A stretch of 64,000 nt of DNA, from the NCBI GenBank assembly GCA_963663405.2, contig CAXXSM010000130.1, forward strand, positions 64,001-128,000, in the 5' to 3' direction. Below, piece after piece: positions 1-64,000 of the stretch. Positions within the stretch are counted from its first letter, which is position 1, and the number at the start of each line of letters is the position of its first letter. The translations under genes and the position numbers were made by a program. The DNA is from a bacterium (GTDB lineage: Bacteria; Hinthialibacterota; Hinthialibacteria; Hinthialibacterales; Hinthialibacteraceae). The notes under the pieces are model-generated. The model ran no database searches, was not told the DNA's origin, and saw only the letters and a program-made list of their open reading frames with translations.

Positions 1-1
1 A

Positions 2-1678
2 CCGACGTTTGCTCCGCTTTTTGCTAGTGATGATCGCTTTGATTCGGAAATTCTTGTCCATCATCTTGGGGATTATGTCGATCTCTTTGTTCATCCAATC
101 ACAGGAAATTTGGTTTTCCAGTATGAATACTTGTCAAGAAAGATCTATTCATTGGCGCCTACTGATCGTATTGTTGACCTTAGTCAAATCGAACCGTCTT
201 TGGAGTTCAAGGATTCGATTGATTTCCGGTTGCATGCTGTGCATCCGGATGGATGGTTCTATGGAGTTCAAAGTACTGCATTTATGAATTTCATGGTTCA
301 ACGAGTACCCGATAATGGTTTCCTGGATACAAGTTTTTCCTCGTTTGAGGCGAAACCCCGCGCTTTACATATCGTCTGCGAATCCGACACCATCCCCGAC
401 GCTGAACCTGGAGATGTATTGATTTTAGGAGAAAAGGATGAGCATCGAATTGCTTGGATTTGGAATCTTGATCCTTATGAGCTAATCAATATCAGCGCTC
501 CCTGTGATGATCCTACATTGCCCTGTGAGACGCCGTTGTATGTCCCCGAAGTGGTACCCTTAATGCCAGATGAAGATATTCCCATCTGTCCCCAGGACTG
601 GACGATTGGTCCTGATGGAGCGCTTTACTTATTGGTATATGACCTCGGCCTAATTAATACGAGTAAAGTGTATCGCTTGGGTATGGATAAAAAGTTTAAA
701 GAAGCGTTCCATTTCTCGCTCGGAGAAGGATATTATGATATTACATATTGTCCTGCCGCGCGCTCATTCTTCTTCCTGAATAATTCACCTCGAAGCCTAG
801 TGAGGATTTCGGAAGATGGTTCAGAGATTAAAAAGATGGAATATTCCGATGGATTTATCTATGATATAGCGACATCATTGGATGGAACGGCCGTATATTT
901 ATCGTACAAAGATTATCCAATATCAGAACGTAATTCCATCGAAGTCCTGCGATACAAAGGCGAGGTTTCAACCCCTACGCCCATTCCTTCTGAACCGACA
1001 CCAATCCCAACCCCCATTCCCGGCTGGTTCGTCCTAGATGGCTTCGGCGGTGTTCATTCGTCTAATCCAGAGATCGAACGGCCCGTACTTCCCTATTTCG
1101 CCCCTTACAATATTGTTAGGGATATCGAACCAGATCCCTTAGGCCGTGGATGGTATATGCTGGACGGCCTTGGGGGTATTCACACTTCTTCACCAGATCT
1201 CCCGCGTCCTATGACGCTGCCCTATTTTAATTTCGACATTGCCCGCAACCTCGAAATCGTTTTGACTGACCATGGTCTAGAATTCTATATGCTGGATGGA
1301 TTCGGTACCATTCACACTTCTACGGGTGAACCGTTTGAATATGGTGATCTCCCCTGGTTGGGGGCCGATCTCGCGCGTGAACTTGAACCCGATCCCAAGG
1401 GAGAAGGATGGCTAATGTTGGATGGATATGGCATTATGTACTCCACCCATCGGTCTGAACATGATTTTCCATTAAGCGCGTCGTTCCATTCAAATCCCGT
1501 AGCCCGTGGCATGGTCCGCTTCCCCGATGAAACCACGGTCCTCATCGACGCCTTCGGAGGCCGCCACACCAACCCATTCTACCCCGCCGTAGACGTCATC
1601 AACGGCCTCCCCCCCGAATTCTACTTCTATGGATTCGACATCATCTGGGATGTCGAAACCGTGCCAGCCGCTCAATAG
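2..1678 (+). CDS. Modular secreted/surface protein, 5'-partial (propeller-like module + PT linker + GWxxLDGxG C-terminal domain)
   Basis: Frame is open from the window edge (PTFAPLFASDDRFDSEILVHH...), so the true start lies upstream. Paralogous to the next three ORFs. Confidence 0.85.
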   Translation, partial: PTFAPLFASDDRFDSEILVHHLGDYVDLFVHPITGNLVFQYEYLSRKIYSLAPTDRIVDLSQIEPSLEFKDSIDFRLHAVHPDGWFYGVQSTAFMNFMVQRVPDNGFLDTSFSSFEAKPRALHIVCESDTIPDAEPGDVLILGEKDEHRIAWIWNLDPYELINISAPCDDPTLPCETPLYVPEVVPLMPDEDIPICPQDWTIGPDGALYLLVYDLGLINTSKVYRLGMDKKFKEAFHFSLGEGYYDITYCPAARSFFFLNNSPRSLVRISEDGSEIKKMEYSDGFIYDIATSLDGTAVYLSYKDYPISERNSIEVLRYKGEVSTPTPIPSEPTPIPTPIPGWFVLDGFGGVHSSNPEIERPVLPYFAPYNIVRDIEPDPLGRGWYMLDGLGGIHTSSPDLPRPMTLPYFNFDIARNLEIVLTDHGLEFYMLDGFGTIHTSTGEPFEYGDLPWLGADLARELEPDPKGEGWLMLDGYGIMYSTHRSEHDFPLSASFHSNPVARGMVRFPDETTVLIDAFGGRHTNPFYPAVDVINGLPPEFYFYGFDIIWDVETVPAAQ

Positions 1679-1713
1679 TGATTAAGAATCGTCATCAACG
1701 AATAAGGAGCCTT

Positions 1714-4700
1714 ATGATGATCGTATCATCCAAGTCATTTCCCTTGTTTGTCTTTTTATCATTCATAGTGAACGTTCTATTCATAAATCCATCTCACGCC
1801 GCCATTTTTTCAGAAACCCCCACCAATACCCCACCCCCGCCGTTTGATCCCATTCAATTGAGTGATGACCGGTTTCAAACAGATATCCTTTATTACAATG
1901 TGGGGATTCGCGGTGTGCTCGATATCGATCCTTTAACAGGAAACTTGGTTTTCCAAAAAGATTTAAATTTAGTCAGTCTCTATTTATTATCACCGCCAGA
2001 TCATCCTGTCTGGATCAAGCAAGTCGAGCCGTCCATCGATGTGAAAATCCCATATAACACGCGGATCCAGGCGGCCGATTCGTATGGAAGATACTATGGG
2101 ATATACGATTATATCGCTCCCTATTCTGTTGTCACGAGAGTGAATAAAGATGGGCTGCATGATATCAGTCTCGCTCTAATCCCCGCTAAATGCCTGGGAA
2201 TGCATGTTGTGAATGAAATGGATAAGATCCCCGGCGTCAAAACGGGAGATCTATTGGTGTTCGGAGAAAAAGTAGATTGGACAATGGGGATTTGGATCAT
2301 CGATCCCAATGAACCGATCCTGCTAACACCAATCAGTTACGATCCTCCAGATCCTTTACCTGAACTGGAATGTTCAACGCCGGAGAAGAAAATCCCACTC
2401 AATCCCATCGATTGGACCATTGGCCCGGATGGCGTGCTCTGTCTTCTCGCGCATGATCCAGACCAAAGCGATCGCCGCGTACTCTATCGGTTAGACATGG
2501 ATGGCGCATTGATAGAAATCTATCAATTCCTCCCCGGAGAAAGATTTACCGCATTCACTTATCTCCCCGCCGATCGCGCCTTCTATCTATTAAAAGATAT
2601 AGATAGCGATGATTACAAAAGCGTCGTGAGAATTCCGGAAGATGGCGCCGGTATGGAAGAGATCCCATATACGGGCGGAGAAATCTACAGCCTTGTCACA
2701 TCGTTGGATGGTACGGCCATTTTTCTATTAAGCAAATATCCCGGAAATTCCATGCGGGATTCAATTCAAGTCCTGCGATACAAACAAGATGGCGTCATTC
2801 CAACACCCACAATCGCTCCAACGAACACCCCCGCGCCGACCTATGGGCCGCTGTTTGTGAGCAATGACCGGCATGAATCCAAGATCCTTATCCGCAATTC
2901 GGGAAACGGCGGTGCAATCGCCGTCCATCCAATCACAGGAAACATTGTTTTTCAGGATGATTTCTACTCAAAATATATCTACTCCATCTCTCCACCAGAC
3001 CATTCCGTCAGCCTCAGTCAATATGAACCATTATTGACAGGTAAATATTCAAGCGAATACCAAAATACGGACTTTTTTCAACTCCATGCTCTCCACCCGG
3101 ATGGATGGACCTACGGAATCGACGACAATCAACAACCAGAATATTTCGCGCCATCAAGATTAACAGAAAATGGATACATGGACAGTTTCATCGTTGGTTT
3201 AGTCGCTGAATTCCGTGGCATGCTAATCGTCAAGGATACCGATAACATCCCCGGCGCCGAACCTTGGGATATTTTGGTTTTAAGCGAATATGAAGACCGA
3301 AACACAGGTATACGGAATGTCGATCCCTATAAAATGATGATGAGTGGAGAACCGGCTGATCCTCTTATACAAGAATCTCCTATAGAAATCCCCGAAGTGA
3401 CAGTTTTACTGCCAAACACGGATATTCCAAAGGGACCCATAGATTGGAACATCGGCCCCGGTGGAACGCTCCATCTCTTAACGTACGACCGTGAATCCAA
3501 CCGCTGTATAGTCCATCGCCTGGATGTGGATCGTAATTTTAGAGAAGTGTTTCACTTCTCCCCCGGCGAGGATATCACCGCCTTCGCATACCTCCCCGCT
3601 GAAGGCGCGTTCTATTTTCTGAAAAATCCTTATCAAAACGATACAAAAAGCATCGTGAGAATTCCTGAAGATGGCTCCACAATGGAAGAAATGCCCTATT
3701 CCGGAGGAGAGGTCTACGACATAACAACATCATTGGATGGAACCACCTTATATCTCTTGTACCAAGATTCCAGATTTCCCGACTGGAATTCCATCCAAGC
3801 TCTGCAATATGTAGGAGAGAAGATATCGTTTACACCGACCAGTACACCAACACCAACTGTAACACCTACATTTGCGCCGGTCCTTGAGAGTACGGACCTG
3901 CTTGATTACGATCTTTTCGTTCGCTATACCGGCCAGCATGTTTATCTTACCATCCATCCAATCACAGGTGACTTGGTTTTCCAGGATGATGTATATTCGA
4001 ATAAAATCTTTTCACTGCCTCCCCTAGACAGTCAATTTGACCTTAATCAAATCGAACCATTTCTCCAAACGGATGACTCGGTCCGCATTCTTTTACAAGC
4101 CATACACCCAGATGGATGGATTTATGGGATTCGTGGAAGAGATAGTGTGAAGTTTAAAGTTGAAAGACTGACACAAGATGGATTGTTAGATCCTGTTATC
4201 GCTTCGTTTCAAGCCAGATTCCGTGATATGCATATTGTTAGCGAAACGGATACTATTCCTGGAACCGAAATTGGTGATGTATTGGTTTTAGCTGAGAAAG
4301 AAGATCGTGTCGCAGGGATTTGGGTACTCGATCCAAATAAAACAATCAATCTTAGCGCTCCTTGTGACGATCCTTTGCTCCCTTGTGAAACACCAGTGTT
4401 GGTTCCCGAAATGACGTCTTTGCTGCCAGATGGGGATATTCCTATCTGTCCGAAGGATTGGACGATTGGTCCGGGCGGAGCGCTTTATTTATTGACGCAC
4501 AATCAGGATAAGGTGTATCGCTTGGATATGGATAAACAGTTCCGGGAAGTGTTTCATTTCCCCATTGGAGGAGGCTACCTTGCGTTTACTTATCTACCCG
4601 CCGATCGCGCGTTCTATTTTCTCAAAGATTCAGCGCATGGCAAAGGTCAGATCATAGTTCGAATCGAAGAAGATGGTACCGGTATATCAGAGATGCGTTA

Positions 4701-5532
4701 TTCGAATGGTGAATTCTATGGCCTTACAACTTCGTTGGATGGAACGGCTATTTATTTATTGCATCATTGGGGAGCAGATCGAAATTCCATCCAAATCCTG
4801 CGATATAAAGGCAAGGTCACTACACCTACACCTACTCCCTTTGAATCCACACCGGCGCCCACTCCCATTCCCGGCTGGTTCGTTTTGGATGGATTCGGTG
4901 GTATTCATTCAACAAATCCAGAACTTGAACGACCGGTACTCCCCTATTTTGCCCCTTACAATATTGTTAGAGATATCGAACCAGATCCATTAGGCCGGGG
5001 ATGGTATATGCTCGATGGTCTTGGAGTGGTGCACACCTCTTCCCCTGATCTTCCGTATCCCATCGGGCTGCCCTATTTCGGCTTCGATATCGCCCGCAAT
5101 CTCGAAATCATTTCAACGGAGAATGGCCTTGAATTTTATATGCTGGATGGATTCGGGGTTGTTCACACCTCAACGGGGGATTCATTTGAATATGGTAATC
5201 TTCCTTGGTTTGGAGCCGACCTTGCCAGAGAACTTGAACCTGGTCCGAATGGCAAATCTTGGCTCGTATTGGATGCCTATGGGTATCTACACTCTAGCCA
5301 ATGGACCGGATATGATTTGCCCCTAAGCGTGCCTTATCATCAAAACTTGATCGCCCGCGGAATGGTCCGCTTCCCCGATGAAACCACGGTCCTCATCGAC
5401 GGCTTTGGAGGCCGCCACACCAATCCATTCTACCCCGCTGTGGATGTCGTCGACGGCCTCCCCCCCGAATTCTACTTCTGGGGATTCGATATCATTTGGG
5501 ATATCGAAACCGTCCCGGCTACACAGCAATAA
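1714..5532 (+). CDS. Large modular secreted protein: three related ~330-aa propeller-like modules, PT linkers, shared C-terminal domain
   Basis: AAGGAG precedes ATG at 1714. Signal peptide ends SHA-A. HPITGNLVFQ/DWTIGPxG/SLDGTA motifs recur three times. Confidence 0.85.
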   Translation: MMIVSSKSFPLFVFLSFIVNVLFINPSHAAIFSETPTNTPPPPFDPIQLSDDRFQTDILYYNVGIRGVLDIDPLTGNLVFQKDLNLVSLYLLSPPDHPVWIKQVEPSIDVKIPYNTRIQAADSYGRYYGIYDYIAPYSVVTRVNKDGLHDISLALIPAKCLGMHVVNEMDKIPGVKTGDLLVFGEKVDWTMGIWIIDPNEPILLTPISYDPPDPLPELECSTPEKKIPLNPIDWTIGPDGVLCLLAHDPDQSDRRVLYRLDMDGALIEIYQFLPGERFTAFTYLPADRAFYLLKDIDSDDYKSVVRIPEDGAGMEEIPYTGGEIYSLVTSLDGTAIFLLSKYPGNSMRDSIQVLRYKQDGVIPTPTIAPTNTPAPTYGPLFVSNDRHESKILIRNSGNGGAIAVHPITGNIVFQDDFYSKYIYSISPPDHSVSLSQYEPLLTGKYSSEYQNTDFFQLHALHPDGWTYGIDDNQQPEYFAPSRLTENGYMDSFIVGLVAEFRGMLIVKDTDNIPGAEPWDILVLSEYEDRNTGIRNVDPYKMMMSGEPADPLIQESPIEIPEVTVLLPNTDIPKGPIDWNIGPGGTLHLLTYDRESNRCIVHRLDVDRNFREVFHFSPGEDITAFAYLPAEGAFYFLKNPYQNDTKSIVRIPEDGSTMEEMPYSGGEVYDITTSLDGTTLYLLYQDSRFPDWNSIQALQYVGEKISFTPTSTPTPTVTPTFAPVLESTDLLDYDLFVRYTGQHVYLTIHPITGDLVFQDDVYSNKIFSLPPLDSQFDLNQIEPFLQTDDSVRILLQAIHPDGWIYGIRGRDSVKFKVERLTQDGLLDPVIASFQARFRDMHIVSETDTIPGTEIGDVLVLAEKEDRVAGIWVLDPNKTINLSAPCDDPLLPCETPVLVPEMTSLLPDGDIPICPKDWTIGPGGALYLLTHNQDKVYRLDMDKQFREVFHFPIGGGYLAFTYLPADRAFYFLKDSAHGKGQIIVRIEEDGTGISEMRYSNGEFYGLTTSLDGTAIYLLHHWGADRNSIQILRYKGKVTTPTPTPFESTPAPTPIPGWFVLDGFGGIHSTNPELERPVLPYFAPYNIVRDIEPDPLGRGWYMLDGLGVVHTSSPDLPYPIGLPYFGFDIARNLEIISTENGLEFYMLDGFGVVHTSTGDSFEYGNLPWFGADLARELEPGPNGKSWLVLDAYGYLHSSQWTGYDLPLSVPYHQNLIARGMVRFPDETTVLIDGFGGRHTNPFYPAVDVVDGLPPEFYFWGFDIIWDIETVPATQQ

Positions 5533-5550
5533 GTAAAAAGGAACTGTACG

Positions 5551-8340
5551 ATGGTATTATTCCGTAAACTATTCATTCTATATGTCTTAGCATTTGCTAT
5601 GACAACATCCGTAATCCCATCTCACGGGGCTGTTACATCCGAAACGCCAACGGAAACCCCAACAGTAGTTCCCAATCTTCCCGATCTTCTCCATATCACG
5701 CTGGATTCTAACCATGAATTAAAACGGCTTGTTCGGGATACATCTTCCGAAGTCTGTTTAGCGGCGCAAGCGGAGACAGGGGATTTGTATTGCATGGATC
5801 GAGCAAGAAAAAACTGGATTGAAATCCATAAGATTTCGCCTTTTCTATCCGATCAAGTTCGACAGGAAATGAAAAGCGGCCTGATTCGTTCGTTTGATTT
5901 GAAAGCAACAAGGTCGTTAATCGATCTTGCCGTGGATAGTGATGAAACCATCTATGCGATGACTAGATATGAATCTATCGATGATGATATGGATAGGGTT
6001 TTGATTATGAAACCGGATATTTCGAGGATTCGAGAATATTCGTTCGGATATACGCATGGAATATTGATTGTTGACAACGGCGCTTTGATCGCCGGCGTAA
6101 ATCCTCCCGATGTGCTATTGATTAAAAACTACCATGAGAACGATCAGGTGCTTCAATACGATCCATATGGAAATCGCCCAATTACAGCGCTAATAAGATC
6201 AGAACAAATTAATAATTCACCAATCCGTGATTTCATCATTGGACGCGAGAATCTTCTCAACCTATTAGTCCAGGGAAAAAATCAATCCACAAAGATTTAT
6301 CTGTTCAAAGAGGATGATGTGGTAGAATTAACTCGCGGTGGTATCCTTCCCGGTTATATTCCACATCAATTCGCTTATTTGGCTATGGAACAATCATTTT
6401 ATATCGCTGCGGAAAACACAGAAAATAAACATGTTCTCTTTCGTGTTTCTAAGGATGGATTATCGGTCGAAAAGGTGGGAGATATCGGCGCCGTTTTCAG
6501 CATGGTCTCTACCAAAGATGGAAGGAATCTCTATTTCACGAATCCTTTATCTGAAAACATATCAGCTATCTATGCGTTAACGTATACGGGACCGGGGGTT
6601 ACGCCGACGCCCTCCTTCACACCGACGATCACACCGACTCCTTCCTGTACTCCCACGAACACGCTTACACCTTCCAACACGCCGACCGTTACTCCAACGC
6701 CGACATTTGGGCCGGTTCAATGGAGTGAAGACCGGTATGAAACCGATATCCTTGTACATCATACCGGGGAGAATATTTTTCTCGCGATCCACCCGGTTTC
6801 AGGAAACTTGGTTTTCCAAAGAGATTGGTATTCGAGAAGTCCCTATTCATTGTCTCCTTCAGAGGGCCCCTATGATCTGCATTCTGTCGAACCGTCATTC
6901 TATATTAGTAAGCCGGTCAATTTCCTTTTGCATGCCATTCATCCAGATGGAAGGATGTATGGAATTAAAGATAATTACGCCTATTCCAAGATAAACGTTC
7001 AGAGATTAACCCAAACTGGCTTCTTGGATTATGTTTATGACTCACTAGAAGCCAAATTCCAAGCCATGCATATCGTGAGTGAAACCGATAACATCCCCGG
7101 AACCGTAAAGGGGGATGTATTGATCTTAGGTGAAAAAAAAAGACATAAAACGGGGATTTGGAAGATCCATCATGGTGAATCTCCCACGCAAGTTCCCGAA
7201 GTGGAGCCTTTGCTGCCAGATGAGGATCTCCCGATCTATCCACTCGATTGGACGATCGGACCGGGCGGATCTCTCTATCTATTGACGTATGATTCGATTG
7301 TTAGCTATCGATGCAAAATTCATCGCTTGGATATGGATAACAAGTTCAGGGAAGTGTTTCACTTTTCCCTCGGAGAGACGTATATGGGCATCACCTACTT
7401 CCCAGCCGATCATGCTTTCTTCTTTCCGATGGTTCCGCATAGCAACTATAATAGCATCACGAGAATCTCGGAAGATGGTTCCCAAATCTCAGAGATGCTG
7501 TATTCGAATGGAAGAATCTATGATCTCGTTACATCACTGGATGGAATGGCGCTTTATTTATTGTTTAGACATTCCTATATCTCAGAACGGAATTGCATTC
7601 AAGTCCTTCGTTACAAAGGAGATATACATACGCCAACGCCCACTCCCTCTATGCCGACTCCGGCGCCGACACCCATTCCCGGCTGGTTTGTTCTCGATGG
7701 ATACGGCGGTATCCACATGTCTAATCCAGAAACCGGACGGCCCTTACTTCCCTATTTTGCTCCCTACGACATTGCAAGAGATATCGAACCAGATCCATTA
7801 GGACGGGGATGGTATATGTTGGACGGTTTGGGTGTAGTCCATACGTCTTCACCCGATCTGCCGCGTCCCGTCGGGCTGCCCTATTTTGGTTTTGACATCG
7901 CCCGCAATCTCGAAGTCGTCTCGACGGAGAATGGTTTAGAGTTTTATATGCTGGATGGGCATGGAGTCGTTCACACCTCTACGGGAAAGCCCTTTGATTA
8001 TGGCTATCTCCCCTGGCTGGGGGAAGACCTTGCGCGCGATCTCGAACCGGATCCAAAGAGTGAAGGATGGCTCATATTGGATGGGTACGGCGCAATCCAT
8101 TTCAGCCATCGACGCCTCTATGATTATCCCTTAGAAGCGCCGTTTGATAGCAATCCCCTCGCCCGTGGTATGGTCCGTTTTCCCGATGAAACTACAGTTA
8201 TTATCGACGGCTTCGGAGGCCGCCACACCAACCCATTCTGGCCCGCTGTGGATGTCGTCGACGGCCTGTCACCCGAATTCTACTTCTGGGGATTCGACAT
8301 CATTTGGGATATCGAAACTGTACCGGCTGCACAGCAATAA
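5551..8340 (+). CDS. Modular secreted protein (module B + module A + shared C-terminal domain)
   Basis: 929-aa ORF with signal peptide, long TP linkers and the PIPGWFVLDG C-terminal domain. Confidence 0.85.
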   Translation: MVLFRKLFILYVLAFAMTTSVIPSHGAVTSETPTETPTVVPNLPDLLHITLDSNHELKRLVRDTSSEVCLAAQAETGDLYCMDRARKNWIEIHKISPFLSDQVRQEMKSGLIRSFDLKATRSLIDLAVDSDETIYAMTRYESIDDDMDRVLIMKPDISRIREYSFGYTHGILIVDNGALIAGVNPPDVLLIKNYHENDQVLQYDPYGNRPITALIRSEQINNSPIRDFIIGRENLLNLLVQGKNQSTKIYLFKEDDVVELTRGGILPGYIPHQFAYLAMEQSFYIAAENTENKHVLFRVSKDGLSVEKVGDIGAVFSMVSTKDGRNLYFTNPLSENISAIYALTYTGPGVTPTPSFTPTITPTPSCTPTNTLTPSNTPTVTPTPTFGPVQWSEDRYETDILVHHTGENIFLAIHPVSGNLVFQRDWYSRSPYSLSPSEGPYDLHSVEPSFYISKPVNFLLHAIHPDGRMYGIKDNYAYSKINVQRLTQTGFLDYVYDSLEAKFQAMHIVSETDNIPGTVKGDVLILGEKKRHKTGIWKIHHGESPTQVPEVEPLLPDEDLPIYPLDWTIGPGGSLYLLTYDSIVSYRCKIHRLDMDNKFREVFHFSLGETYMGITYFPADHAFFFPMVPHSNYNSITRISEDGSQISEMLYSNGRIYDLVTSLDGMALYLLFRHSYISERNCIQVLRYKGDIHTPTPTPSMPTPAPTPIPGWFVLDGYGGIHMSNPETGRPLLPYFAPYDIARDIEPDPLGRGWYMLDGLGVVHTSSPDLPRPVGLPYFGFDIARNLEVVSTENGLEFYMLDGHGVVHTSTGKPFDYGYLPWLGEDLARDLEPDPKSEGWLILDGYGAIHFSHRRLYDYPLEAPFDSNPLARGMVRFPDETTVIIDGFGGRHTNPFWPAVDVVDGLSPEFYFWGFDIIWDIETVPAAQQ

Positions 8341-8353
8341 CAAAAGGAGCCGT

Positions 8354-11128
8354 ATGATGGTGTTACTCCATAACTCATTTATTCTATTCGTCTTAGCATT
8401 CACTATGATAACATCCGTAATCCCTTCTCACGCGGCTGTTACATCCGAAACGCCAACAGAAACCCCAATTGAAATCCCAACGGGAACGCCCACCCCCAAA
8501 CCGCCTCTCTCCGATCGTTTCAATATCCCCCCAGATGAGAATCACGAGTTGAAACGGCTCGTTCGGGATATGTCTCCAGATGTCTGTTTAGCGGTCCAAG
8601 CGGAAACAGGGGATTTATATTGCATGGATCGGGCCAACGATGACCGGGTAGAAATCCATAAAATCTCTCTAGATCAAATCGATCAAGTCCGATCGGAGAT
8701 GAACAGCGGCTTAGTATATTCTCTAGATTTAGATGTAAGGCGATCTTTAATCGATCTTGTCGTGGATTCTGATGAAACTGTCTATGCTTTGTATCGCGTT
8801 AATGAAAAGAATTGGATATTGGTATTCAATTCTGTCAATGAGTTGAATAAGAGTATTCAACTCGGTTTTACCAAAAAAATGCACATTGTTGAAGATGACG
8901 ATCTGATCTCCGGCGCCAATCCGTCAGAGATTCTATTGTTCTACAATCAGCATCGTAACAATCGAATCCTTCGATATGATCCAAAGGGAAATCAGCCACT
9001 CACTACATTACTCGATCTTAGAAAGACAAACATTTGTGATTTTATCATCGGGCGTCATAACTCTCTCTGTTTTTTAGCCAAGGACGAGTCCTCTTTTACA
9101 AGAATCATGATGTATGAATACAATCAGTGGAGAGAATTGACACCCAATGGAATCCTTCCGGATTCTAGCCCTCGCAAATTCGCCTATTTGGAAATGGAAA
9201 AATCATTCTATACCGTCGTGGAACATGGATACAATAAATTTTTACTCTTCCGTGTTTATGGCGATGGAGCCGTGGCCGGGAAGGTGGGAGAGATCGGATC
9301 TGTCCACAGCATGGTCTCTTCCAAAGATGGAAGGAGTCTTTATTTTACGAATCCTACGTCCGATGATGGATCGGTTATCTATGCGTTGTCGTATACGGGA
9401 CCGGATGTCACTCCGACTCCCTCCTTTACACCGACAAACACTCTAACTCCCTCCTTTACTCCAACCATCACGCCGACACCCACAATCACACCAACTCCCA
9501 CCATCACGCCGACCTATACTCCAACGCCGACCTATACTCCCACGCCGACATTTGGACCCATTCAATTGAGTGACGATCGGTTTGAGGTTGATCTCCTCAT
9601 TAATCATATTGGTGAACATGCTTTCCTCGCCGTCCATCCAAACACGGGAAACTTGGTTTTCCAGAGAGATTGGTATTCGAGAAGTCCCTATTCATTGCCT
9701 GCTTCAAGCAATCCAATAGATCTTAGACAAAAACAAATTAAACCAATATTCTACATCGATAAATCAGTCTCTTTTCTTTTGTATGCTGTACATCCGGATG
9801 GGTGGTTGTATGGTATTGATCGGAATTATCAAGTGCAGAGATTGAAACAAAATGGCGTATTGGATCGTGGCTTTAGATTATCTGAGGACTTTTTTCATAC
9901 CATGCATATTGTACGTGAAAACGATAGCATACCCGGCGTCACTAAAGGAGATGTACTAATCTTGACAGAAAAAGAAGATCAGACAACAAGAATTTGGAAA
10001 ATCAATCATAATGAAACTTCCACTCATGTTCCCTTTTTGGAATTGTACTTATCAGATGCGGATCTCCCGGTTTGTCCTTTGGACTGGACAATTGGACCAG
10101 GCGGAAATCTCTATTTATTATCATATGATTTGGGAGTAAGTGATCGATACAAACTCTACCGCTTGGATATGGATAAAAAGTTAAGAAATATGTTTTCTTT
10201 TCCTCTTGAAAAGAAATACTACGCAATCACATATCTCCCTGTCGATCGTGCTTTCTTCTTATTAAAGGAAAGATACATTCAAAGAATCTCAGATGATGGT
10301 TCTGAAGTTTCTATGATTGGGTATTCAGGAGGATCAATATATGATTTAACAGTATCGTTGGATGGAAGATCAATTTATTTATTATATAATGATTCCGGGT
10401 CAGGTGAATTGAATTCCATCCAAGCCCTCCGGCTAAAAGGAGATAAACCCACCTCGACTCCCATTCCCGGCTGGTTCGTCCTCGACGGATACGGCGGCGT
10501 CCATTCATCCAATCCAGAACTCGAACGTCCCATTCTCCCCTATTTCGCCCCATACAATATTGTTAGGGATATCGAACCGGATCCATTAGGCCGTGGATGG
10601 TATATGCTGGACGGCCTGGGTGGGATTCACACTTCTTCCCCCGATTTGCCGTATCCCATCGGGCTACCCTACTTTGACTTCGACATCGCTCGCAACCTTG
10701 AAATTGTCTCAACGGAGAATGGTCTCGAATTCTACATGCTGGATGGATTCGGAACCATTCACACCTCGACGGGTGAGCCGTTTGATTACGGATATCTACC
10801 TTGGTTTGGAATTGATCTCGCCCGTGATCTTGAACCTGATCCAGAATTCGGTGGGTGGTTTATTCTAGATGGATTCGGATTCTTGTACTTCAGTTATTGG
10901 CCCGAATCTGACTATCCTTTGGGACAGTCGTTCCCAAATGATCCCATAGCCCGTGGCATGGTCCGTTTCCCCGATGAAACCACAGTTATCATCGACGGCT
11001 TTGGAGGCCGTCACACCAATCCATTCTACCCCGCCGTGGATGTCGTCGAGGGGCTTCCCCCCGAATTCTACTTCTGGGGATTCGACATCATCTGGGATAT
11101 CGAAACCGTCCCAGAAAATATGCAATAA
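8354..11128 (+). CDS. Modular secreted protein (module B + module A + shared C-terminal domain)
   Basis: AAGGAG then ATG at 8354; the ORF-track start at 8144 overlaps the previous gene. N-terminus closely resembles that of the 5551 ORF. Confidence 0.85.
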   Translation: MMVLLHNSFILFVLAFTMITSVIPSHAAVTSETPTETPIEIPTGTPTPKPPLSDRFNIPPDENHELKRLVRDMSPDVCLAVQAETGDLYCMDRANDDRVEIHKISLDQIDQVRSEMNSGLVYSLDLDVRRSLIDLVVDSDETVYALYRVNEKNWILVFNSVNELNKSIQLGFTKKMHIVEDDDLISGANPSEILLFYNQHRNNRILRYDPKGNQPLTTLLDLRKTNICDFIIGRHNSLCFLAKDESSFTRIMMYEYNQWRELTPNGILPDSSPRKFAYLEMEKSFYTVVEHGYNKFLLFRVYGDGAVAGKVGEIGSVHSMVSSKDGRSLYFTNPTSDDGSVIYALSYTGPDVTPTPSFTPTNTLTPSFTPTITPTPTITPTPTITPTYTPTPTYTPTPTFGPIQLSDDRFEVDLLINHIGEHAFLAVHPNTGNLVFQRDWYSRSPYSLPASSNPIDLRQKQIKPIFYIDKSVSFLLYAVHPDGWLYGIDRNYQVQRLKQNGVLDRGFRLSEDFFHTMHIVRENDSIPGVTKGDVLILTEKEDQTTRIWKINHNETSTHVPFLELYLSDADLPVCPLDWTIGPGGNLYLLSYDLGVSDRYKLYRLDMDKKLRNMFSFPLEKKYYAITYLPVDRAFFLLKERYIQRISDDGSEVSMIGYSGGSIYDLTVSLDGRSIYLLYNDSGSGELNSIQALRLKGDKPTSTPIPGWFVLDGYGGVHSSNPELERPILPYFAPYNIVRDIEPDPLGRGWYMLDGLGGIHTSSPDLPYPIGLPYFDFDIARNLEIVSTENGLEFYMLDGFGTIHTSTGEPFDYGYLPWFGIDLARDLEPDPEFGGWFILDGFGFLYFSYWPESDYPLGQSFPNDPIARGMVRFPDETTVIIDGFGGRHTNPFYPAVDVVEGLPPEFYFWGFDIIWDIETVPENMQ

Positions 11129-11151
11129 TGGAGCGCGAGCGTCCCGTCCGC
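11129..11151 (+). repeat. Short REP-like palindromic element TGGAGCGCGAGCGTCCCGTCCGC
   Basis: Near-identical reverse-complement copy at 46771-46793. Both lie immediately after a stop codon. Confidence 0.6.
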
Positions 11152-11351
11152 AAAAAAAAGAAATTTAGTTAATTCTATATTGCCATACGAAGATGAGTTC
11201 AACGATATTTATTTCCATCCTGAATATCCTGCTTATCTTGCCCATCCCGATTCAGACAAATAGAAAATCGAATCATACTTTACAACCTTGAAGTCTCCCC
11301 TCTAATCCCTTACCTTATAGCCAATTCAAATCCAACATTCGGAGGACAATC

Positions 11352-12776
11352 GTGGTGAATCAAAAAAATAAACTATCCCGTCGGGATGTCATAAAACAAA
11401 CCAGTATCGTGGGAACCGCCGCCGCGTTCGGTGGGATGGCTGGTCATTCCGCTACAGCGGGGATACAAGACGCGAAAGAACAGATTGGAAAACGAGCCGC
11501 TGAATTGCCCCTGATCGATACGCATGAACATCTCATCGAAGAAGAAGACCGCGTATCTGGAAATCACCAGCGGATCAAAGCCAACGACTGGTCGTTTCTC
11601 CTAACTCACTATATCGATTCGGATCTGCGTACATCAGGAATGCCGAATGAAGAATTTCAGAAATTCCTCTCACCAGATGTCGATCCGATTCGAAAATGGG
11701 ACATTCTCGAACCGTATTGGCCCAACGTGCGTTACACCGGCTACGGACAGGCGGTGGAAATCGCTATTCAGGAACTCTATGGGGTGGAGGGGCTCTCTCG
11801 TGAAAATATCCCTCATGTCCAGGCGGAATATGAAAGACTGATCCGGCCCGGATTCTATAGTGAAGTCCTTCAAAATGTCGCTGGAATCGAATCGTGTCAA
11901 GTCAATTTCCTTTCTGAGCCGTTTTCCGAATCGAAACAACCGACTCTCCTGATGCAGGATATCAGCATTCTCGGTATGCATATGGGACCGAATATTAACG
12001 CTTACGCTCCTAAAGCGGGTATCGAGGTGAAAGACCTCTCTGATTGGCATGCGGTGATCGATTGGTGGTTCAAAAAGTACGGTCCCTACGCGGTTGCGGT
12101 GAAATCCCAAGCGGCTTATTCACGCAATATCGATTTTGAAAAAGTCCCCGCTGAAAAAGCCGCGCCGGTCTTCGCAAAGAAACTCGCTGGCGATCCAATC
12201 TCCAGCAAAGAACGCAAAGCCTTGGAAGATCATCTCTTCTGGTACAGCGTGGAGAAAGCCACGGAATGGAATCTGCCGGTCAAACTCCACACCGGCTATT
12301 ACGCCGGTCATAACAGCATGCCCCTTTCACGGCTGCAGGGCAATCCCGGAGCGGTGACGGATCTCTGCCGGAACGCGCCGGATACGACGTTCGTCTTCAT
12401 GCACATCTGCTATCCCTATTATGAAGAGTTGATCGCGGCGGCGAAACAATGGCGAAACGCGTATATCGATATGTGCTGGGCCTGGATTATCAGCCCCACC
12501 GCAAGTGTTGATTTTCTAAAAGAATATCTCGTTACCGCGCCGGCAAATAAAGTGCTAACATTTGGCGGCGATTATATTATTGTAGAACTCGTCTCCGGAC
12601 ATGCGTCACTCGCCCGGCGTGGAATCCGAAATGCGCTTGTGGGATTGGTGGATGAGGGGTGGCTGACGTTGGATGGCGCGCTCGCATTATCCGAACGGAT
12701 TATGCATGGAAACGCGCGCGAAATTTTCAACTTGAATGAGAAAACGAAAAGACTTCAATCCGCTCCCTGGTTATAA
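11352..12776 (+). CDS. Tat-exported amidohydrolase-family protein (uronate-isomerase-like fold)
   Basis: SRRDVIK twin-arginine signal; IDTHEH, KLHTG, FMH and GGDY metal-binding motifs; GGAGG RBS. Confidence 0.8.
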   Translation: MVNQKNKLSRRDVIKQTSIVGTAAAFGGMAGHSATAGIQDAKEQIGKRAAELPLIDTHEHLIEEEDRVSGNHQRIKANDWSFLLTHYIDSDLRTSGMPNEEFQKFLSPDVDPIRKWDILEPYWPNVRYTGYGQAVEIAIQELYGVEGLSRENIPHVQAEYERLIRPGFYSEVLQNVAGIESCQVNFLSEPFSESKQPTLLMQDISILGMHMGPNINAYAPKAGIEVKDLSDWHAVIDWWFKKYGPYAVAVKSQAAYSRNIDFEKVPAEKAAPVFAKKLAGDPISSKERKALEDHLFWYSVEKATEWNLPVKLHTGYYAGHNSMPLSRLQGNPGAVTDLCRNAPDTTFVFMHICYPYYEELIAAAKQWRNAYIDMCWAWIISPTASVDFLKEYLVTAPANKVLTFGGDYIIVELVSGHASLARRGIRNALVGLVDEGWLTLDGALALSERIMHGNAREIFNLNEKTKRLQSAPWL

Positions 12777-13650
12777 GTGGAGAATATGCAATTTTTCCAC
12801 GGAGTGGTAAATGTACATCTTATTATTATAAGAACACTGCCATACTGGTCTTTCGTATCATTTAAAATGTGTCTCAATTCATTTGTGATACATTGTTTGT
12901 AAGTAGGAATAATAGTGTTATAAATATTTAATTATATTGTTTTATTGGACTTAGATTCTTCCTATATAGAATTCGCTTTAGCGTTTTTATATCGATTCGA
13001 TTCTGGTTGTATCATTTCTAGTTGTTTTGAGACAGTTTTTGGTCGATTTATTCAAATAGAGATTTAGCACGGAATACATTGAATTGATTATGTTTACGAG
13101 AATTTATTCGAAATTTTAGAATTGATTTATATCTGGTATAGTTTTTGTATTATTTAATCAAACAATAAAGAAATCCCAATAAACTTGATGTATAATTTTT
13201 TAGTAGTATCATACGATTTTTAGATTAAATAAGTTTTCTTTTTTTGGGGATGTCAGGAACAGAGCAGTGTAAGAATGGAAAACGTTCATTGACTGTACCC
13301 AAATATGTATTAATAAAAAATAACCCCTTTTCAACCATAAGGAAAGGTGCTATGGTAGTATAATTGATTAAATTTTTGATGTTGTTTTTGTTTTTTGTGA
13401 TATAATATTTATAAGTTTTTAAATGCAGTGGATAGAAAGATTGTTTTTTATAATTGTAATTATTCATTGCACTTTATTTTTAATTTAAAAAAGAGCACGC
13501 ATTTACTGTAAATGTTTAATCGTTTTTTTTTACTATCGAAAAGGAGGTGTAAAAAATTTTTAGTAGAAATATGCTCTTTTTTAGGGTTGATTAATACGTT
13601 GTATTTGATTTGATTTTGATAGTGTTGAACTTGAGAGTATTTATTATAAA

Positions 13651-13725
13651 GTGGAAGTGATGATCTGTTCTTTTTTAATTGGTCGCCAAGAAAAGGGCAG
13701 GGAGCTAGTGGCGAATCCCCTCCAC
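13651..13725 (+). ncRNA. c-di-GMP-II-like riboswitch aptamer, copy 1
   Basis: GTGGA/TCCAC P1, TGA/GA kink-turn, stem TCTGTTCTTTT/AAAAGGGCAGG, pseudoknot TCGCCA/TGGCGA; 40 nt upstream of ATG. Confidence 0.75.
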
Positions 13726-13765
13726 GCAATCAAATAGTAAACGATTACGTTAAGGAGGATTACTA

Positions 13766-14737
13766 ATGTATAAGAGTAAAATTTCCATTCTTCTGTTTAT
13801 TGGGGCTGTCAGTTTAGTATTGGCCCCGGTGTGCTCAGCACAGACGCCTACGCCTATACCAAATCCTGGTTCTCCCGTTCCTTGGTGTGATAAGGATTTC
13901 ATGGTTCATTTTAATAACGCAGGGCAGGGATATAGTGGGGATAGCTATTTTCTTTCTATATTCCAAGGAGCCTCTCCGGTTCCTGAAAGTGATTTTTCTG
14001 ATTGGTTTTGGAATACATTTATCAATGATCCAAATTATCAAGATGTATTGGACCTTTGGCTCATACAAGTGAATGCCGTTGTTGATCCCGATATTACAAT
14101 GGATGATCTTAAAACAGGGCTGTATCAAATGATGCATGATTTACTGTATGGGACTCCAGCTCCTCCTCCTATCACCTTGATTCCTGGAAGCCATTTTCCA
14201 GGATGGTGTATCGACTTATCAAAAAAGATACAATTGAATTATTGGCATTACTGTCCTTGGGTGCAGCGGACAATAAATGCGAATATGCTTCTTCCGTTTA
14301 GCTCACCAGTTGATCCAAACCTTAACGCTTGGTGCAATAATCCAGCAAATCTAGTTAAAGTGAATTATCTGCTTTCCGAATGGCGTAGAAATGCAATGGT
14401 TGATTTTGGATTGGGTTTCGAACCTTCGTGGCAGGAAATACAAGCGGCGATTTGGATACTGTTAGATGAAAATGTTGGTGGAAATCCATCCGGTCCGGAT
14501 CCCGATCCCAGCGATCCCAATCCAGCATTGCGTGGATATATTACCTGGGATGTCAATAATGTGGATGATGTAATTGCTGCAATAAATGCGAAACCTTCGA
14601 GTTTTTACGATAATTTGTTATTGTTCCAACTCTATCGTGTGTGTGTTATTGTATATAATGGTGATACAGAACAACGTACGCTGGTTGAGATGGAAGCCTT
14701 TTTATACTACATGTTGATGCAGTATGGCTTGATTTAA
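13766..14737 (+). CDS. Secreted thioester-domain (TED/TQXA-like) protein, copy 1
   Basis: Signal peptide; GWC148IDL, IQ226AAIW230 and EQ303RTLV motifs; GGAGG RBS. Confidence 0.7.
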   Translation: MYKSKISILLFIGAVSLVLAPVCSAQTPTPIPNPGSPVPWCDKDFMVHFNNAGQGYSGDSYFLSIFQGASPVPESDFSDWFWNTFINDPNYQDVLDLWLIQVNAVVDPDITMDDLKTGLYQMMHDLLYGTPAPPPITLIPGSHFPGWCIDLSKKIQLNYWHYCPWVQRTINANMLLPFSSPVDPNLNAWCNNPANLVKVNYLLSEWRRNAMVDFGLGFEPSWQEIQAAIWILLDENVGGNPSGPDPDPSDPNPALRGYITWDVNNVDDVIAAINAKPSSFYDNLLLFQLYRVCVIVYNGDTEQRTLVEMEAFLYYMLMQYGLI

Positions 14738-14767
14738 ATGACCATTTAGGTTGTTAGCGAGTTGAAG

Positions 14768-14798
14768 AAAGGGGATCATTCAAAATGATCCCCTTTTT
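14768..14798 (+). terminator. Intrinsic terminator
   Basis: AAAGGGGATCATT-loop-AATGATCCCCTTT hairpin with T tail. Confidence 0.8.
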
Positions 14799-14799
14799 A

Positions 14800-14887
14800 T
14801 ATGATAATGAGTTTCAAAGACTTACTCGTTCTAGATTTCACCCGTAACTCATTTTCGCGTTGTGATCTCAACATGATGGTTTATGCG
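14800..14887 (+). mobile_element. Degenerate copy of dispersed ~95-bp MITE-like element
   Basis: ATGATAATGAGT...ACTCATTTTC followed by the tail TTGTGATCTCAACATGATGGTTTATGCG, as in the copies at 18067, 29887 and 39133. Confidence 0.6.
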
Positions 14888-15527
14888 AAACGGTTCTTAT
14901 ATGGCCAATCTGCAAATACATCTTTTTAATAGCTTTCATGTACGGGTGGAAACTTTTATGGATTCTTCAATTTGAAGATTTTGTAGAAACCAATTATTGA
15001 TTGAATCAGACAAACTTCTAATTTTGATTTTCAATTCATGTTTTTTGTATGTTTTTTATATTTCATATGATTTAACACTAATGAAATAAATTGAGTTGAA
15101 TAAGGTGTTTAGGATTTTCCATTCCATTCTATTCTTCCTTTGATGTAACGTTTTTTTCTGCATTAATTTAGTTTCAATTCTATCGATTTAAAGGATTTTG
15201 TGTAATAAATTAGTCATGTAAAAGGTTGTTCGACGAATAAAAAATACATAAAAACCTCTTTTCATTAATAAAAATTATGCTATAGTAATAGTAGTTAACA
15301 TTATATTCCTGATGCGTTGATCTTGTGTGGTGAGTATATTCTTATCTCGTTTTTTTTTGCTTGTAATGAAATATTGCATTTTATCTGTGGGTCTTTTTCT
15401 ATAATAAGTTCGTACAAATCGATATCAAAAGGAGAATTGCATGACAAAAATGATTGGATTTCTTTTTTAATATTTTTGTATTGAAGGTTGAGGTGATAGT
15501 GAGTTCCTTATTTGAATAATAATTATA

Positions 15528-15603
15528 GTGGAAGCGTTGAACCATTTTTTCTTTAATTGGTCGCCAATAGAAGAATGGGAAGCAAGTGGCGAACCCCCTC
15601 CAC
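15528..15603 (+). ncRNA. c-di-GMP-II-like riboswitch aptamer, copy 2
   Basis: Same core as copy 1 with a compensatory stem CCATTTTTTCT/AGAAGAATGG. Confidence 0.75.
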
Positions 15604-15645
15604 GCAATCGAAATCTTAAAATGATTACGTTCAGGAGGATTTAAA

Positions 15646-16617
15646 ATGTATAAGAAAGTAATACCCAGTCTTTTCATCATAGGGGCTGTCGGCCTTCTCT
15701 TGGCGCCGTTTAGCTCAGCCCAGACACCTACTCCATTGCCGAATCCTGGTTCTCCCGTTCCTTGGTGTGATAAGGATTTCATGGTTCATTTTAATAACGC
15801 AGGGCAGGGATATAGTGGGGATAGCTATTTTCTTTCTATATTCCAAGGAGCCTCTCCGGTTCCCGAAAATGATTTTTACGATTGGTTTTGGAATACATTT
15901 ATTAATAATCCAAATTATCAAGATGTATTGGACCTTTGGCTCATACAAGTGAATGCCGTTGTCGATCCCGATATTACAATGGATGATCTTAAAGCGGGGC
16001 TGTATCAAATGATGCATGATTTACTGTATGGAACTCCAGCTCCTCCTCCTATCACCTTGATACCTGGAACCCATTTTCCAGGATGGTGTATCGACTTATC
16101 AAAAAAGATACAATTGGATTACTGGCATTACTGTCCTTGGGTGCAGCGGACAATAAATGCGAATATGCTTCTTCCGTTTAGCGCGCCAGTTGAGCCAAAC
16201 CTTAACGCTTGGTGCAATAACCCAGCAAATCTAGTTAAAGTGAATTATTTGCTTTCCGAGTGGCGTAGAAACGCAATGGCTGATTTTGGATTGGGTTTCG
16301 AACCTGCGTGGGAGGAAATACAAGCGGCGATTTGGATTCTGATAGATGAAAATGTTGCTGGAAATCCATCCGGTCCGGATCCCGATCCCAGCGATCCCAA
16401 TCCAGCATTGCGTGGATATATTACCTGGGATGTCAATAATGTGGATGATATTATTGCTGCATTAAATACGAAACCTTCGAGTTTTTACGATAATTTGTTA
16501 TTGTTCCAACTCTATCGTGTGTGTGTTATTGTATATAATGGTGATACAGAGCAACGTACGATGGTTGAGATGGAAGCCTTTTTATATTATATGTTGATGG
16601 AGTATGGTCTGATTTAA
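15646..16617 (+). CDS. Secreted thioester-domain (TED/TQXA-like) protein, copy 2
   Basis: 323 aa; mature part differs from copy 1 at about 19 residues by eye; same Cys, IQAAIW and Gln motifs. Confidence 0.7.
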   Translation: MYKKVIPSLFIIGAVGLLLAPFSSAQTPTPLPNPGSPVPWCDKDFMVHFNNAGQGYSGDSYFLSIFQGASPVPENDFYDWFWNTFINNPNYQDVLDLWLIQVNAVVDPDITMDDLKAGLYQMMHDLLYGTPAPPPITLIPGTHFPGWCIDLSKKIQLDYWHYCPWVQRTINANMLLPFSAPVEPNLNAWCNNPANLVKVNYLLSEWRRNAMADFGLGFEPAWEEIQAAIWILIDENVAGNPSGPDPDPSDPNPALRGYITWDVNNVDDIIAALNTKPSSFYDNLLLFQLYRVCVIVYNGDTEQRTMVEMEAFLYYMLMEYGLI

Positions 16618-16650
16618 ACGTACGTTTTATGTTTTTTAGTAAGATAAAAG

Positions 16651-16682
16651 AAAGGGGATCAATTCACGATCCTCTTTTTTTA
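16651..16682. terminator. Bidirectional intrinsic terminator
   Basis: AAAGGGGATC-loop-GATCCTCTTT hairpin flanked by A and T tracts, between convergent genes. Confidence 0.7.
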
Positions 16683-16698
16683 TCTTCATTTGACGATT

Positions 16699-17931
16699 TT
16701 AATGCAACCACCAGTTCGCTACACTCGTTCCACACTCGTATGGATTCAGATTTAGTTGAGGAGAAAATGCGAAACCGTTCTGAAAATATTCATCAATCAA
16801 ACCAGTAAAAACTGGTTCACCCAAATGATCTATGAGAATCAATACATCATTCCAATCACCGCAATCTAACAGATTCCCTCGAATATCGAACGCGGTCAAC
16901 TCTGTATTCCCAAGTTCTACATAAGAAGCTATATTCGAGATGGAAGTGATTAGATTGTTCGTACAATCTATATATTTATAAGTGGCGCTTGGATGGATCA
17001 TTAGTTCTTCCAGACGATTATTACTACAAGTAAGATAGCGCAAGGAAACATTGACTGATAGATCAAGGATTTTAAGTTGGTTATTATTGCAAAAAAGAGA
17101 TTTTAAAAGGGGATTCTGAGACACATCCAGAACGTTCAATTGATTGTTATAGCATTCGATATAATCCAACGCTAGGCTTTCCGTCAAATCGAGCGAGGTG
17201 ATCTGATTGTCCGGACAGTAGAGTTTTAATAATGAGGGAAGGTTTGAAACATTCAAATTCTCAAGTTGATTTCGGCTGCAATCGAGATACTGTAAAGATT
17301 CGAGATTCGATACGTCTAAGTGTGTCAAGAGATTATCGTCACAATAGATTTTATTATACGGCGCCTCCTTTGAAAGGATCAGAGAATTGATTTGATTTCT
17401 TTTACAACTAATAAATTCCATCTCAGGATTATTTAATAGATCTAAACTCTCTAATTGATTTTCTATACATTCAAGCTGGTTTAATATGGAATTGCTAGAA
17501 AGATCGAGGGTAGTGATTTGATTCCATGAGCAATACAGAAATTTCAATCGAGTGTTTTCTGAAACGTCTAAACTACTAATCAAATTATGGGCGCAACTCA
17601 GCTCTTTTAAGTCTGTATTATTCCATAAGTCCAAATGGGTCAAGGCGTTGTCTGAACAATTTAATCTGGTGATGTTGGTGAAATACTCGATTCCGGTTAA
17701 ATCTTGAATTTCTTTCCTGACACATAAAAATGATTCTGTGACCGCCGCCACTTGCTCCGCCGTAAATTCCCCGCCAGGATCGACTCCTATATATTCTTCA
17801 ACCACAGTACGAAAATTCGGATCAGGGAAATTTTCCGGTGTGTTGATATTTTGAGCAAGGGAGTCTGCGATTGGAAAGAGAAAAAGAAGAAGAAACGCGG
17901 TTGTTTTGGATGAACTCACAATGTTGAACAT
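16699..17931 (-). CDS. Secreted leucine-rich-repeat protein (internalin-like cap FPDPNFR)
   Basis: 21-aa repeats LxxLxCxxNxLxxLDL; signal peptide; start MFNIV matches paralog MFDIA; ends TSVANWWLH. Confidence 0.9.
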   Translation of the reverse strand: MFNIVSSSKTTAFLLLFLFPIADSLAQNINTPENFPDPNFRTVVEEYIGVDPGGEFTAEQVAAVTESFLCVRKEIQDLTGIEYFTNITRLNCSDNALTHLDLWNNTDLKELSCAHNLISSLDVSENTRLKFLYCSWNQITTLDLSSNSILNQLECIENQLESLDLLNNPEMEFISCKRNQINSLILSKEAPYNKIYCDDNLLTHLDVSNLESLQYLDCSRNQLENLNVSNLPSLLKLYCPDNQITSLDLTESLALDYIECYNNQLNVLDVSQNPLLKSLFCNNNQLKILDLSVNVSLRYLTCSNNRLEELMIHPSATYKYIDCTNNLITSISNIASYVELGNTELTAFDIRGNLLDCGDWNDVLILIDHLGEPVFTGLIDEYFQNGFAFSPQLNLNPYECGTSVANWWLH

Positions 17932-18066
17932 AAATTTTACACCTTTTTTCAAATTGATTTAAGATATATCTAAACTTGACGAAACTTATGACGAAACGGT
18001 GAGAAATCAAATAATCTATTACGAATTCATGGTTGAAACAATGTAAAATTTTCATATGCAGGTTTG

Positions 18067-18161
18067 TATGAAAATGAGTTTCTAGGATTTTCTCCATCGA
18101 GATTTCTTCTGCAACTCATTTTCATTTGCGTGTTGTAATCTCAATCATAATGGTTTATACG
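18067..18161 (+). mobile_element. Dispersed MITE-like element
   Basis: Inverted repeats ATGAAAATGAGT / ACTCATTTTCAT plus a conserved tail; absent from the paralogous region near 23200. Confidence 0.65.
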
Positions 18162-18841
18162 TAACGCTTCTTATATGGCCAATCTGCAAATTCATCTTTC
18201 AAATGGCTTTCATGAAAGGCGGGAAGCCTTTATGGATTCTTCAACCAGAAGAATATGCAGAAACCAATTATTGAGTGGATCAGTCAAAATTCTAATTTCG
18301 ATTTTCATTTCCTATTTTTTATGCGTTTTTTTTATTATATCATGAATTTTATAAGATTCCTGCTGTTTTTTATATTTCATACGATCTTACAGTTTTGTAA
18401 TAAATTGAGTTGAATAAGGTGGTTAGGATCTTCCTTTCAATCCTTTCCTTCCTTGGATGTAACGTTTTTTTCTTTATTAATTTTGTTCTAATTCTATCGA
18501 TTTAAAGGATTCCATGTAAAAATTTTATCATTAAAAAGGTTGTTCGACGAATAAAAAATACAAAAAAGTCTCTTTTCATCAATGAAAATTATACTATAGT
18601 AATAGTAGTTAACATTTTATTTCTGATGCGTTGATCTTGTGTGGTGAGTATATTCTTATCTCGTTTTTCTTTTACTTGTAATGAAATATTCTATTTTTTC
18701 TGTTTGTCTTTTTCTTATATGAGTTCATACAAATCGATAGTAAAAGGAGAATTGCATGATAAAAATGGTAGGATTCCTTTTGTAATATTTTTGTATTGAA
18801 GTTGAGGTAATAGTGAGTTCAATATTTGAATAATAATTACA

Positions 18842-18916
18842 GTGGAAGCATTGAACCATTTTTCTTTAATTGGTCGCCAATAGAAAAATGGGAAGCAAGT
18901 GGCGAACCTCCTCCAC
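18842..18916 (+). ncRNA. c-di-GMP-II-like riboswitch aptamer, copy 3
   Basis: Same core; perfect stem CCATTTTTCT/AGAAAAATGG. Confidence 0.75.
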
Positions 18917-18950
18917 GCAATCAAAAAATGGTTACGTTTTGGAGGTAAGA

Positions 18951-19092
18951 ATGTTTAAGAAATTAATTGTTAGTTTTTGTTTTATAGGAATTACCGGTTT
19001 ATTTCTGTCTCCCATAATCATGGCCCAGTCACCAATATCTTAAACTTTGCCTGTTCCTTGGTGTGGGGTGGATTATCAGGTTGAATTTCTGA
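18951..19092 (+). pseudogene. Truncated TED-protein paralog (signal peptide and first residues only)
   Basis: Hand translation MFKKLIVSFCFIGITGLFLSPIIMAQSPIS*TLPVPWCGVDYQVEF matches PVPWCDKDFMVHF. In-frame TAA at 19041; homology ends at a transposase fragment. Confidence 0.8.
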
Positions 19093-19094
19093 GG

Positions 19095-19280
19095 CGCCAG
19101 TTCACGATGCCAGCGAAGAATCGTATCCAGGGTGAAAATTGTCGAGATTTCCTTCAAAATTTTCCGCTCCAGAGTCTTTCCTTTGACCGCGAGCCGGGCC
19201 CTCTGTTAATCGTTGAGTAGAATATGCTTTTTGCCTTGGACTTCGAGGAGTAACTCGACCTCTGTCGCAGACAAAACGTT
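19095..19280 (-). mobile_element. Transposase remnant (N-terminal part of an integrase-core/rve IS transposase)
   Basis: Hand translation ...[45 protein letters not shown] resembles the LAxKGKxLGRK...[10 protein letters not shown] motif of such transposases; internal stop. Confidence 0.65.
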
Positions 19281-19281
19281 G

Positions 19282-20718
19282 TTAGTGAATGTCCCAGTTT
19301 TTCACTTCTACAGATCCGCCTATTTGAAACGTCTGGTAATACCGTGTAGTAAAACTATTCGGCCCTTCCGGTGGGGAATAAATGAGCATCTCACCAAAAT
19401 TATTGTCAGCGCCTCGTGAGATGACTATGTTCCCAGCCGGATCGAATTGAGCGTCTCGGATCGGATCCGCCCCCGCGATAAACGAGTCAAGTTCCGTACC
19501 ATCATCCATACTTAAGATATACACCATCCCATCAATCCCGTTACCAGAGGCTGCGAACCAACGACGCCCTTCATCTAAATCCAAAGACGGCCGGTCAACA
19601 ATGGCTTCCCATTCGCTCCGCATGAATTGCTCTCCATCTGGTCTAAATCCGTAGAGATCTCCCACCGAAGTCGTTACGTAGATATTTCCCTCAGAATCGG
19701 CAACGAGACTGAAGGGGGGCCCAGCGGCGGGAGGATCATAATTTAAATCCGGATCGAGAAATACTTCAGGAGGAGTCGTCCAGGGAAGCGCGGCGTCATC
19801 GGGTACATTGTATTTCATGATGCTGCCGGGAGTAATGCCGGGCAAGCTATGGTCAATGGTATAAATGACACGTTTCTCTCCCGTGCCCAAGATAAGCATG
19901 TCCGAAATCGTTCCATTCGTTGTAGGCGTTTTGCGGGGTTGGATATCGCCACTGTCTTTTGGCGGCGAATAATCAGCATGTAAGAAGATTTGGAATCCCT
20001 CGTCGGTGAACTCAGAATTACAGATGGTGTTCCACATCGTCCGATTGACATACGTGTTGGTATACACCCGTCCATCCGGCCCGAAGTTAAGCGCAATGGG
20101 CGCGTCATCATTGCTCGCAAAAACAAACGACATGTTGAGTTCCGGGAAAGCCGTGTCCAGCGATCCTCCCCACCAGGTTCCATCCGGAGACATAAAGTAA
20201 ATGCCTTTAAATACGTTTAAAGAATCGATAACCTTCGTTCGATTGACACTATTGCGACGTCCCTGAATGATATAAATTCGTCCAAAATTCGATCTGGATT
20301 GGTCCTTCCCAATTAAAACACCACGAGGACGATGAAAGACGTTTTGGGGATCGACTGGATTGATGCGTTCCCAGCTGGTATGGCCATTGTCCGAAGCGTT
20401 AATTTCAAATGTGTAAGTACCATCGGCAACGACTTGTCCCGCATCATCAAGACCGTCCCAGATAACATGGTTCATACCTTGCGCAGTGGAACCGGACAGC
20501 GTTCGTACAACAACACCATCTGATACACGTAGGATACGTAATTCAACACCGTTATCCGCGGCCTCATTGAGTAAATAATGAAATTCGCCTCCCACGCCTT
20601 CAGTGGAATCGACCTCAACCGACAACTGGCAGGCGAATACATTCGCGTCAGCGGATTTTGGGAGTAAAACAGCCAAACCGAAAATAAACAAATACCCTAA
20701 ATTGGAAAACCGTATCAT
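19282..20718 (-). CDS. Secreted protein, FlgD-Ig-like domain plus beta-propeller-like region
   Basis: Signal peptide; VRTL...WDGLDDAGQVVADGTYTFEI is FlgD-Ig-like; ends VEVKNWDIH. Confidence 0.7.
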   Translation of the reverse strand: MIRFSNLGYLFIFGLAVLLPKSADANVFACQLSVEVDSTEGVGGEFHYLLNEAADNGVELRILRVSDGVVVRTLSGSTAQGMNHVIWDGLDDAGQVVADGTYTFEINASDNGHTSWERINPVDPQNVFHRPRGVLIGKDQSRSNFGRIYIIQGRRNSVNRTKVIDSLNVFKGIYFMSPDGTWWGGSLDTAFPELNMSFVFASNDDAPIALNFGPDGRVYTNTYVNRTMWNTICNSEFTDEGFQIFLHADYSPPKDSGDIQPRKTPTTNGTISDMLILGTGEKRVIYTIDHSLPGITPGSIMKYNVPDDAALPWTTPPEVFLDPDLNYDPPAAGPPFSLVADSEGNIYVTTSVGDLYGFRPDGEQFMRSEWEAIVDRPSLDLDEGRRWFAASGNGIDGMVYILSMDDGTELDSFIAGADPIRDAQFDPAGNIVISRGADNNFGEMLIYSPPEGPNSFTTRYYQTFQIGGSVEVKNWDIH

Positions 20719-20772
20719 GGTTCTTCGTCCTTTCCTTATTTATTTTCCTCTTCATGAATCAAACCACTCAGA

Positions 20773-21600
20773 TTAAGGAACACGAAAATTAGCCGCTTGA
20801 GAGATTTCTTCGGAACTCATCGCTTCCCTGGCATTGGGTGGAAAGGAAAGCAATGCGTCGGCTGTTTCCTTGGCCAATTCACTGTCTGTGGTTTGGATGG
20901 CGAAGTGGATATAGGTAACCGTACTGTTGGCTGGAATCGTTATATCCGTCCAAGCATACCGATAGTCTTCCGAACGCTGGAATACTTCATCGATACCATC
21001 CACTGTTCCATTTGAGTTCCAGACATGACCAACGAAAGGATCACTCCCATCATTGTCACCCGTGATGACATAAGAATCACTGGTTTCCAGTTCCGTATCT
21101 CCGTCGGATGTCGCCACAATATACGTGTGATCATCGGATCCGAGATTGCCGAAAACCGCAATTTCCGCTGAAACCGGTTGATCGGTTGTGTTCGTGAGAA
21201 TTTCCAGCCACCGTCCGTACACTTCCTCTGGAGAAACAAAGAGTTTTCTTTGGACTACCAGAGCCCCCATCGTCTGGGTTTCCCAAACATACTCATTGCC
21301 ATCCGAATCAGGATCGTACTCTTTAATCAAGGCTATATAAGGCCGGAATACCCCATTCTCCCGGACCGCCAGAAAATAGCAGCCGTCATAGGCGTCACTG
21401 CTGCCATCCTCCAGCGCGCCGCTCCTTACACCCGCGTCATAAACCATCCCTTCACCATTCCGTAAATCACCGCATTGGTTGCCGTCTTCATTATCAAATG
21501 GTGGTGGCAGTGTCTGACTGCCCGCATCTACACTCAATAAGAGAATCACCAGCGTTATCCAACTACACCATTGCCATCGTTCATGCTTCATGATGAACAT
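20773..21600 (-). CDS. Secreted hypothetical protein (acidic, beta-rich)
   Basis: 275-aa ORF with hydrophobic N-terminus and GGAG RBS; about 55 bp from the next gene. Confidence 0.7.
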   Translation of the reverse strand: MFIMKHERWQWCSWITLVILLLSVDAGSQTLPPPFDNEDGNQCGDLRNGEGMVYDAGVRSGALEDGSSDAYDGCYFLAVRENGVFRPYIALIKEYDPDSDGNEYVWETQTMGALVVQRKLFVSPEEVYGRWLEILTNTTDQPVSAEIAVFGNLGSDDHTYIVATSDGDTELETSDSYVITGDNDGSDPFVGHVWNSNGTVDGIDEVFQRSEDYRYAWTDITIPANSTVTYIHFAIQTTDSELAKETADALLSFPPNAREAMSSEEISQAANFRVP

Positions 21601-21712
21601 CTCCCTTCATTGATTTAGTATAAGACTGTCAGCTCTCGTACTCTGAATACGAATCTCTCCCCACTAACTGGCAGAAATGCCTTCTATAAATTACAATAAA
21701 TATTATTTATAC

Positions 21713-21742
21713 TAACATAAATTTAACATAACACTAACATAA
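21713..21742. promoter_or_regulatory. Three direct repeats TAACATAA with exact 11-bp period (candidate response-regulator site)
   Basis: Repeats start at 21713, 21724 and 21735, upstream of the 21600(-) gene. Confidence 0.5.
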
Positions 21743-21832
21743 ATAAATTAAGTTAGCAAGACTCCTTACTAAGAATAAAGATCAATTAATTCATCAAAAA
21801 TGATTTGTGTAGATAGGCTTTTTTTGAGAGAT

Positions 21833-23066
21833 CTAATACAAAAACCCAATGGATGACAGGGGTAGCGCATTCATATGGATTCAGAGTATTTTGCGGTGAA
21901 TAGGCGACTCCATTGTTTAAGAATAGGCCATCTTCATCGAAAAATACTGGTTCCCCAATGTGATTCAACAGTGTCTTCACATCGTTCCAGTCCTCGCAAT
22001 CCAGATTGTTTCTCCGAATATCGATCGCGATTAACACTTCGATGTCTTGTTCTACATAGCCGGCTAGATTGGAGATGGAAGATAATTGGTTATCGTTGCA
22101 AGAGAAGCGTATGAATTTCGCATTTGGATGGATCGTTAATTCGCTTCGCTCGTTATCACCACAACTGAGAAAGGACAGCGATTCATTGGCTGAAAGATCG
22201 AGGATATCGAGCTGGTTTCCACTGCAGAAAAGGGATTGTAGTGCGGGATTTTGATATACATTGAGGATCGGCAATTGGTTGTTTGCGTATTCAAGGTAAT
22301 TTAATTTTGCGCTGTTTCCAAGATCGAGTTCCACGATCTGATTATCCGAGCAATAAAGTTTCTCTAATGAAGAGAGGTGAGATACGTCTAAAGTTAGGAG
22401 TTGATTGCGGTTGCAATCGAGAAATCTCAACTCCTCTAAATTCGACATGTTCAAATGAGTCAGTTGGTTGTCATCGCAGTAGATTTTATCGTACGGCGCT
22501 TGTTTTGAAATCACTAACGTTTTTATTTGATTTCTTTTACAACTGAGATAACACATGTTTGGATTGTTTGGTAAATCTAAACTTTCTAACTGATTCTCAA
22601 GGCATTCAAACTAGACCAAGGCTATATTGTCCGATAGATCGATATTTTTGATGTGGTTCCGATAACAGTACAAGTATTTCAATTTGGGGATATCAGAGAC
22701 ATTGAGACTGCTGATTTGATTGTTGTAACAACTCAAAGTCTTTAAATCGGTGTTGTTCCATAAATCCAGGTGGGTCAAAGCATTGTCAGAACAGTATAGT
22801 TCTTGAAGACTCGTAAAGAATTTAATACCGGTCAAATCCTGAATCTAACTCCCCAGACAGATTAGAGGACCTGTCATCAACGCAACATTTTCCGCTGTAA
22901 ATTCATCGCCCGACTCGACTCTCATGAATACTTCAACCGCTGTGCGGAAATTAGGATCGGGAAAATTATCGGGTGTGTTGATGTTTTGGGGTAAGGAATC
23001 TGCAATTGGAAAGAGAAAGAAAAGAAGAAACACGGTTGTTTTAAATGCGCTTGCGATGTCAAACAT
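21833..23066 (-). pseudogene. LRR protein pseudogene, paralog of 16699-17931
   Basis: Three ORF pieces are in one frame, separated by TAG stops at 22845 and 22611 (E and Q in the paralog). A +1 base at 21840-21844 masks the TPVIHWVLY* end. Confidence 0.85.
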
Positions 23067-23886
23067 AAATTTTACAACTTTCTTCTTAATGGACTAAAGA
23101 TATATCAAAACTTGACGAAACTTAGGACGGAACGGTGAAAAACCGGATACTTTTATTACGAATCTATGGTTGAGGCGCTGTAAATAATTCATTGTTAAGA
23201 GTAATAAACGGTTCTTAAAGTCCAATTTGCAAATTCATCTCCCTTTAGGTCTTCATGTAAGGTGGGAAACCTTGATGGTTTCTTAAGGAGATGAACATGC
23301 ATAAACCGATATTTGAATGAATCTGGTTAAACTTTTCATTTCGATTTTCTGATCATCTTTTTTTATGCGTTACTTATTATATCATGATTTAAAATGACTC
23401 CTTCTGTTTTTCATATTTCATGCGATCTAACAATCATGGAATAAATTGAATTGAATAAGGTGGTTAGGATTTTTCTTCCAGTCATTTCCATTCTAGTGTG
23501 TAACGTTTTATGATTCTAATTTTTTTTAAAAATCTATCGATTTAATTGATTTTATGTTAAAATTTAATTAGAAAAGAGGTTATTCGACAAAAAAAAATAA
23601 CAAAAAAACCTCTTTTCATTAATGAATATTGTGCTATAGTAATAGTAATTAACATTATGTACGGGGTGAATTAACATTCTGTATTGATCAGCGTATATTC
23701 TTGTTCTTATTTTTTATGTAATGAAACATTGCGTTGAATTTGTGTTTGAGTTTCTTTTTTTAAAAATTTGAAAAAAAATGAAAAGGAGAATTGTATGCTA
23801 AAAATGTAGGGATTCCTTCTCTAATTTTATTATGATTTTGGTTGAGGTGATAGTAAAGAAAGTGTTTTTAAAAAAACTTGATTAGA

Positions 23887-23961
23887 GTGGAAACGTTGAA
23901 CTATTCTTCTTTAATTGGTCGCCAACAGAAGAATGGGGAGTCAGTGGCGAACCCCCTCCAC
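23887..23961 (+). ncRNA. c-di-GMP-II-like riboswitch aptamer, copy 4
   Basis: Same core; stem CTATTCTTCT/AGAAGAATGG; different downstream hairpin sequence with the same topology. Confidence 0.75.
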
Positions 23962-23991
23962 GAGATTTTTCTCGCGAAGGAGAGAAGAGAA

Positions 23992-24909
23992 ATGAAGAAA
24001 CGATATGTCGTCTTAGTAAGTTGTATTGTTCTTGGTCTGGCTATGGCGCCAGTCAGTTATTCAACTCCATCAGAAGGGCCTTATTATTATCCTCATTTAG
24101 GTCATCTTTTGGAATTTCCCAATGGGCCGAATTGTACTCCTGGAATTGAAGATTATCAAGTAGACAGTTATTTCGGAGTTTCTATTCTTCCATGTGGTGA
24201 TCTTCCGGGATGGATCAATGATGCGATCAATATTTTTGTCGTCTGGTTTGATACACCATATGGTTTGATAAATAAAAGTCCGCGGGAGAGAATTGAAAAT
24301 GCGATTGGACAATCGCTACCTCCAACACAAGATATTGTCGCATGGATTTTCACGTTTATCGTGCCGCCGGATATTCCACAAAAGGTGATTCCCGGCTGGT
24401 GCGCCAATCTAAGGGACTACGCGAAATTAAACGATGTGTGTTGTGGGCTGACGATTCATGGAACGGTTGATATTTCTCCTTTAGGATTTTTAGATTGGAA
24501 TTGGTGTAACCGTACGTTGACATCCCGCTTTACTACTCCTATGGTCAATCAATCGGGTAATCTGCTCGAAGTGAATTTCCTGATCGATCAGTTCCGTATG
24601 AATTTCGTGATGTATCCGGATTTAAACACTCGCAATATTTCGTGGCGGGCGATTCAGCGTGTGATTTGGGATTTGACACAGGATTTGAGTCTCCCTGGCA
24701 CTCATCAAAATGGTTATATTTGTCTTACAAACAAAGATTTAGAAGATGTAGATATCCTTAAAACATGGATCGCCGGTTTGGATTTAGAGGGCAATATCCC
24801 GATTTGCGCGTTCTGTTATTTGACGATTGTCATCTATTGTGAAGGTGGACAAGAAATTCTCGTCGAAGTGCCGTGGTGGCTGTATCTGATTCTTTACGAT
24901 TTACATTAA
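23992..24909 (+). CDS. Secreted thioester-domain-like protein, divergent copy 3
   Basis: ATG at 23992 starts a signal peptide (MKKRYVVL); IPGWCANL, AIQRVIW and GGQEILVEV align with the motifs of copies 1 and 2. Confidence 0.65.
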   Translation: MKKRYVVLVSCIVLGLAMAPVSYSTPSEGPYYYPHLGHLLEFPNGPNCTPGIEDYQVDSYFGVSILPCGDLPGWINDAINIFVVWFDTPYGLINKSPRERIENAIGQSLPPTQDIVAWIFTFIVPPDIPQKVIPGWCANLRDYAKLNDVCCGLTIHGTVDISPLGFLDWNWCNRTLTSRFTTPMVNQSGNLLEVNFLIDQFRMNFVMYPDLNTRNISWRAIQRVIWDLTQDLSLPGTHQNGYICLTNKDLEDVDILKTWIAGLDLEGNIPICAFCYLTIVIYCEGGQEILVEVPWWLYLILYDLH

Positions 24910-24945
24910 TTTAACTCGAGAAGATTCAAACATTTCGGATCAGAT

Positions 24946-24976
24946 GAAAGGGTGGACGAGATAGGTTCACCCTTTC
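24946..24976. terminator. Bidirectional terminator hairpin
   Basis: GAAAGGGTGGAC...GTTCACCCTTTC between convergent genes. Confidence 0.65.
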
Positions 24977-25007
24977 TTTATCGTACATTATCTGAACGAA
25001 TGGAGTT

Positions 25008-26243
25008 TTAATAAACGGTCCAATCCGGCACGGCTGTTTCACAATCGAATGGATCGAGATCGTTTTGTGGAGAATAACCGAATCCATACGTTAATTGTGT
25101 TTGATTCCAAGGAACAAAAACAGGCTCCCCGATTCGATCCAATAATAGAATCACATCCTCCCAATCATCACATTGAAGATTGTTATATCGAACGTCTACA
25201 AGCGCTCCCAACGCGGCGCCGATATATTCATTGCTTACGATATTTGATAGATTCGACAGCTGATTGTTTTGACATTGAAGGGAATTCAAAACAGCGCTAT
25301 TCGGTAAGATAAGTTCTGTCAAGAGATTGTCTTGGCAGATACATTGTCCAAGGGATTCCGCTGATGAAACATCCAATTGCGTTAATTGATTGGAGGAACA
25401 GATTACGGATCCTAGAGCGATATTCTGAGTGAGATCGATCGTATGGAGAAGATTATCGCGGCAATCCAGTGTTTCCAATGTGACGTTGCTCGATAAATCC
25501 AACGTTGTGAGCCGGTTGCTGGCGCAGTTGATTTCGGCGAGGGCCGCGCAGCCGCTTAGTTCGAGTGTTCCCAGCTGATTGTCATAACAATTCAATACTT
25601 CCAAGGATGTGTTGTTAGAGATGTCCAAACTCGCAAGTTGGTTGCTGAAACATTTGAAGGTTTGAAGTTTATCGTTCTCCGATATCGAGAGTTCATTCAA
25701 GCGGTTGCGGCTGCAATCGGCGATTTGAAGTTTTTTGTTGTAGGAGAGATCCAACGTCTCGATTTGATTGATAAAGCAATGAAGATGTTTCAGGTTGGTG
25801 TTGTTGAAAAGTTCGAGACTTGTGAGTTCGTTTTGATCACAGACCAGTATTTTTAATCCAGTGTTTTCATAGAGATATAACTCTGTCAATTGATTCGCGT
25901 GACAGTTCAACTCCTCCAAGGCGGTATTCATTGTTAAATCTATACTTTCCAATAGGTTATTGTTGCATATAAGTTTGGTTACATTAGGGAAAAAATGAAT
26001 GCCGGCCAAGGAACTGATCTCACGGGCTGGACATTCCAAGGCCTTTGTGGCCGCCGCCGCTTCTTCCGCCGTGAAAGCGCCGTCTGACTCAACCTCCATA
26101 TATTCCTCAACCGCCGCCCGGAAATTTGGATCGGGAAAATTCTCTTCTGTGTTGATGTTTTGCGCGAAGGAATGAATGCTTGTTAAGGCCAGAAGTAGAA
26201 TCAGAAAAGCAGTTTTCCCAGAATTCTTACATACGTTCATCAT
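25008..26243 (-). CDS. Secreted leucine-rich-repeat protein
   Basis: Same AQNINTxENFPDPNFR cap and 21-aa LRRs; ends TAVPDWTVY. Confidence 0.9.
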   Translation of the reverse strand: MMNVCKNSGKTAFLILLLALTSIHSFAQNINTEENFPDPNFRAAVEEYMEVESDGAFTAEEAAAATKALECPAREISSLAGIHFFPNVTKLICNNNLLESIDLTMNTALEELNCHANQLTELYLYENTGLKILVCDQNELTSLELFNNTNLKHLHCFINQIETLDLSYNKKLQIADCSRNRLNELSISENDKLQTFKCFSNQLASLDISNNTSLEVLNCYDNQLGTLELSGCAALAEINCASNRLTTLDLSSNVTLETLDCRDNLLHTIDLTQNIALGSVICSSNQLTQLDVSSAESLGQCICQDNLLTELILPNSAVLNSLQCQNNQLSNLSNIVSNEYIGAALGALVDVRYNNLQCDDWEDVILLLDRIGEPVFVPWNQTQLTYGFGYSPQNDLDPFDCETAVPDWTVY

Positions 26244-26540
26244 TGGGTGTAATCCTTTGGATTTTAAATATGATGTATTGTTTATTACTTAAACAATATA
26301 AAAGAAATACGTGTTGGGTCTAGGGTGTTTTGGAACTTTGAATGGTGGATTGTTGTTGGGAAAGACTGTAACTTAAATAAAACATAAAAGAATAAAGAGA
26401 TCTACTCTTCCTTATTTATTCAGCTTTTGATGTAATAATCCAAGGATTTATACTAAAGCGAAAATAATTCCTCATGCAATCAATCAATCTCCAATTAGAA
26501 ACTTTTTGCTTGCATTCATGGTTCCAAATAGGTACTATCT

Positions 26541-26870
26541 ATGATAACGATTGTTGAGACAGGGCAGCTTATAAACAAGGCTGAAAAATTAATGTCAGCT
26601 GGGGAGAAGGAAGAGCTCGTCAATTTTGTCGCTGCAAATCCCAAAGCGGGTGATTTGATCCCGAAGACAGGAGGCGTTCGTAAACTTAGATTTGCGCGGC
26701 AAGGTCAAGGGAAAAGTGGATCTTTTCGGATTATTTATTATTACGACTCAATGAATCCTGTATTTCTCTTTACAGTTTTTGGAAAAAAATGAAAGAGCGA
26801 ATATAACAGACGCAGAAAAAATGCTTTTTATAAGGCCATCCAGGTTTTAAAGAAGGAACTGAAATCATGA
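26541..26870 (+). pseudogene. RelE/HigB-family toxin, frameshifted
   Basis: GDLIPKTGGVRKLR..GKSGSFRIIY motif. Removing one A from A7 at 26783-26789 gives GKNERANIT...KELKS*, overlapping the antitoxin start (ATGA). Confidence 0.8.
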
Positions 26871-27166
26871 GCAAAGCAGGGGAAGAAATTTTAGCCGGTA
26901 TTAATGACGCGATTGCAATGGCGAAGGGTGATAAAAGCCGTGGCCGCGCATATACGATTATCAACTCAACAATTGATGTTAAGGCTATCCGTCAAAAGAC
27001 TGGGATGACACAAGAACGATTTGCTGATACATATGGACTTTCCTTGTCCACTTTGAAAAAATGGGAATCGAAAACCGCTGAACCGGAAGGAGCGGCGAAA
27101 GCGTATTTGACCGTTATTGAACGGGAGCCTCTCATTGTGAAAGAAGCGCTTTGGAAGGTGGATTGA
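26867..27166 (+). CDS. HigA-like XRE HTH antitoxin
   Basis: IDVKAIRQKTGMTQERFA...TLKKWE..EPEGAA; directly downstream of the toxin. Confidence 0.85.
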   Translation: MSKAGEEILAGINDAIAMAKGDKSRGRAYTIINSTIDVKAIRQKTGMTQERFADTYGLSLSTLKKWESKTAEPEGAAKAYLTVIEREPLIVKEALWKVD

Positions 27167-27172
27167 ATGGTA

Positions 27173-27553
27173 TCAAGATTGAACTTTCTTGGTCTTCCTT
27201 GAAGGGGAAAGATGCGCTAAGGGGACAAATTCAATCTGGATTTTCTGGTTCATGGCGGTGGCGATTTTTCGTAGCATGGAAAATGAATGTCCCTCGTAAT
27301 CCGCTGATTCCAAACGGGATATGACCGATGGTGTGGTTCTTATCCGTTCCGTCAGTTCTTTTTGGATTAAACCAACCTCTTTTTGCAAATCATAGATCAT
27401 TCGAGCGACTTCGGCGTTTTCACGCTCTTCCTGCAGGCTTTCCAGACGTTCCGGTCTTCCTTCGTAATATCGCCGGTATAGTATTTCCAGGCTGTTATTG
27501 GTTTTTGTGTGTTTATTCATAGTTTCCATAGTAAACACATTCAATGAATTCAT
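27173..27553 (-). CDS. XRE-family HTH protein (antitoxin-like, no adjacent cognate toxin); start uncertain
   Basis: QKEL..RI.TTPSVISRLESADYEGHS.SMLRKIA motif. Confidence 0.7.
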   Translation of the reverse strand: MNSLNVFTMETMNKHTKTNNSLEILYRRYYEGRPERLESLQEERENAEVARMIYDLQKEVGLIQKELTERIRTTPSVISRLESADYEGHSFSMLRKIATAMNQKIQIEFVPLAHLSPSRKTKKVQS

Positions 27554-28533
27554 GAAGAACTCAAATCGTCATTATTCTCCGCCAAAGCCGTCTCCTCTGG
27601 TATCCCTGTCAGTGTTTTCGCGCAGATGGTTAGGGTGATCAATCCAACGCCTACAGCGAACCAGAGAGTGCAGAGGCGGACCAGGAAGGTGGCGGAGGCG
27701 GCGGCGCTTTGGGGGATGGCGTATTGTTGGATCAGGAGGAATCCCATCGCGCCTTCGGTGGGTCCGACCCCACCTGGAGTCATAAGCAGCGCGCCCACGA
27801 TTGTGGCGAACGCGTAGATGAACGAAGCGGTTACAAGCGGCAATGGCGTTCCAAATCCCCATAATACAAGGTAAAACGCTATACATTCCATGAACCAGGA
27901 AACCAGACTGATCAACACCGCCCACAAGAGGGGCTTGAAAGCGATTAACTGATAGGCGCTTTCATAGGCGGTGCGGAGCGAATGCGCTTTGGCGCCGATC
28001 GCGGGGAATCCTTCCAGCCACTGGATGACTCTTTCCACGCCGGTTTTCCATGAGACGAAAATAAGGGTGAAAAGAATGATTCCGACGCTGATGGAGAAGA
28101 TCGTCAAGCCGTTGGGGAGGCTCATCACGCCCAGCAGCGCGATGATTAAAAACGCGATGAAATCAGTAAAACGTTCGGCCAGGACGACGGGGGCGGATTT
28201 GCTGATTGGAACGTTCGTCATCCCTTTCAGCAGATAGGATTTATAGACTTCTCCAAACTTGCCGGGCGTCGCCGACATGACGAGTCCGGCCAGAAAAATC
28301 TGAAACGATCGTTTCCAGTCCAATGGTATCTTGAGAATGCCAAGATAGTAATGCCACTTTGTGAACCGGATTATATAATTGCTGAACGCGAAGGCCAGAC
28401 AGAGTGGAATGAGTTCCCAGTGGAACTGAGAAAACGTGGTCAGGATCTGTTCCCAACCGGCCCAGATCGAGCAGAGTAAATAGAAAACCGCCGTTACTGC
28501 GATTGTGAATAGGAGTTTTTTCTTAAAGTTCAT
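27550..28533 (-). CDS. Lysylphosphatidylglycerol-synthase TM / flippase-like (UPF0104) membrane protein
   Basis: TPGKFGE, ERFTD, TPGGVGPTEG and RLCTLW motifs; multiple TM segments. Confidence 0.85.
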   Translation of the reverse strand: MNFKKKLLFTIAVTAVFYLLCSIWAGWEQILTTFSQFHWELIPLCLAFAFSNYIIRFTKWHYYLGILKIPLDWKRSFQIFLAGLVMSATPGKFGEVYKSYLLKGMTNVPISKSAPVVLAERFTDFIAFLIIALLGVMSLPNGLTIFSISVGIILFTLIFVSWKTGVERVIQWLEGFPAIGAKAHSLRTAYESAYQLIAFKPLLWAVLISLVSWFMECIAFYLVLWGFGTPLPLVTASFIYAFATIVGALLMTPGGVGPTEGAMGFLLIQQYAIPQSAAASATFLVRLCTLWFAVGVGLITLTICAKTLTGIPEETALAENNDDLSSS

Positions 28534-28548
28534 GAGGGCTCCAGGGGA

Positions 28549-29367
28549 TTAGATGTACCACCAAATCAATAGCAAGCCAAGGGGGATCAGGTAGACGCTG
28601 AAGTAGTGCAGGCGCCGTTTTTGGATCAGCCAGACCAACAGCCATAAAAAGACCACTCCAGAAACGAGAGAAGCGAAGAATCCAACCAGGGCCTGCGCCG
28701 GTGTCACGTTAAGAGAAGCGTGGGGCAGTTGATAGACCATCGCCGCCGCGATCGCAGGGATCGAGATTAAAAACGAGTATTCCACCGCGATCGTACGCGA
28801 GACGCAGAGGAGCAATGCGATACCCACCGTCGTTCCGGAACGGGAGATCCCCGGTAGAACGGCGATTCCTTGCGCCAATCCCATGATGGACGCGAACAGC
28901 CATAGATTCATGGGCAGTGAATTATAGTCCTCAGTGTTGGGAGCGCTCCGGAATCGGGTGGAGAAGAGAAAGAGCCCCATGAAAAAAAACGCGCAACCGA
29001 TCGCCAGCAGACTTTCCCGCATATAGGTTTCCGCCAGGGGCCGCAGCGTCAGGGCGATGCAACATGTGATCGCGAAACTGAGTCCGATCGCGAGGAGCAA
29101 TTGGCGCTGGATTTGAAGCTCCGGCGACTTTGGTCCAGCCTGAAACCAGGAAACGAAAGCGCGGCAGAGTAGAAACAGGCGTGTCCGGAAATATAAACAG
29201 ACCGCCAGGAGAGTCGCGATATGAAGAAGGACGTCGAAAAATAAAAAACTTCGCGCGTCCAAATCGAGCCACGTTTCCGCCAAGACCAGATGGCCGGAAC
29301 TCGAGATAGGAAGAAATTCGGTTAAACCTTGTAAGACTCCGAGGAACAACGCATCGAGGACGTTCAT
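28549..29367 (-). CDS. uppP: Undecaprenyl-diphosphate phosphatase
   Basis: QGLTEFLPISSSGH and PGISRSG signature motifs. Confidence 0.95.
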   Translation of the reverse strand: MNVLDALFLGVLQGLTEFLPISSSGHLVLAETWLDLDARSFLFFDVLLHIATLLAVCLYFRTRLFLLCRAFVSWFQAGPKSPELQIQRQLLLAIGLSFAITCCIALTLRPLAETYMRESLLAIGCAFFFMGLFLFSTRFRSAPNTEDYNSLPMNLWLFASIMGLAQGIAVLPGISRSGTTVGIALLLCVSRTIAVEYSFLISIPAIAAAMVYQLPHASLNVTPAQALVGFFASLVSGVVFLWLLVWLIQKRRLHYFSVYLIPLGLLLIWWYI

Positions 29368-29529
29368 CTATTTCTTTCGTTCGATAGTTGATATCGAAAT
29401 TTGGATTCGTTAAGTACCTGGGCGCGCATGTATTGGTTTTAGTATATTATTATAATACACCATTATTGTTTGAGCGCCTTTTGAATTAATTGGAGAATTC
29501 GGCGTATCGTGGGGATCGGGGTAAGGTTA

Positions 29530-29871
29530 TTATGATTCAAACGCATCTAGGGCCTCTTGTTCTGTATCAAACACATGAATGATGGAATAAAACATGGCGG
29601 TTTTCAGCACTCGATGCGCGCCGACGGAGAGCCCATAAAATCCAATTTTTCCCTTAATGGATGTTAAAACCCGGATAGGAGTTAAGAGCTGGGCTTGATG
29701 CGCGCTTGAGATATGGACAACGTCAGCGCAATTCAGTAGAATTTTCAACGATCCTTGTTGACGCACTTCTTGAATTCTTTCTTTCAGCGCGATTGTTCCC
29801 TTTTCATCCATTTGCCCGCTCAAATCGAGGATTGTTATGTTCCCAATCGTTCGTGCTTCAATTACCAGCAT
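29530..29871 (-). CDS. STAS-domain protein (anti-sigma-factor-antagonist-like)
   Basis: ITILDLSG...ILLNCADVVHISS...FDTEQEAL pattern. Confidence 0.8.
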   Translation of the reverse strand: MLVIEARTIGNITILDLSGQMDEKGTIALKERIQEVRQQGSLKILLNCADVVHISSAHQAQLLTPIRVLTSIKGKIGFYGLSVGAHRVLKTAMFYSIIHVFDTEQEALDAFES

Positions 29872-29886
29872 CGTTCATCCTTTTAT

Positions 29887-30049
29887 ATGAAAATGAGTTT
29901 CTAAGACTTTCAAGAATGTAGGGTGAGTCGCGTCTTTATGACCTACCGTTTTCGTGAATCATTCCCGGTGGGTCAATAAAGCGTGATCTACCCTACTGCT
30001 ACTTCGACTCATTTTCATTTGTTCATTGTGATCTCAATCATGATGGTTT
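29887..30049 (+). mobile_element. MITE-like element carrying a GTAG-type REP doublet (29918-29996)
   Basis: ATGAAAATGAGT / ACTCATTTTCAT repeats enclose GTAGGGTGAGTC...CCG / CGG...TACCCTAC inverted arms; conserved tail follows. Confidence 0.65.
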
Positions 30050-30070
30050 TTGTGTTGTATTCAATTCATC

Positions 30071-30418
30071 TTAGCGTTCGGGATCAAGGAAAGTAATCGC
30101 CTCCGGTATGGTTTTGAACACGTTGAGATATTTATACCACGAAACTCGCCGAATCAGTTGGAGTACATTTTCCGGAAATTCAGCGAGAGTAATTTTCCCC
30201 TCCATTGTACGGAAAATCCGTATCGCTCCAGCGGGGATTTCTAGATTGTGAGAAGTGATTCGCTCAATCTCCTTACCAACCAGCACAAGTTTTTGACACC
30301 CCTGCTGCCGGAGCGTTGAAATCGTCCGCCGGAGAGCGTCTAATGTATCATCGTTTAGATCATTGGGAAACGCGAGCAGATCGATTTCCCCCTGATTCGA
30401 ATATTTTAATTCTCCCAT
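30071..30418 (-). CDS. STAS-domain protein
   Basis: Length and pattern similar to the neighbouring STAS gene (GKITL...VFKTIPEA). Confidence 0.75.
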   Translation of the reverse strand: MGELKYSNQGEIDLLAFPNDLNDDTLDALRRTISTLRQQGCQKLVLVGKEIERITSHNLEIPAGAIRIFRTMEGKITLAEFPENVLQLIRRVSWYKYLNVFKTIPEAITFLDPER

Positions 30419-30891
30419 CCAGTGGCCGTCTTTCTTGAATTGCGCTATCCTACTTAAAGACGGGGCGTTTAACCGCTTCTCGTAGAACGTTACTATACAT
30501 AGGATAACTCAATAATCGCTAATCGTTTATGGGATTCCATTTCGTATTCTGTTTTTAATCGTTTTCTAACCGCCTTATCTTGCATGGTTTACTGACGGGC
30601 TTTCGCTGGAAACGGGACAGGAAACCGAATACAATAGAGACAAACGATGGAATTAGAAATCACTTATACGGATCCAAAAACGCGCCTGTTTGCGCCTATT
30701 TTTATTATATTGTGCCGTATTTATTTCATGAATCAATTGCTGGAAAGAGACTGTGTGGAGCGAATACTGTTTTTTCTACGCCGAAATCAGGGCAGGCGGG
30801 TTTGATTCTCTGGTAATTCCCGGTCTCTTTGGGTAGAATGCGAAAGGGGATGTAACAATTGGAAAGTCATCAGATAGAAAAGGAGCGTTTC

Positions 30892-31650
30892 ATGTACGTT
30901 TTCTCTCGTTTTTGTCATCAGAAAATCAGTGGAATTCTGGTTCTGGGAATGGTGATCTTATTCGCTGGGGGATGCGCCACGTCCTCGTACGATAAAGTAT
31001 CGATTAAAGGCCCTTACATTCAGGAGAATCTCGCGGCGGGCGCGAGCGCTGGAACGGTCGATGGTGGCGAGTTTACGGCGGAAGGCTGGAAACCCGGTCC
31101 CAACGGAACCCTGACTTACGATCTGCCCGGTATGTCGCAGGGCGTTGTAGAATGTGAATTACGCGGTTTAAGCCGGACGGAACGATCCACTGTTTTATTC
31201 ACTTTATACGAACCGGGGGAATGGTCCTATGCGGATCCTTATATCCTTCACAATCCGTACCGGGTCACCGTCACCTTAAAGAATTACCACGAAGCGCCGC
31301 GCGCGCCGTTTGAAACCCTATGGACCATCAAGCATTTCTCCGCGACCACGGAGCCGGAAGACCGGTACGTCGAAGGTATTCCCGAAGATGGTCAAGGATT
31401 CGAAGATACCGCGTTATCCAGCAACGCGCCGATTTTTCCGGATATGACCTATACCTTACGCTTGGAATGGAAGCATGGAATCACCACACTATCGTTGAAT
31501 GGTCAAGTTTTATCCCGTCAAGTTTATCGGCCGTTGCTATTCAATCCAAGTTCGCTCCGGCTGGTTCTTGGACGAAGTCCGGGAATGGAGCCATTCAGTC
31601 AATCCAATCTAGTGTTTTCATCCGCAAAGGTCGCGTTTCCCGGTTCGTAA
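30892..31650 (+). CDS. Hypothetical lipoprotein (beta-sandwich-like)
   Basis: AAGGAG then ATG at 30892; lipobox-like FAGGC. Confidence 0.65.
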   Translation: MYVFSRFCHQKISGILVLGMVILFAGGCATSSYDKVSIKGPYIQENLAAGASAGTVDGGEFTAEGWKPGPNGTLTYDLPGMSQGVVECELRGLSRTERSTVLFTLYEPGEWSYADPYILHNPYRVTVTLKNYHEAPRAPFETLWTIKHFSATTEPEDRYVEGIPEDGQGFEDTALSSNAPIFPDMTYTLRLEWKHGITTLSLNGQVLSRQVYRPLLFNPSSLRLVLGRSPGMEPFSQSNLVFSSAKVAFPGS

Positions 31651-31831
31651 CCTGAGCGAATCGGTTTGGTATTTATAAAGACACAACGATCTAACCGGAT
31701 ACACTTATTTTTCCCAACATCGATACGGAAAGAACTCTTTCCCAGCGAAAAACGGCGGAATCCGCCTTGCGGCGGAGTTGACGCCGACGTATCATCGATA
31801 GATCACCGATTGATACGGGAAGGAAGGTATC

Positions 31832-33169
31832 GTGCTGGAAAAAATCTTTCATTTGTCCGAGAATGGGACGACTGTCCGCCGAGAAATCATCGGCGGGATG
31901 ACCACATTTCTAACGCTATCCTACATCATTTTCGTCCAGCCGGCCCTATTGTCAGATCCTCATGGCGCGGGGATGGATTTTGGGGCTGTGATGACGGCGA
32001 CCTGTCTTTCGTCCGCGCTAGCTATCTTTTTAATGGCGTTTCTAGCCAATTATCCGATCGCGCTCGCGCCGGGGATGGGGCATAATGTCTTTTTCTCCTT
32101 CATCGTCTGTGGCGCGATGGGGATTCCCTGGCAGACTGCGATGGGCGCTATTCTTATTTCCGGGTGCCTATTTGTGATCCTTGGCGCGTTTGGATTCCGG
32201 AAAGCGATTATGGATTGCATTCCCCCAGCGCTGAAGTTTGGAATTGCGGTAGGGATTGGTTTGATGATCGCCCTTCTCGGTTTGGAATGGGCTGGATTAG
32301 TGATCAACAGTGAGGCCACTCTCGTCACCGTCGCGACGGATTTGAACGCGCCGCATATTCTTGTATCCGGCGCGGGACTGCTCGTGATTATGATTTTATC
32401 CTGCTACAACGTTCGTGGGAGCGTTTTGCTGGGGATGATTGTCTCAGGCGTCCTTGCGTGGTGGTTTGGATTGATCGTGTATGATGGCGCGTTTGCCATG
32501 CCGCCGTCTCTTGCGCCGACGTTTTTTCAACTTGATCCGATTGCGGCGTTTAGCACAGGCTTTCTTACGATTATCTTCATCTTTTTCATCCTGGATTTAT
32601 TCGACACGATCGCCACATTGGTCGGCGTTGCGGAACTGGGTGGTTTTATGAAGGGGGATGAACTGCCCCGCGCGCGGCAGGCTCTCTTATCCGACGCGAT
32701 CGGCACTGTCGGCGGCGCGTGCCTGGGCACATCCACCGTGACGAGCTATGTTGAATCCTGCGCGGGGATCAGCGACGGCGCCCGGACGGGATTGGCGAAC
32801 GTTGTGACAGGCTTGCTTTTCCTCGCGGCTCTCTTTACGGAGCCGCTTGTCCGTTTATTGGGTAAAGGACTTCCCGCGGAGACTGGAGGCTTGGTTTATC
32901 CTATAATCGCCCCCGCGTTGATCGTTGTCGGATTCCTGATGATGCGCGCTGTCAAACTGATCCCTTGGGATGATTATACCGAAAGCATCCCTGCGTTCAT
33001 CAGTATTGTCTTCATCGCATTCAGTTTTTCCCCCACAGAAGGCATCGCCTTTGGCTTCATCAGCTACACTATCCTCAAACTGACCACCGGCCGCGTCCGG
33101 GACGTGCACCCCTTAATGTGGATTATTTCCCTTGTATTTATCTTCCGGTATTTTTATTTGGCGATGTGA
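31832..33169 (+). CDS. NCS2/AzgA-family nucleobase (purine) permease
   Basis: EIIGGMTTFLT.SYI, NYPIALAPGMG and TSYVES..G...GARTG motifs. Confidence 0.92.
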   Translation: MLEKIFHLSENGTTVRREIIGGMTTFLTLSYIIFVQPALLSDPHGAGMDFGAVMTATCLSSALAIFLMAFLANYPIALAPGMGHNVFFSFIVCGAMGIPWQTAMGAILISGCLFVILGAFGFRKAIMDCIPPALKFGIAVGIGLMIALLGLEWAGLVINSEATLVTVATDLNAPHILVSGAGLLVIMILSCYNVRGSVLLGMIVSGVLAWWFGLIVYDGAFAMPPSLAPTFFQLDPIAAFSTGFLTIIFIFFILDLFDTIATLVGVAELGGFMKGDELPRARQALLSDAIGTVGGACLGTSTVTSYVESCAGISDGARTGLANVVTGLLFLAALFTEPLVRLLGKGLPAETGGLVYPIIAPALIVVGFLMMRAVKLIPWDDYTESIPAFISIVFIAFSFSPTEGIAFGFISYTILKLTTGRVRDVHPLMWIISLVFIFRYFYLAM

Positions 33170-33218
33170 GCCATATAGCTCCCGTTTTACCGGCCTACCG
33201 ATAATAATTGAATGATTC

Positions 33219-33345
33219 GCTGGGCGCCAAGGGGAAGGCTTTTTTCTCCCCTTGCGTAATTTCTGGAACGTTGGGCCAGGGCAGATGAAAATTAAGGCTC
33301 CGGCGCGAGCGCCGGTACTTGCCCTGGCCACCCGCCGATTAGGCC
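33219..33345 (+). repeat. Structured two-hairpin dispersed repeat, copy A
   Basis: CAAGGGGA..TCCCCTTG and GCCAGGGCA..TGCCCTGGC hairpins; second copy at 54907-55028. Confidence 0.65.
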
Positions 33346-33398
33346 TTTTTGTACACAAAAAGTTTTGACACTACTTTTAATGCCCCTAGGAGGCGCCA

Positions 33399-35909
33399 AT
33401 GGTGAAAAAACTTCTTTTTTATATGGGGCTTATGATGGTCGTGATTCTGGCCGTGGAAATAGTCTCTTTACTGTATGGTTTTTGCATTACCAATCATTTA
33501 TTCTCTTATTCTCATTTCAATCAACAGAAAAAAGACGTCATTCAAGAAATCATAAATGAACATAATATGGTGGATGAGGAAGGGAATATCAATCTCGTCC
33601 ATATAAACTGCGTTCCCCATCCATATTTTGGTTATGTATTAGATCCAACGATTATACTTCCTGAAGAGGATCGGCGCTTATTTAATTTGTATCATTACGA
33701 TGATTTCATTATTCCGTGGAGAAGCAAAGATCGTATTGTAATCTTAGTCATGGGTGGATCGGTGGCATGGGATTTCGCGTCCAAAGGGTTGAAGCGTTTT
33801 TTAGAGCTGTTGAAACAATATCCTCAATTTAAAAACAAAGAAATTCTGGTCTTTCGATCCTGCTTCGGAGGATATAAACAACCACAGCAACTTCTTATTT
33901 TGAATTACTTGATATCCTTGGGAGGCTATTATGATGTTGTAATCAATATTGATGGATTCAATGAAATCGCTTTGTCCTTGGGTGAAAACGTTCCCAATGG
34001 CGTAAATCCTTTTTACCCCCGGCGATGGGATCTTTTAATGCCGGACACCGCGAATCCGCAATTTCTTAAACGCATCGGCCGAAAAATAGTATTAGAAGAA
34101 AAACGTTTGAGTTGGGCGCGGCTTTTTCATGACACCGTTTTGCGGTATAGCGCTGCGATGAATCTTCTTTGGAGGGTAAACGACAATATTCTTAAACGCC
34201 AAGTGGTAGAAGCGAAACTGGAATTGGCGACGAGTGTGGCGCCAACGATTGACCAGACCGTAAAAGGCCCTCCCGCTCATCCAACTGCTGAACTCGAATT
34301 AATCAATCGTATGGCGAAATTCTGGGCGAATTGTTCCATCCAAATGAATCAGTTATGTGATAGGAATGGGATAGACTATTACCACATCCTGCAGCCCAAT
34401 CAGTATGCTCCCGATAGCAAACCGTTTTCTTCAGAAGAGCAAAGTATTTACCGCAATAATCCCATCTACAAATCCCCCGCCCAGCTGGGGTATCCCCGGT
34501 TGATCGAACGAGGCGGCTATCTGCATGAGCATAATGTGAAATTTTTTGATTTGAGTGGCTTGTTTAAAGATACAAGTGAGACTGTTTATCGAGATGACTG
34601 CTGTCATTACAATGATCTGGGTCAGCGGCTCTTCGGAGAGCGGATCGCAGACATTATCGGCTCGATGTACACGCCTGGAAACGCGCCTGATTCTCCATCG
34701 TTTCGTGAAGAAACAGAAGATCGAGTGATCGTGTCCCAAGGAGCCGGTGGAAGATCCATGTTTGACGTGCGGCTTTTCAATAAGGGCCTGGATTCATGTT
34801 TTTTCGTTCTCAAGAGTCTCAAATCGCGTTTCCCAAATAAACCCGGCGACTTTTGCGGGGCGGTATATGTGGCGGCAGGGGATGTGAATAATGACGGTGT
34901 AGAAGATATTGTAACGACCTTTGGTCCGACGCGGCCTAAACCTCCATTTAGAGTTATAAATTTGTTTGTTGTTCGCGATGGGAAATCGGGAGACTTGATC
35001 AGCCATCCTTTTAACGCTTTTCCACCTAAGAGGTACACAGGAGGCGAGGTTCACTGTGCCGTAGGGGATTTTATCGGCTCACCCACGAAACAGATCGCTT
35101 TTGCGCAGGGTGTAGACGGCGCGAATACTATTTGCTTGTTTCAATATGAAGGAAAACCGCGGCCGTATGGATGGAAACATATTATTAAAGGCGTTAGCGC
35201 GGCTGAAACAGCGCCGTCAACAGAGAGCAAACCGGGTTTAACATTGGCGGCCGGGGATTTGAATGGAGATGGACGTGATGAACTGCTAACGGGCGAGAAT
35301 AACAGTCCTTATTCCACTTGCATGATTTCAGTATTACAATTCAGCGAGGATGGGCGCGTAGCCTCAAGACACTCAATCCAAGCGTTCCCTGCCGCTTATC
35401 AAGGAAACGGGGGAATCAATATAGCCGCCGGTGATTTGAATGGAGACGGGAAACTCGAAATCGTGGCGGCAAGCCAAGGTAATTCCCGAAATCATGGTGA
35501 TGCGCGTGACTCTGCGCCGTATAATTTAATCAGCATAATCGGTATGGAGACGGAAAACGGAAAAATCACGGGATTCAATCAGCCTGTAAATAACGTATTG
35601 AGTGTCTTCCCTGCAGATATAAATCCTTCAGGATGTGTCAATTTAGCGATCGGTGAATTGGATGGTGATCGAACCAACGGGGAAGAACTGATTCTCGGAA
35701 CCGGCGCCATAATCGATGCGGAGGAGACTTCCATGAAGATAATTACTCCGGCTCCACGAGCAAAAATCCGTGTAATTAAAGTTCTCTATTCCGACAATAA
35801 AGTCGAGGGGATTATTGACATCCAGGGAGAAAAAGAGACGTTCTTGGATGCTTTTCGCGAAGATCGCAATCCAGAGAGCGGCGCTGTATATTTGAGTGTT
35901 TTGAAGTAA
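33399..35909 (+). CDS. Membrane-anchored SGNH-like domain fused to FG-GAP-type repeats
   Basis: N-terminal TM; GGSVA, DGFNE and DCCH motifs; repeated AAGDLNGDGxxE. Confidence 0.75.
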   Translation: MVKKLLFYMGLMMVVILAVEIVSLLYGFCITNHLFSYSHFNQQKKDVIQEIINEHNMVDEEGNINLVHINCVPHPYFGYVLDPTIILPEEDRRLFNLYHYDDFIIPWRSKDRIVILVMGGSVAWDFASKGLKRFLELLKQYPQFKNKEILVFRSCFGGYKQPQQLLILNYLISLGGYYDVVINIDGFNEIALSLGENVPNGVNPFYPRRWDLLMPDTANPQFLKRIGRKIVLEEKRLSWARLFHDTVLRYSAAMNLLWRVNDNILKRQVVEAKLELATSVAPTIDQTVKGPPAHPTAELELINRMAKFWANCSIQMNQLCDRNGIDYYHILQPNQYAPDSKPFSSEEQSIYRNNPIYKSPAQLGYPRLIERGGYLHEHNVKFFDLSGLFKDTSETVYRDDCCHYNDLGQRLFGERIADIIGSMYTPGNAPDSPSFREETEDRVIVSQGAGGRSMFDVRLFNKGLDSCFFVLKSLKSRFPNKPGDFCGAVYVAAGDVNNDGVEDIVTTFGPTRPKPPFRVINLFVVRDGKSGDLISHPFNAFPPKRYTGGEVHCAVGDFIGSPTKQIAFAQGVDGANTICLFQYEGKPRPYGWKHIIKGVSAAETAPSTESKPGLTLAAGDLNGDGRDELLTGENNSPYSTCMISVLQFSEDGRVASRHSIQAFPAAYQGNGGINIAAGDLNGDGKLEIVAASQGNSRNHGDARDSAPYNLISIIGMETENGKITGFNQPVNNVLSVFPADINPSGCVNLAIGELDGDRTNGEELILGTGAIIDAEETSMKIITPAPRAKIRVIKVLYSDNKVEGIIDIQGEKETFLDAFREDRNPESGAVYLSVLK

Positions 35910-35986
35910 GAGAGAATCGAGACTGCTGAAGGAATCCCGCCGAACGCATTTCCTTCAGTCTTCAACCTTCAGCCTCATCACCTTTT

Positions 35987-37114
35987 CTACAGCGTGTCAA
36001 CAACCGCCCGCATCTCATCTTCCGTCTGGTAGAAATGGGGGGCTAGGCGGATTCTTCCTTCTCTTTCTATGGCTTGGATTTGGTGGGCTTTTAGTTGGTT
36101 GATGATGGTTTCGTTGGAGTGGGTTGGGTGGGTGAAGGTGATGATGCCGGACCATTCATTTCCTGATCGGGGGGAGAGGATTTTGTAGCCTTTTTGTTGG
36201 GCTCCATTAATTAAGATATCTGTGTTGGCGTGGATTCGTTCGGAGACGGTATCCGCTCCCGCTTCTTCGATGAGGCGCAGGGAGGCGTCCAATCCGATCA
36301 GGGGGATCGTGGGCAATGTGCCGTATTCAAAGCGGCTGGTGTCTTGTTTGAGTTTTAAACTGTACCGCAGATAGGGGATAGGCTCTCTCACTGTGTCCGC
36401 GCCGACGCAGGTTACATCCAGCAGGTCTAGATTCTCTTTGGCGCAATAGAAGAATCCGGCTCCTTGGGGGCCCAGCTGCCATTTCTGGGAACCACAGGAC
36501 GCGAATGTGACGCGCGCTTTCTTTAAATCCACCGGGAACGCGCCGAATCCTTGTATCAAGTCCACAAGGAACATCACATTTTTCCGTGCGCAGAGTTCCC
36601 CCACCGCTTCCAAGTCGAACCGGAAGCCGCTGGCGAATTCCACTTGGCTTAGTGTTAAGAGGCGGGTGTTGGGCGTCAGGGCTTCGTTGATCTGTTCGAG
36701 GGTGACGCGGTCCTCTTGGGGTTGGATCAGGTGAAAGATGATGCCTTTCTGCCGCAAGCGCATCCACGGGTAGATGTTGGCTGGATATTCACCCCGGATG
36801 GAGACGATCCGGTCGTTCGCGCGCCAATCAATACCGCTGGCCACCCAATTCAAACCTTCGGTGGTGTTGTGACTGAACGCGATCTCATCGGGGGAGACAT
36901 GAGTCATACGGGCGATGGTCTGACGGCAAGCCTGGATTTTTTCTTTAATAATAGGCCAGGAATCCGGTGGGAACGTGTGGTTGAGTTCGATGATTTCATT
37001 CATCGCTTCCACCGTGCGCCGGGGGATGGGGGATACGCCCGCATGGTTCAAGAAGATCGTCTTTTGTTGGGAAGAGGCGAATTCATTCCGAATTGTGTCC
37101 AGGTTTACTGCCAT
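35987..37114 (-). CDS. Class V aminotransferase / cysteine-desulfurase-like PLP enzyme
   Basis: FLNHAGVSP, NTTEG, VDLIQG, SQKW..GP and APHFY motifs; GGAGA RBS before ATG at 37114. Confidence 0.9.
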   Translation of the reverse strand: MAVNLDTIRNEFASSQQKTIFLNHAGVSPIPRRTVEAMNEIIELNHTFPPDSWPIIKEKIQACRQTIARMTHVSPDEIAFSHNTTEGLNWVASGIDWRANDRIVSIRGEYPANIYPWMRLRQKGIIFHLIQPQEDRVTLEQINEALTPNTRLLTLSQVEFASGFRFDLEAVGELCARKNVMFLVDLIQGFGAFPVDLKKARVTFASCGSQKWQLGPQGAGFFYCAKENLDLLDVTCVGADTVREPIPYLRYSLKLKQDTSRFEYGTLPTIPLIGLDASLRLIEEAGADTVSERIHANTDILINGAQQKGYKILSPRSGNEWSGIITFTHPTHSNETIINQLKAHQIQAIEREGRIRLAPHFYQTEDEMRAVVDTL

Positions 37115-37145
37115 AAGCCCGTCTCCATAGGCTGTCATGATACGC

Positions 37146-37252
37146 GATCGCAACGTGAAAATGAGTCGCGGCCGCAGAATGGATCGCGTTTTTATGATCC
37201 ACCGAATACATTATTTAATTCCGGTGGGCCGATAAAGTGTGACCTACCCTAC
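37146..37252. repeat. Partial MITE end plus REP doublet
   Basis: TGAAAATGAGTCGCGG followed by GGATCGCG..ATGATCCACCG / CGGTGGGCC..GACCTACCCTAC; a related remnant lies at about 40933-40987. Confidence 0.55.
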
Positions 37253-37353
37253 TTGGCTTAAAATCATATTCAGAGATACAAATTTCAGAAGAGTCATAGG
37301 GGAAAATAGAGCGGTATTTTACGGTTTTTATCAATGGGCTCCGTTCTCCTATT

Positions 37354-38064
37354 CTATTTCTTGCCGAAGCGTAATTTAATCAGTTCCCAAAGCATGGATG
37401 GCGCGTCTTTGTGCATGCGTAGGCGGGAATTGGAATTGTCGCTCCAGACGATAGGAATTTCCACGACATTATATCCTTTTAAACGCAGCCGCCATATGAA
37501 TTCAACGTCAAACGCCCAGCCCGTGGATTGAATGCCGTCTTGGACACTGCGGAAAGCGTCTCGGTGAAATGCTTTGGCGCCGCATTGTGTGTCTTTGTAG
37601 GGCATCTGAAATAGGAGCCGGACGATCCCATTGAAGACTCGGCTCGCCGCGCGGCGGAGAACCGGCTGCCGTATCGCTTGCTTACTTTCAGGCAGCCAGC
37701 GGGAGCCGATCGCCGCATCCACTCCACCCTTGACAGCGTCTAGGAGTTTTTTCAATTCTGGGGCGGTTGTTGAATTGTCGGCGTCGGTGAACGCGAGGAG
37801 TTTCGATTCGCAGAGATCGAAGCCTTTAAGCAGCGCGCCCCCTTTTCCCAATTTTTCTTTAAATTCAAAGGCGCGCACGAAACTGATTTGTTGTTCCAGT
37901 TCCTTCGCAATATCGGCTGTCCGATCGTTCGATCCATTCACAACGATCAAGATTTCCGTTTCCCCTGGATTTGGCTCTTTTTGGAAAAACGCCGCGTATT
38001 CTTCAACGGTTTTCTGGATACGGGCTTCTTCGTTGTACGCGGGGATAATGATGGAACAGTTCAT
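37354..38064 (-). CDS. GT2 glycosyltransferase (dolichyl-phosphate beta-glucosyltransferase-like)
   Basis: SIIIPAYNEE.RI, GKGGA, DAD, DTQCGAK and WAFDVE motifs. Confidence 0.92.
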   Translation of the reverse strand: MNCSIIIPAYNEEARIQKTVEEYAAFFQKEPNPGETEILIVVNGSNDRTADIAKELEQQISFVRAFEFKEKLGKGGALLKGFDLCESKLLAFTDADNSTTAPELKKLLDAVKGGVDAAIGSRWLPESKQAIRQPVLRRAASRVFNGIVRLLFQMPYKDTQCGAKAFHRDAFRSVQDGIQSTGWAFDVEFIWRLRLKGYNVVEIPIVWSDNSNSRLRMHKDAPSMLWELIKLRFGKK

Positions 38065-38147
38065 AGTCTTGGATTTCCAGGGTCTATTTTCACCTTGCAG
38101 GAGCCTTGCCTGCGCCGTATGTGTGAACCGCAGGGGCGGATGGAGAT

Positions 38148-39071
38148 TTACAGATCGAGCGGTTCGAATGAAGTTAAATCACGCAATAGATCCACCCGAT
38201 CCCGAATCGCCTCCCGGTCGACAGCAGCTAGACGGTTCAAACTGAAATCTTCAACGGTGTAGGAAGCGAGAACGGTTCCCATCACGAGAGAACGGCGCAG
38301 GTTTGAGGGATTGAGTTCACCGGTTTTCGCGAGGTAACCCATCATGCCACCAGCGAAGGTGTCTCCAGCGCCGGTAGGATCTTTTGCCGTTCGCAGGGGA
38401 ATCGCGGGGATGGTAAACATCCAGTCCTTCGCAAACAGCGTGGCTCCGTGGCTGCCTTTTTTGATTACAACCACTTTCGGCCCCATGTCTAAAATTGAAT
38501 CGGCGGCGTCGTGGAGATTCGTTTTCTTGGTCAACATCATCGCTTCTCCATCGTTGACCAGCATGATCTGGACGCGGCGAACCACTTGATCGAGAAGTTC
38601 CGGTGTGCCATTGATCCAGAAATTCATTGTATCCGCCGCGACAACGGGATTGCCTTCCATGCGGTTGAGGACATCCAGTTGCAGCTGTGGGTGAATGTTT
38701 CCAAGAAAGAGGAAGGGAATTGAACAATGCGATTCGGGAATTTTGGGGGAGAACTCCCCGAAGACACCCAATTGCGTATCCTCGGTTATGGCGGCGTTCA
38801 TATCGCCTTCATAGTATCCTTTCCAATGGAAGGTTTTTCCAGGCGTGTATTCCAGGCATGTGAGATCAATGTTCTTCGATTCCAACAGTTGGACGTGTTT
38901 TTGAGGGAAGTCATCACCGACGACGCCCACAAGAGCGGGGCTGCAGACCGAACTCGCGGCGCAGGAAGCGTAGATGGCCGTTCCACCGAGCACATTTTCG
39001 ACTTGACCATAGGGAGATCGGACTGTGTCAAGCCCAATGGAACCGACGATTAACAGGGATGAGTCTGTCAT
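38148..39071 (-). CDS. PfkB-family carbohydrate kinase
   Basis: DPTGAGDTFAGG signature. Confidence 0.9.
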   Translation of the reverse strand: MTDSSLLIVGSIGLDTVRSPYGQVENVLGGTAIYASCAASSVCSPALVGVVGDDFPQKHVQLLESKNIDLTCLEYTPGKTFHWKGYYEGDMNAAITEDTQLGVFGEFSPKIPESHCSIPFLFLGNIHPQLQLDVLNRMEGNPVVAADTMNFWINGTPELLDQVVRRVQIMLVNDGEAMMLTKKTNLHDAADSILDMGPKVVVIKKGSHGATLFAKDWMFTIPAIPLRTAKDPTGAGDTFAGGMMGYLAKTGELNPSNLRRSLVMGTVLASYTVEDFSLNRLAAVDREAIRDRVDLLRDLTSFEPLDL

Positions 39072-39132
39072 GGGTACTCCTTTTTGTTAGAATAAAATCC
39101 GGGATTGTACAACGATTCAATGGGATTGAATT

Positions 39133-39229
39133 CGTATAAACCATTATGGTTTAAGATCACAACCTGCAAATGAAAATGAGTCGCGGGAGAAATCATAAAC
39201 GAGAATGTTTTCTAGACTCATTTTCATAT
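39133..39229 (-). mobile_element. MITE-like element, reverse orientation
   Basis: CGTATAAACCATTATG..AGATCACAA tail plus ATGAAAATGAGT / ACTCATTTTCAT. Confidence 0.65.
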
Positions 39230-39634
39230 AAAACGATCGAGTGGCTCTTCGCGGCCGCGTTGTATTGATATCGTTTCGGTATTAACAATCTACGATCGTA
39301 TGAGAGTATTCGAATCGTCATACAGAAATTACTCTTTACAGTATCTTATGCGCGCCAAAATAAACTGAGAAGGGTTTAAGGAACTGGGAGGGTTTTTTTC
39401 CCCTATTTTCATTGAATCGGCGTTCGTTGTATGGCGCGTTAGTATGATGTTATAATAAGTATTATTCTCCAATATCGTGGTGTACAGGGATCTTACGCTA
39501 GACAGAAATGATGAACAGAAGACATAATAGGAATTGATATAATGAAATGGCATATTGTCGAATCTACGGCGATTGTCTTTTCTATTCGATGCTATTATCC
39601 TGTTCGTTTATTGCAAATTGGGAACCCATATAGA

Positions 39635-40936
39635 ATGTCAGACAATTACAAATTAGATTGTATTCATACGAAACAAGATTGGGATCAGTGGCTGCGGAAA
39701 TGCCGCGAGGTGGATCTTCAGCAGACGTGGGAGTACGGGGAGAGTGTGAAGCGTTGTATCGGATGGGAACCGGACCGGCGGTTAGTTCTCGAAGGCGGCG
39801 TTCCCGTGGCGATGGTCCAGACTTTAATCAAAGACGTGCCAATCTTGGGCCGTGTGGCTCGAATGCAGCATGGGCCTCTGTTTCTGGAAAATGAAGAATC
39901 TTTTTCGTCGTCAAGAGCTATTCAGGCGATCGATTTTCTACGCGGGTATTGGGTGGAGGAAGAGAAGGTGATTCTTCATTTAGCCCCTTGTTTGCTTGCG
40001 GGAGATTTACCTGTCGATTGGGCGGAGAAAACCGGTTTTAAATCCACGAATGAACCCGTTTGGGCGTCGATCCGGATGGATCTGCGTCTTGATGAGAAAA
40101 CGTTGCATAGTCATCTGAAACGGAAATGGCGGGCGCCTCTTCAAAAGGCGGAGAAAGCGGGATTGGAGGCGGTCTGGAGCCAGTCCGAATCGGATTTTGA
40201 ATGGACGCTGGAAAAATACCGGCGGCAAACGGTTGAAAAAGGCATTTCCTGGCCGTCGGCTGAGTTGACACAAGGGCTTTGGAATGAAGCCAAAGAATCG
40301 ATGCGGATGGTTTTCGCGGAAAAAGATGGGGAACGTGTCGGTGTCCTGTTGTCGATCGCGTATGTGGATAGCGCGTTTGGATTATTGATTTGGGAAAGCC
40401 CTCATTCGCGGACCTTGCACGCCCATAATTTTTTAGATTGGCGGTCGATCTTGTATTACCAGGAATTGGGGTATCGATGGTTTGATCTGGGGGGGATCGA
40501 TCCAGAAAATCTGCCGGGCATAACGAAGTTCAAACGGGGGACGGGGGGGCAGGAGTATACGCTATCCGGCGCGTTTGAGGCGCGCCCGTCCGGCGCTGGA
40601 ACAGGAAGGATATCCGGCGAGGATGATTTAGGTCATGTGCTGACAGGCTTGCGGCTGCCGGGTCAATCGCAGGAAACGGGCGCTGATGTCGAAGACCAGG
40701 TTGAAGCGCTATTAATCAAGTTTGTCCAAGACACGACGGGATTCAATATTGGGCAGGATACGAGTCAATCGTTGATCGAAAGCGGTCTAATTGATTCGTT
40801 GAGCATCATTAGCCTTGTGCAGGCGCTGCAGGAGACATTTGATATCGAAATCTCGTTTCAAGACTTAACGCTGGAGAATTTTGACCGGCTGCAATTGATA
40901 TGCGAACTGGTGCAAGCGAAAATGGTTAATCGTTGA
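39635..40936 (+). CDS. FemABX/GNAT-like domain fused to a C-terminal acyl/peptidyl carrier protein; start uncertain
   Basis: LQQTWEYG, HGPL and FDLGG...GITKFK..TGG are Fem-like; LIESGLIDSL...LQETFDIEI...LTLENF is a phosphopantetheinylation motif. Confidence 0.8.
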   Translation: MSDNYKLDCIHTKQDWDQWLRKCREVDLQQTWEYGESVKRCIGWEPDRRLVLEGGVPVAMVQTLIKDVPILGRVARMQHGPLFLENEESFSSSRAIQAIDFLRGYWVEEEKVILHLAPCLLAGDLPVDWAEKTGFKSTNEPVWASIRMDLRLDEKTLHSHLKRKWRAPLQKAEKAGLEAVWSQSESDFEWTLEKYRRQTVEKGISWPSAELTQGLWNEAKESMRMVFAEKDGERVGVLLSIAYVDSAFGLLIWESPHSRTLHAHNFLDWRSILYYQELGYRWFDLGGIDPENLPGITKFKRGTGGQEYTLSGAFEARPSGAGTGRISGEDDLGHVLTGLRLPGQSQETGADVEDQVEALLIKFVQDTTGFNIGQDTSQSLIESGLIDSLSIISLVQALQETFDIEISFQDLTLENFDRLQLICELVQAKMVNR

Positions 40937-41018
40937 TCCACTACATACATTAATCATTCCCGGTGGATCGATAATGTGCGATCCATGCGGCGTTACTGAA
41001 TTCTGAGATGACGGTGAT

Positions 41019-42461
41019 ATGAATTTTCATTCCTGGTTTTTTGGTTTTTTTTTGATCCTTGTTTATGCGTTGTATTTATCTTTCCGGCGCCAAGGGCAAA
41101 ATCGTTTACTGTTAGTGGCGAGTTATTTTTTTTATAGCGCTTGGGATTGCCGGTTTCTTCTCCTGATTTTCATTACCAGCGTGACGGATTATTTCTGTGG
41201 TTTAAAGATCGCGCAGTCTAAAGAGAAAAAGACGCGGAAGGCGTACTTATTGTTGAGCGCCGGCGTCAATTTATCGATCCTTTTTACGTTTAAGTATTTC
41301 AATTTTTTTCTTGAAAATTTCTACGCGCTCATTGCGCTTTTCCATATTGAAATGCAGGCGCCGGTTTGGAATATCATCCTGCCGGTGGGGATCTCCTTTT
41401 ATACGTTCCAATCAATGAGTTATACCATCGATGTGTACCGGAATCAGTGCAAACCCACACGGAATTTTCTTGATTACGCGTTATTCGTTTCGTTTTTTCC
41501 GCAGCTGGTCGCCGGTCCCATCGAACGCGCCCGGAATCTTCTCCCTCAGTTGCTTTCCCCCCGGATTCTCCAGCGGAAACAGATCTCTGAGGGATTATTT
41601 CTTATTTATTGGGGGCTGTTCAAAAAATTATTCATCGCTGATAACTTGGATGATTTCCTCTTTTTTTTGGGCAGCAAAGGAACCGCGGGAGCCGAAGAAG
41701 GGGGCGCGTTGGTTTTAGTTTCAGCGTATGGGTATTTAATGCAGTTATACTGTGATTTCTCCGCATATTCGGATATCGCCCGTGGGGTAGCGAAACTATT
41801 CGGCATTGAAATCATGGATAATTTTAATGCGCCGTTCTTCGCGTCAAACATTCAAGAGGTTTGGGCGAGGTGGCATATCAGCCTGACCACCTGGATTCGG
41901 GATTATTTATACTACCCATTGGCGTTATTACGCGTCCGGAAAAGACATATCCCACCCAAAGCCGTGATTGTCATCACGTTTGTGATTATGGGGCTTTGGC
42001 ATGGAGCCGCTTGGAATTATATCTTATGGGGACTTTATCACGGACTCGCGCTTGCTGTTTACGCTTCGATCGCGCCTTGGATCAAACGGCGGCGTTTCTC
42101 ATCAGCCCCGCGTTTGCTTCGTATTCTTATACGCGCGCTTTCTGTGACGTTCACGTTCCACATTTCCGTGATCGGAATTCTTCTGTTTCAAGCGGAATCG
42201 CTCGAGCAGATTCTGGTCTGGTTTTCATGTTTATTAACACGCTTTTCTATCCCACCTGGAACGATGGAACTTTTTTCTCTTGTGATTTTGTATACGCTGC
42301 CGCTGTGGATTTTTGATTTTCTCTTATATCGATATAAAAGCCTCGAACGATTGTTTCAATTTCCGGCTGTGGCGCGGTATTGTTTTTTATACATTACGTT
42401 CTTCTTGTTGATGCTCTATGGATCCAAGGCGAAAAGCAGTTTTATTTACTTTCAATTCTAG
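41019..42461 (+). CDS. MBOAT O-acyltransferase (AlgI/PatA/DltB family)
   Basis: LPVGISFYTFQ, FPQLVAGPI, DFSAYSD, WHISL..W.RDY and GLWHGA motifs; C-terminal FIYFQF. Confidence 0.95.
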   Translation: MNFHSWFFGFFLILVYALYLSFRRQGQNRLLLVASYFFYSAWDCRFLLLIFITSVTDYFCGLKIAQSKEKKTRKAYLLLSAGVNLSILFTFKYFNFFLENFYALIALFHIEMQAPVWNIILPVGISFYTFQSMSYTIDVYRNQCKPTRNFLDYALFVSFFPQLVAGPIERARNLLPQLLSPRILQRKQISEGLFLIYWGLFKKLFIADNLDDFLFFLGSKGTAGAEEGGALVLVSAYGYLMQLYCDFSAYSDIARGVAKLFGIEIMDNFNAPFFASNIQEVWARWHISLTTWIRDYLYYPLALLRVRKRHIPPKAVIVITFVIMGLWHGAAWNYILWGLYHGLALAVYASIAPWIKRRRFSSAPRLLRILIRALSVTFTFHISVIGILLFQAESLEQILVWFSCLLTRFSIPPGTMELFSLVILYTLPLWIFDFLLYRYKSLERLFQFPAVARYCFLYITFFLLMLYGSKAKSSFIYFQF

Positions 42462-42487
42462 CGCGAGGGAAAGGAGACTATGACATC

Positions 42488-43651
42488 ATGGATCGAGAAG
42501 AATTGGGATGGAAACAAGCGCTTCCTTTCCTTTGGCATAGCCGACGATTCTTTTGTATTGTGGCGGCGTTGTTCCTTTTAGAATTGGCGCTGGCCCCGGT
42601 TTTTTCTTCATGGCTGCCGGAATCCTGGTATCTTGGTTATTTCTTAACCTGGCGGGCGGTCAAAACGTCCGAACTCATTATGAATGGAGAGGACATTGTA
42701 GAAGTGGATGAGGTTTGCGGGTGGCGCAACCGGCCTTATTCGGTTGATAAACTTGAACGCATTTATTACGATCAATATGGTTCCCGCTCCTACGGCGGGA
42801 TCGAGATTGGCGCGCGGAAGAAACGGCGGATCGTGTTTCTCGGTGATTCACGGATTAACGGATGGGCCAAAGTTAAAAACGATCAAACAATTAACGCCTA
42901 TTTAGAAAACGACACGATTGAAACGCTGAATTTTGGAACGGAACTGTTTGGTTTAGATCAATCGTATTTAGCTATGCCGAGGATTGTGGACCGCTTTCAA
43001 CCGGATGTGTTTGTGATCGGTCTTGATTTGGAAGAACTTAATTTCCTTGATAGCACATACCTGCCGTTTACCCGGCGAAGATCAAAACCGCTGTTGAAGC
43101 CCCATTTCGTATTAAAGGGGAATCAACTCCAGTTGAAAACTCTTCCGATTCGAGAGCTGATGGAAAATGTCCCTGACAATCCAGCGTTATTGGAATATCT
43201 TCGGGAACATGATAATCATTTTGATTCCTTTGAACGTTTCAAAAAATGGGAATTCACTCCTTTCTTGAATATACTGACCAGAATCAATAATTTCTTGCGA
43301 ACCGAAAATGAGGAGATCCAGTATTATTTTAAAACAGAAGGCTGGGAACCGATTTCAAATATGCCTCTCATCAAAGCGCTCATCAAAGAATGTAAAACGT
43401 ACACGGATGAGAAACAAATCACATTGGTTTTTATTCTTCTGCCCAGTTTTAAGATCCTAAAATCTGAATGTGAGGAGTACACATCGATTCTCACCCTCCT
43501 GGAGACTCTTTCAATCAAGTATGTCGATGTGAAAAGTCTCTTGCAAGAACGGGTGAGTATTCTCAATCGTTTTTATGCGGATAACGATCATTTCACTGCA
43601 AGAGGGAATCAGCTGATCGCTGAAGCCTTGGCCCGCGCGCTTGAAGATTGA
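42488..43651 (+). CDS. Membrane-anchored SGNH/GDSL-family protein
   Basis: FLGDS nucleophile motif and DNDHFT..GN; one N-terminal TM. Confidence 0.85.
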   Translation: MDREELGWKQALPFLWHSRRFFCIVAALFLLELALAPVFSSWLPESWYLGYFLTWRAVKTSELIMNGEDIVEVDEVCGWRNRPYSVDKLERIYYDQYGSRSYGGIEIGARKKRRIVFLGDSRINGWAKVKNDQTINAYLENDTIETLNFGTELFGLDQSYLAMPRIVDRFQPDVFVIGLDLEELNFLDSTYLPFTRRRSKPLLKPHFVLKGNQLQLKTLPIRELMENVPDNPALLEYLREHDNHFDSFERFKKWEFTPFLNILTRINNFLRTENEEIQYYFKTEGWEPISNMPLIKALIKECKTYTDEKQITLVFILLPSFKILKSECEEYTSILTLLETLSIKYVDVKSLLQERVSILNRFYADNDHFTARGNQLIAEALARALED

Positions 43652-43726
43652 TGACGAAAGAAGAGTCTTTGAGCGAAGAGATACAGATTTCTTTATGGAA
43701 GGGATTTTGATTTTTGTTAACGCGAG

Positions 43727-45631
43727 TTACACAACCGCAGCGTGGGAATGGGTACGCATGAAATTGGTGATTCGTTTGGTGACTTGGCTTGGCAAGAGTC
43801 CGTGTTCCTCAAAGATTTGATTACGGGTTCCCTGTTCAATTACGAGGTCCGGCAACGCAAGACGAAGCAGGGGAATGCGTCCAATCTCCATGTCCATCAT
43901 CGCTTCCGCCACTGCGCTGGAAAAACCTCCCTCAATGGAATGATCTTCATATGTGACGAAATAGTGATGATTGACGCTGAGTTTCCGGAGGAGATCTGTA
44001 TCGAGTGGTTTGACGAATCGCATGTTGACCACTGTGGGATCGAGACCGTCTTTTTTTAAGAATTCGGCCGCCTCCATCGCACGGTTGACCATATAGCCGT
44101 AAGCGAGAATCGCGACTTCCGATCCTTGTTTTAACACGACACCCCGGCCAATGGGAACCGGCTCTTCTTCCTCATTCCATTCGACTCCTTCTCCGCTTGT
44201 GCGCGGATAGCGGACGGCGAAAGGCCCGTTGTACTGAAGGGCCGTCCATAGGAGTTGTGCTAATTCCCGTTCATTGGACGCGGCGGAGACTACAATGTTG
44301 GGCAGACAGCGCAAATACGCGGTGTCGTACAATCCCTGGTGCGTCGCGCCGTCGTCGCCGATCACCCCGGCGCGGTCGATCGCGAAGATGACGGGGAGGT
44401 TTTGGATACAAATATCGTGATAGATCTGGTCAAACGCGCGCTGCAGGAATGTGGAATAGATGGCCGCGACAGGCCGGATGCCCTCGCATGCCAATCCAGC
44501 GGCCAGCGTGACAGCGTGGGGTTCGGCGATTCCTACATCGAAAAACCGGTCCGGACATTCTTTCGCCAAGGCGCTTAAGCCGGTTCCCGGCGCCATCGCC
44601 GCCGTGATGCCAACCACTTTGGGATTCTTTTCCGCCATTTTACACATTACGCGGCTGAAGACCTGTGTATATGGTGGCGGGGGTGTGGATTTAAGTTTCG
44701 ATGTAGAGATGACGAGGGGTTTACCGGTGCCTTTATCAAAGGGTTTGGCTCCATGCCATTTGGTCGGATCGTTGGCGGCGATGTCGTAACCATGCCCTTT
44801 TTCGGTAATGATGTGCAATAGGAGGGGACCGTTGAGATATTTTAATTTCGTTAATGTGTCGATTAGAAGATTGATGTCGTGTCCATTGATGGGGCCGAAA
44901 TACCGGAAACCAAGTTCTTCGAAAAAGGCGCCAGGCACAAGGAGTGATTTAATACTCTCTTCGACGCGCTGGAGGCGCCGCATGATGACATTGCCAAGTC
45001 CTTTTTCGAGAAGTTTATCGACGCCTTTTTTTGTTTTGTTATAGTAATGACTGCTGATGATCCGGTTTAAATAATGGGAAATGCCGCCTACATTGGGCGA
45101 GATGGACATATCATTGTCATTTAAAATTACTAACATGTCCTTTTTCAATTCGCCCGCGTGGTCCAACCCTTCATAGGCCATCCCGCCGGTCAGACCGCCA
45201 TCGCCAATGACGGCGATCACGTTATAATCGTCTCCATTGAGATCACGGGCGGCGGCCATCCCCACCGCGGCGGAGACGGATGTGCTGGCGTGACCCGCGC
45301 CGAATGGATCGTGTGGACTTTCACGGCGGCGTGGAAACCCGCTGACGCCCTCATACTGGCGGAGCGTATGAAATCGGTCTTGTCGGCCGGTGAGGAGTTT
45401 GTGAGCGTAACTTTGATGACCGACGTCCCAAATTATTTTGTCGCGGGGGCTTTCAAAAACCCGGTGAAGCGCAACCGTTAATTCCACCGCTCCCAAACAG
45501 GGCGCCAGATGTCCGCCTCTTTTACTTACCACATCAATAATGGCTTGGCGGAGTTCACTGGAAAGCGCCTCTAATTCGGAGAGTTCAAGTTTCTTTAGCT
45601 CTTCCGGGCTTTGTGCTCGTTCGAGAATCAT
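43727..45631 (-). CDS. dxs: 1-deoxy-D-xylulose-5-phosphate synthase
   Basis: GGHL, WDVGHQ.Y.HK, GDG...LNDN.MSIS.NVG and YSTFLQRA motifs. Confidence 0.98.
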   Translation of the reverse strand: MILERAQSPEELKKLELSELEALSSELRQAIIDVVSKRGGHLAPCLGAVELTVALHRVFESPRDKIIWDVGHQSYAHKLLTGRQDRFHTLRQYEGVSGFPRRRESPHDPFGAGHASTSVSAAVGMAAARDLNGDDYNVIAVIGDGGLTGGMAYEGLDHAGELKKDMLVILNDNDMSISPNVGGISHYLNRIISSHYYNKTKKGVDKLLEKGLGNVIMRRLQRVEESIKSLLVPGAFFEELGFRYFGPINGHDINLLIDTLTKLKYLNGPLLLHIITEKGHGYDIAANDPTKWHGAKPFDKGTGKPLVISTSKLKSTPPPPYTQVFSRVMCKMAEKNPKVVGITAAMAPGTGLSALAKECPDRFFDVGIAEPHAVTLAAGLACEGIRPVAAIYSTFLQRAFDQIYHDICIQNLPVIFAIDRAGVIGDDGATHQGLYDTAYLRCLPNIVVSAASNERELAQLLWTALQYNGPFAVRYPRTSGEGVEWNEEEEPVPIGRGVVLKQGSEVAILAYGYMVNRAMEAAEFLKKDGLDPTVVNMRFVKPLDTDLLRKLSVNHHYFVTYEDHSIEGGFSSAVAEAMMDMEIGRIPLLRLALPDLVIEQGTRNQIFEEHGLLPSQVTKRITNFMRTHSHAAVV

Positions 45632-45730
45632 TCGTATTAACCTATCGATTTTTTGACTTATATTTCAAGAATACATTTTACGTCTCAATTTTCGATTGAG
45701 AACGCAGAAATTAAAAAAGAACAAACTTAT

Positions 45731-46705
45731 TTACTTGTCCCGTTGTGTCATAAGATGGGTAAAATCTATTAAAACAGAGGCGCGGCCGCCTTCTGGTTCC
45801 AGCAGATTCAATATTTCATTTTTCAATATGTCGACGCGTTTTCTGGATTCGTCCAGACCGATCAGGGAGGGATATGTCAATTTTCCCTGCGCCTCGTCGC
45901 TTCCTGGTTGTTTCCCCATGAGGCTCGCGGCGCCGACTACATCCAGAATATCATCGACTACCTGAAAAATCAAACCAATTCTCGTCCCATATTCCTGAAG
46001 GATCTCCAGATCGCGTTCTGAGGCGGAGACCATCTGGGCTCCCATGCGCAGGGCGGCGCGGAGAAGGGCGGCGGTTTTGTGCAGATGAATGAATTCAAGA
46101 ATCTCTTCTGTGCCCGGTTTTGATTCGTATTCCATATCGACGGCCTGCCCGGCGACCATCCCCGGTTGTCCGCTCGCAATGGCCAATTCCCGCGCAGCGC
46201 GTAGAGCCTGTAAGGCGAACGTCTCTGGAAGTTCCGCGAGGACTTGAAAACCCAGCGTCTGTAGGGCGTCGGCGGCGAGGACCGCCATCGCTTCCCCATA
46301 GACCACGTGACACGTCGGTTTGCCCCGCCGCAGATCGTCGTCGTCCATGCATGGAAGGTCGTCATGAACGAGTGAATAGGTGTGAATGAATTCCACCGAA
46401 CACGCTGTCGTCAACAGGGCTCGTTTTAAATCTGGATCCACACCATCCCAACTCTTACCCGCGTACACATCCTCCCCGGATACACCCCGGCAGAAGTCCA
46501 CGGCGGCGAGCGTTAAAAAGGGTCGAACTCGTTTTCCACCCGCTTTGACCGGATAGCGCATCGCCTCGTTGAGGGGCGCCGTGGGGCCATCTGTTTGCGG
46601 GAGCAATTGAAAAAGGACCTCTTCGACTTCTTTCCGCCGCCGATCGATTAAGTCATGAATGGGCTTTCTCTCCGGTTGTTGTCTCTGTTTCAATTGTTCG
46701 TTCAT
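45731..46705 (-). CDS. ispA: Polyprenyl diphosphate synthase (geranyltranstransferase)
   Basis: GGKRVRP, HDDLPCMDDDDLRRG and FQVVDDILD motifs; xseB-ispA-dxs synteny. Confidence 0.95.
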   Translation of the reverse strand: MNEQLKQRQQPERKPIHDLIDRRRKEVEEVLFQLLPQTDGPTAPLNEAMRYPVKAGGKRVRPFLTLAAVDFCRGVSGEDVYAGKSWDGVDPDLKRALLTTACSVEFIHTYSLVHDDLPCMDDDDLRRGKPTCHVVYGEAMAVLAADALQTLGFQVLAELPETFALQALRAARELAIASGQPGMVAGQAVDMEYESKPGTEEILEFIHLHKTAALLRAALRMGAQMVSASERDLEILQEYGTRIGLIFQVVDDILDVVGAASLMGKQPGSDEAQGKLTYPSLIGLDESRKRVDILKNEILNLLEPEGGRASVLIDFTHLMTQRDK

Positions 46706-46794
46706 TAAGACTGATGCTTTCTTCGATGAGTGATTATTAATAAAAAGGATAGCGAATTGGATTTATTTTCACGGGCGGGACGCCCGCGCTCCAT

Positions 46795-47052
46795 TTATTC
46801 ATCGTCCTCAAATTCTTTTTCGGAAACCTCGTTTTCCTGCGCCTTTATAAGTGTTTGTATGCGAGTCTCCACTTGATCGAGGCGATTTGAACAGGAATCA
46901 ATCAGTTCCATACCTTCAGAAAAGTATTGTTCCATTTGATCGAGGGTCAATCCACCCGCATGGAAGAGATCGATTATTTCTTCGATCCGCGCGATCCCTT
47001 TTTCGAAATCAAAAGAGTTTTTGGCAGTCTTGTTGGAATTCGTTTTTTTCAT
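46795..47052 (-). CDS. xseB: Exodeoxyribonuclease VII small subunit
   Basis: FEKGIARIEEII...EGMELI..C...L pattern; follows xseA. Confidence 0.9.
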   Translation of the reverse strand: MKKTNSNKTAKNSFDFEKGIARIEEIIDLFHAGGLTLDQMEQYFSEGMELIDSCSNRLDQVETRIQTLIKAQENEVSEKEFEDDE

Positions 47053-48338
47053 GAGGAACGATTGACCTTGTTGACTTTGGATTGAAATGAGCCGTCTATA
47101 ATGAACACGTCGACCTGATCACCGGTTTGAACCTGCTCGATCTTTCGCACGACGTTTCCGTCGGCCTGCTGGCAGATCGAAAAGCCTCTCTGCAGCACAT
47201 GGACTGGTTCGAGACTTTTTAAGAGAAGCGTATACCGTTCTATTTCTTTTCTTTTTTCAGTGAATGCGTTGGATGCGGACCGGACTACTTCGTCCGCCGT
47301 TTTTTCGAGGAGCGGGCGTTTCTCCCGGACGGCGCGTTGAATGGCTTGGATCAAGTAGAGCGCGTATCCATCTAGGCGCTGGCGGAATTGAGCGATGGCG
47401 CCTAAAGGGTGATAGCGCTCGAATGTCTTCCGGGCTGTCTCAAACCGTTCTCGTATTCGTTCGAAGGAGGCGCCGATCGCATGTGAGAATTGGTTCTGGA
47501 GAAGGCGCAGGCGTCCCCGATGGCGATCGAAGAGTTCGGCGATTCTCTGCGCGGCGTTTGTCGGTGTAGAGGCGCGAATGTCGGCGGCGAAATCGGCGAT
47601 CGTGAAATCCACTTCATGCCCGACACCCGTCATCACTGGAACGGAGGAACCGGCGATCGCCCGCGCGACGATCTCTTCATTAAACGCCCATAGATCCTCT
47701 AGGCTGCCTCCCCCCCGGCAGAGAACGAGAAGATCGTAAATCCCCGCTTGATTGACTTGATGAATGGCTTCCGTGATTTCGGAGGAGGCTTTCTCCCCCT
47801 GCACCAGCGTGGGGTAGATCGTCACTTCAATCGGGCAGAACGCGTTTTGAAGAACAGTGATAAAATCATGTATCGCCGCGCCGGTGGGCGACGTAATGAC
47901 CGCAATGGATTGGGGAAACGCGGGTAGTGGCTTTTTCCGCTCTTCGTCGAATAAACCTTCTTGGTACAACCGCTGTTTCAATTCTTCGAATCGTTGTTGC
48001 AGAACGCCGGCGCCCGTTTTCCGGATGGAATTGACCACCAGCTGGTATTGCCCGCGTGGGGGATAGACAGTAAGGCTCCCTCCCGCGATAACATCGGTTC
48101 CATCCCCTAATTCTAATCCGCCCCATCGCGCGGCGGTGGACCGCCACGCTACGCATTCCAGAACCGCTTTGTCGTCTTTCAGGCGAAAATAGACGTGACC
48201 GGATGGCGCTTTTTTATAATTGGAGATTTCACCCCGGACTTGGAGCCAGTCGAAGGTCTCTTCCAGCGAGCGGCTGATTTCGTGCGTCAGTTGAGAGACG
48301 CTGTATGGTTGTTCGATCGGGGGGGATTGGCCATCCAT
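47049..48338 (-). CDS. xseA: Exodeoxyribonuclease VII large subunit
   Basis: GEISN..SGH.YF.LKD, RGGGSLEDLWAFN and GHEVD motifs. Confidence 0.97.
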   Translation of the reverse strand: MDGQSPPIEQPYSVSQLTHEISRSLEETFDWLQVRGEISNYKKAPSGHVYFRLKDDKAVLECVAWRSTAARWGGLELGDGTDVIAGGSLTVYPPRGQYQLVVNSIRKTGAGVLQQRFEELKQRLYQEGLFDEERKKPLPAFPQSIAVITSPTGAAIHDFITVLQNAFCPIEVTIYPTLVQGEKASSEITEAIHQVNQAGIYDLLVLCRGGGSLEDLWAFNEEIVARAIAGSSVPVMTGVGHEVDFTIADFAADIRASTPTNAAQRIAELFDRHRGRLRLLQNQFSHAIGASFERIRERFETARKTFERYHPLGAIAQFRQRLDGYALYLIQAIQRAVREKRPLLEKTADEVVRSASNAFTEKRKEIERYTLLLKSLEPVHVLQRGFSICQQADGNVVRKIEQVQTGDQVDVFIIDGSFQSKVNKVNRSS

Positions 48339-48341
48339 GAT

Positions 48342-49136
48342 TTACTCGTTTGATACTTCGGGCGCATCGACACTGATTCGCTTGATAGAAAGGGCTTTGT
48401 TTGACGTGTCATCCACGTCAATTAATACTGCGCAGATTTTTACATTATTCTTTGCGACTTTATGGGGTTGCCGCGCGGGTGACAGGAATTTTTTTGTCGC
48501 GGGCCCGATTTCCATTCCAATGACGGAGTCGTACGGCCCAGACATGCCTACATCAGAGATATACGCTGTGCCATTGGGCAGAATTCGTTCGTCGGCGGTG
48601 GGTATGTGGGTATGCGTTCCAACAACCGCAGTCACGCGGCCGTCCAGATACCAGCCCATCGCCACTTTTTCGGAGGTCGCTTCCCCGTGGAGATCGAGGA
48701 TAATTGGATAGTTCCCGTCTATTTCGCGAAGCATATCATCCACGCGCCGGAACGGGCAATCGACACTGCTCATGAAGAGGCGGCAGAGAATCTGCGCAAC
48801 GATTACTTTTTTCCCATTCGGCGCTGGAAGCGCTGTATACCCCTGGCCAGGAAGGCCGGGGGGGTAATTATAGGCGCGGACGAGGCGTGAATTGCCATCG
48901 ATAAATGAGAAAATATCTTTGTTGTCCCACGTATGATTTCCCAATGTGATGACGTCTACTCCGGAGGCATAGATTTCTTTGGCGGAATCGAAGGTGAGGC
49001 CTTTGCCTCCAGCGGCGTTTTCCCCGTTGGCGATACAGAAATCGGCCTTATATTCGGCCTTGATCCGCATGAGCCGGGAGACAACCGCCCGGCGTCCCGG
49101 CCTTCCGAAGATATCGCCTAAAAACAAAATTCGCAT
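48342..49136 (-). CDS. ymdB: YmdB-family metallophosphoesterase
   Basis: GDIFGRPG, NGENAAGG, GNH, HGEATSEK and GTHTH motifs. Confidence 0.93.
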   Translation of the reverse strand: MRILFLGDIFGRPGRRAVVSRLMRIKAEYKADFCIANGENAAGGKGLTFDSAKEIYASGVDVITLGNHTWDNKDIFSFIDGNSRLVRAYNYPPGLPGQGYTALPAPNGKKVIVAQILCRLFMSSVDCPFRRVDDMLREIDGNYPIILDLHGEATSEKVAMGWYLDGRVTAVVGTHTHIPTADERILPNGTAYISDVGMSGPYDSVIGMEIGPATKKFLSPARQPHKVAKNNVKICAVLIDVDDTSNKALSIKRISVDAPEVSNE

Positions 49137-49414
49137 AGTGAAGCTGTCTTTCTAATGTGGATTATCCAAGGAACGATGTCCTGTAAAGAGACGCCGTTGG
49201 GAAAGAGGATAATACTGGTTTATTGAAACAGATGAATTATTTTGTGAAATCGTGTAGAAGAAAAAGTTATAAAGGAACAATTCCTCTTCTGGTTCTGTCC
49301 GTTCTTCGTGCTGTTTTACTTACATAGTCATGCAGGACGAACTGCATCTCTATAACTCACCCTACGGTGCTAATGTTGTGTTGACGCAAGACGCCGTCAT
49401 TCATTTGTTCGTTT

Positions 49415-49591
49415 TCAATCACTCAGTTTCTTGATAATGTGTCTAGCCAGTTGGTCATTGATTTCACGATGCCTCGGTACTGGCTGGCACTCTTTTGTCT
49501 TCGGATTCTGATACCAATCGTGTCGCCCACCGTGTCGAATCATCACGCATCCAAGCGTGTTCAGCTGCTTGATGAGTTCTGTTCTTTTCAT
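49415..49591 (-). CDS. HicA-family toxin (58 aa, below the ORF-track cut-off)
   Basis: Hand translation MKRTELIKQLNTLGCVMIRHGGRHDWYQNPKTKECQPVPRHREINDQLARHIIKKLSD; overlaps the HicB stop (ATGA). Confidence 0.85.
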   Translation of the reverse strand: MKRTELIKQLNTLGCVMIRHGGRHDWYQNPKTKECQPVPRHREINDQLARHIIKKLSD

Positions 49592-49779
49592 GGTATAATC
49601 AATTCAGCGACTTGGCGTACACATGGTATGTCCCCACTGATTAGGTCTTTCCGAATGTCGCGGAGATTCTCCTCAAGTTCTTCGAGGCTTTCCCCTTGAG
49701 TCCAGTAGTCCGGATAGTCCTCAAAATAGCCCAGCCACATCTCTCCGTCCTGCCAGCGGACATATCGAAGATTTTCCAT
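49588..49779 (-). CDS. Short HicB-family antitoxin (no DNA-binding domain)
   Basis: WLGYFEDYPDYWTQGESLEELEENL; GGAG RBS before ATG at 49779. Confidence 0.85.
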   Translation of the reverse strand: MENLRYVRWQDGEMWLGYFEDYPDYWTQGESLEELEENLRDIRKDLISGDIPCVRQVAELIIP

Positions 49780-49922
49780 CCGTTTCTCCTTCCTTTTACA
49801 CATAGCGCTCCGTATGACTGACTAAGGTTAAACCGATTTAGCGCCACATGAAAGAGTAAACCAGCCTATGGAACTTTGAGACTTGAAATACGCGAACGCA
49901 AAGCGTAGGGCGGCCTCATTGT

Positions 49923-51485
49923 CTATTTCGCGTAGGCGACGGCGCGGGTTTCTCGAATGATGATGATTTTGATGTGACCGGGATACTCCATTTCTTCTTC
50001 AATCTTTTTTGAGACATCGTAGGCCAATTTCACAGCCGCTTGATCGTCCACTTCTTCGGGTTGGACCATTATCCGGATCTCCCGCCCGGCTTGTATGGCG
50101 AAACTTTTTTCGACGCCGTTGAAAGATTCAGCCAGAGTTTCCAGTTTTTCCAGCCGTTTGACGTAAGTTTCAATGGTTTCCCGGCGGGCTCCAGGACGGG
50201 CGGCGGAAAGGGCGTCGGCGACTTGTACGATTACTGCTTCGACGGTTTCCATTTCCACGTCTTCGTGGTGAGCGGCGATGGCGTTGACGACTTCTTTGCT
50301 TTCGCCCAGTTTCCGGGCGGTTTCCGCGCCGATTCCCGCATGGGTTCCATCGCGTTCAAAGTCGATCGCTTTGCCGATATCGTGCAGCAGGGCTCCCCGC
50401 TTGCAGATTTCTTCATCCGCGCCCAGTTCCGCAGCGATCGCTCCGGCGAGAAACGCCACTTCGCGGGCGTGATACAGCTGATTCTGCCCGTAAGAGAAGC
50501 GGTATTTCAACCGGCCGAAGATCTTGATCAGTTCCGGATTCATATCCACGATACCGAGATCGAAGACAACGCGTTCGGCGGCTTCGCGCATATCTTGTTC
50601 CATTTCTTTCATGACCCGGTCGTAGACTTCCTCGATTCGGCCTGGATGAATGCGGCCGTCAGCGATGAGTCCTTCCAAAGTCTGGCGGGCGGCTTCCCGG
50701 CGGACAGGATCGAACGCGGATAGGACGACGGTGTCCGGGGTGTCGTCAATAATTAGATTCACACCGGTCATCGCCTCGAACGCGCGGATATTGCGGCCTT
50801 CCCGTCCGATGATGCGGCCTTTGATATCGTCGGAGGGGAGGGAGACGGTGGAAACAGTGGACTCGTTCACATATTCCGTACATCCACGCTGCAGCGTAGT
50901 AGCAATGATGCGGCGCGCGTCTCGATGGGCGTTTTCTTTCGCATCATCCGTGATTTGTTTAATGATTTTAGCGGATTCCCGCCGCACATCAGTTTCCAGA
51001 GAGCGAAGAAGCATTTCTTTTGCCTCATCCGAAGTGAGTCCGGATATCTTTTCCAGTTCACCCCGCTGTTCCTGGATCAAATCGGTCAATTCCTCATCCT
51101 TTTTTTCCAGTTCTTTGGATCTTTTATCTAGTTTCTTTTGTTGCTCCTGGTTCGTGCGCTCCTGTTTTTCCATTACCTCTTGGCGTTTATCCAAGGTTTC
51201 TTCCCGGCGGTCGAGTTTCTTTTCCAGTGCGGATAATTCGGCGCGGCGCTCTTTCGCTTCCTGTTCGAGTTTTGTTTTTTCCTGATAGAGTTGTTCTTTT
51301 GATTCGATGGCGGCTTCTTTGCGAATCGTGGCCGCTTCTTTTTGCGCTTCTCTCCGGATTCGTTCCGTCAGTTGTTCAACACTGCCGATTTCGCGGTCCG
51401 TGAGAACTTTTTTTATGATGAATCCAACGAGGACTCCTCCCAGAAGCCCTACTAAGAGTCCAATTCCTGCGTATATCCATTCCAT
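49923..51485 (-). CDS. rny: Ribonuclease Y
   Basis: N-terminal TM, coiled coil, KH domain (KGRIIGREGRNIR), HD motif (LLHDIGK). Confidence 0.98.
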   Translation of the reverse strand: MEWIYAGIGLLVGLLGGVLVGFIIKKVLTDREIGSVEQLTERIRREAQKEAATIRKEAAIESKEQLYQEKTKLEQEAKERRAELSALEKKLDRREETLDKRQEVMEKQERTNQEQQKKLDKRSKELEKKDEELTDLIQEQRGELEKISGLTSDEAKEMLLRSLETDVRRESAKIIKQITDDAKENAHRDARRIIATTLQRGCTEYVNESTVSTVSLPSDDIKGRIIGREGRNIRAFEAMTGVNLIIDDTPDTVVLSAFDPVRREAARQTLEGLIADGRIHPGRIEEVYDRVMKEMEQDMREAAERVVFDLGIVDMNPELIKIFGRLKYRFSYGQNQLYHAREVAFLAGAIAAELGADEEICKRGALLHDIGKAIDFERDGTHAGIGAETARKLGESKEVVNAIAAHHEDVEMETVEAVIVQVADALSAARPGARRETIETYVKRLEKLETLAESFNGVEKSFAIQAGREIRIMVQPEEVDDQAAVKLAYDVSKKIEEEMEYPGHIKIIIIRETRAVAYAK

Positions 51486-51548
51486 GATTTATTTCCTCTC
51501 TCCTATATATAGTAATCGGTTGAAAACCTCTTCCTGATGAAGAGCGAT

Positions 51549-53165
51549 TCAACCTGTTTTGAACACATTCTCATCCCGGCATCTCTCCTCTCGAACATGG
51601 TGAATCGCCTGTTGGAGATTTGAACTGACTTGCCCAGCGAGGACTGTTTCCAATCCGGATCGTTCGACAAGCAGATCCGCCGCCAATCCATGCAAATATA
51701 CCCCCACACATGCGGCGTGAAGAGGCGTTAAGCCCCTTGCCAGCAAAGCCCCGATCACTCCTGCAAGAACGTCCCCCATTCCACCTGACGCCATCGCTGG
51801 ATTTCCTGCCGGATTAATGAAAAGTGGGCACCCGGAGCAGGAAACGACTGTTTTGGGGCCTTTTAACACCACGACTCCGTTTGGATTCAGTGTTAAACGC
51901 CGCGCGTATCCCCAACGATCAGATTGTATCTCTTTGGATGTAACACCACATAACCGGGCCATCTCGCCGGGATGGGGGGTAATGACCCACGGAGATTTTC
52001 TTTCCGTTAGTTCTTCTTTTGTTAGAGCGAAGAGACCATCCCCGTCAATCAGAACGGGCGCTTCCACTTCCCGGACGATTTTCCGGACTAAATTCATCGC
52101 CGGCGCATGACGGCTCATTCCCGGTCCGGTGACAACAGCGGAAAATCGGGCGCCATTCGAGAATACTGATTCGAACGCTTCTTCGGCGAGAACTCCTTCC
52201 GGCGTCTCCGGCGCGGGGATCGTCATCATTTCCCATACGCCACCCGCGTAAATCGGTAGCAGGGATTCTGGACAGGCGGTGGTCACCAATCCCGCGCCCA
52301 TTGTAAGCGCGGCTTTCGCGCAAAGTAACGCGGCGCCTGTCATGCCCCGTGAACCTGCAAGAATCGCCAGATGGCCTTCTGTGCCTTTATGGGCCGAAAG
52401 TTTCCTGCGCGGCAACCACGCGCCGATCTGGGACGCGGTTAGCAGTTCCGCTGTGGAATCCGCATTTTCGATCAGGTCTTTTGGAAAACCGATATCGAGC
52501 GTAACAAGCCGCCGGCAGTAGTCCAATCCAGGTGGGAGAAGATGTCCTACTTTAGGCAAGCCCATTGTGTATACAACATCAGCGAATACAGCGTCTCCTT
52601 CCACACGGGCGGTATCCGCTTCGACACCGGAAGGGATATCCACAGAAGCGATGGCGCAGGAACGGGCGCGTTGATTCACGGAATCGATCGCTTCAGCGAT
52701 TAATCCGCGTGGGGCTCCTTTCGCGCCGGTTCCCAACAAGGCGTCGACGAGAAGCCGCGCCGGAGATTGGGAAAAGAAGGCGCTCAGATCGCTTGAATTT
52801 TCACATTCCGTGATCGGGATATTCAACCCTTGCGCGAAGTGGAAATTGGTCCGCGCGTCTCCTTTGAGCGCTTCGCCTTTACCGATCAGCGCCACATGCG
52901 GTTGGAAGCCTCGTTCCGCCAACCGGCGAGCCACGACAAAGCCATCACCGCCATTATTCCCTTTGCCGCAAAGGATTGCGGTTTGATGAAGAATTTCCGG
53001 GGGATAGGATGAGATTAGACCTTCTGTCACACCTTCCCCCGCGCGTTCCATTAAGAATAGACCGGCTATACCCCGTTCTTCGATCGCGATTCGATCGATC
53101 GAAGCCATAACGGTACCCGTCACTACACGCAGAGGATAGGATGGAGACAATACACACTCGCTCAT
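51549..53165 (-). CDS. nnr: Bifunctional NAD(P)H-hydrate epimerase/dehydratase
   Basis: LMERAG, GKGNNGGDG, DIPSG, TPHPGEM and GMGDVLAG motifs. Confidence 0.95.
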   Translation of the reverse strand: MSECVLSPSYPLRVVTGTVMASIDRIAIEERGIAGLFLMERAGEGVTEGLISSYPPEILHQTAILCGKGNNGGDGFVVARRLAERGFQPHVALIGKGEALKGDARTNFHFAQGLNIPITECENSSDLSAFFSQSPARLLVDALLGTGAKGAPRGLIAEAIDSVNQRARSCAIASVDIPSGVEADTARVEGDAVFADVVYTMGLPKVGHLLPPGLDYCRRLVTLDIGFPKDLIENADSTAELLTASQIGAWLPRRKLSAHKGTEGHLAILAGSRGMTGAALLCAKAALTMGAGLVTTACPESLLPIYAGGVWEMMTIPAPETPEGVLAEEAFESVFSNGARFSAVVTGPGMSRHAPAMNLVRKIVREVEAPVLIDGDGLFALTKEELTERKSPWVITPHPGEMARLCGVTSKEIQSDRWGYARRLTLNPNGVVVLKGPKTVVSCSGCPLFINPAGNPAMASGGMGDVLAGVIGALLARGLTPLHAACVGVYLHGLAADLLVERSGLETVLAGQVSSNLQQAIHHVREERCRDENVFKTG

Positions 53166-53231
53166 GGGAGCTAAACACCATGACGAGGTTAGGAAGGGCG
53201 AATCGGAATTCGTTCCGTATGTGAGACAGCG

Positions 53232-53618
53232 CTATACCATCTCACGTTCTTTCGCTTCGACATCCCGATAGAAGAGATCATGTAACCAGACTAAAATTGA
53301 TACAATAATGAAACCTTTCCACAACGTATCGAAGAAGAAATCAAGCGAAAGTTTTTCGATGTGACCTATACCTATATGAACATCTTCTGCGCCCTGCTTG
53401 ATGATTGTTAACGTATTATCCCAACCGACAAGCATTATCAAGGCGAAGTATTTCTGCACGTAGCAGAATACGATAAAAAAGAGACAAACGACGAGATATT
53501 CCCAAAACGCGAATTTTCGCCTGGGGGTGGATGGTGTCTCCACCTTTTTGGTGTTTTGCGGTTTTGGTGTAGGTTGAATAACGGAAGCCGATTTGCGGCC
53601 TTTCTTTCCTCGTGCCAT
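53232..53618 (-). CDS. Small membrane protein of unknown function
   Basis: 128 aa with basic N-terminus and two hydrophobic segments. Confidence 0.6.
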   Translation of the reverse strand: MARGKKGRKSASVIQPTPKPQNTKKVETPSTPRRKFAFWEYLVVCLFFIVFCYVQKYFALIMLVGWDNTLTIIKQGAEDVHIGIGHIEKLSLDFFFDTLWKGFIIVSILVWLHDLFYRDVEAKEREMV

Positions 53619-53969
53619 TTCATTCTTTCCTGTTTTGCATTTTACAGGTTAAACGTACATTGTAACTCAAAGATAACGGAGAAAGGAAGGGGAAACTGGT
53701 TCTTTGCGGAAGAAAAAAGTCTTTCAATCTATTTTTTTTGTTTATTGCAATCATAGACAAATTATAGCGCATAATGGGTAGATATTTTTGAGCATTGCAT
53801 TTCTCATTTAGTATAACTATGTTTATCATAATTTTTTTAATTTTTTATTATCGGTATTTCGATCCTTGAATCGAGCATTTGAATATGAGATGATTGTTAG
53901 ATATTTATAAAATGAGCGTTATTCCCTGCGGATGGGATGGCTCCAATTTTTTTTTTAGGAGATCTTTCA

Positions 53970-54811
53970 ATGAAGAGAGTCTTATTTTTTCGCGTTGCTA
54001 GTCGTTGTATTCGCTCCTCTTTCAATCGCGTAATCGATTATAATTGTCACCGATGCGCCTGAAGGTGAAGTCGAGGGATCGGGAAACTTGGGTGATTTTT
54101 TACGGGGTCTTGGGTATACGGTCGACGCCGATCCGGGTGATCCAGACCAGAACGAGGGTGGAAACAGCGCTTTTCGTGATGTTCTGACCGATGAAGAGAT
54201 TGCGCTTCTTGAGATCTACGATCTCGTTATTGTTCATCGTTCGACGAACAGTGGTGATTTTGATCAGAGCGCTATTTTCTGGAATGAGCTGCAAGTTCCC
54301 CTATTGCTTGGAAGTTCTTATTTGGGGGCGCAACACAGATCCTCGTTGGAATTGGGTGATTGGCCCTACCGCCAGAGAAACTTCACAATACTTGGAAGTC
54401 GCTGAACCGGATCACCCGATTTTTACGGGGATTGAAATAGTAGATGGCAAAGTCGATCTCTATACGCAAGATCAAGATATTGATTATCTTGATACCGGTG
54501 GTCAAGAGGGATTGGGGAATGGAATTCTTCTGGCGGAAACCGAGTTAAACTTAGGCACGGCCATAGCTGTTTGGGATGGGGATGGCTCAACGCTGGTTCC
54601 TTTCCAACCCGACGGGATTGATGAGCATTCTTATAGGCGGGTGTTTTTTGCTATGATGCGCTATTTTGAAGACGATGATACTGTCGATATCACTTTCGAG
54701 CAATATTCGGAAAATGGGCTCCAACTGATGGCTAACGCCGTTGAATATACCATGACAGGCGAAGTCACGGGTGGACCTATTACATCTGTGGCGACTTGGA
54801 GTCTTTATTGA
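53970..54811 (+). pseudogene. Disrupted secreted protein with C-terminal TSVATWSLY tag
   Basis: AGGAG then ATG at 53970; +1 in T6 (53985-53990), in-frame TAA at 54031, +1 in G5 (54324-54328). The corrected frame reads MKRVLFFALLVVVFAPLSIA*SIIIVTD...YLGRNTDPRW... Confidence 0.75.
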
Positions 54812-54906
54812 TCGATTGAATGCCGATCATGAATTAGAAATTTTTTAGATATATAATGAGTGTGGGTATAATTTGAGTTTTTCAATACATGTTTTGCTTT
54901 CAAGAG

Positions 54907-55028
54907 GCTGGTCAGCAAGGGGAAGGTTTTTTTCTCCCCTTGCATAATTTTCGGAACGTAGCCAGGGCAGAAAAAAGCCTTGCCCTGGGCGCCCGCGCAA
55001 GCGCCGGTTCTTGCCCTGGTTACCTGCG
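54907..55028 (+). repeat. Structured two-hairpin dispersed repeat, copy B
   Basis: Homologous to 33219-33345; followed by the terminator-like AGGCGGTC..GCCGCCTTTTT at 55039-55063. Confidence 0.65.
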
Positions 55029-55094
55029 TATTTATAATAGGCGGTCCTTGTGGCCGCCTTTTTATATTCTTACCAATTATTTATTATATTTTGG

Positions 55095-56340
55095 TCATCC
55101 TGGTTGCGTTTGATCGGATTCTTCTTCTTCCAGCGGTTCTTTTCTCTCATCCGGAATTTCTTCTATTGTTTCTGTTTTAAGGAAGGTTTCTTCTTTCTGG
55201 TCGTGCGTTTCTTCGTTCTCAGGAGGATTCTCTTCTTCGGTCTCGATTTCTAGGCTGGGATCTTCATTCTTTTCTAATGCCTCATTTTCTTCACGAGGGA
55301 TTTCTATATTTGTTTCAATTTCTTGGGTGATTTCTTCTTTTTTGTCCAACACTTCTTCATAGGGGATGACACTAGGTTTTTGGCAAATTAGAAATGAATG
55401 GTTATGTTGGAGTATATTCAGGTCGATGAACATCTTTTCCACTTCCATGATTAATCGAATGATGGCGATATGTTCCCAATGGTTTTCTTCATCGAAATTG
55501 CCCATGATGGCGTCAAAGAGGAGATGAAGAATCGATCCACCGTAATTTTTCTGCTCAATGACGTTGAAACGTTCATAGAGGGCGGGGATGATGCGCTCGG
55601 AGGAGATGGCCTCGAACGCGAGGTGATCCCGCATGTATTCGATTGTCGGGCGTTCAATCATGTATTTCACTTTGTCTGGTTCGCGGAGATTCCGGATCAG
55701 ATCGGAGGGAAGACAGGATAGCAGCCGATTGGTGACGCCGATTTGCGCTTGCGTCCATTGAAACCGGTTCGGTCCGATATATTCATTTACGATTAAATAC
55801 CCTTCGGGTTTCAACCAGACTTTCAGGCAATCCAGACATTCTTCCAAACGATCGAAGTGATGAAGGGCCATGGACACGACGATTAGATCATAGCGGTTTT
55901 CGTTCTGGGTGTGATCCAAGTGATTCGCATCGGCGGTGAAATAAAGCGTTCGTTCGGCCAATCCTTCTTTTTCGGCGTTTTTTCGAGCGGATGCGATCGC
56001 TTGCGCGCTGATATCGAATCCTTCCATACGTTGGGTGAGTTCCTGCCGCAGAATTAGATGACATAATTCACCATGTCCGCATCCGACAGTCAAACCGAGA
56101 GGAAGGGAGGATTGGCAGTATTGATCTTTGAAATAATCCAGCCAATTGATATCGGACCGTCCGGAGATGCAGGTATTGATATGCCGCCGGATGAGAGGGG
56201 AATCGAACCAGGATAGAGGGGTGTCTTTTTTTTTCCCGTCCCCACAGTTCGGCCTCCCTTTCAGCCATCTTTTTGTAGGAAGTGTCAATTGTATCAGCGG
56301 CTGTTGTGGTGATTTGATTGTTTGGTTGGGAGGATTTCAT
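55095..56340 (-). CDS. Class I SAM-dependent methyltransferase with acidic tail (frameshift near 5' end)
   Basis: VGCGHG, FDIS, LHH and LKPEG..NEY.GP motifs. Removing one base from T9 at 56226-56234 joins the ORFs starting at 56340 and 56288. Confidence 0.8.
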
Positions 56341-57221
56341 GACCGCAATTCAAATCCTTTCCCTGATTCGTGCAGGATTAATTCGTATAGATAACAGCGG
56401 GCTTTCCATCGATTGAGCGCGTGGATCATTTGGCGCGATTCTTCCTCCTTTTGTCTGAGGAGTGTTTGGAGATCGAGCGTTTGTTTTGTTGTCTGTTCTA
56501 ATAAATAACTGAGGTTATTGGTATGTTTCACAAGAGCTTGTTTCTGACCGGTCGTGGATTCTGAGATTTGCTTCATCTCTTTTTTAATGATGTCTTCCAG
56601 ATTGGCGGCGTGTTTGCGCAGTTCCTTGTTCTCTTCTCCGACGAGATTCGTGAGGTGTTTTGTATTCTCCTCGGTGAGATGTTCAAGATTACTCGCATGA
56701 GCGACGCTGGTGCCTAAAAGGCTGTCGATGTTTTTTACATGCTCCAGCAAACTTTGATTCTGTTGCTGGGTTAGATTGGCGACATTTTTCATTTCTTCAC
56801 GCAGAAGCCGTTCAAGGTTATGTGAATGGTCTGTGTTTTTATCTAAAAGATCTGATAAGTTCTGTGAGTGGTTCAGAAGTTTTTGATTTTGTATTTCGAT
56901 TAGATTGGCGAAATGTTTCAGGCTTTCCGCAGTGAGATGTTCAAGATTGCGTGAATGATCGAGCAGTTTTTTACAGTGCTCTTCGAGAATTTCGGTTTGC
57001 TTCCGAACTATATTCTTGAGATCAGCAGTCTCTTCGTTAAGAAGATGTTCGAGGTTTTTCGAATGATGGCTGCATTCCTTAAGGAGATGTTCGAGATTAT
57101 GTGAGTGTTCCATCAAGCCATCGCGATGACGCTCCACCATCGCCAGAGATTCTTTCAGTGGATTGGTTAGGGTACTTTTTTTTTGTATTTTTTTGGGAAG
57201 ATTCTTGACTGTCATCCTCAA
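56337..57221 (-). CDS. Coiled-coil protein with about nine HxxN[LI] repeats
   Basis: HSHNLE, HSKNLE, HSRNLE, HSQNLS, HASNLE, HAANLE and similar; overlaps the methyltransferase start. Confidence 0.7.
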   Translation of the reverse strand: MRMTVKNLPKKIQKKSTLTNPLKESLAMVERHRDGLMEHSHNLEHLLKECSHHSKNLEHLLNEETADLKNIVRKQTEILEEHCKKLLDHSRNLEHLTAESLKHFANLIEIQNQKLLNHSQNLSDLLDKNTDHSHNLERLLREEMKNVANLTQQQNQSLLEHVKNIDSLLGTSVAHASNLEHLTEENTKHLTNLVGEENKELRKHAANLEDIIKKEMKQISESTTGQKQALVKHTNNLSYLLEQTTKQTLDLQTLLRQKEEESRQMIHALNRWKARCYLYELILHESGKGFELRS

Positions 57222-57590
57222 AACCCTTGTATATGATTAAACGATTCCTAACACAGTGTTAATTAATCATTTTATCGTTTTTCGAGAGGCCTGTACAACC
57301 GCTAAGGAATAATGAAACGGTAAAAAAAGAACTTTCCTTCCGCGATGGCCTTATTGACGTCCCAATCAGGGAGTATCGATAATCAGGGCTTTTATGCGTC
57401 TATATACCGTGTACAATATTCGTGGAGTTTTGAAAGATGAATAAAACACACAATCCACGCAGCGCCATCAATTTACTTCGCCTGATCGCTCTTACGATCG
57501 TGACCGGCGTTGTCTATGTATTGCTCAAAATTCAGGGAAAACTGCGGATGTAATTCCGTTTACCTTCTATCCACTTTTCCACTTTCCGAA

Positions 57591-59157
57591 TTATTCTTCT
57601 GTTTTTCGTTGGAAATAGATCATCCGAGCGTAATAGGTTTCTTTTGTCGCAATCAGTTCCGGCGCTTTGAAATGGCGTTCAAGGAATTCCCGGACCGGTT
57701 GAAGATGGGGATCCTGGTCTTCGAAAATTTGATGGTAATATTTCCCATACATCACACAGAGATCGATCGGCAGCGTTTCCCAATATGCGGTGGTTTTTTT
57801 CATATCTTCTAATGTGAGATACTTGCGGCCGGCGGTATTCATAAATGGAGGAATGCGGACTTGGCGATTTCCCCGGATGGAAGGAGGAACTTCTTTGTCC
57901 GTCCAAATATAAAACGCTGAATTGACAAAACAGAGAAGGTATTCTGACGGACAACGCCGTTGGATAAAAGCGGCGAAACCACGTTCATCCTTCAGTGTAA
58001 TATTTGGATATTGCCAATTTGATCGCGGCCAGAACGGCGCCGTACAAAGGAGTATCAAGACGATTGGAATGGCGGGATGGAGAAGGATTGACATCCTGAC
58101 GGGTATTTTTTCCATTAACCAGGCACAAAAACCACCCGCGAGGATACAAGCGGGCGCGGTGATCACCAGCATGTAATGCGGCCAGACGTGACTTAAAGCG
58201 AAGAGGTTGACTCCAAATTCCAAGACCAGCCAGACAGCGGGTATCCACAACAGCCGGAATCGTTTTGAAAGAATTGCCATGACGCCAAACAACGCAAGAA
58301 ACCAGACGAGAGGATTAAAATGCGCGATCATCCGGAATTCCATCCACCGGTCCAGCAGTGTGTAATGAAAGAATCCAGCCATCGCGGTGTTGGCCCCTAT
58401 CAGATCGTAGAAAAAAGGCTCCATCGCCCCAATCGAGACGATCACAATCAATAGAAGAATCAATGGAGGTAGAAATCCGGCCAAGAACCACATCAGGTTC
58501 CTGGCAATGGACTTTTTTTCTCCATAAAAAAAATCCCGCCAGCGCCAGAATAGGAAGAATCGTCACTCCCGTCTGTTTATTCAATATACAGAGAGCGCTG
58601 AATAGACCCGCCAGCGTCATGTATAACGCTTGGTTGCGTCTGCGTCCTATGGTGAATAGGGCGAGCGCCCAGATCGACAATTCCGGCGCCAAAGTTGAGA
58701 CATGCAAGGCTTTCGCCCAAATCGCGGAATAGGGATCGAACGCCAACCAGCATGCGGCGAATAATCCTGTCTTTTCATCTCTCAACTCCCGTCCAAGAAG
58801 CCAAATTGCGAAGATGGAAGAGATGGAGAATAGAATCATGAATATCCGGACAGGAACGATTGGAACGCTTGAAAACAGGAAAAACGGGAAACTCAAGATC
58901 GAGACAAGTGGCGGTTTGTTCAGATGAACATCTAAATAGGGCAAATGCCCCCGCATCCATTCTCTCCCTTGCATGAGATAATCGCCTTCATCTACATTCG
59001 TGCCACAAAAGAGAGTCCAGCTGCGAAGGATCAGCGCCAGCAGCAGAACAGCCGCAATTGGAAGATACGGCTCCATCCAGTTCTTTGAAGGTATTTGAAC
59101 TTGTTGTGCTCTATTTTGGGAAGAAACGATGGAATGGCTATCTGCTTGGCTATCCAT
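57591..59157 (-). CDS. ArnT/PMT-like (GT-C) membrane glycosyltransferase, split by one frameshift
   Basis: NVDEGDY..G..PY.D...KPPL and KQ motifs; removing one base near 58513-58533 fuses the two ORFs. Confidence 0.75.
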
Positions 59158-59178
59158 ACCAAACCTTTCTTGGAGGAA

Positions 59179-60240
59179 CTAGGTACCTTTATTTATATTC
59201 ATGGATTTCCCGGACGGGAGAATATCCAATATAGTTTCGGGAATATTGTCGTTATATTCCGGATCGAAGAGATGACACGACACGGTCCGGTCTCCTATTT
59301 GTCTCAATTGGGGTTCTACAACGCCGCAAGGTTCGAAACAATACCGGCAGCGGGGATGAAAGTGGCAGCCTGGTGGGGTGTCCATTGGATTGGGAACATC
59401 GTCTTCTAGGAGTATCCGTTTTCTCTTGCTTGTTGGATCGGGAATGGGAACCGCTTCAAGAAGGGCTTGGGTGTAAGGATGTTTTGGTTTGGAAAAGAGC
59501 GCGTCCGTTTCAGCGAGTTCAACGATTTTCCCTAGATACATGATGGCCATGCGGTCGCTGATGTGACGGGCGATAGATAAATCATGTGTGATGAAGAGAT
59601 AACTCAATCCAAAACGATCCTTCAAGTCCATCAGTAGATTGACAATTTGCGCCTGGATTGACACATCCAGCGCTGAAACCGCCTCATCGGCTATGATTAG
59701 TTCCGGTTCGACGGAAAGGGCGCGGGCGATGCCGATGCGCTGACGCTGCCCACCGGAAAACTCATGTGGATACCGTTTCAGATGATCTTCCCCCAATCCG
59801 ACGGATTGGAGCAGTTCAATACATCGTTCCCGGCGCGCTTGCCGTGTGGCCGCAAGGCGGAAGATCGACAACGGTTCGCTGATTGCGCTACCTGCGGTCA
59901 AACGGGGATTGAGCGAGGAATATGGATCTTGAAATACGATCTGTATCATTTTCCGGTATGGGCGCATCGCTTTTTGAGATAGCGTCAACAGATTGGGGGA
60001 ATCCTTGAACCGCACATCGCCACTCGAAGCGTCCAGAAGACCCAGAATCATACGTCCCACTGTTGTTTTTCCACATCCGCTCTCACCCGCTAGACCCAGC
60101 GTTTCCCCTTTGTGAATCGTAAATGAAACACCATCCACTGCTTTGACATGATTCACGACACGCCCGAATACCCCTTTGCGGACGGGGAAATGTTTTATTA
60201 GATCCGTGACGGTTAAAAGCGCTTCTTTATCCACTTTCAC
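59179..60240 (-). CDS. Oligopeptide/dipeptide ABC transporter ATP-binding subunit (OppF/AppF-like)
   Basis: GESGCGKT, FQDP..SLNPR, SGGQRQR, HPYTQAL and GCHFHPRC motifs. Confidence 0.95.
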   Translation of the reverse strand: MKVDKEALLTVTDLIKHFPVRKGVFGRVVNHVKAVDGVSFTIHKGETLGLAGESGCGKTTVGRMILGLLDASSGDVRFKDSPNLLTLSQKAMRPYRKMIQIVFQDPYSSLNPRLTAGSAISEPLSIFRLAATRQARRERCIELLQSVGLGEDHLKRYPHEFSGGQRQRIGIARALSVEPELIIADEAVSALDVSIQAQIVNLLMDLKDRFGLSYLFITHDLSIARHISDRMAIMYLGKIVELAETDALFSKPKHPYTQALLEAVPIPDPTSKRKRILLEDDVPNPMDTPPGCHFHPRCRYCFEPCGVVEPQLRQIGDRTVSCHLFDPEYNDNIPETILDILPSGKSMNINKGT

Positions 60241-60434
60241 TTTGCTATGTCCTCAGAATCGTTGTAACACATAGTGCCCAGAACGGATGAAACGGTCAAT
60301 GGCTGACAGAAGGATCAAGAAAAGCGCGGACAAGTATCCAAAATGAAATTTTTTTTTATTGAGGATAAAAACGTATATAATTACTGTATTAGTAATTTAT
60401 TATTCTTATTCAATCACATTTTTTGGAGGTCAGT

Positions 60435-63044
60435 ATGAGAAAAACGTATTTCTGCATTGGTTTGGTCTGTTTGGGAATGGTTTTGGGAATGGGAGTTTGG
60501 GCGGATGAATGGGATCCAAGGGATGATACGCCCTATGGGGCGACAAATTTAGGCGTCATTCCTTACGATGGGATTGAACATCCTGATCATACTCTGAATC
60601 CGAGTGATACAGAAGATTTTTTCCGTTTCACACTTCGAGGAGGATATTCATATGGGATTTATTCGATGGGTTATTATAACGCAGATTTAACTGGATATAT
60701 GATTGACGAGGAAGGCCAGGAATATTGGGATGAAGAATCTGGTTTTAATTCAAACTTTGCTTTTATTATTTCTCCAAAGGAAAACACGAGTAAGGAATTT
60801 ACACTGCGAGTAATGAGACAAACTGATGCAGGTGATTACAAATATGATTTGTATATTGAGGCTTTTGATGATCCCTGGGATCCGAATGAAGATACGGATA
60901 CAGCGACAAATTTAGGACGGCCCACGGATAAGGAACAGACCTTAGGTCCCCTCGTTTTAGGTGGGATTAATTACGATGATGGAGGCGCAAGTGATTCTAG
61001 TGATATTATTCAATTCTTCCTGGAAAAAGATAAAACGTACACGTTTTGGACGACAGGGCAAAATGATACGCGTGCCACTTTGCGGCAAGGGTCAACCTTA
61101 GGAACGATTTTAGGGAATGATGAAGATAGCGGTCCGGACAAGAACTTCAAGATCGAATATACACCTACAAGTGATGTCCGAGTTTATCTGAAAATTGGAA
61201 TGAATGCGGATGAGGGCGCGTATACGCTTCACTACCTTCATGAACCGGAAGTGGAACAGCTTGATCCCTGGGAACCGGATCACCCCTACGACAATGCGAC
61301 GCCCTTAGATGTACCCACTGATCAATGGCAAACCAATGGACCTCATCTTCTTAAAAAAAATATTGATGATGAAGATTATTTCCGATTTGAACTGCCCTCA
61401 GGACAAAATTATATTTTTAGGGCGAAGGGCAATGCGAAAGCGGATGGACAAATCTTAGATAAATATGGCCGTGTCGTCAAATTAGAACCCTTTAGCGGGA
61501 ATCCAGAATATCCATTTGTCATTGATTACCGTGTATTGTATCAAGGTGTCTATTATATCGCCGCCATATTATTTGCACCGGAAGATAACGTTGAATATTC
61601 CTATGAACTTTCCTATATCGGTTCCCATGAACCAGAAGCGGTGGAATTAGATACACCCACGGAAGAAGAACAGGTTCTTTCGTCGCAGAAATTGGAACCG
61701 AGTGATATTCATTGGTATAAGTTCGTTCTATTTGAAGGAGTTCGATATGAATTCTGGTCTACTGGCGGTTCTGATGTCTACGCGGAACTCTACAAACACG
61801 ATACGAGCAGGCAAGTTCAGGTAGACGATGATAGTAGTGATGGGATGAATTTTAAAATCGACTACAAACCATGGGAATCCGACGCGTTTTACCTCGCCGT
61901 ACGATCGAACGATCATGGGGAAATGGCGGAATACGATCTTCATTATAAAATCGTTACAGTCAGTACGGATACAGTGATTGGTGGTGAAATCGTCAATTCC
62001 GCCGTTCTAGAGACTGTCGATATCCCCATTTATGTCGAGAATCTAGCCGAAACGAAATCGATGACGTTTGATGTTGTTTTTGATTCGGATAAACTCGCTT
62101 GGGGATCGGACGCCCGTGTGATCCGGTTGGATACGATGTTGGCCGCCTGGGTGAATATTCAAGCCAACGAGGTTGAGCCGGGCCGTCTTCGCGTCGCGGC
62201 TACCGCGTTCGCCGGCTCTGGTGTTGAAAGAGACGGGGTGTTGGTGATTCTCCGGTTCGATGTTGGAAGCGGTGTCGAAGAAAATTCTCATACAACAATT
62301 TCTTTCGAGAATCTTAAAGATGGGCTGCAAGGCGCGCAGACAGATGATGTTCTTATCATTTTCACGATCAAACCCGAAAAAGGGGATGTGAATATGGATG
62401 GGGAGATCACCGCGTCTGACGCGCAGCTGGCGTTTCAAATATCACTCGACTCCGCCGGTGATGTGACCGAAGATCAAATCTGGGCGGCGGATATGACCGA
62501 GGACGGCGTTGTCACGGCGGAAGACGCTCAACAGATTCTTCTCGCGGCGGCGGGGATTAATCTTTCTGGGAAAACCGTTCGTCCTCAAGCCTTGGGTGAT
62601 GAAACGGAGGGAGATGATTATACGATCATCACGGTGGAACGGGTACAGGCCGCTCCTGGTGATTCGGTCTCTGTGCCTGTGCGAATCGATCCAGACCGCG
62701 ATATCCGGGCGATTTTCGTCGAATTTTCTTATGACCGGAACAAGATGTCGTTCGTTGGGGAAGATTTTGAGGGAACGATGCTTGAACGATTCTATTTTGC
62801 TGGAACCAGTGAATATTATCCGGGCAAAGTGCGTCTAGCCGCCGCCGCTTCTCTCAATCGTCCCATCCAGGAAGAGGGTGTGCTGTGCAAACTGAATTTC
62901 AAGGTCAATGATGACGCTTCGGGTGTTTCCACAATTTCAATCAAAACCGTTCTGGATGATCTTCTCGGCGCTGAAACCGTGACCGGTTATGTCGCGATTC
63001 TCGAAGAAGAGATGACAACAATTGGGAACTGGATGGTGTATTAA
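60435..63044 (+). CDS. Secreted protein: about four PPC-like beta modules + cohesin-like + dockerin + cohesin-like
   Basis: GGAGG then ATG at 60435; duplicated Ca-loop GDVNMDGEITASDA / ADMTEDGVVTAEDA; V.IPIYV..FDVVFD and VSVPV..FSYD cohesin patterns; ends TTIGNWMVY. Confidence 0.75.
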   Translation: MRKTYFCIGLVCLGMVLGMGVWADEWDPRDDTPYGATNLGVIPYDGIEHPDHTLNPSDTEDFFRFTLRGGYSYGIYSMGYYNADLTGYMIDEEGQEYWDEESGFNSNFAFIISPKENTSKEFTLRVMRQTDAGDYKYDLYIEAFDDPWDPNEDTDTATNLGRPTDKEQTLGPLVLGGINYDDGGASDSSDIIQFFLEKDKTYTFWTTGQNDTRATLRQGSTLGTILGNDEDSGPDKNFKIEYTPTSDVRVYLKIGMNADEGAYTLHYLHEPEVEQLDPWEPDHPYDNATPLDVPTDQWQTNGPHLLKKNIDDEDYFRFELPSGQNYIFRAKGNAKADGQILDKYGRVVKLEPFSGNPEYPFVIDYRVLYQGVYYIAAILFAPEDNVEYSYELSYIGSHEPEAVELDTPTEEEQVLSSQKLEPSDIHWYKFVLFEGVRYEFWSTGGSDVYAELYKHDTSRQVQVDDDSSDGMNFKIDYKPWESDAFYLAVRSNDHGEMAEYDLHYKIVTVSTDTVIGGEIVNSAVLETVDIPIYVENLAETKSMTFDVVFDSDKLAWGSDARVIRLDTMLAAWVNIQANEVEPGRLRVAATAFAGSGVERDGVLVILRFDVGSGVEENSHTTISFENLKDGLQGAQTDDVLIIFTIKPEKGDVNMDGEITASDAQLAFQISLDSAGDVTEDQIWAADMTEDGVVTAEDAQQILLAAAGINLSGKTVRPQALGDETEGDDYTIITVERVQAAPGDSVSVPVRIDPDRDIRAIFVEFSYDRNKMSFVGEDFEGTMLERFYFAGTSEYYPGKVRLAAAASLNRPIQEEGVLCKLNFKVNDDASGVSTISIKTVLDDLLGAETVTGYVAILEEEMTTIGNWMVY

Positions 63045-63158
63045 TTAAGAAGACCGCAGGGGCAGGCGTGGCGTCTGCCCCTATTTTGATTATTTCTAAG
63101 ATGGCATCCCTTTATTCGTGAATCTGAAATTATATTCAAACTATGTATAATACAGTGT

Positions 63159-63767
63159 ATGAAACTGAGATCCGGCGATCGAATCCAAAACAAGCGCGCT
63201 ATGACGCTGATCGAATTACTCGTCGTGGCGGCGATTCTTGGTATTCTTGTGGCGGTGGCGCTTCCCAATTTTCTCAACGCGTCGCTGCGGGCCAAGGTTT
63301 CCCGCGCGCGATCGGATATTCGTTCGCTTGCGTTCGCCGAGGAGACGTACGCGCTTGATAATGATGGGGGCTATCCCCCGGACGGTTATTCTTCCCGCCC
63401 CAATCACCTTTATTGGCTCACCAGTCCTGTGCCTTATATGGCTTCGATCCCTCTCGATCCATTTTTACCCCGCGATTGGGAGTATACACGCCTTTATCTT
63501 TCTGATTCAGCCAGTTTTCAAAGGCGAAAATATCAAGCGTATGTTCTTTTCTCGGCGGGACCGGATCAAGGTTTTGTGATTGTGTATCGTTCCGGATGGT
63601 CAATCTCTCCCTGTTTTGGAAAACAGCCTTATATCACGTACGATCCAACCAATGGAACGCGCAGCGGTGGCGATATTTATTGGTACGGAGGGAATCCGTC
63701 AGGTATCCCGCTCTGGGTGGATGGAGAAACGCTTGAGGGGAGGTTTCCACCGAATTTTGGGGGTTGA
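63159..63767 (+). CDS. Prepilin-type (T2SS GspG-like pseudopilin) protein
   Basis: KRA-MTLIELLVV.AILGIL.AVALPNF; LTSPVPY..SIPLDPF and SAGPD motifs. Confidence 0.88.
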   Translation: MKLRSGDRIQNKRAMTLIELLVVAAILGILVAVALPNFLNASLRAKVSRARSDIRSLAFAEETYALDNDGGYPPDGYSSRPNHLYWLTSPVPYMASIPLDPFLPRDWEYTRLYLSDSASFQRRKYQAYVLFSAGPDQGFVIVYRSGWSISPCFGKQPYITYDPTNGTRSGGDIYWYGGNPSGIPLWVDGETLEGRFPPNFGG

Positions 63768-63946
63768 GCGCGAATCTATTCAAGATGGTTACTTAATAAA
63801 TGAGATCATTTGCAGGGACATGAAAACAAAATGGATATCACGGCGTATCAAGAGGTGAATCTTTGGATGAAGCGCAAAGGCTTTATATGGAGTGTAAATG
63901 GGGATGAATATCGATATTAAAAGATGGAATGAATAAAGTATCTAAT

Positions 63947-63982
63947 AAAAAAGGGAAGAGATATAAAATCTCTTCCCTTTTT
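63947..63982. terminator. Bidirectional intrinsic terminator
   Basis: AAAAAGGGAAGAGAT-loop-ATCTCTTCCCTTTTT perfect hairpin. Confidence 0.85.
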
Positions 63983-64000
63983 GGCTGAGTCTAAGTTTTG

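Follow-up and report, generated by a model that had tools for sequence, protein, structure and literature searches.

A putative pocket variant of the c-di-GMP-II riboswitch fold upstream of secreted-protein genes in an uncultured bacterial phylum

The present analysis identified four 75-nt elements, starting at positions 13651, 15528, 18842 and 23887 of a 64-kb stretch of bacterial DNA (the window), whose bases are best read as a previously undescribed variation of the pocket within an established riboswitch fold. Our preferred reading, with a probability of about one half, is that they are aptamers of the c-di-GMP-II fold carrying a rare pocket variant, that they act as translational ON switches and that their ligand is most likely still c-di-GMP.

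Detection of the four elements

A preliminary description of this DNA had reported a motif of about 75 nt at these four positions; it was found there, and the pattern TGGTCGCCAA..RTGGCGAAYC matches four times in the window versus 0.00 expected (100 shuffles). All copies lie on the + strand: copy 1 at 13651..13725 (RF01786 43.8 bits, E 5.1e-7; R1 93 bits), copy 2, with the tail GGCGAACCCCCU-CCAC, at 15528..15603 (33.9 bits, E 3.3e-4; R1 91.6 bits), copy 3, with the tail GGCGAACCUCCU-CCAC, at 18842..18916 (35.2 bits, E 1.4e-4; R1 95.4 bits) and copy 4, with the tail GGCGAACCCCCU-CCAC, at 23887..23961 (39.3 bits, E 9.5e-6; R1 95.1 bits). The layout had been likened to that of class II c-di-GMP aptamers, and the comparison with covariance models that had been proposed agrees with this: in cmscan, RF01786 (c-di-GMP-II) is the best Rfam family for 4/4 copies (E 5e-7 to 3e-4) and each aligns to its full-length model, with scores (33.9-43.8 bits) that stay below its gathering score (53.5 bits). 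The gathering scores of RF03170 (c-di-GMP-II-GCG; 35.6-38.3 bits vs 47.9) and RF03169 (c-di-GMP-II-GAG; 27.9-31.6 bits vs 40) are likewise reached by none of the four. Rfam at gathering thresholds therefore gave no match in the window, the elements being recovered in E-value mode only, and standard annotation overlooks them.

Fold and covariation

Each element combines P1, a P2 resembling a kink-turn and a long P3, whose loop forms a pseudoknot with the 3′ tail. With its 4-5 bp, P1 is short; its two strands, announced as GTGGA/TCCAC, were located in every copy (13651-13655/13721-13725, 15528-15532/15599-15603, 18842-18846/18912-18916 and 23887-23891/23957-23961). The claimed kink-turn pattern corresponds to a kink-turn-like GA/GGA loop, and the TCGCCA/TGGCGA pseudoknot (loop 13683-13688 and tail 13709-13714 in copy 1) is indeed invariant among the four. 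A long stem that changes its sequence while keeping its pairing had also been described: among the 13 variant sequences defined below, 8/8 P3 pairs change on both sides and 93.6% of the cells of the alignment pair, versus 38.7-52.0% when the partners are slid. Extension to related genomes, also suggested beforehand, gave an alignment of 27 sequences in which 91.7% of the cells pair (41.5-47.4% with slid partners) and 16 of the 24 pairs, including two of the pseudoknot, show changes on both sides, a count matched by 0/500 shuffles. Compensatory changes in P3 and P1 are seen both between copies and between genomes. The c-di-GMP-II fold of these elements, including its pseudoknot, is backed by covariation. 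Judging from their bases, they belong to the subgroup whose pseudoknot is GGUCGCC/UGGCGA and carry a rare variant of the pocket.

Binding pocket

Pocket positions were assigned in an alignment respecting the register of the pseudoknot and are numbered (A13, A61, A69, A70, G73) as in structure 3Q3Z, following PMC13715770. In the c-di-GMP contacts of that solved structure, A70 intercalates and the O6 of G73 binds the lower guanine (PMC13715770). A13, A61 and A69 are each invariant in the 13 variant sequences, which depart from the canonical pocket A13/A61/A69/A70/G73 at positions 70 and 73. The preliminary description had proposed that A70 and G73 are replaced by pyrimidines: position 70 is indeed U (six sequences) or C (seven) and position 73 is not G, but the equivalent of G73 is in fact two bases, N then C, which makes the tail one base longer. 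The extra base is C in ten sequences, U in one and A in two, the base that follows and replaces G73 is C in 12 and U in one, and the next is U in 12 and C in one, this U pairing with A13 and so closing P1. In copy 1, A69 is 13715, position 70 is the U at 13716, C71-72 are 13717-13718, the extra base is 13719, the C replacing G73 is 13720 and U74 is 13721. The window signature (A69, U/C70, N-C at 73) is thus neither that of the GCG motif (G69 C70 G73) nor that of the GAG motif (G69 A70 G73), both of which are absent from the window copies.

The extra tail base is not an assembly artefact. A contig from an independent run spans 13651-13731 with four substitutions and no indel, so that the tail appears without indel in the data of another study, and a homopolymer error adding a C was rejected since other genomes have U or A there. 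Among the papers searched, no published description of an A69/Y70/N-C tail was found.

Downstream genes and expression platform

The start codons at 13766, 15646, 18951 and 23992 are 40, 42, 34 and 30 nt past the ends of the aptamers, in line with the announced 30-42 nt. The genes had been called paralogous, which holds for genes 1 (13766..14737, +; 323 aa) and 2 (15646..16617, +; 323 aa; Shine-Dalgarno (SD) sequence at 15634-15638), whose products are 91% identical, and requires qualification for the other two: gene 4 (23992..24909, +; 305 aa; SD 23979-23982) is paralogous only at a distance, its product sharing 24% identity across 201 aa (E 4e-8), and gene 3 (18951..19043, +; SD 18941-18945) is a paralog remnant, in which a signal peptide is followed by an in-frame TAA after 30 codons, while a PVPWC motif persists downstream. 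The products of genes 1 and 4 carry a signal peptide and have no Pfam or NCBIfam match. The first belongs to no known family; its only matches among 5.8 billion proteins are the window paralog and one protein of 217 aa. Pieces of gene 1 occur at ≥99% identity in contigs of two RNA libraries, a kind of library that can hold DNA; the contigs concerned (X6 and X7) reach the gene but not the aptamer and are uninformative on the transcription of the latter. A non-coding block of about 650-700 nt (14872..15520, +; repeats at 18146-18835 and 23222-23880) sits upstream of copies 2, 3 and 4 and contains a promoter-like TTTTCA-16-TATAGT and a short mini-frame with SD and ATG; the promoter scan gave 29 sites versus 36.1 expected.

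The aptamers end 30-42 nt before the start codons and no terminator-like site was found between them and their genes. In copy 1, the putative expression platform (13720..13758, +) comprises the tail CCUCCACG, predicted to pair with ..CGU..GGAGG, and the SD (13754-13758), which the aptamer 3′ strand sequesters in the minimum free energy (MFE) fold; opening this SD would cost 6.1 kcal/mol. The leader of copy 3 has an MFE z-score of -3.19. At least three of four SD bases are paired in the MFE structures of 11/11 variant leaders, with opening costs of 2.7-7.1 kcal/mol, and the partner is the own tail of the aptamer in 6/11. However, since SDs are purine-rich and these leaders pyrimidine-rich, MFE pairing is weak evidence. 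In these predicted structures, the variant leaders look like translational ON switches, whose C-rich 3′ tail doubles as an anti-SD.

Each copy would stand at the 5′ end of the mRNA of a secreted protein and control its translation. When the ligand is absent, the SD would be paired either with the 3′ strand, which is rich in C (CCUCCAC), or with a run of pyrimidines close by; when it is bound, P1 and the pseudoknot would retain the C-rich strand, leaving the SD free for translation. We infer this direction of switching from the predicted SD sequestration. The ligand would most likely be c-di-GMP made by the GGDEF cyclases of the genome. It would be read through an altered lower half of the pocket, where the lower guanine may be paired with the C, and the affinity may differ from the usual one.

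Distribution in genomes and metagenomes

The variant tail was found in 13 sequences: ten in the genome of the window (G000), one each in G031 and G028, which belong to other families of the same 35-genome phylum, and one in a metagenome contig (L121). All variant copies of G031, G028 and L121 are upstream of one family of secreted proteins, whose members in G000 and G031 are 40% identical (E 2e-49). Among the 35 genomes of the phylum that were searched, G000 holds about 22 elements of the c-di-GMP-II fold, a single one is present in each of four other genomes and the other 30 lack it; in G031 and G028, the only such element found is the variant. Three pocket types (AAG, A-Y-G and the N-C variant) occur side by side in G000, with several copies each, and this genome also contains tandem doublets and triplets of the fold as well as degenerate copies, one without pseudoknot loop (C27:4911) and two with a broken P1 or tail (C55:4057 and C55:7680). 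The canonical-pocket copies of G000 likewise precede signal-peptide proteins.

A pattern scan of genome contigs retrieved 53 stretches, two of which are genuine; since the pattern required CCAA after the loop, it under-samples and yields no estimate of rarity among genomes. A match in G012 was rejected as due to chance (apparent coding sequence, no pseudoknot loop, 15.7 bits). The scan of metagenomes retrieved at least 120 stretches, with 80 loci among the matches listed, and its frequencies are those of a sample in which positions 69-72 are fixed by the search pattern. Among the matches listed, and within this constraint, the change of A70 to C is common, position 73 is G in 54, A in 15, C in four and U in one of 74 relatives, and the window-type tail is present in only one of 75 distinct sequences (L121). 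The RF01786 gathering score was passed by five of the 20 metagenomic loci tested.

Nature of the ligand

The genomic context leans towards c-di-GMP because GGDEF cyclases are present and because genes of this kind are also controlled by canonical-pocket copies. G000 has nine GGDEF matches, five of them with intact GG(D/E)EF and GHxxGD motifs; G031 and G028 have three and two GGDEF matches. Arguments against c-di-GMP are the change of two bases that contact it in the solved structure, the scores below all three gathering thresholds and the fact that no EAL domain was found in G000, although this genome is only 82% complete. We infer that c-di-GMP is the most likely ligand.

Variant riboswitches with altered pocket bases have repeatedly proved to sense new ligands. 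The same fold and translational platform could serve a pocket that senses another small molecule, either a cyclic or linear dinucleotide (3′,3′-cGAMP, pGpG, c-di-AMP) or something unrelated, which would make these elements a class derived from c-di-GMP-II; we regard this as possible but clearly less probable. It would fit the conservation of the changes at positions 70 and 73 and of the extra base in 13 sequences from three families despite a diverged P3, as well as the A found at position 73 in 15 of 74 metagenomic relatives (among the matches listed). Variant and canonical-pocket copies share one genome, and the coexistence of three pocket types in G000 would fit different ligands or different thresholds. 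Rfam already has separate families for two variants of the pocket (GAG and GCG), and the class II pocket is amenable to re-tuning: a variant engineered by a one-base deletion binds cGAMPs (PMC13715770). However, the controlled genes do not differ in kind from those that follow canonical copies, and guanine could still be recognised by the C that replaces G73. Furthermore, A70-to-C is common in relatives, some of them above the RF01786 threshold, and is therefore weak evidence for a new ligand, while the C-U-C-C conserved in the tail doubles as the anti-SD, a role that could account for its conservation even if it touches no ligand. Concerning cGAMP, no SMODS-type synthase match was found in G000. 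Hypr GGDEFs, which make cGAMP, have a Ser instead of the usual Asp in the GHxxGD motif, but the five intact GGDEF domains of G000 all carry this Asp. In the boldest reading, which is less probable than the preferred one, the A69/pyrimidine-70/N-C-73 tail would be the mark of a natural class of riboswitches that abandoned c-di-GMP for another signal. In G000 this class would operate beside the canonical copies, so that two signals would govern how secreted proteins and LRR surface proteins are displayed. More broadly, the GGUCGCC/UGGCGA subgroup, in which position 73 varies between G, A, C and U, would form a sensor family with several specificities.

It is rather improbable that the elements are decayed or ligand-independent descendants of c-di-GMP-II, i.e., structured leaders spread by gene duplication in G000 that only mask the SD or act as a thermometer or as a site for a protein or an sRNA. 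The concentration of the fold in G000 (about 22 copies, versus one in each of four genomes and none in 30/35), its clearly degenerate copies (C27:4911, C55:4057 and C55:7680) and the dead gene behind one window copy are compatible with such a decay. However, unpaired pocket bases, among them the invariant A13, A61 and A69, and the pseudoknot are kept over a phylum-level divergence while the helices covary, which would be superfluous in a leader that only masks the SD. Finally, although the four copies lie within duplicated DNA, a fortuitous resemblance, or a simple DNA repeat devoid of RNA function, is refuted for practical purposes by the four pattern matches versus 0.00 expected, the full-length covariance-model alignments, the compensatory changes that P3 and P1 show from copy to copy and from genome to genome, and the constant placement 30-42 nt before start codons.

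The variant is natural, conserved and present in several copies, and none of the three Rfam models of its clan detects it at threshold. The canonical (AAG) and intermediate (A-Y-G) pockets of G000 provide internal controls, and the simple translational platform would be easily tested in reporters. If c-di-GMP is still bound, G73 and A70 would be dispensable and the fold would have a second mode of reading guanine; if it is not, these elements would represent a new riboswitch class. Either way, annotation at Rfam thresholds under-counts the c-di-GMP-II fold, both in phyla without cultured members and in metagenomes from soil.

Comparison with known riboswitches

The c-di-GMP-II riboswitch is said to have been first described by Lee et al. 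in 2010, and its structure (3Q3Z) was reportedly solved by Smith et al. in 2011. The window variant shares with it (RF01786) P1, the kink-turn-like P2, P3 and the loop-to-tail pseudoknot in the same register, retains A13, A61 and A69, and is located in 5′ leaders of surface or secreted protein genes. It differs by the replacement of A70 by U/C and of G73 by N-C with one extra base, by A13 being in a Watson-Crick pair with U74, by the partner of A14 (position 60), which can be any base, by its UCGCCA/UGGCGA pseudoknot, by its short P1 (4-5 bp) and by its occurrence in a small phylum of uncultured bacteria and not in Clostridia.

The GCG (RF03170) and GAG (RF03169) motifs, which reportedly come from Weinberg et al. 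in 2017 (PNAS 114:E2077), have in common with the window copies the GGUCGCC/UGGCGA pseudoknot, the overall fold and a definition by changed pocket bases, but they have G69 C70 G73 or G69 A70 G73 and a tail of normal length. The metagenomic A-C-G relatives (GGCGA-ACCCG tails, soil-type contigs) share the pseudoknot, A69 and C70; however, among the matches listed, they keep G73 (54/74) or have A (15/74), and they have a normal tail length, an unpaired A13 and a GC content of 61-76%.

Tandem arrays of c-di-GMP-II riboswitches (59 doublets and nine triplets) are reported in PMC9481103, and G000 also has doublets and triplets. Lastly, an engineered deletion variant of the c-di-GMP-II-Bh aptamer binds both 3′,3′- and 2′,3′-cGAMP and one base pair shifts the preference (PMC13715770). 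Small changes around the pocket can thus re-tune the cyclic dinucleotide that is bound, but, unlike the window variant, c-di-GMP-II-Bh is a laboratory construct that keeps the A-A...G pocket bases (PMC13715770).

Four Copies of a c-di-GMP-II-like Aptamer

The preliminary description had placed four c-di-GMP-II-like motifs at positions 13651, 15528, 18842 and 23887. These positions are exact: each copy spans about 75 nt from GTGGA to TCCAC, with a start codon 30–42 nt past its 3′ end, and the loop and tail pattern matches four times in the window versus 0.00 expected (100 shuffles). No RNA family was found anywhere in the window at Rfam gathering thresholds. The resemblance to class II aptamers is nevertheless borne out by cmscan in E-value mode: the Rfam c-di-GMP-II model (RF01786) aligns end to end with all four copies, below its gathering score of 53.5 bits, namely copy 1 (13644–13732, 43.8 bits, E = 5.1e-7), copy 4 (23880–23968, 39.3 bits, E = 9.5e-6), copy 3 (18835–18922, 35.2 bits, E = 1.4e-4) and copy 2 (15521–15609, 33.9 bits, E = 3.3e-4). 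The models of the two pocket variants in Rfam score no better: GCG (RF03170) gives 35.6–38.3 bits for a gathering score of 47.9 and GAG (RF03169) 27.9–31.6 bits for a gathering score of 40.

A model (R1) was built from the ten window-type copies of good quality in the genome that holds the window (G000). Twenty-seven sequences were then aligned, drawn from G000, from four of its relatives and from metagenome contig L121. This alignment has standard pairs, including those of the pseudoknot, in 91.7% of cells versus 41.5–47.4% when partners are slid by 1–3 columns, a comparison that leans towards the model's structure because the alignment is fitted to it. Changes on both sides affect 16 of the 24 pairs, two of them in the pseudoknot, and none of 500 shuffles, a control that ignores relatedness, reached the observed pairing values. 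In an alignment of only the 13 window-type sequences, the paired fraction of cells is 93.6% versus 38.7–52.0%, with the same lean of a model-fitted alignment, and each of the eight P3 pairs shows changes on both sides. Within this type the pseudoknot is invariant and hence yields no covariation.

An Altered Ligand Pocket

In structure 3Q3Z, whose numbering is used here, A13 forms the floor and A61 the ceiling of the pocket, the ligand backbone is flanked by the A14-U60 pair, the upper guanine is read by A69, A70 intercalates between both guanines and the lower guanine is read by O6 of G73 (PMC13715770). Counting from U60, A69, A70 and G73 fall on the expected letters of the RF01786 consensus tail, AGUgGUGCAACCGgCc. 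The cmscan alignment agrees with the pseudoknot register, as changes in the loop are offset by changes in the tail. In this register, the sequence of the copies in the window is UGGCGA-A-(U/C)-C-C-(N)-C-U-CCAC. All 13 window-type sequences have A at 13, 61 and 69. They carry U (n = 6) or C (n = 7) at position 70, CC (one CU) at 71–72, an extra base (C in 10, A in two, U in one), then C (n = 12) or U (n = 1) in place of G73, and U (n = 12) or C (n = 1) at position 74, the pairing partner of A13. All four bases occur at position 60, across from A14 (U in four, C in four, G in three and A in two).

The replacement of A70 and G73 by pyrimidines, as first proposed, thus stands in a pseudoknot-consistent register and in the 13-sequence counts; we add that the tail is longer by one base. 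Owing to this extra base, "73" is assignable to either N or C, neither of which is G. In two other genomes of the phylum the extra base is not C but U (G031) or A (G028), and one copy on contig C18 of G000 likewise has A. An assembly artefact in the C-run is ruled out by these U and A bases and by a contig from another study's run, which spans 13651–13731 with four substitutions and no indel. No published description of this tail was found in the literature searched, which lay outside the main 2011 and 2017 papers. Judged from sequence, the tail appears to be a pocket variant new within the known c-di-GMP-II fold and is not in itself evidence of a new ligand.

Distribution and Prevalence

About 22 elements of this fold were found in G000 (8.4 Mb, 170 contigs, 82% complete). 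The window's type comprises the four window copies, those on contigs C149, C6, C55 and C85 and a tandem pair on C18 (33777–33950). Canonical A-A-G tails are found on C22 (two copies), C23 (18943–19030), C38 (C38c) and C106 (C106c), A-Y-G tails on C38 (C38a, C38b; one of the two at 19906–19992) and C106 (C106a, C106b), and three copies are degenerate. Two tandem triplets, each in the order A-Y-G, A-Y-G, A-A-G, lie ahead of genes for small secreted proteins on C38 (19821–20076) and C106 (58402–58659). Class II aptamers in tandem, as doublets or triplets, have been described previously (PMC9481103).

R1 matches are present in five of the 35 genomes of the comparison set, in which phylum and class coincide: 22 in G000 and one in each of the other four, the remaining 30 having none. 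This is a strong lineage-specific expansion in G000, mostly ahead of secreted, LRR and PD40 proteins. The genuine window tail occurs in G000, G031 (95.4 bits) and G028 (85.3 bits), which represent three families of the phylum; a fourth candidate, a pattern match in G012 of the same phylum, was rejected as chance. A strict and narrow pattern run over 185,579 species genomes gave 53 stretches, of which only those of G031 and G028 are genuine.

The metagenome pattern scan gave at least 120 stretches. Among the matches listed (80 loci), 77 loci have R1 matches (79 matches, 75 distinct sequences), nearly all of GC-rich A-C-G types. Loci L102–L181 include a large GC-rich c-di-GMP-II-like group that has C70 together with a GGUCGCC/UGGCGA pseudoknot. 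Among the listed matches, G stands at position 73 in 54, A in 15, C in four and U in one (n = 74; positions 69–72 being fixed by the pattern), and the sequences with A73 could represent a separate specificity variant. Twenty loci, 17 from metagenomes together with L024, L025 and L121, were scored with the Rfam models. Five of them pass the RF01786 gathering score, one of these five having C at 73; the GCG threshold is passed by one locus and the GAG threshold by two, many of the tested metagenome relatives scoring below Rfam thresholds. The full window tail is found among the listed metagenome loci in L121 only (82.4 bits). As relatives widely carry C70, the change of A70 to C alone is ordinary in the subgroup; N-C replacing G73 plus an extra base is, on the sequences compared, rare.

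Genes Downstream of the Aptamers

Genes 1 and 2, which follow copies 1 and 2, encode 323-aa proteins with signal peptides that are 91% identical. Gene 4 is a distant paralog, and gene 3 (18951–19043) is a dead one whose reading frame meets a TAA after 30 codons; its aptamer is intact. The products of genes 1–4 match no Pfam or NCBIfam family, and a single outside homolog was found among 5.8 billion proteins searched. Pieces of gene 1 are present at ≥99% identity, over window positions 13778–14761, in contigs of two rhizosphere metatranscriptome libraries from different studies, a type of library that can contain DNA. Elsewhere in G000, the window-type aptamer precedes LRR proteins, a PD40 propeller protein and a 254-aa secreted protein. 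Relatives of the latter lie downstream of the variant in G031 (40% identity, E = 2e-49), G028 and L121; this looks like an old association from which the variant spread within G000. Signal-peptide proteins are also found downstream of canonical-pocket copies.

A non-coding block of about 650–700 nt, about 85% conserved and with no ORF of note found in it, lies upstream of copies 2–4 (14872–15520, 18146–18835 and 23222–23880). It includes a promoter-like TTTTCA-16-TATAGT (15259, 18573 and 23613) and an SD plus ATG mini-frame of 4–9 codons (15424–15470 and equivalents), whose frame is not kept in copy 4. Three minus-strand genes encoding LRR-repeat proteins (16699–17952, 21786–22556 and 25008–26243) are interleaved with the putatively riboswitch-controlled genes. 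Their 5′ regions have repeats in common (families D4 and D7), and the sequence upstream of these three genes yielded no aptamer. The window also has a 994-aa ORF without Pfam or NCBIfam family (8144–11128, plus strand) and a gene for a 478-aa protein with only a FlgD-type Ig-like domain (19282–20718, minus strand).

Predicted Expression Platform

No terminator-like site was found between aptamer and gene. MFE folding of 11 variant leaders pairs three or more of the four SD bases in every case, in six of them with the 3′ strand of the aptamer itself (CCUCCAC...) and in the other five, including copy 4, with another pyrimidine run; forcing the SD open would cost 2.7–7.1 kcal/mol. The tail-to-SD stems of copies 1–3 differ from that of copy 4, but the design is the same. 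P1 and pseudoknot, if stabilised by the ligand, would hold the anti-SD and leave the SD free. Since SD pairing is predicted in leaders devoid of terminator-like sites, the folds point to a translational ON switch, whose direction we infer. Such an anti-SD role would also explain, independently of any contact with a ligand, why C-U-C-C is conserved.

Probable Ligand

Nine GGDEF matches were found in G000, five of them with intact GG(D/E)EF and with Asp in GHxxGD, which we take to mean "not Hypr"; neither SMODS nor EAL matches were found in this 82% complete genome. GGDEF matches are also present in G031 (n = 3) and G028 (n = 2), where no element of this fold other than the window-type variant was found. 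The C in place of G73 could read a guanine via a Watson-Crick pair, and a pyrimidine could stack in place of A70. Because of the GGDEF matches in these three genomes, the lack of SMODS in G000 and the chemistry of C73, we lean towards sensing of c-di-GMP through an altered pocket, with a probability of about one half. That another ligand is sensed seems less likely: the pocket is conserved and distinct, two further pocket types coexist in G000 and the fold has proved tunable (PMC13715770), but the lack of SMODS and the five intact GGDEF domains with Asp argue against it. A decayed or ligand-independent leader is improbable.

Comparison with Known Variants

The GCG and GAG variant motifs were reportedly described by Weinberg et al. 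in 2017. In their Rfam consensus, the GCG tail is AgUGGCGAGCCCGaCC (G69, C70, G73) and the GAG tail is AgUGGCGAGACCGaCC (G69, A70, G73). The window's type has neither signature but shares with both the pseudoknot GGUCGCC/UGGCGA, and is therefore a member of the subgroup defined by this pseudoknot.

What the first reader, a model, noticed from the sequence alone, without database searches (positions are those of the whole stretch)
13718..13765. Conserved RBS-sequestering expression platform predicts a translational ON switch
Seen: the aptamer's 3' strand CCTCC is complementary to the SD (GGAGG/GGAG), and an intervening hairpin brings them together. The hairpins are ACGCAATC/GATTACGT (copies 1 and 2), ACGCAATC/GGTTACGT (copy 3) and CGAGA/TCTCG (copy 4: different sequence, same topology), each with a 3-nt bulge before the SD. 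The same TCCAC bases are needed for P1. Inference: ligand binding stabilises P1 and frees the RBS.
Basis: partly seen in the sequence, partly recalled or inferred. Interest (0 to 1): 0.7.

Follow-up and report, generated by a model that had tools for sequence, protein, structure and literature searches.

The report
Riboswitch leaders that hide the ribosome site
Four gene leaders carry a divergent cyclic-di-GMP class II type riboswitch whose last bases can pair either with the start of the sensor or with the ribosome-binding site, an ordinary kind of translational ON switch attached to an unusual variant of the sensor.

Summary
All four leaders (13644, 15521, 18835 and 23880, + strand) contain CCUCC overlapping the P1 3' strand, an intervening hairpin, and GGAGG or GGAG 7-9 nt before the ATG.

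The sensor is a c-di-GMP-II-like aptamer. It scores 33.9-43.8 bits against RF01786, below the gathering score of 53.5. P1, P2, P3 and the pseudoknot are intact, and P3 covaries at 9 of 9 pairs.

Folding puts the SD in a helix with the aptamer's 3' strand. SD unpaired probability is 0.00-0.15 with P1 blocked and 0.41-0.80 with P1 enforced. No terminators lie in the leaders. The same topology recurs in 10 of 16 related leaders.

Two caveats apply:
- Linker shuffles show the hairpin is not needed for sequestration.
- Covariation in the platform is weak.

The mechanism is a textbook anti-SD/P1 competition, and class II switches are already known to be ON switches.

The more novel points are:
- The pocket guanine G73 is replaced by C in this subclass.
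- There are 22 copies in one genome.
- The regulated proteins look like thioester-domain adhesins.

The parts
13644..13732 (+). Copy 1 aptamer, c-di-GMP-II-like. P1 5' strand is GUGG 13651-54 and the conserved A is 13655. The pseudoknot loop is GGUCGCC 13681-87 and its 3' strand is GGCGAAUCC 13710-18. The junction J is CCU 13719-21 and the P1 3' strand is CCAC 13722-25.
   Evidence: RF01786 scores 43.8 bits, E=3e-06, against a gathering score of 53.5. Structure counts on 16 relatives give 95% of cells paired.
13719..13723 (+). Copy 1 anti-SD CCUCC, made of junction CCU plus the first two bases of the P1 3' strand.
   Evidence: It pairs with 13754-58 in the MFE.
13724..13750 (+). Copy 1 intervening hairpin, ACG-C-AAUC / GAUU-A-CGU, with a C.A mismatch and an 11-nt loop. 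Its first two bases (AC) are the last two bases of P1.
13754..13758 (+). Copy 1 Shine-Dalgarno GGAGG, 7 nt before ATG 13766. It is preceded by the 3-nt bulge UAA 13751-53.
   Evidence: SD unpaired probability is 0.07 with P1 blocked and 0.80 with P1 enforced.
13766..14737 (+). Regulated gene 1: a 323-aa secreted protein with a thioester-domain-like C-terminal half.
15521..15609 (+). Copy 2 aptamer. P1 is GUGG 15528-31 with CCAC 15600-03.
   Evidence: RF01786 scores 33.9 bits.
15597..15638 (+). Copy 2 platform: CCUCC 15597-601, hairpin 15602-09/15623-30, bulge UCA, SD GGAGG 15634-38. ATG is at 15646 and the CDS runs to 16617.
18835..18922 (+). Copy 3 aptamer. P1 is GUGG 18842-45 with CCAC 18913-16.
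   Evidence: RF01786 scores 35.2 bits.
18910..18945 (+). Copy 3 platform: CCUCC 18910-14, hairpin 18915-22/18930-37, bulge UUU, SD GGAGG 18941-45. ATG is at 18951. The ORF stops after 30 codons, so this is a gene remnant.
23880..23968 (+). Copy 4 aptamer. P1 is GUGG 23887-90 with CCAC 23958-61.
   Evidence: RF01786 scores 39.3 bits.
23955..23982 (+). Copy 4 platform: CCUCC 23955-59, hairpin CGAGA 23961-65 / UCUCG 23970-74, spacer CGAA, SD GGAG 23979-82. ATG is at 23992 and the CDS runs to 24909. The protein is a distant paralog of gene 1.
   Evidence: Paralogy is 24% identity, E=4e-08.

Best explanation
Each of the four leaders is a riboswitch of the c-di-GMP class II lineage joined to a translational expression platform. 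Without ligand, the last bases of the aptamer (junction CU plus P1 3' strand CCAC) pair with the Shine-Dalgarno GGAG(G) and the base of a small hairpin. This forms one long bulged helix that hides the ribosome-binding site. With ligand bound in the three-way junction, stacked on the top of P1, P1 (GUGG/CCAC) and the pseudoknot are locked, the CUCC strand is withdrawn, and the SD is exposed. Translation of a secreted, thioester-domain-like (putative adhesin) protein then turns ON. The architecture and its mutual exclusivity are shown from sequence and folding. Ligand identity (most likely c-di-GMP), ligand-dependent switching and the ON direction in vivo are inferred.
For: Aptamer:
- The four sites are the only Rfam matches in the window at E<=0.1, and all are to RF01786 over the full model, positions 1-84.
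- On 16 aligned relatives, 95% of cells are paired, against 42-51% for slid registers. P3 has compensatory changes at 9 of 9 pairs, and 0 of 500 shuffles reach the observed values.
- The pseudoknot covaries between subtypes in the same genome and its relatives: CGCC/GGCG, CACG/CGUG, CGCG/CGCG.

Switch:
- The MFE of full leaders 1 and 3 (and of leader 2 only; its MFE has P1 closed) holds the CCUCC:GGAGG helix.
- All four P1 3' bases are paired in the OFF helix in copies 1-3.
- SD accessibility with P1 blocked versus enforced is 0.07/0.80, 0.11/0.41, 0.00/0.64 and 0.15/0.59. ddG is +3.1, -0.9, +7.0 and -1.5 kcal/mol.
- The genome background for SD accessibility has a median of 0.45, with 1.7% at or below 0.02.
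- No terminator-like site lies on the + strand in any leader.

Comparative:
- The SD is at least 50% paired to the aptamer 3' strand in 10 of 16 variant-type and 2 of 8 G73-type leaders.
- The hairpin differs in sequence but holds the same position in copy 4, C55, L024, L039 and L042.
- The last two P1 bases and their OFF partners co-vary across lineages: AC/GU, AA/UU, AU/AU.
- Copy 4's protein is only 24% identical to copy 1's, yet the aptamer and the topology are kept.

Biology:
- The genome has 8 GGDEF matches.
- Class II riboswitches are described as ON switches (PMC11477304 and PMC7583470, passages read).
- In C. difficile they control a thioester-domain protein (PMC11477304).
- RNA-library contig X9 record 10 spans 13699-13849, from the aptamer into the CDS.
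Against: - No experiment was done.
- All four copies fall below the Rfam gathering score.
- The pocket guanine that reads one ligand base (G73 in 3Q3Z numbering) is C here, so c-di-GMP binding is not assured.
- Linker shuffles leave the SD just as sequestered. The complementarity may therefore simply follow from the conserved CUCC of this aptamer subtype meeting a universal GGAG.
- The platform alignment of 7 leaders has only 1 compensatory pair, a value reached by 244 of 500 shuffles.
- Copies 2 and 4 retain partial SD pairing in the P1-on state, 0.41 and 0.59 unpaired.
- 6 of 16 variant leaders show no such pairing.
- The RNA contigs are short and shallow (depth 2-4) and may be DNA carry-over.
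- No EAL domain was found in this genome, which is 82% complete.
Confidence: 0.65

Rival explanations
1. The mechanism is the same, but the ligand is not c-di-GMP. This CC/NCU-junction subclass would have an altered pocket and sense another cyclic dinucleotide or a related nucleotide, or read the guanine of c-di-GMP by a C-G Watson-Crick pair instead of by G73.
For: - In 3Q3Z, G73 recognises G-beta, A69 recognises G-alpha, A70 intercalates, and a non-canonical pair tops P1 (PMC13715770, whole text).
- I mapped these residues onto the Rfam consensus AGUgGUGCAACC.GgCc. The window copies read GGCGAA[U/C]CC-CCU-CCAC. G73 and g74 become C(C) and U, and A13 can now form a canonical A-U pair, seen in 15 of 16 sequences.
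- Other aptamers of the same genome and its relatives keep G73, with J = GG, GU, GC or GA. Two pocket types therefore coexist.
- The scores are below the gathering score for RF01786, RF03169 and RF03170.
- A single-nucleotide deletion is known to retarget a class II aptamer to cGAMP (PMC13715770).
Against: - A C at that position could still read guanine.
- A61, A69 and A13, the pseudoknot and P2 are kept.
- The genome has GGDEF enzymes.
- The gene context, secreted or surface proteins, is typical of c-di-GMP control.
- The mapping to 3Q3Z numbering is my inference from a consensus string, not a structural alignment.
Confidence: 0.25
2. The complementarity is incidental. CUCC is conserved for aptamer reasons, any nearby GGAG would pair with it on paper, and the real control (if any) acts at another level such as transcript stability, Rho, or an upstream element.
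For: - Linker shuffles do not change sequestration.
- Covariation in the platform is weak.
- 6 of 16 variant leaders lack the pairing.
- A conserved upstream block with an SD-ATG mini-ORF lies 90-110 nt before aptamers 2-4, and RNA contig X9 record 11 covers it.
Against: - The P1 3' strand is fully consumed by the OFF helix.
- The distance to the SD is always short, 13-36 nt.
- There are no terminators.
- The P1-end dinucleotide and its OFF partner co-vary across lineages.
- SD accessibility for copies 1-3, L024 and L039 lies in the lowest 2% of the genome background.
Confidence: 0.12
3. Transcriptional ON switch by anti-termination, as in the characterised C. difficile class II riboswitches.
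For: Class II riboswitches in C. difficile are transcriptional ON switches (PMC11477304, passages).
Against: - No stem-plus-U-tract lies on the + strand between any of the four aptamers and its ATG.
- The platform helix ends in the SD and is followed by an A-rich spacer.
Confidence: 0.04

Closest known systems
c-di-GMP-II riboswitch (Rfam RF01786; crystal structure 3Q3Z)
   Same: - It has the P1-P2-P3 plus pseudoknot architecture.
- It keeps the conserved GA after P1, the UGA/GA junction, the GGAG..AGU strand and the bulged A's in the pseudoknot strand.
- It sits upstream of secreted or surface proteins.
- It follows ON logic.
- Tandem doublets and triplets occur elsewhere in the same genome, as already reported for this class (PMC9481103).
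   Different: - It scores 33.9-43.8 bits, below the gathering score of 53.5.
- The junction after the pseudoknot is CCU instead of Gg. This loses the G73 equivalent and turns the A.G cap of P1 into an A-U pair.
- The pseudoknot is CGCC/GGCG with a U-A pair in place of G-C.
- The host is an uncultured phylum with 35 species genomes, not Firmicutes or Deinococcus.
c-di-GMP-II-GCG and c-di-GMP-II-GAG variant motifs (RF03170, RF03169)
   Same: They belong to the same Rfam clan. The window copies give partial matches of 35.6-38.3 bits to GCG and 27.9-31.6 bits to GAG.
   Different: The copies are below both gathering scores (47.9 and 40). I could not see the consensus of these models or the paper's supplement, so I cannot say which positions define them.
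SD-sequestering translational ON riboswitches, e.g. the Vibrio vulnificus add adenine riboswitch (recalled, not read here)
   Same: The P1 3' strand doubles as part of an anti-SD helix. Ligand-stabilised P1 releases the SD. There is no terminator.
   Different: The aptamer class is different. Here the anti-SD includes junction nucleotides that in the canonical class contact the ligand.
C. difficile Cdi2 riboswitches (CD3246 thioester-domain protein, CD2831, pilA1, cmrRST)
   Same: The class II lineage turns on adhesion-type genes, including a thioester-domain protein (PMC11477304).
   Different: Those act by anti-termination or through a group I ribozyme. Here control is by direct SD occlusion.

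Membership tests
c-di-GMP-II riboswitch (RF01786) | Covariance-model score at or above the curated gathering score (53.5 bits) | tested here: not met
   The scores are 43.8, 39.3, 35.2 and 33.9 bits. There are 0 matches at gathering in the window and 0 of 20 own-genome hits over the cut-off.
c-di-GMP-II riboswitch (RF01786) | P1, P2 and P3 helices plus a loop-to-3'-strand pseudoknot, supported by covariation | tested here: met
   One search gives 95% of cells paired, 12 pairs with double-sided changes, and 0 of 500 shuffles as high. Pseudoknot cells are 99.1% paired within the subtype, but that subtype was partly selected by pattern. The pseudoknot does covary between subtypes.
c-di-GMP-II riboswitch (RF01786) | Ligand-contacting nucleotides of 3Q3Z: A13 cap, A61, A69, A70, G73 | tested here: not met
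   A13, A61 and A69 are present. A70 is A, or U/C, depending on the pseudoknot register. The G73 equivalent is C in all four copies and absent as G in all 16 variant sequences. The residue roles come from PMC13715770 and the mapping is my inference.
c-di-GMP-II riboswitch (RF01786) | Binds c-di-GMP | not testable with these tools
   This needs in-line probing or ITC.
Translational ON riboswitch (anti-SD / P1 competition) | The P1 3' strand overlaps a strand complementary to the SD, so that P1 and SD occlusion are mutually exclusive | tested here: met
   All four P1 3' bases are paired downstream in copies 1-3, and 2 of 4 in copy 4.
Translational ON riboswitch (anti-SD / P1 competition) | No intrinsic terminator between aptamer and start codon | tested here: met
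   The only + strand terminator-like site in 13300-24100 is at 16647-16681, after gene 2.
Translational ON riboswitch (anti-SD / P1 competition) | Ligand-dependent ribosome access or translation | not testable with these tools
   This needs reporter fusions or toeprinting.
c-di-GMP-II-GCG / -GAG variants (RF03170 / RF03169) | Score at or above gathering (47.9 / 40 bits) | tested here: not met
   The window copies score 35.6-38.3 and 27.9-31.6 bits.
Thioester domain (TED) adhesins (downstream protein) | [YFL]C-phi-zeta Cys motif, TQxx-phi-W helix motif, phi-Q-zeta-phi-phi Gln motif (PMC4450167), and the TED fold | tested here: inconclusive
   - Invariant C148, Q226, W230 and Q303 lie in WCID, IQAAIW and EQRTL.
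- The top 11 Foldseek rows are all TEDs, but the best E-value is 0.0096.
- VIA gives Z 4.1-6.0 to five TED entries, and the next row is at Z 2.1.
- The model's mean pLDDT is only 52.9.
- Pfam gives no hit and the PDB profile search gives 0 hits.

The most novel reading that the evidence does not exclude
The CGCC-pseudoknot / NCU-junction aptamers form an undescribed subclass of the c-di-GMP-II fold. There are at least 12 in this genome, plus G028, G031 and five metagenome contigs. In this subclass the ligand-reading G73 and the A.G cap of P1 are replaced by C and an A-U pair, and the replaced junction bases themselves form the anti-SD. The subclass would either recognise c-di-GMP by a new Watson-Crick mode or sense a different signal. 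It coexists with canonical-pocket class II aptamers in one cell, which would give two separate riboswitch regulons.
Probability: 0.3. Interest if true: 0.65.

Novelty: new variant of a known kind. Interest (0 to 1): 0.42.

Why it matters
The platform itself is a standard design, so it mainly confirms that these leaders are working riboswitches and tells an annotator that the genes are induced, not repressed, by the signal.

Four wider points are of more interest:
- Curated models miss all 22 copies in this genome.
- A consistent change at a known ligand-contacting position defines a subclass whose specificity is open and easily testable in vitro.
- The junction bases that changed are the same bases that occlude the SD. 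This gives a compact example of sensor and platform sharing nucleotides.
- The regulon consists of thioester-domain-like, LRR and beta-propeller secreted proteins. This suggests second-messenger control of surface adhesion in an uncultured rhizosphere-associated phylum. It also extends thioester-domain-like proteins beyond the Gram-positive bacteria where they were described (PMC4450167).

Tried and rejected
- **Rfam at gathering threshold:** 0 matches in the window.
- **Pattern scan of genome contigs:** 13 loci. 12 were chance matches inside coding DNA of unrelated bacteria and only L031 was real (it is the same locus as L023).
- **Metagenome scan:** 5 loci, all real.
- **Search of the whole phylum with my own model R1:** only 35 genomes exist, and 4 have a match.
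- **Linker shuffles** to show that the hairpin is needed: no effect.
- **Column-wise covariation of the platform:** not significant.
- **Sigma-70 promoter scan:** 29 sites against 36 expected. Only a weak GTGATA-16-AATAAT ending at 15520 lies before aptamer 2. No TSS could be assigned.
- **RNA contigs:** no cover over leaders 3 and 4 or over the 5' half of aptamer 1. Contigs cannot show starts.
- **EAL domain:** no match in a genome that is 82% complete.
- **PDB sequence-profile search with the protein family:** 0 hits.
- **Pfam on the 323-aa and 298-aa proteins:** 0 families.
- **Papers not held:** Lee 2010 and Smith 2011.
- **Supplements:** those of PMC5737381, which define the GAG/GCG variants, were closed.
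- **Leaders left out of the folding counts:**
  - C55:4057, which has no clean pseudoknot motif.
  - C27:4913 and C55:7678, which are degenerate and were found late.
  - The upstream members of tandem arrays, which do not abut an ORF.

Full report
**What is there**

The window holds four leaders on the + strand, at 13644-13765, 15521-15645, 18835-18950 and 23880-23991. They share an 85-90-nt structured element followed by a short platform and a strong Shine-Dalgarno.
- CCUCC at 13719-23, 15597-601, 18910-14 and 23955-59.
- GGAGG at 13754-58, 15634-38 and 18941-45, and GGAG at 23979-82.
- Hairpin arms ACGCAAUC/GAUUACGU in copies 1 and 2, ACGCAAUC/GGUUACGU in copy 3, and CGAGA/UCUCG in copy 4.
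- A 3-nt bulge (UAA, UCA, UUU) in copies 1-3.

Two corrections are needed. The 8-bp hairpin of copies 1-3 has a C.A mismatch in the middle. In copy 4 the spacer is 4 nt, and the MFE uses a CCU/AGG register.

**What the sensor is**

Rfam gives no match at gathering thresholds. With E-value reporting, the four sites are the only matches in the window at E<=0.1. All are full-length matches to c-di-GMP-II (RF01786), at 43.8, 39.3, 35.2 and 33.9 bits against a cut-off of 53.5.

The window's genome is 8.44 Mb in 170 contigs and 82% complete. It has 20 such sub-threshold matches, and 22 with a model built from this subtype. These include two triple tandems (C38, C106) and one double tandem (C18).

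I aligned 16 aptamers of the window's subtype. They comprise 4 from the window, 5 from other contigs, 2 from relatives and 5 from metagenome contigs. On this alignment the P1/P2/P3/pseudoknot structure is 95% paired, against 42-51% for slid registers. P3 shows compensatory changes at 9 of 9 pairs, and no shuffle of 500 reaches the observed values. The pseudoknot is invariant inside this set, which was partly chosen by a pseudoknot pattern. It does covary between subtypes: CGCC/GGCG, CACG/CGUG and CGCG/CGCG. This is a genuine member of the class II fold lineage.

**A pocket difference**

PMC13715770 (whole text read) summarises the 3Q3Z pocket as follows:
- The first P2 pair is A14-U60.
- A61 forms the ceiling.
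- A69 reads G-alpha.
- A70 intercalates.
- G73 reads G-beta.
- A non-canonical pair at the top of P1 forms the floor.

I placed these on the Rfam consensus ...GccAGUgGUGCAACC.GgCc.... The window copies read ...AGUGGCGAA[U/C]CC-CCU-CCAC. A13, A61 and A69 are kept. The G73-g74 junction is replaced by C-C-U (UCU or ACU in some relatives). The conserved A13 can pair canonically with the new U, which it does in 15 of 16 sequences.

Other aptamers in the same genome and two above-threshold relatives (L021 at 63.9 bits, L022 at 60.3 bits) keep G at that position. The copies are also below the cut-offs of the two Rfam variant models, with GCG at 35.6-38.3 bits and GAG at 27.9-31.6 bits.

This mapping is my inference.

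**The platform**

P1 is GUGG/CCAC, for example 13651-54 with 13722-25. The OFF helix uses CCUCC (junction CCU plus the first CC of P1) against GGAGG. It uses the remaining AC of P1 as the base of the hairpin. P1 and SD occlusion therefore cannot coexist.

The full-length MFE structures of copies 1 and 3 contain the OFF helix. Copy 2's does in the longer construct, but its MFE has P1 closed. Copy 4's MFE has P1 closed.

| Copy | SD unpaired, P1 5' strand blocked | SD unpaired, P1 enforced | Energy difference, kcal/mol |
|---|---|---|---|
| 1 | 0.07 | 0.80 | +3.1 |
| 2 | 0.11 | 0.41 | -0.9 |
| 3 | 0.00 | 0.64 | +7.0 |
| 4 | 0.15 | 0.59 | -1.5 |

The energy differences come from secondary structure alone. 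This is a range that pseudoknot plus ligand energy could tip.

The background was 600 strong-SD long ORFs of the same genome. The platform-only values of copies 1-3 (0.01-0.02) lie in the lowest 1-2%, where the background median is 0.45. No terminator-like site lies in any leader.

**Comparative evidence, for and against**

I examined 24 leaders that directly precede an ORF. The SD is at least half paired to the aptamer's 3' strand in 10 of 16 variant-type and 2 of 8 canonical-junction leaders.

The hairpin keeps its position but differs in sequence:
- ACG-C-AAUC in copies 1-3 and L041.
- ACA-G-AAUCU in L042.
- CGAGA in copy 4.
- AAUAUAA in C55.
- None in L024, where CUCCAUG pairs directly with CAUGGAG.

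The last two P1 bases and their OFF partners change together across lineages: AC/GU, AA/UU, AU/AU. Copy 4's protein is only 24% identical to copy 1's, so conservation of the aptamer and the topology is not just recent duplication.

Three results count against the reading. A column-wise count on the 7 alignable platforms gives 90.5% pairing against 31-47% for slid registers, but only one compensatory pair, which 244 of 500 shuffles reach. Shuffling the linker leaves the SD just as sequestered, 0.03 against 0.01 for copy 1. The hairpin therefore adds about 2-3 kcal/mol but is not what brings the strands together. Finally, 6 of 16 variant leaders show no such pairing.

**Expression**

Four metatranscriptome runs labelled rhizosphere hold contigs 99-100% identical to gene 1. 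One 151-nt contig spans 13699-13849, from the aptamer into the CDS. Another spans 15423-15574, from about 100 nt upstream of aptamer 2 into the aptamer. This argues weakly against a TSS that lies only downstream of the aptamer. Depth is 2-4, and DNA carry-over cannot be excluded.

**What is regulated**

Genes 1 and 2 encode 323-aa secreted proteins that are 91% identical. Gene 4 is a distant paralog. Copy 3 precedes a remnant with an in-frame stop after 30 codons.

The family is very rare, with 10 hits among 1.84 billion representatives, and it has no Pfam match. Its invariant residues C148, Q226, W230 and Q303 sit in WCID, IQAAIW and EQRTL. These fit the three thioester-domain motifs described in PMC4450167 (passages read).

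A low-confidence model (mean pLDDT 52.9) matches only thioester domains at the top of the fold searches:
- Foldseek ranks 1-11 are all thioester domains, with a best E-value of 0.0096.
- VIA gives Z 4.1-6.0 for five entries, and the next row is at Z 2.1.

I take this as suggestive, not proven.

Other riboswitch-led genes in the genome encode LRR proteins (5), PD40 beta-propeller proteins (2) and unknown secreted proteins (5). The genome has 8 GGDEF matches.

**Comparison with what is known**

Class II c-di-GMP riboswitches are described as ON switches. In C. difficile they act by anti-termination or through a group I ribozyme, and one controls a thioester-domain protein (PMC11477304, passages). 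A review states that the ligand-bound form turns translation ON (PMC7583470, passages). Tandem class II arrays, 59 doublets and 9 triplets, are reported (PMC9481103, passages).

Searches of the held library for 'c-di-GMP-II' with 'expression platform', 'Shine-Dalgarno', 'G73' plus 'variant', 'cGAMP' plus 'variants' plus 'specificity', and for 'c-di-GMP-II-GAG' found no description of a CCU-junction subclass or of a direct anti-SD platform for this class. The two primary papers and all supplements could not be read, so this is not proof of absence.

**Verdict**

The ON-switch reading is the best explanation, at about 0.65 confidence. The mechanism is ordinary. The aptamer subtype is the more interesting part.

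Noticed in passing
13766-14737, 15646-16617, 23992-24909: The regulated proteins form a very rare family, with 10 hits in 1.84 billion representatives. Their invariant Cys, Gln-x-x-x-Trp and Gln fit thioester-domain (covalent adhesin) motifs, and the only fold matches are thioester domains. Such domains were described as exclusive to Gram-positive bacteria (PMC4450167).
   Followed up: partly
18951-19043: The gene after leader 3 is a remnant. It has an in-frame TAA after 30 codons. Similarity to the paralogs (PVPWC) continues briefly and is then lost. The riboswitch in front of it is still intact.
   Followed up: yes
15432-15470, 18748-18785, 23782-23815 (and 13541-13595): A conserved block with AAAGGAG, an ATG and a 4-9-codon mini-ORF lies 90-110 nt upstream of each aptamer. 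The peptides are MTKMIGFLF and MIKMVGFLL in copies 2 and 3, and 4 codons in copy 4. A GGATTCCTT core and TTGAGGTGATAGT follow. An RNA-library contig covers the copy 2 block. Its function is unknown.
   Followed up: partly
G000 contigs C38:19821-20076, C106:58402-58659, C18:33777-33950: Two triple tandems and one double tandem of class II-like aptamers lie upstream of small secreted proteins. In total one 8.4-Mb genome has 22 aptamer matches, while 31 of the other 34 genomes of the phylum have none with the same model.
   Followed up: partly
G000 contigs C149, C55 (three copies), C27, C6, C85: Other riboswitch-led genes encode LRR_4 proteins (the same family as the window's 16699-17952 and 25008-26243 on the - strand) and PD40 beta-propeller proteins. 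C27:4913 and C55:7678 have degenerate pseudoknots and may be decaying copies.
   Followed up: partly
13727/13747, and the same positions in L040, L041 and L042: The platform hairpin keeps a 1x1 mismatch at the same position with different identities. It is C.A in copies 1-3 and L041, G.G in L042 and U.C in L040. The AAUC/GAUU part is conserved in sequence even in GC-rich metagenome relatives.
   Followed up: no
G000 whole genome: There are 8 GGDEF domain matches but no EAL match at E<=1e-10. The genome is 82% complete. HD-GYP was not searched.
   Followed up: no

Follow-up and report, generated by a model that had tools for sequence, protein, structure and literature searches.

A ten-residue tryptophan tail is common to 210 of the 6572 genes called in the genome analyzed here (G000), where about 3 would be expected by chance. 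This tail, the tag, has the consensus [TSV]-[SPAG]-[VI]-x-[DN]-W-x-[LIV]-[YFH] and lies at the C-terminus itself or 1–2 residues before the end. Very likely it serves in one way or another to sort or anchor the proteins that bear it. We suggest that it is probably a hitherto undescribed label for anchoring, which a peptidase related to the PorU sortase of Bacteroidota may cut.

Tagged Proteins in the Window

The tag was originally predicted from six C-termini in the window, i.e., the whole 64,000-nucleotide stretch of contig CAXXSM010000130.1 that was analyzed. Five of the six are as described and score 15.0–21.7 against a profile threshold of 7; the shared tag is real. On the minus strand, the genes for two secreted LRR proteins, 16699..17931 and 25008..26240, end in TSVANWWLH (about 16702–16728, score 21.7) and TAVPDWTVY (about 25011–25037, score 21.1), respectively. 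The minus-strand gene 19282..20718 encodes a secreted protein with a FlgD-Ig domain and a β-rich, propeller-like part, ending in VEVKNWDIH (about 19285–19311, score 15.0). On the plus strand, 60423..63044 encodes a secreted protein with PPC, dockerin and cohesin parts, whose last residues are TTIGNWMVY (about 63015–63041, score 17.1); no relative of it was found in a search of the named genomes.

The remaining two genes are damaged. Signal peptides had been assigned to all six proteins, and the four above are described as secreted, but the frame-1 ORF ending at 54811 on the plus strand has no convincing one. Because a signal-peptide-like stretch lies upstream in other frames (about 53970–54030), this gene (53970..54811, start approximate) is called broken across frames in this assembly, rather than a small intact protein; its last piece ends in TSVATWSLY (about 54782–54808, score 21.1). 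The sixth C-terminus, on the minus strand, does show the tag after a one-nucleotide correction. Its gene, an LRR paralogue at 21833..23066, is a broken remnant, since two stop codons interrupt its frame and a one-base shift falls within the tag.

The domain assignments, namely LRR, FlgD-Ig, cohesin plus dockerin, and the prepilin N-methyl motif, all hold. The last of these belongs to a pilin-like gene (63159..63767, plus strand) that, as first noted, follows the gene 60423..63044; its GspG-like match is below cut-off, it is one of 122 pilin-like genes in the genome, and it is associated with its tagged neighbor in a putative role. The tag was also said to be exclusive to exported proteins of the window. 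No other called gene there scores above −6, but Trp at −4 alone is unspecific, as it occurs without the rest of the motif in a small protein (26867–27166) and a membrane protein (28549–29367).

Frequency and Distribution of the Tag

The narrower consensus first proposed fits 76 genes and none of 39,141 non-coding ORF ends. It is real but too narrow: the set is wider, and 44 of the 210 tags have one extra polar residue. The full profile matches 18 of the same 39,141 ends. Trp at −4 is found in 277 of the 6572 genes, versus 72–139 genes at the other 11 positions examined. By our own heuristic, 146 of the 210 tagged proteins have a signal peptide, versus 1731 of 6362 untagged ones (odds ratio 6.1), which bears out the predicted enrichment. 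Lipobox proteins are not significantly excluded (3/142 versus 45/1352, p 0.62). The last 10 residues of tagged proteins have a mean net charge of −0.9. None of the 210 reaches a hydropathy of 1.8 over 15 residues within the last 40, and one tagged protein, G000:C115:15134-17194, has two predicted membrane helixes.

The tag recurs across Hinthialibacterota and in Sumerlaeota. The whole-genome count is that of G000 alone, an assembly 82% complete. Samples of other genomes gave two tags in 416 kb of G029, none in 400 kb of G021, where C25 enzymes are present, and none in 140 kb of G030.

No Pfam or NCBIfam model describes the tag. When 31 tails of 32 residues were searched, none matched Pfam with an E-value of 1 or less, and NCBIfam gave three single chance matches; short motifs can be missed in such searches. 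No curated sorting model of these libraries, WxL included, matches the tail. Nor is the tag described in the titles and abstract openings of the literature searched.

Exchange with Known C-Terminal Signals

In the family of the 19282..20718 protein, the tag occupies the place of a PEP-CTERM signal, a T9SS C-terminal domain or a dockerin-like tail. The 71 homologues examined comprise 19 with the tag itself at the end, 7 with a tag variant, 6 with PEP-CTERM, 14 with a T9SS-type domain and 4 with a dockerin-like tail; the other 21 have a different ending or are cut. TIGR02595 scores above cut-off in all six PEP-CTERM homologues, and TIGR04183 does so in all six tested of the 14 T9SS-type ones. 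At the named loci, the T9SS domains belong to Bacteroidales and the tag to Sumerlaeota, with PEP-CTERM at an Armatimonadota locus and a PEP-like tail at a Phycisphaerales locus.

The tagged cargo is extracellular in type, with CBM9, LamG, CotH-LTD, β-helix, sulfatase and choice-of-anchor X domains above cut-off. None of 17 exported haem-motif proteins is tagged. Sorting or surface attachment, as originally predicted, is thus well supported by the signal-peptide enrichment, the absent library model and the exchange with PEP-CTERM and T9SS domains; the accompanying link to type II secretion is only circumstantial.

PEP-CTERM (TIGR02595) with its exosortase, like LPXTG, GlyGly-CTERM, MYXO-CTERM and PGF-CTERM, resembles the tag in being repeated many times in a genome, on signal-peptide proteins that are unrelated to one another, and PEP-CTERM takes the same position as the tag in one protein family. 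Export by T2SS has been reported for GlyGly- and MYXO-CTERM cargo (bioRxiv 10.1101/2023.06.07.544157). In contrast to these tripartite signals, the tag has neither hydrophobic helix nor basic cluster, and exosortase PF09721 was not found in G000 at its 82% completeness; a tripartite signal was rejected.

The T9SS type A domain (TIGR04183), the substrate of PorU, is also C-terminal, free of a membrane helix and carried by Sec-exported cargo, in the same position in one family. The tag has 10 residues, whereas long T9SS domains have about 70–80 and short ones 43–55 (PMC11969387). Among five genomes, SprA/Sov (TIGR04189) is above cut-off in the Paludibacter control alone, two 40-residue matches in G014 being far below it and G000 being 82% complete. 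PorZ (NF052228) is likewise above cut-off in the control alone, with partial propeller matches elsewhere. The PorV model PF19572 finds nothing in G000, and the PorV-like NF033709 is weak and below cut-off in three of the five genomes, with none in G014 or G065. TIGR04183 had no match in the five genomes, a search in which 14 controls were also silent although the model works on the homologues, and it has none in tagged proteins. A canonical T9SS was rejected. With SprA and PorZ not found, and with PorV-like barrels weak in three of five genomes, the shuttle and acceptor carrier of Bacteroidota seem to be missing.

The PorU-Like Site and a Proposed Mechanism

A PorU-like sortase was not among the readings first offered, and it fits the first half of the tag, which looks like the cleavage site published for PorU, X/(GSA)(VLI) (PMC4560394). 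By our count of the 17 sites in Table 2 of that paper, Thr precedes the cut in 9, G/S/A follows in 16, and V/I/L comes next in 13. At the matching places of the 210 tags, T occurs 89 times, G/S/A 105 times and V/I/L 181 times, and 89 tags have the full (GSA)(VLI) pair. Departures are common as well: unlike at the PorU site, 41 of the 210 tags (20%) have Pro directly after the presumed cut, and 48 have Val before it. A passage of PMC4804311 describes PorU as cutting in a sequence-independent manner, so likeness of sites need not mean cleavage. The tag Trp, its most conserved residue, lies outside the PorU site. In a post hoc comparison of related sequences, a two-block model of the tag was scored along 14 homologues; in 9 of them, the start of the type A domain was among the best-scoring tenth of windows.

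Candidate enzymes are present. All 35 genomes from the phylum have C25 peptidases (PF01364), as do 73 of 75 Sumerlaeota genomes; both PEP-CTERM genomes tested also have them, and their presence is therefore not tag-specific. Two large exported C25 paralogues match the PorU model NF033707 (E 1e-68 and 1e-54) below cut-off; the C25 enzymes score 99–232 bits against a cut-off of 420. As single sequences, the two paralogues matched PorU (6za2) and no gingipain in a PDB search. They keep the His and Cys, which are invariant in the related C25 enzymes. The C25 enzymes differ from PorU in being larger and bearing CARDB domains, and the paralogues cluster with Sumerlaeota enzymes in a clade separate from PorU (SH-aLRT 96), in a quick tree in which 51 of the 66 rows fall in this group and just 7 represent other phyla. 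The two C25 genes of G000 have no tagged gene nearby.

Our proposal is as follows. The cargo would cross the inner membrane via Sec, rarely Tat, fold, and exit through one of the type II secretion systems; there are eight secretin loci, at least three in gene runs resembling T2SS operons. The W-x-L-Y block would be the recognition handle, and a PorU-related C25 cysteine peptidase would cut near T/[SAG][VI]x[DN], removing about 8–9 residues. By analogy with PorU in Bacteroidota, the new C-terminus would then be joined to a glycolipid or polysaccharide of the envelope. Possibly the tag is what remains of the front end of a T9SS type A domain, namely the cleavage linker and first strand. We give a little less than an even chance to the reading that the tag is a minimal sortase signal and that type II secretion exports its cargo. 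Somewhat less likely is the full scenario that two uncultured phyla use a PorU-type sortase without the type IX translocon, exporting by T2SS and fastening cargo via a ten-residue signal cut down from a T9SS domain.

If so, the PorU attachment step would be a separate, portable module, and the tag would be the shortest sortase signal we know of in outer-membrane bacteria. Were the C25 enzymes the tag sortase, they would speak to the role of PorU-like peptidases outside Bacteroidota and to reduction of the T9SS signal. In two phyla known mostly through metagenomics, the tag thus singles out what is likely to be the surface proteome (about 3% of genes here), and therefore a one-line profile could annotate hundreds of hypothetical proteins per genome. 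An anchoring signal of ten residues could also serve surface display.

Alternative Explanations

The tag might instead stay uncut and serve for docking: its Val, Trp, Leu and Tyr would fit into the groove of a surface or periplasmic receptor, which would hold the cargo non-covalently, as in dockerin–cohesin pairs. The Pro and Val variants around the presumed cut agree with this, as does the finding that the best-kept residues, Trp foremost, are hydrophobic. In homologues, a dockerin-like tail can take the place of the tag, and such tails are frequent in G021 and G029, in which tags are rare; cohesins occur in all 35 genomes. A dockerin, however, is a folded calcium-binding domain and the tag a decapeptide; none of 15 proteins with a C-terminal dockerin-like motif is tagged, too few for a test. 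Docking would not require the motif to be at the end, yet matches to the tag within proteins are at background (0.4–0.8 per 10,000 positions versus 246 at the end). Thr/Ser/Val is kept five places before Trp in 196 of 210, and no receptor was found. Docking is less likely than the sortase mechanism, but by no means negligible. An export address that does not anchor, with a type II secretion system or a pilus-like apparatus as its reader, perhaps through the expanded pilin-like proteins, is less probable again. In its favor are the eight secretin loci; twin-arginine leaders on two tagged sulfatases; pilin-like neighbors at 22 of 210 tagged versus 53 of 1273 untagged signal-peptide genes (p 5e-4); and the pilin family, which is expanded throughout the phylum (35 genomes) and has 50 and 39 matches in two Sumerlaeota genomes, where it is expanded too, against 2 and 3 in two PEP-CTERM genomes, where it is not. 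Still, 188 of 210 tagged genes have no such neighbor, G021 has 30 pilin matches and no tag in its sample, and the PorU-site likeness would go unexplained. To our knowledge, known T2SS signals are not linear tails.

A ligand for periplasmic quality control or a PDZ-type domain, or a BAM-like terminal signal, would also be short, hydrophobic and terminal, and 90% of tags end in Tyr, Phe or His. In BAM β-signals and PDZ ligands, an aromatic or hydrophobic residue is fixed at the very end, and a carboxylate-binding pocket is not expected to accept further residues. One or two residues follow the aromatic in 47 of 210 tags, and frequently in Sumerlaeota as well. The cargo is not barrel-like, and the PEP-CTERM and T9SS domains that trade places with the tag suggest the surface as its destination; such a ligand or signal is very improbable. 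Scarcely credible is a tail that plays no part in trafficking, be it a structural element or a DNA repeat that spreads, although shared domains do link some tagged families (41 and 26 members). The 210 proteins fall into 95 sequence families, 63 of them single proteins, and untagged paralogues end without the tag. In the AlphaFold2 model of the 19282..20718 protein, the tag is a low-confidence tail (pLDDT < 50, residues 473–478), and tags use all four Val and six Leu codons. These findings largely refute both structural tail and DNA repeat.

The Tag and Its Cargo

Exported proteins of the source genome (G000, of the Hinthialibacterota; 8.44 Mb, 82% complete) carry a ten-residue, Trp-containing C-terminal tail. 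This tag is real and is apparently an undescribed sorting tag of two candidate phyla, Hinthialibacterota and Sumerlaeota. Of six tails originally listed in the window, G000:C130:64001-128000, five are exactly as written; the sixth comes from an LRR gene disrupted by two stops and, within the tag, by a one-base shift. The gene ending at 54811 is broken across frames as well, and its likely leader lies upstream. Frameshifts and split genes are frequent on many G000 contigs, including secretion operons and one gene for a C25 peptidase (the family of the T9SS sortase PorU). They suggest assembly errors, and counts of intact genes are thus low estimates.

Among 6572 G000 genes, called with our own dicodon model and no standard gene finder, Trp stands fourth from the end in 277, versus 72–139 at other positions. 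An iterated profile converges on 210 genes, with the tag flush with the end in 163, followed by one extra residue in 44 and by two in 3. The consensus is [TSV]-[SPAG]-[VI]-x-[DN]-W-x-[LIV]-[YFH]. As 18 of 39,141 non-coding ORF ends pass the profile, about three chance matches are expected among genes; matches inside proteins are at background level. Another 12 profile-positive genes lack Trp, with Phe or Tyr replacing it in 10.

Signal peptides, scored with our own strict and looser heuristics and not SignalP, are enriched as predicted. The strict heuristic is positive in 146/210 tagged and 1731/6362 untagged genes; the looser one, for genes of at least 200 residues, in 166/190 and 1806/3904. 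Many of the tagged genes missed look like fragments or wrong starts. The cargo is indeed unrelated, the 210 proteins forming 95 families. Domains found by scanning tagged proteins (49 in Pfam, 29 of those also in NCBIfam) include CBM9, LamG, CotH-LTD, beta-helix, sulfatase, esterase, WD40, LRR and choice-of-anchor X. Neither a membrane helix nor a basic cluster is found at tagged protein ends, in line with the claim that the tag has no transmembrane segment. In the AlphaFold2 model of the tagged FlgD-Ig and beta-rich protein at 19282-20718 (minus strand; mean pLDDT 83.8), residues 473–478 fall below 50, beyond the last strand. The protein at G000:C115:15134-17194, which has two predicted membrane helices, ends in a tag variant; its start is presumably BlaR1-like.

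The phylum of G000 comprises 35 genomes, some of which were examined by sampled DNA. Tags are present in samples of G004, G007, G009, G010, G011, G013, G014, G016, G029 and G033, and tag variants in G019. None was found in the samples of G021 (400 kb) and G030 (140 kb) or in three more of 15–20 kb. Thirty loci were surveyed from the phylum to which a named Sumerlaeota locus belongs: in 19 a gene exceeds the tag threshold, 5 have a below-threshold Trp variant, 1 has a dockerin-like tail, 2 extend past the edge of the locus and 3 resemble flagellar FlgD.

Exchange with Known Sorting Signals

Judged from sequence, the strongest evidence that the tag may act as a sorting signal is exchange within one family, that of the 19282-20718 protein. 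From its best 150 matches and 6 more close ones, 71 were picked as family members (2 being fragments or partial matches) and their ends read; the other 85 have no tag. The 71 C-termini comprise 19 tags, 7 variants, 6 PEP-CTERM, 14 T9SS-type domains, 4 dockerin-like tails and 21 that end otherwise or are cut. The same conserved body precedes the tag and the alternative tails, and in the alignment the tag and PEP-CTERM occupy the same place. An NCBIfam scan of homologues gives TIGR02595 (PEP-CTERM), and TIGR04183 (T9SS type A) or TIGR04131, above cut-off. Homologue names point to Ca. Hinthialibacter and OLB16-type genomes. In named loci the tail goes with lineage: Bacteroidales have T9SS domains, Armatimonadota PEP-CTERM and Sumerlaeota the tag, and a Phycisphaerales locus has a PEP-like tail below detection.

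The tag is like T9SS and PEP-CTERM signals in position and cargo, and by the feature tests run is a member of neither family. When existing models were checked, 31 tails had no Pfam or NCBIfam match, and a search of openly available literature, by title and opening of the abstract, found no paper on the tag.

Two further C-terminal modules recur in this family, one ending F-Y-R-x (P0030 and P0127, neither matched by an NCBIfam tail model) and one with a Y-x-D-D-G-S-like core (P0046, P0080, P0124 and P0129). Both are possibly more undescribed sorting domains.

Candidate Machinery

The original prediction had pointed to a T2SS-like machine. Support for this lead is circumstantial: a pilin-like neighbour is 2.7 times more frequent beside tagged genes than beside other exported ones. 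G000 has 122 pilin-like genes, nearly identical at the N-terminus, one of them at 63159-63767 of the window, and the family is expanded in 35/35 genomes of the phylum and in both Sumerlaeota genomes tested. There are 8 secretin loci, several within T2SS-like gene runs. At G000:C143:47821-58200, pilin-like genes form a separate run that includes two proteins of more than 1000 residues, with no secretin nearby.

Exosortase, SprA, PorZ and PF19572 PorV were not found in G000 at its 82% completeness; weak PorV-like barrels occur in 3/5 genomes. One such barrel gene lies immediately after a gene with a cohesin domain at G000:C125:18496-22661, and likewise in G010.

C25 peptidases are found in 35/35 genomes of the G000 phylum and 73/75 of Sumerlaeota. 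Two large exported paralogues give matches to the PorU model that stay under its cut-off. One, at G000:C89:70234-75569, is split in this assembly; the other lies at G000:C61:17838-21656. As single sequences they match PorU as the only C25 structure, and both keep His and Cys. A quick tree of 66 domains places them with Sumerlaeota enzymes (SH-aLRT 96) and apart from 3 PorU of Bacteroidota and 4 enzymes from PEP-CTERM organisms.

Table 2 of PMC4560394 gives 17 PorU cleavage sites, summarised as X/(GSA)(VLI). In our own count over these sites, Thr stands before the cut in 9 and G/S/A directly after it in 16; the place after that holds V/I/L in 13, and the fourth place D/N/E/Q in 12. The matching places of the tag hold T in 89/210, G/S/A in 105/210 and V/I/L in 181/210, with D or N immediately before Trp in about half. 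On the linker before T9SS domains the profile's first half scores 4.4, versus 1.6 on control stretches (38 proteins), and in 9/14 a two-block form selects the front of the T9SS domain; these tests were devised after the likeness was seen, on related sequences, so their results are leads.

What the Tag May Do

The reading we rank first, with slightly less than even confidence, is that the tag is a minimal signal for a sortase, borne by T2SS cargo. The cargo would be exported by the T2SS and the tag processed by a C25 peptidase, a concrete but unproven candidate enzyme. Several points stand against a sortase. Pro follows the presumed cut in 41/210 tags, and one tagged protein, that at G000:C115:15134-17194, looks membrane-anchored. 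C25 enzymes also occur outside tag-bearing lineages, and G021 holds them, with no tag in its sampled DNA. No tagged neighbours lie beside the two C25 genes in G000, and neither the acceptor carrier nor a clear counterpart of the Bacteroidota shuttle was found here. The abstract of PMC4804311 reports sequence-independent cutting by PorU.

An uncut docking peptide is the account we place second and consider rather unlikely. A pure export address is less probable again. That the tag is a quality-control ligand seems improbable, and a tag with no trafficking role at all is the most improbable reading.

Other C-Terminal Modules in the Window

A tandem array of five exported proteins, all with Pro-Thr linkers, spans window positions 1-11128 and the upstream part of contig C130 from 60168. 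Common to the five is a stretch of about 330 residues at the C-terminus (67–72% identity), for which no Pfam match was found in two proteins scanned. All five are untagged, as are all 19 exported Pro-Thr-linker proteins (0/19). The last 180 residues of the exported proteins at 13766-14737 and 15646-16617 are found again at the C-termini of 11 other G000 proteins and would represent a second C-terminal module; 23878-24909 looks similar to both.

Follow-up and report, generated by a model that had tools for sequence, protein, structure and literature searches.

A three-gene cassette and its recurrence

The stretch of bacterial DNA analysed here (the window; 64,000 nucleotides, on contig C130) carries three co-oriented, closely spaced genes on its + strand between positions 39635 and 43651 (Table 1). 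The first-pass annotation had described a Fem/GNAT domain fused to a carrier with the motif GLIDSL, an MBOAT ending in FIYFQF, and a membrane-anchored SGNH protein, and all three were found in place. The start of gene 1 at ATG 39635 is backed by the homologue alignment, with a longer ORF from 39542 also present. For gene 3, a TTG start at 42380 was rejected, the real start being ATG 42488. The promoter-like site upstream of gene 1 is weak evidence, with 14 such sites observed in the region versus 7.7 expected from shuffles.

Table 1. Features of the cassette (positions in the window)
Feature	Position	Strand	Basis or detail
Promoter-like site	39499-39528	+	TAGACA, 18 nt spacer, CATAAT; upstream of gene 1; consensus scan, 10/12 matches
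Gene 1, Fem-like transferase fused to carrier domain (433 aa)	39635-40936	+	Translation, Pfam, NCBIfam, alignment with 27 additional full-length fused homologues
FemX-fold double-GNAT domain, residues 1-323	39635-40603	+	Foldseek; HMM alignment
Invariant Lys300 codon	40532-40534	+	Alignment of fused and unfused rows
Disordered linker, residues 324-348 (~25 residues)	40604-40678	+	pLDDT < 50; low conservation, length varies in alignment
Carrier (PP-binding) domain, residues 349-433	40679-40933	+	PF00550 9.9e-6, over cut-off
Ser388 codon, in GLIDSL	40796-40798	+	Phosphopantetheine serine
Gene 2, MBOAT (480 aa)	41019-42461	+	PF03062 4.6e-24
His328 codon of MBOAT	42000-42002	+	Catalytic His; invariant, as is RWHISL
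C-terminal FIYFQF of MBOAT	42441-42458	+	Tyr477 codon 42447-42449
Gene 3, membrane-anchored SGNH transferase (387 aa)	42488-43651	+	Fold prediction, motifs; N-terminal hydrophobic helix
Ser121 codon of gene 3	42848-42850	+	In FLGDSR
Asp365 to His368 of gene 3	43580-43591	+	DNDH (DxxH)

Fusions of this kind are rare, with ~11 full-length representative clusters among 1.84 billion. In a survey of their neighborhoods, as suggested in the first-pass annotation, the MBOAT gene follows the fusion gene in 12/12 contexts with DNA at that position (the window, L004, L009, L017, L018, L019, L020, L022, L023, L158, L159, and G451:C270), and the SGNH gene follows the MBOAT gene in 9 of 10; in the remaining one, G823, it is displaced. 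The gap between the fusion and MBOAT genes is 82 nt in the window and 18-50 nt in relatives, and the two overlap in L018. The arrangement is not due to chance, since relatives in two or more phyla have the identical gene order. The flanking genes differ in every lineage and only the three-gene core is kept everywhere. The cassette is carried by Desulfobacterales and by uncultured members of a small phylum. The first-pass annotation had not recognised the combination as described, and the literature we searched likewise yielded no description of it. We tentatively propose an envelope acylation relay, fed by a carrier and Dlt-like in its working, with these three genes as its conserved core.

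The Fem-like domain and its fused carrier

The AF2 model of the gene 1 product has a mean pLDDT of 88.9. The best Foldseek match of its N-terminal domain was Weissella FemX (E 2.5e-17, TM 0.74 normalised to target length, 330 columns), followed by Sbb17/Sba18, S. aureus FemX, and FemA; the best 11 matches are all aminoacyl-tRNA-dependent transferases, with MprF next. The HMM alignment ends at F304-K305 of FemX, which places Lys300 at the position of FemX Lys305, a residue given a catalytic role in the available portion of a review (PMC12945691). Lys300 is found in 33/33 aligned rows, and residue 299 is Phe in 30 of these, Tyr in 2, and His in 1. A Lys/Arg-rich segment aligns with FemX 167-180, with W165, R166, and K171 near-invariant. 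The position of FemX Arg211, which we take to bind the peptidoglycan precursor, is occupied by the Pro of a conserved SWPS motif, and the Pfam scan of window ORFs found no murein genes near the cassette. The Fem-type assignment made at first reading thus holds, and the fold neighbors alone suggest aminoacyl-tRNA as the putative donor.

Also considered was a domain that works without tRNA, like other GNATs, with acyl-CoA or its own charged carrier as the source of the acyl group. Such carrier-dependent GNATs exist (PMC11685415, in the text available). Pfam ranks Acetyltransf_6 first (1.2e-9, over the cut-off), the FemAB model (PF02388) scores 3.6e-4 and 19.9 bits, below the 24-bit gathering score, and the acetyl-CoA-binding tandem GNAT 2wpw is number 15 among the Foldseek matches. 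However, every better structural match is a tRNA-dependent enzyme, the protein retains the Phe-Lys dyad seen in FemX and DhpH, and orthologues of gene 1 pass the FemAB cut-off (45.2 bits in D. magnum and 43.2 bits), which makes this reading very unlikely. By eye, no CoA loop of the type Q/RxxGxG/A was seen after the central strands.

The carrier domain is DltC-like, as first annotated: its best NCBIfam match is DltC (8.7e-7), at 28.9 bits far below the cut-off of 68, and its PDB profile matches are peptidyl and aminoacyl carrier proteins and DltC. The Asp-Ser pair with the carrier serine is invariant in 28/28 fused rows. In each of five cassette genomes of the window's phylum, one carrier of this type and no other was found. 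The nearest stand-alone carrier relatives found (G006, G038, and G056) have an AMP ligase alongside in 3/3 cases.

The Fem domain also matches TIGR03019, the PEP-CTERM-associated FemAB-like family, at 1.8e-6. Its nearest unfused homologues (36-40% identity) adjoin CE4 polysaccharide deacetylases, DegT-like proteins, glycosyltransferases, and Wzy at all four loci examined (L026, L029, L036, and L075), and 12 invariant Fem positions are common to the fused forms and these cousins. With invariant residues shared in this way, the Fem acceptor could be a sugar, not carrier cargo.

One polypeptide could then do two jobs. The carrier, loaded by a ligase, would feed the MBOAT; the Fem domain would act as its unfused VimA-like cousins do, placing an aminoacyl group on an amino-sugar precursor of the same polymer in the cytoplasm and leaving the carrier untouched. 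The glycan loci of the unfused homologues and the shared invariant residues would suit this, as would the two steps proposed for Porphyromonas VimA/VimE, deacetylation of a sugar followed by addition of Ser or Gly (PMC7468200, in the portion available). However, no deacetylase or sugar-synthesis gene accompanies the fused form, whose flanks vary by lineage, and 28 sequences from several phyla retain the linker-joined fusion. A kept fusion with a flexible linker suggests a domain that acts on a tethered arm, of which it would be more typical. We consider the two-job explanation unlikely.

The MBOAT and its SGNH partner

RWHISL, WHG, and (F/Y)IYFQF are invariant in 8/8 MBOAT orthologues. The sole PDB sequence match is DltB (2.7e-38, query positions 95-391); residues 392-480 reach past this alignment and end in FIYFQF. 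The C-terminal Tyr motif noted at first pass is the FxYxxF shuttle motif fused to the MBOAT C-terminus, not carried on a separate DltX microprotein. Against TIGR04091 the MBOAT scores 176.9 bits, below the 375-bit cut-off and no higher than carrier-less paralogues.

For gene 3, Pfam gave only a weak ALGX match (0.004), and the search of NCBIfam and DltD families gave no match. The AF2 model (pLDDT 79.9) has a predicted SGNH fold, with TesA and Axe2 as Foldseek matches and VIA Z scores of 16-18.7; PatB aligns at Z 16.2 (rmsd 3.0, 175 residues). The serine of G(D/N)S is invariant in 8/8 orthologues, and DxxH is found in all 6 complete ones.

The MBOAT and SGNH proteins could also be an ordinary acetyl-CoA-fed O-acetylation pair, like the four paralogues in the genome, with the Fem-carrier gene serving another process. 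The genome has 5 MBOAT genes, every one ending F(I/L)YFQF, and in the three paralogues whose flanking DNA was covered on either side, a 376-383 aa partner comes after the MBOAT and no carrier lies nearby. The DltB model fails to separate the cassette MBOATs from these carrier-less paralogues (168-180 versus 147-171 bits). Since the cassette MBOATs are no closer to DltB than the paralogues are, it is gene order alone that points to carrier use by the cassette MBOAT. That order, however, is constant across phyla for the cassette subfamily, with the short gaps or overlap given above, and we regard the ordinary pair as improbable.

Adenylation enzymes and a proposed relay

The first-pass annotation had reported no AMP-ligase gene in the window, and Pfam indeed found none among the 35 ORFs of at least 150 aa. 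The genome-wide search that it suggested for a DltA-like ligase gave 3 PF00501 matches, on contigs C16, C160, and C76, none of them DltA-like or near the cassette, and no orthologue of either partner ligase described below was found in the assembled genome, which is 82% complete. In G612, which has an intact cassette, neither ligase type was found.

The further idea of a system without an adenylation enzyme was not borne out as worded, as the homologous clusters largely have one at the genome level. In clade B, an ANL ligase lies immediately 3' of the SGNH gene in 2/6 loci with DNA there; these adjacent ligases, in L004 and L020, are 57% identical, though the flanks are not syntenic. Orthologues of the clade B ligase were present in 3/4 cassette genomes (G061, G823, and G451) versus 0/397 other genomes of the order sample, scoring the best 3 candidates per genome, and in G823 the ligase is ~10 kb from the displaced SGNH gene. 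In clade A, in the window's phylum, orthologues of a ligase and a PLP decarboxylase were present in 4/4 other cassette genomes (G001, G003, G005, and G012) versus 0/30 non-cassette genomes. In G005 and G012 the distance between this pair and the cassette is 8-11 kb. No separate carrier gene accompanies the pair in its neighborhood. A dedicated co-occurring ligase is found in 8/10 cassette genomes or contigs. The genomes are kin, and the co-occurrence may partly mirror shared descent or linkage. The clade A and clade B ligases are non-orthologous (~29% identity), an unexpected difference if a conserved carrier has a fixed loader.

From these distributions, the cassette family is not ligase-free, and the system is probably not loader-free. 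A ligase may nonetheless not be obligatory, since neither type was found in this genome or in G612. The suggestion that the Fem domain might load or extend an aminoacyl group on its carrier survives best in its second half: extension fits better than loading because ligases co-occur in cassette genomes, only the window's genome and G612 lacking both.

We tentatively favor a relay of the Dlt type: the carrier would usually be primed by a ligase, the Fem domain would add an amino acid brought by tRNA to the carrier-bound cargo, and the MBOAT, its Tyr, and the SGNH protein would export the product. The carrier would be phosphopantetheinylated, an AcpS-type gene being present in the genome, and a dedicated ANL ligase with its gene at another locus would then prime it with an amino acid or another acid; priming is proposed because relatives own such a ligase, none having been found in the 82%-complete assembly. 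The Fem domain would transfer in cis an amino acid from aminoacyl-tRNA to the carrier-bound cargo, substituting for a condensation domain, much as PacB acts on an NRPS-bound peptide. The carrier would dock at the cytoplasmic face of the MBOAT, and the acyl group would pass to Tyr477 of its own tail and from there, outside the inner membrane, to Ser121 of the SGNH protein, which would esterify an envelope polymer. We know of no Fem enzyme that acts on a Dlt-type carrier. The available text of PMC12148441 gives the Tyr-shuttle mechanism as demonstrated for PatA/PatB, among MBOATs with a fused motif, and carrier use as demonstrated for DltB/DltC.

The Dlt pathway of Firmicutes (DltA, DltC, DltB, DltX, and DltD), which D-alanylates teichoic acids, is alike in its carrier, its MBOAT (DltB being the one solved sequence relative), its Tyr-containing FxYxxF shuttle, its membrane-anchored SGNH transferase, and the ANL ligase seen in relatives of the cassette. 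Unlike the small free-standing DltC, however, the cassette carrier follows a FemX-type domain in one polypeptide, the shuttle motif lies within the MBOAT and not on DltX, no DltA-type gene was found in the operon or in the 82%-complete genome, the residues coming from tRNA would be L-amino acids or glycine in place of D-alanine, and the hosts are not Firmicutes. The O-acetylation pairs PatA/PatB and AlgI/AlgJ/AlgX share a ~480 aa MBOAT with extra C-terminal helices ending in a hexapeptide (FIYANF in PatA) and a separate adjacent SGNH partner with Ser/Asp/His, PatB being a structural match of gene 3; this class, however, uses acyl-CoA and is stated in the available part of PMC12148441 to work without a carrier protein, whereas a carrier gene precedes the MBOAT throughout the cassette contexts.

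FemX, FemA, MurM, and the natural-product enzymes Sbb17/Sba18, Orf11, DhpH-C, and VlmA share the double-GNAT fold, the Phe-Lys dyad, and a basic segment as in FemX, whereas FemX Arg211 aligns with a Pro in the cassette and none of these enzymes is reported with a fused carrier. VimA/VimE of the Wbp/Vim pathway and the TIGR03019 proteins belong to the protein family of the cassette Fem domain, and the pairing of VimA with VimE has a parallel in the CE4 deacetylases next to that domain's closest unfused cousins. The Vim and TIGR03019 proteins differ in being unfused and in belonging to glycan synthesis loci, and presumably act on cytoplasmic amino sugars. PacB of pacidamycin synthesis offers a precedent for Fem chemistry on assembly-line cargo, its substrate reportedly being carrier-tethered, and differs in that it is free-standing, belongs to an antibiotic pathway, and has a product that is not exported by an MBOAT. 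The review PMC12945691 describes it as a tRNA-dependent, Fem-like enzyme through which a growing peptidyl chain made by an NRPS gains an alanine.

If the genome truly has no ligase, the priming step would fall away and the Fem domain would itself charge the thiol. In such ligase-less cassette genomes (the window's and G612) it would move the aminoacyl group from aminoacyl-tRNA directly onto its own carrier's phosphopantetheine thiol, in DltA's place, and the relatives' ligases would be accessory, for example supplying a second building block. The Fem domain does sit N-terminal to the carrier, the usual place of a loading domain, both genomes have intact cassettes with neither ligase type found, and the three-gene core alone is universal while the ligases differ between clades. 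GNAT folds that work with a phosphopantetheinyl carrier are known from the CurA and GphF loading domains and carrier-dependent SbzI (PMC11685415, in the text available), although these have acyl-CoA or acyl-carrier substrates, a single GNAT domain, and no relation to tRNA. Against direct loading stand the co-occurring ligases, the incompleteness of the window's genome, and the absence of any Fem-family enzyme with a thiol acceptor from the available portion of the review PMC12945691. Direct loading is thus the bolder and less likely option than the ligase-primed relay with Fem extension, and taken by itself it is quite unlikely. If true, tRNA-to-carrier thioester loading would be seen here for the first time, giving an ATP-ligase-free, translation-coupled aminoacylation of a surface polymer.

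Gene content of the cassette and its export half

The cassette is made of three co-oriented genes encoding a Fem-carrier fusion, an MBOAT and an SGNH protein, and its flanks in the window are unrelated housekeeping or surface genes by Pfam. A pfkB kinase, a GT2 and a class-V aminotransferase gene lie upstream on the opposite strand, and dxs, ispA and xseA lie downstream in convergent orientation. The other features recorded in the window are listed with the cassette in the table; the MprF-type membrane-domain protein gene adjoins a BacA undecaprenyl-diphosphatase gene.

Coordinates of the cassette and of other features in the window
Feature	Position	Strand	Remarks
Four consecutive large ORFs (558, 1284, 929 and 994 aa)	2-11128	+	No Pfam match at 1e-5
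Low-GC stretch (0.35-0.39 vs 0.45-0.52 elsewhere)	12000-24000		Several leucine-rich-repeat proteins and a FlgD_ig protein
MprF-type membrane domain-only protein, 327 aa	27550-29367	-	LPG_synthase_TM 1.8e-41; no synthase domain
Cassette, three co-oriented genes	39635-43651	+	Intergenic gaps of 82 nt (genes 1-2) and 26 nt (genes 2-3)
Gene 1, Fem-carrier fusion, 433 aa	39635-40936	+	ATG start backed by homologue alignment
Gene 2, MBOAT, 480 aa	41019-42461	+	MBOAT 4.6e-24 (Pfam); FIYFQF end
Gene 3, SGNH protein	start at ATG 42488	+	Single N-terminal hydrophobic helix; FLGDSR, DNDH
Cohesin and dockerin protein	60423-63044

The MBOAT keeps the RWHISL and WHG motifs, and (F/Y)IYFQF forms the C-terminal end in all eight orthologues. 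Its only solved relatives by sequence are DltB chains (2.7e-38). Since these align to positions 95-391, residues 392-480 are an extension bearing the shuttle motif. Scores against the DltB model were 168-180 bits for the cassette MBOATs and 147-171 bits for carrier-less paralogues; as this does not set the two groups apart, the protein was not called a DltB orthologue. The window's genome (G000) encodes five MBOATs in all, each F(I/L)YFQF-tailed. The four paralogues (contigs C84, C106, C49 and C29; loci L144, L148 and L149) are 33-42% identical, and the three with DNA on both sides are each followed by a partner gene of 376-383 aa, without a carrier. The window's phylum seems to be rich in MBOAT acylation pairs.

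Pfam returned only ALGX (0.004) for gene 3. A structural model built from eight orthologues (pLDDT 79.9) showed an SGNH fold, with CgnD, TesA and Axe2 among its Foldseek matches. Comparison of the same model by VIA gave Z scores of 16-18.7 for GDSL esterases and of 16.2 for PatB (rmsd 3.0, 175 aligned residues).

The Fem domain and its carrier

The first ~320 residues of gene 1 matched Acetyltransf_6 (1.2e-9), with a FemAB match under the cut-off, and the last ~85 residues matched PP-binding (9.9e-6), all by Pfam. An AF2 model of the fusion, made from a 33-row alignment (pLDDT 88.9), contained two well-folded parts separated by disordered residues 324-348. Foldseek ranks 1 to 11 for this model were occupied by aminoacyl-tRNA-dependent transferases only: the best was Weissella FemX (E 2.5e-17, TM 0.74 by target), and the others included the streptothricin-type peptide synthases Sbb17/Sba18, S. 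aureus FemX and FemA. MprF/A-PGS followed, and the first acetyl-CoA tandem GNAT appeared at rank 15. The family profile reached the same tRNA-dependent proteins by sequence (~1e-10). That the domain uses a non-tRNA donor after all is, in our judgment, improbable.

The alignment to FemX stops exactly at Phe304-Lys305. In the excerpt of PMC12945691 consulted, Lys305 is described as the sole reactive residue in FemX, and the same Phe-Lys pair as essential in DhpH-C. The corresponding catalytic Lys300 of the fusion is invariant in all 33 aligned rows, and the residue before it is aromatic in 32. In the profile alignment, Arg211 of FemX, which binds the peptidoglycan precursor, pairs with the Pro of a conserved SWPS motif, so that the Fem domain probably has another acceptor than FemX. 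Conservation of the three-gene core, together with the flexible linker, argues that the Fem domain would work on its own carrier arm. A complex prediction between the Fem domain (1-323) and the carrier (349-433) scored 0.01, which counts neither way.

One alternative is that the Fem domain acts on a separate amino-sugar acceptor, the probable role of its unfused, deacetylase-linked, VimA-like cousins; we regard it as unlikely for the fusion, if the least unlikely of the rivals. Many Fem-domain relatives (P0050, P0051 and ~60 other rows of a HMMER pass) are ~700-aa proteins with the Fem part at the C terminus. P0050 is a tandem Fem-Fem protein. The N-terminal half of P0051 is weakly DegT-like, matching a gene of 381-384 aa that stands on its own ahead of the unfused Fem genes of polysaccharide loci.

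The Asp-Ser of the carrier motif GLIDSL is kept in all 28 fused sequences. Among NCBIfam models the carrier tail matched DltC best (8.7e-7, far under the cut-off), and by profile the domain is closer to peptidyl/aminoacyl carrier proteins and DltC than to fatty-acid ACPs. When the carrier region alone was the query, no match was found beyond the window's own protein. The Fem-fused carrier is also the only carrier of its type detected in each cassette genome of the window's phylum. The nearest stand-alone carriers found each adjoin a ligase (3/3; G006, G038 and G056). These pairs were considered as ancestral Dlt-like versions of the cassette and rejected, because no MBOAT or SGNH gene was found nearby (phmmer, 1e-3).

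Distribution of the cassette and the question of the ligase

A word-based search gathered 33 relatives, comprising the window's own cluster (P0004), 27 full-length fusions (415-511 aa) and five unfused proteins (337-344 aa). The source labels of the fusions were Desulfonema magnum, candidate division KSB1, Omnitrophica and Electryoneaceae; the gene-context comparison left aside the KSB1 and Electryoneaceae relatives. A contig search with a single fusion protein found D. magnum only. Among 1.84 billion representative sequences searched exhaustively with HMMER, 3603 matched, of which only ~11 full-length and two fragmentary ones covered the carrier part. The fusion was present in five of the 35 species genomes of the window's phylum, all from one family, and in 1/401 and 4/401 genomes sampled from the phylum and the order of D. 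magnum, respectively.

Gene order is kept, with the MBOAT following the fusion in 12 of the 12 contexts with DNA there and the SGNH gene following the MBOAT in 9 of 10; the sole exception is G823, where the SGNH orthologue lies ~100 kb off. With such linkage on one side and the carrier-less MBOAT pairs of the window's genome on the other, we hold it very unlikely that the cassette MBOAT ignores the carrier. In two relatives (G012 and G001) the cassette sits amid Tad/Flp pilus genes, with TadE and RcpC on one side and a TadG-like gene on the other (L017 7475-15220; L018 389-7109), an embedding absent from the window and from other lineages. In G612, an OpgC/AT3-type membrane acyltransferase gene is divergent and directly upstream of the Fem-carrier gene (L159 7939-9219, minus strand).

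In a quick version of the fusion tree, the window's fusion fell outside the clade of its own family (support 99) and beside the D. magnum clade with weak support (80), a placement which hints that the cassette was transferred horizontally. Unfused forms of the Planctomycetes type (P0032, P0033, P0042 and P0044) made a long branch inside the fused clade of this midpoint-rooted tree, and may represent carrier loss, not the ancestral state.

The first-pass annotation had described the operon as devoid of an adenylation enzyme. On the scale of the window and its contig this is correct: Pfam recognized no AMP-binding protein among 35 ORFs, and the three PF00501 matches of the genome are all elsewhere. 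The first (C160; L124 8460-11029) is followed by a gene fusing PP-binding to a PlsC-type acyltransferase, and looks like an acyl-carrier-dependent lysophospholipid acyltransferase module. The second (C16; L119 1363-2465) is split over three ORFs (82, 105 and 168 aa) and contains an internal TGA; it represents a pseudogene or else a misassembly. The third (C76) is a weak match of 431 aa. The C16 and C76 genes were rejected as carrier loaders, the former being split and both being distant from the partner ligases described below.

As a trait of the family, however, the lack of an adenylation enzyme did not survive the survey, since dedicated ligases co-occur with the cassette in both clades. In D. 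magnum (L004) and in a metagenome contig (L020), the SGNH gene is immediately followed by a convergent gene for an ANL ligase of 510-526 aa; the two ligases are 57% identical, and the remaining flanks are non-syntenic. When the best three candidates per genome were scored across the order, orthologues (E up to 1e-100) were found in three of 401 genomes (G061, G823 and G451), all cassette-bearing, and none was found in G612, where the cassette is present. The G823 orthologue maps ~10 kb away from that genome's displaced SGNH gene.

The window's phylum has a different ligase, whose best model is TIGR03098 (408.9 bits, under the cut-off; DltA model 190 bits). Next to it comes a gene for a PLP-dependent decarboxylase of the Orn/DAP type (L123 2623-5474; L019 1-2709), a pairing known from exosortase A loci, and the two genes adjoin giant LamG and LRR proteins. 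Orthologues of this ligase occur in precisely the remaining four cassette genomes (G001, G003, G005 and G012) and in none of the 30 cassette-less genomes of the phylum, three of which have only 30-32% paralogues. In G005 and G012 the distance to the cassette is 8-11 kb. No carrier gene was found beside the ligase. The window's genome (82% complete) yielded no ligase of either type and no orthologue of the decarboxylase.

That a dedicated ligase recurs with the cassette, and a different one in each clade, argues for a carrier that would usually be primed in the classical ATP-dependent way. The direct loading of the carrier thiol from tRNA, which the first-pass annotation had entertained, is favored by the two cassette genomes where no ligase was found (the window's genome and G612), but we consider it quite unlikely.

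A hybrid of two acylation patterns

In the excerpt of PMC12148441 consulted, MBOAT-SGNH envelope acylation is divided into two kinds. Dlt relies on a carrier protein plus DltX as a free-standing shuttle, with DltB moving D-Ala from DltC to the Tyr in the FxYxxF tail of DltX; all non-Dlt systems are described there as using acyl-CoA, without a carrier, and with the shuttle fused to the MBOAT. In PatA-type MBOATs two additional helices bear this hexapeptide; these enzymes use acetyl-CoA and, in the words of that excerpt, “lack a similar carrier protein.” The window's cassette has a Dlt-type carrier in common with Dlt, whereas its shuttle is fused to the MBOAT instead of being a separate DltX; it shares the fused shuttle with the PatA type and differs from it by the carrier. 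The system therefore combines both patterns, and it would depart from both in the predicted tRNA-type Fem domain joined to the carrier. The initial impression that this arrangement had not been described agrees with the literature searched, supplements excluded, which yielded precedents but no description of the fusion or the cassette. The parts are all familiar; the combination and the chemistry it implies are not.

The model that we tentatively favor is a minimal hybrid line of ligase, carrier and Fem domain, exporting via the MBOAT-SGNH pair. The ligase would load the carrier, and the Fem domain would then extend the tethered cargo by an amino acid taken from tRNA, the role given to PacB on an NRPS-made peptide in the excerpt of PMC12945691. 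The product would pass to the MBOAT, then to Tyr477 and to Ser121 of the SGNH protein, and finally to an envelope polymer. Because Desulfonema magnum strain 4be13, a cultured organism, carries the system and has a complete chromosome on record, the idea should be testable. If the Fem domain does act on tethered cargo, then an aminoacyl or dipeptidyl decoration would be built by a minimal ligase-carrier-Fem line and exported by the MBOAT, and translation substrates would be tied to surface chemistry beyond peptidoglycan and lipid aminoacylation.
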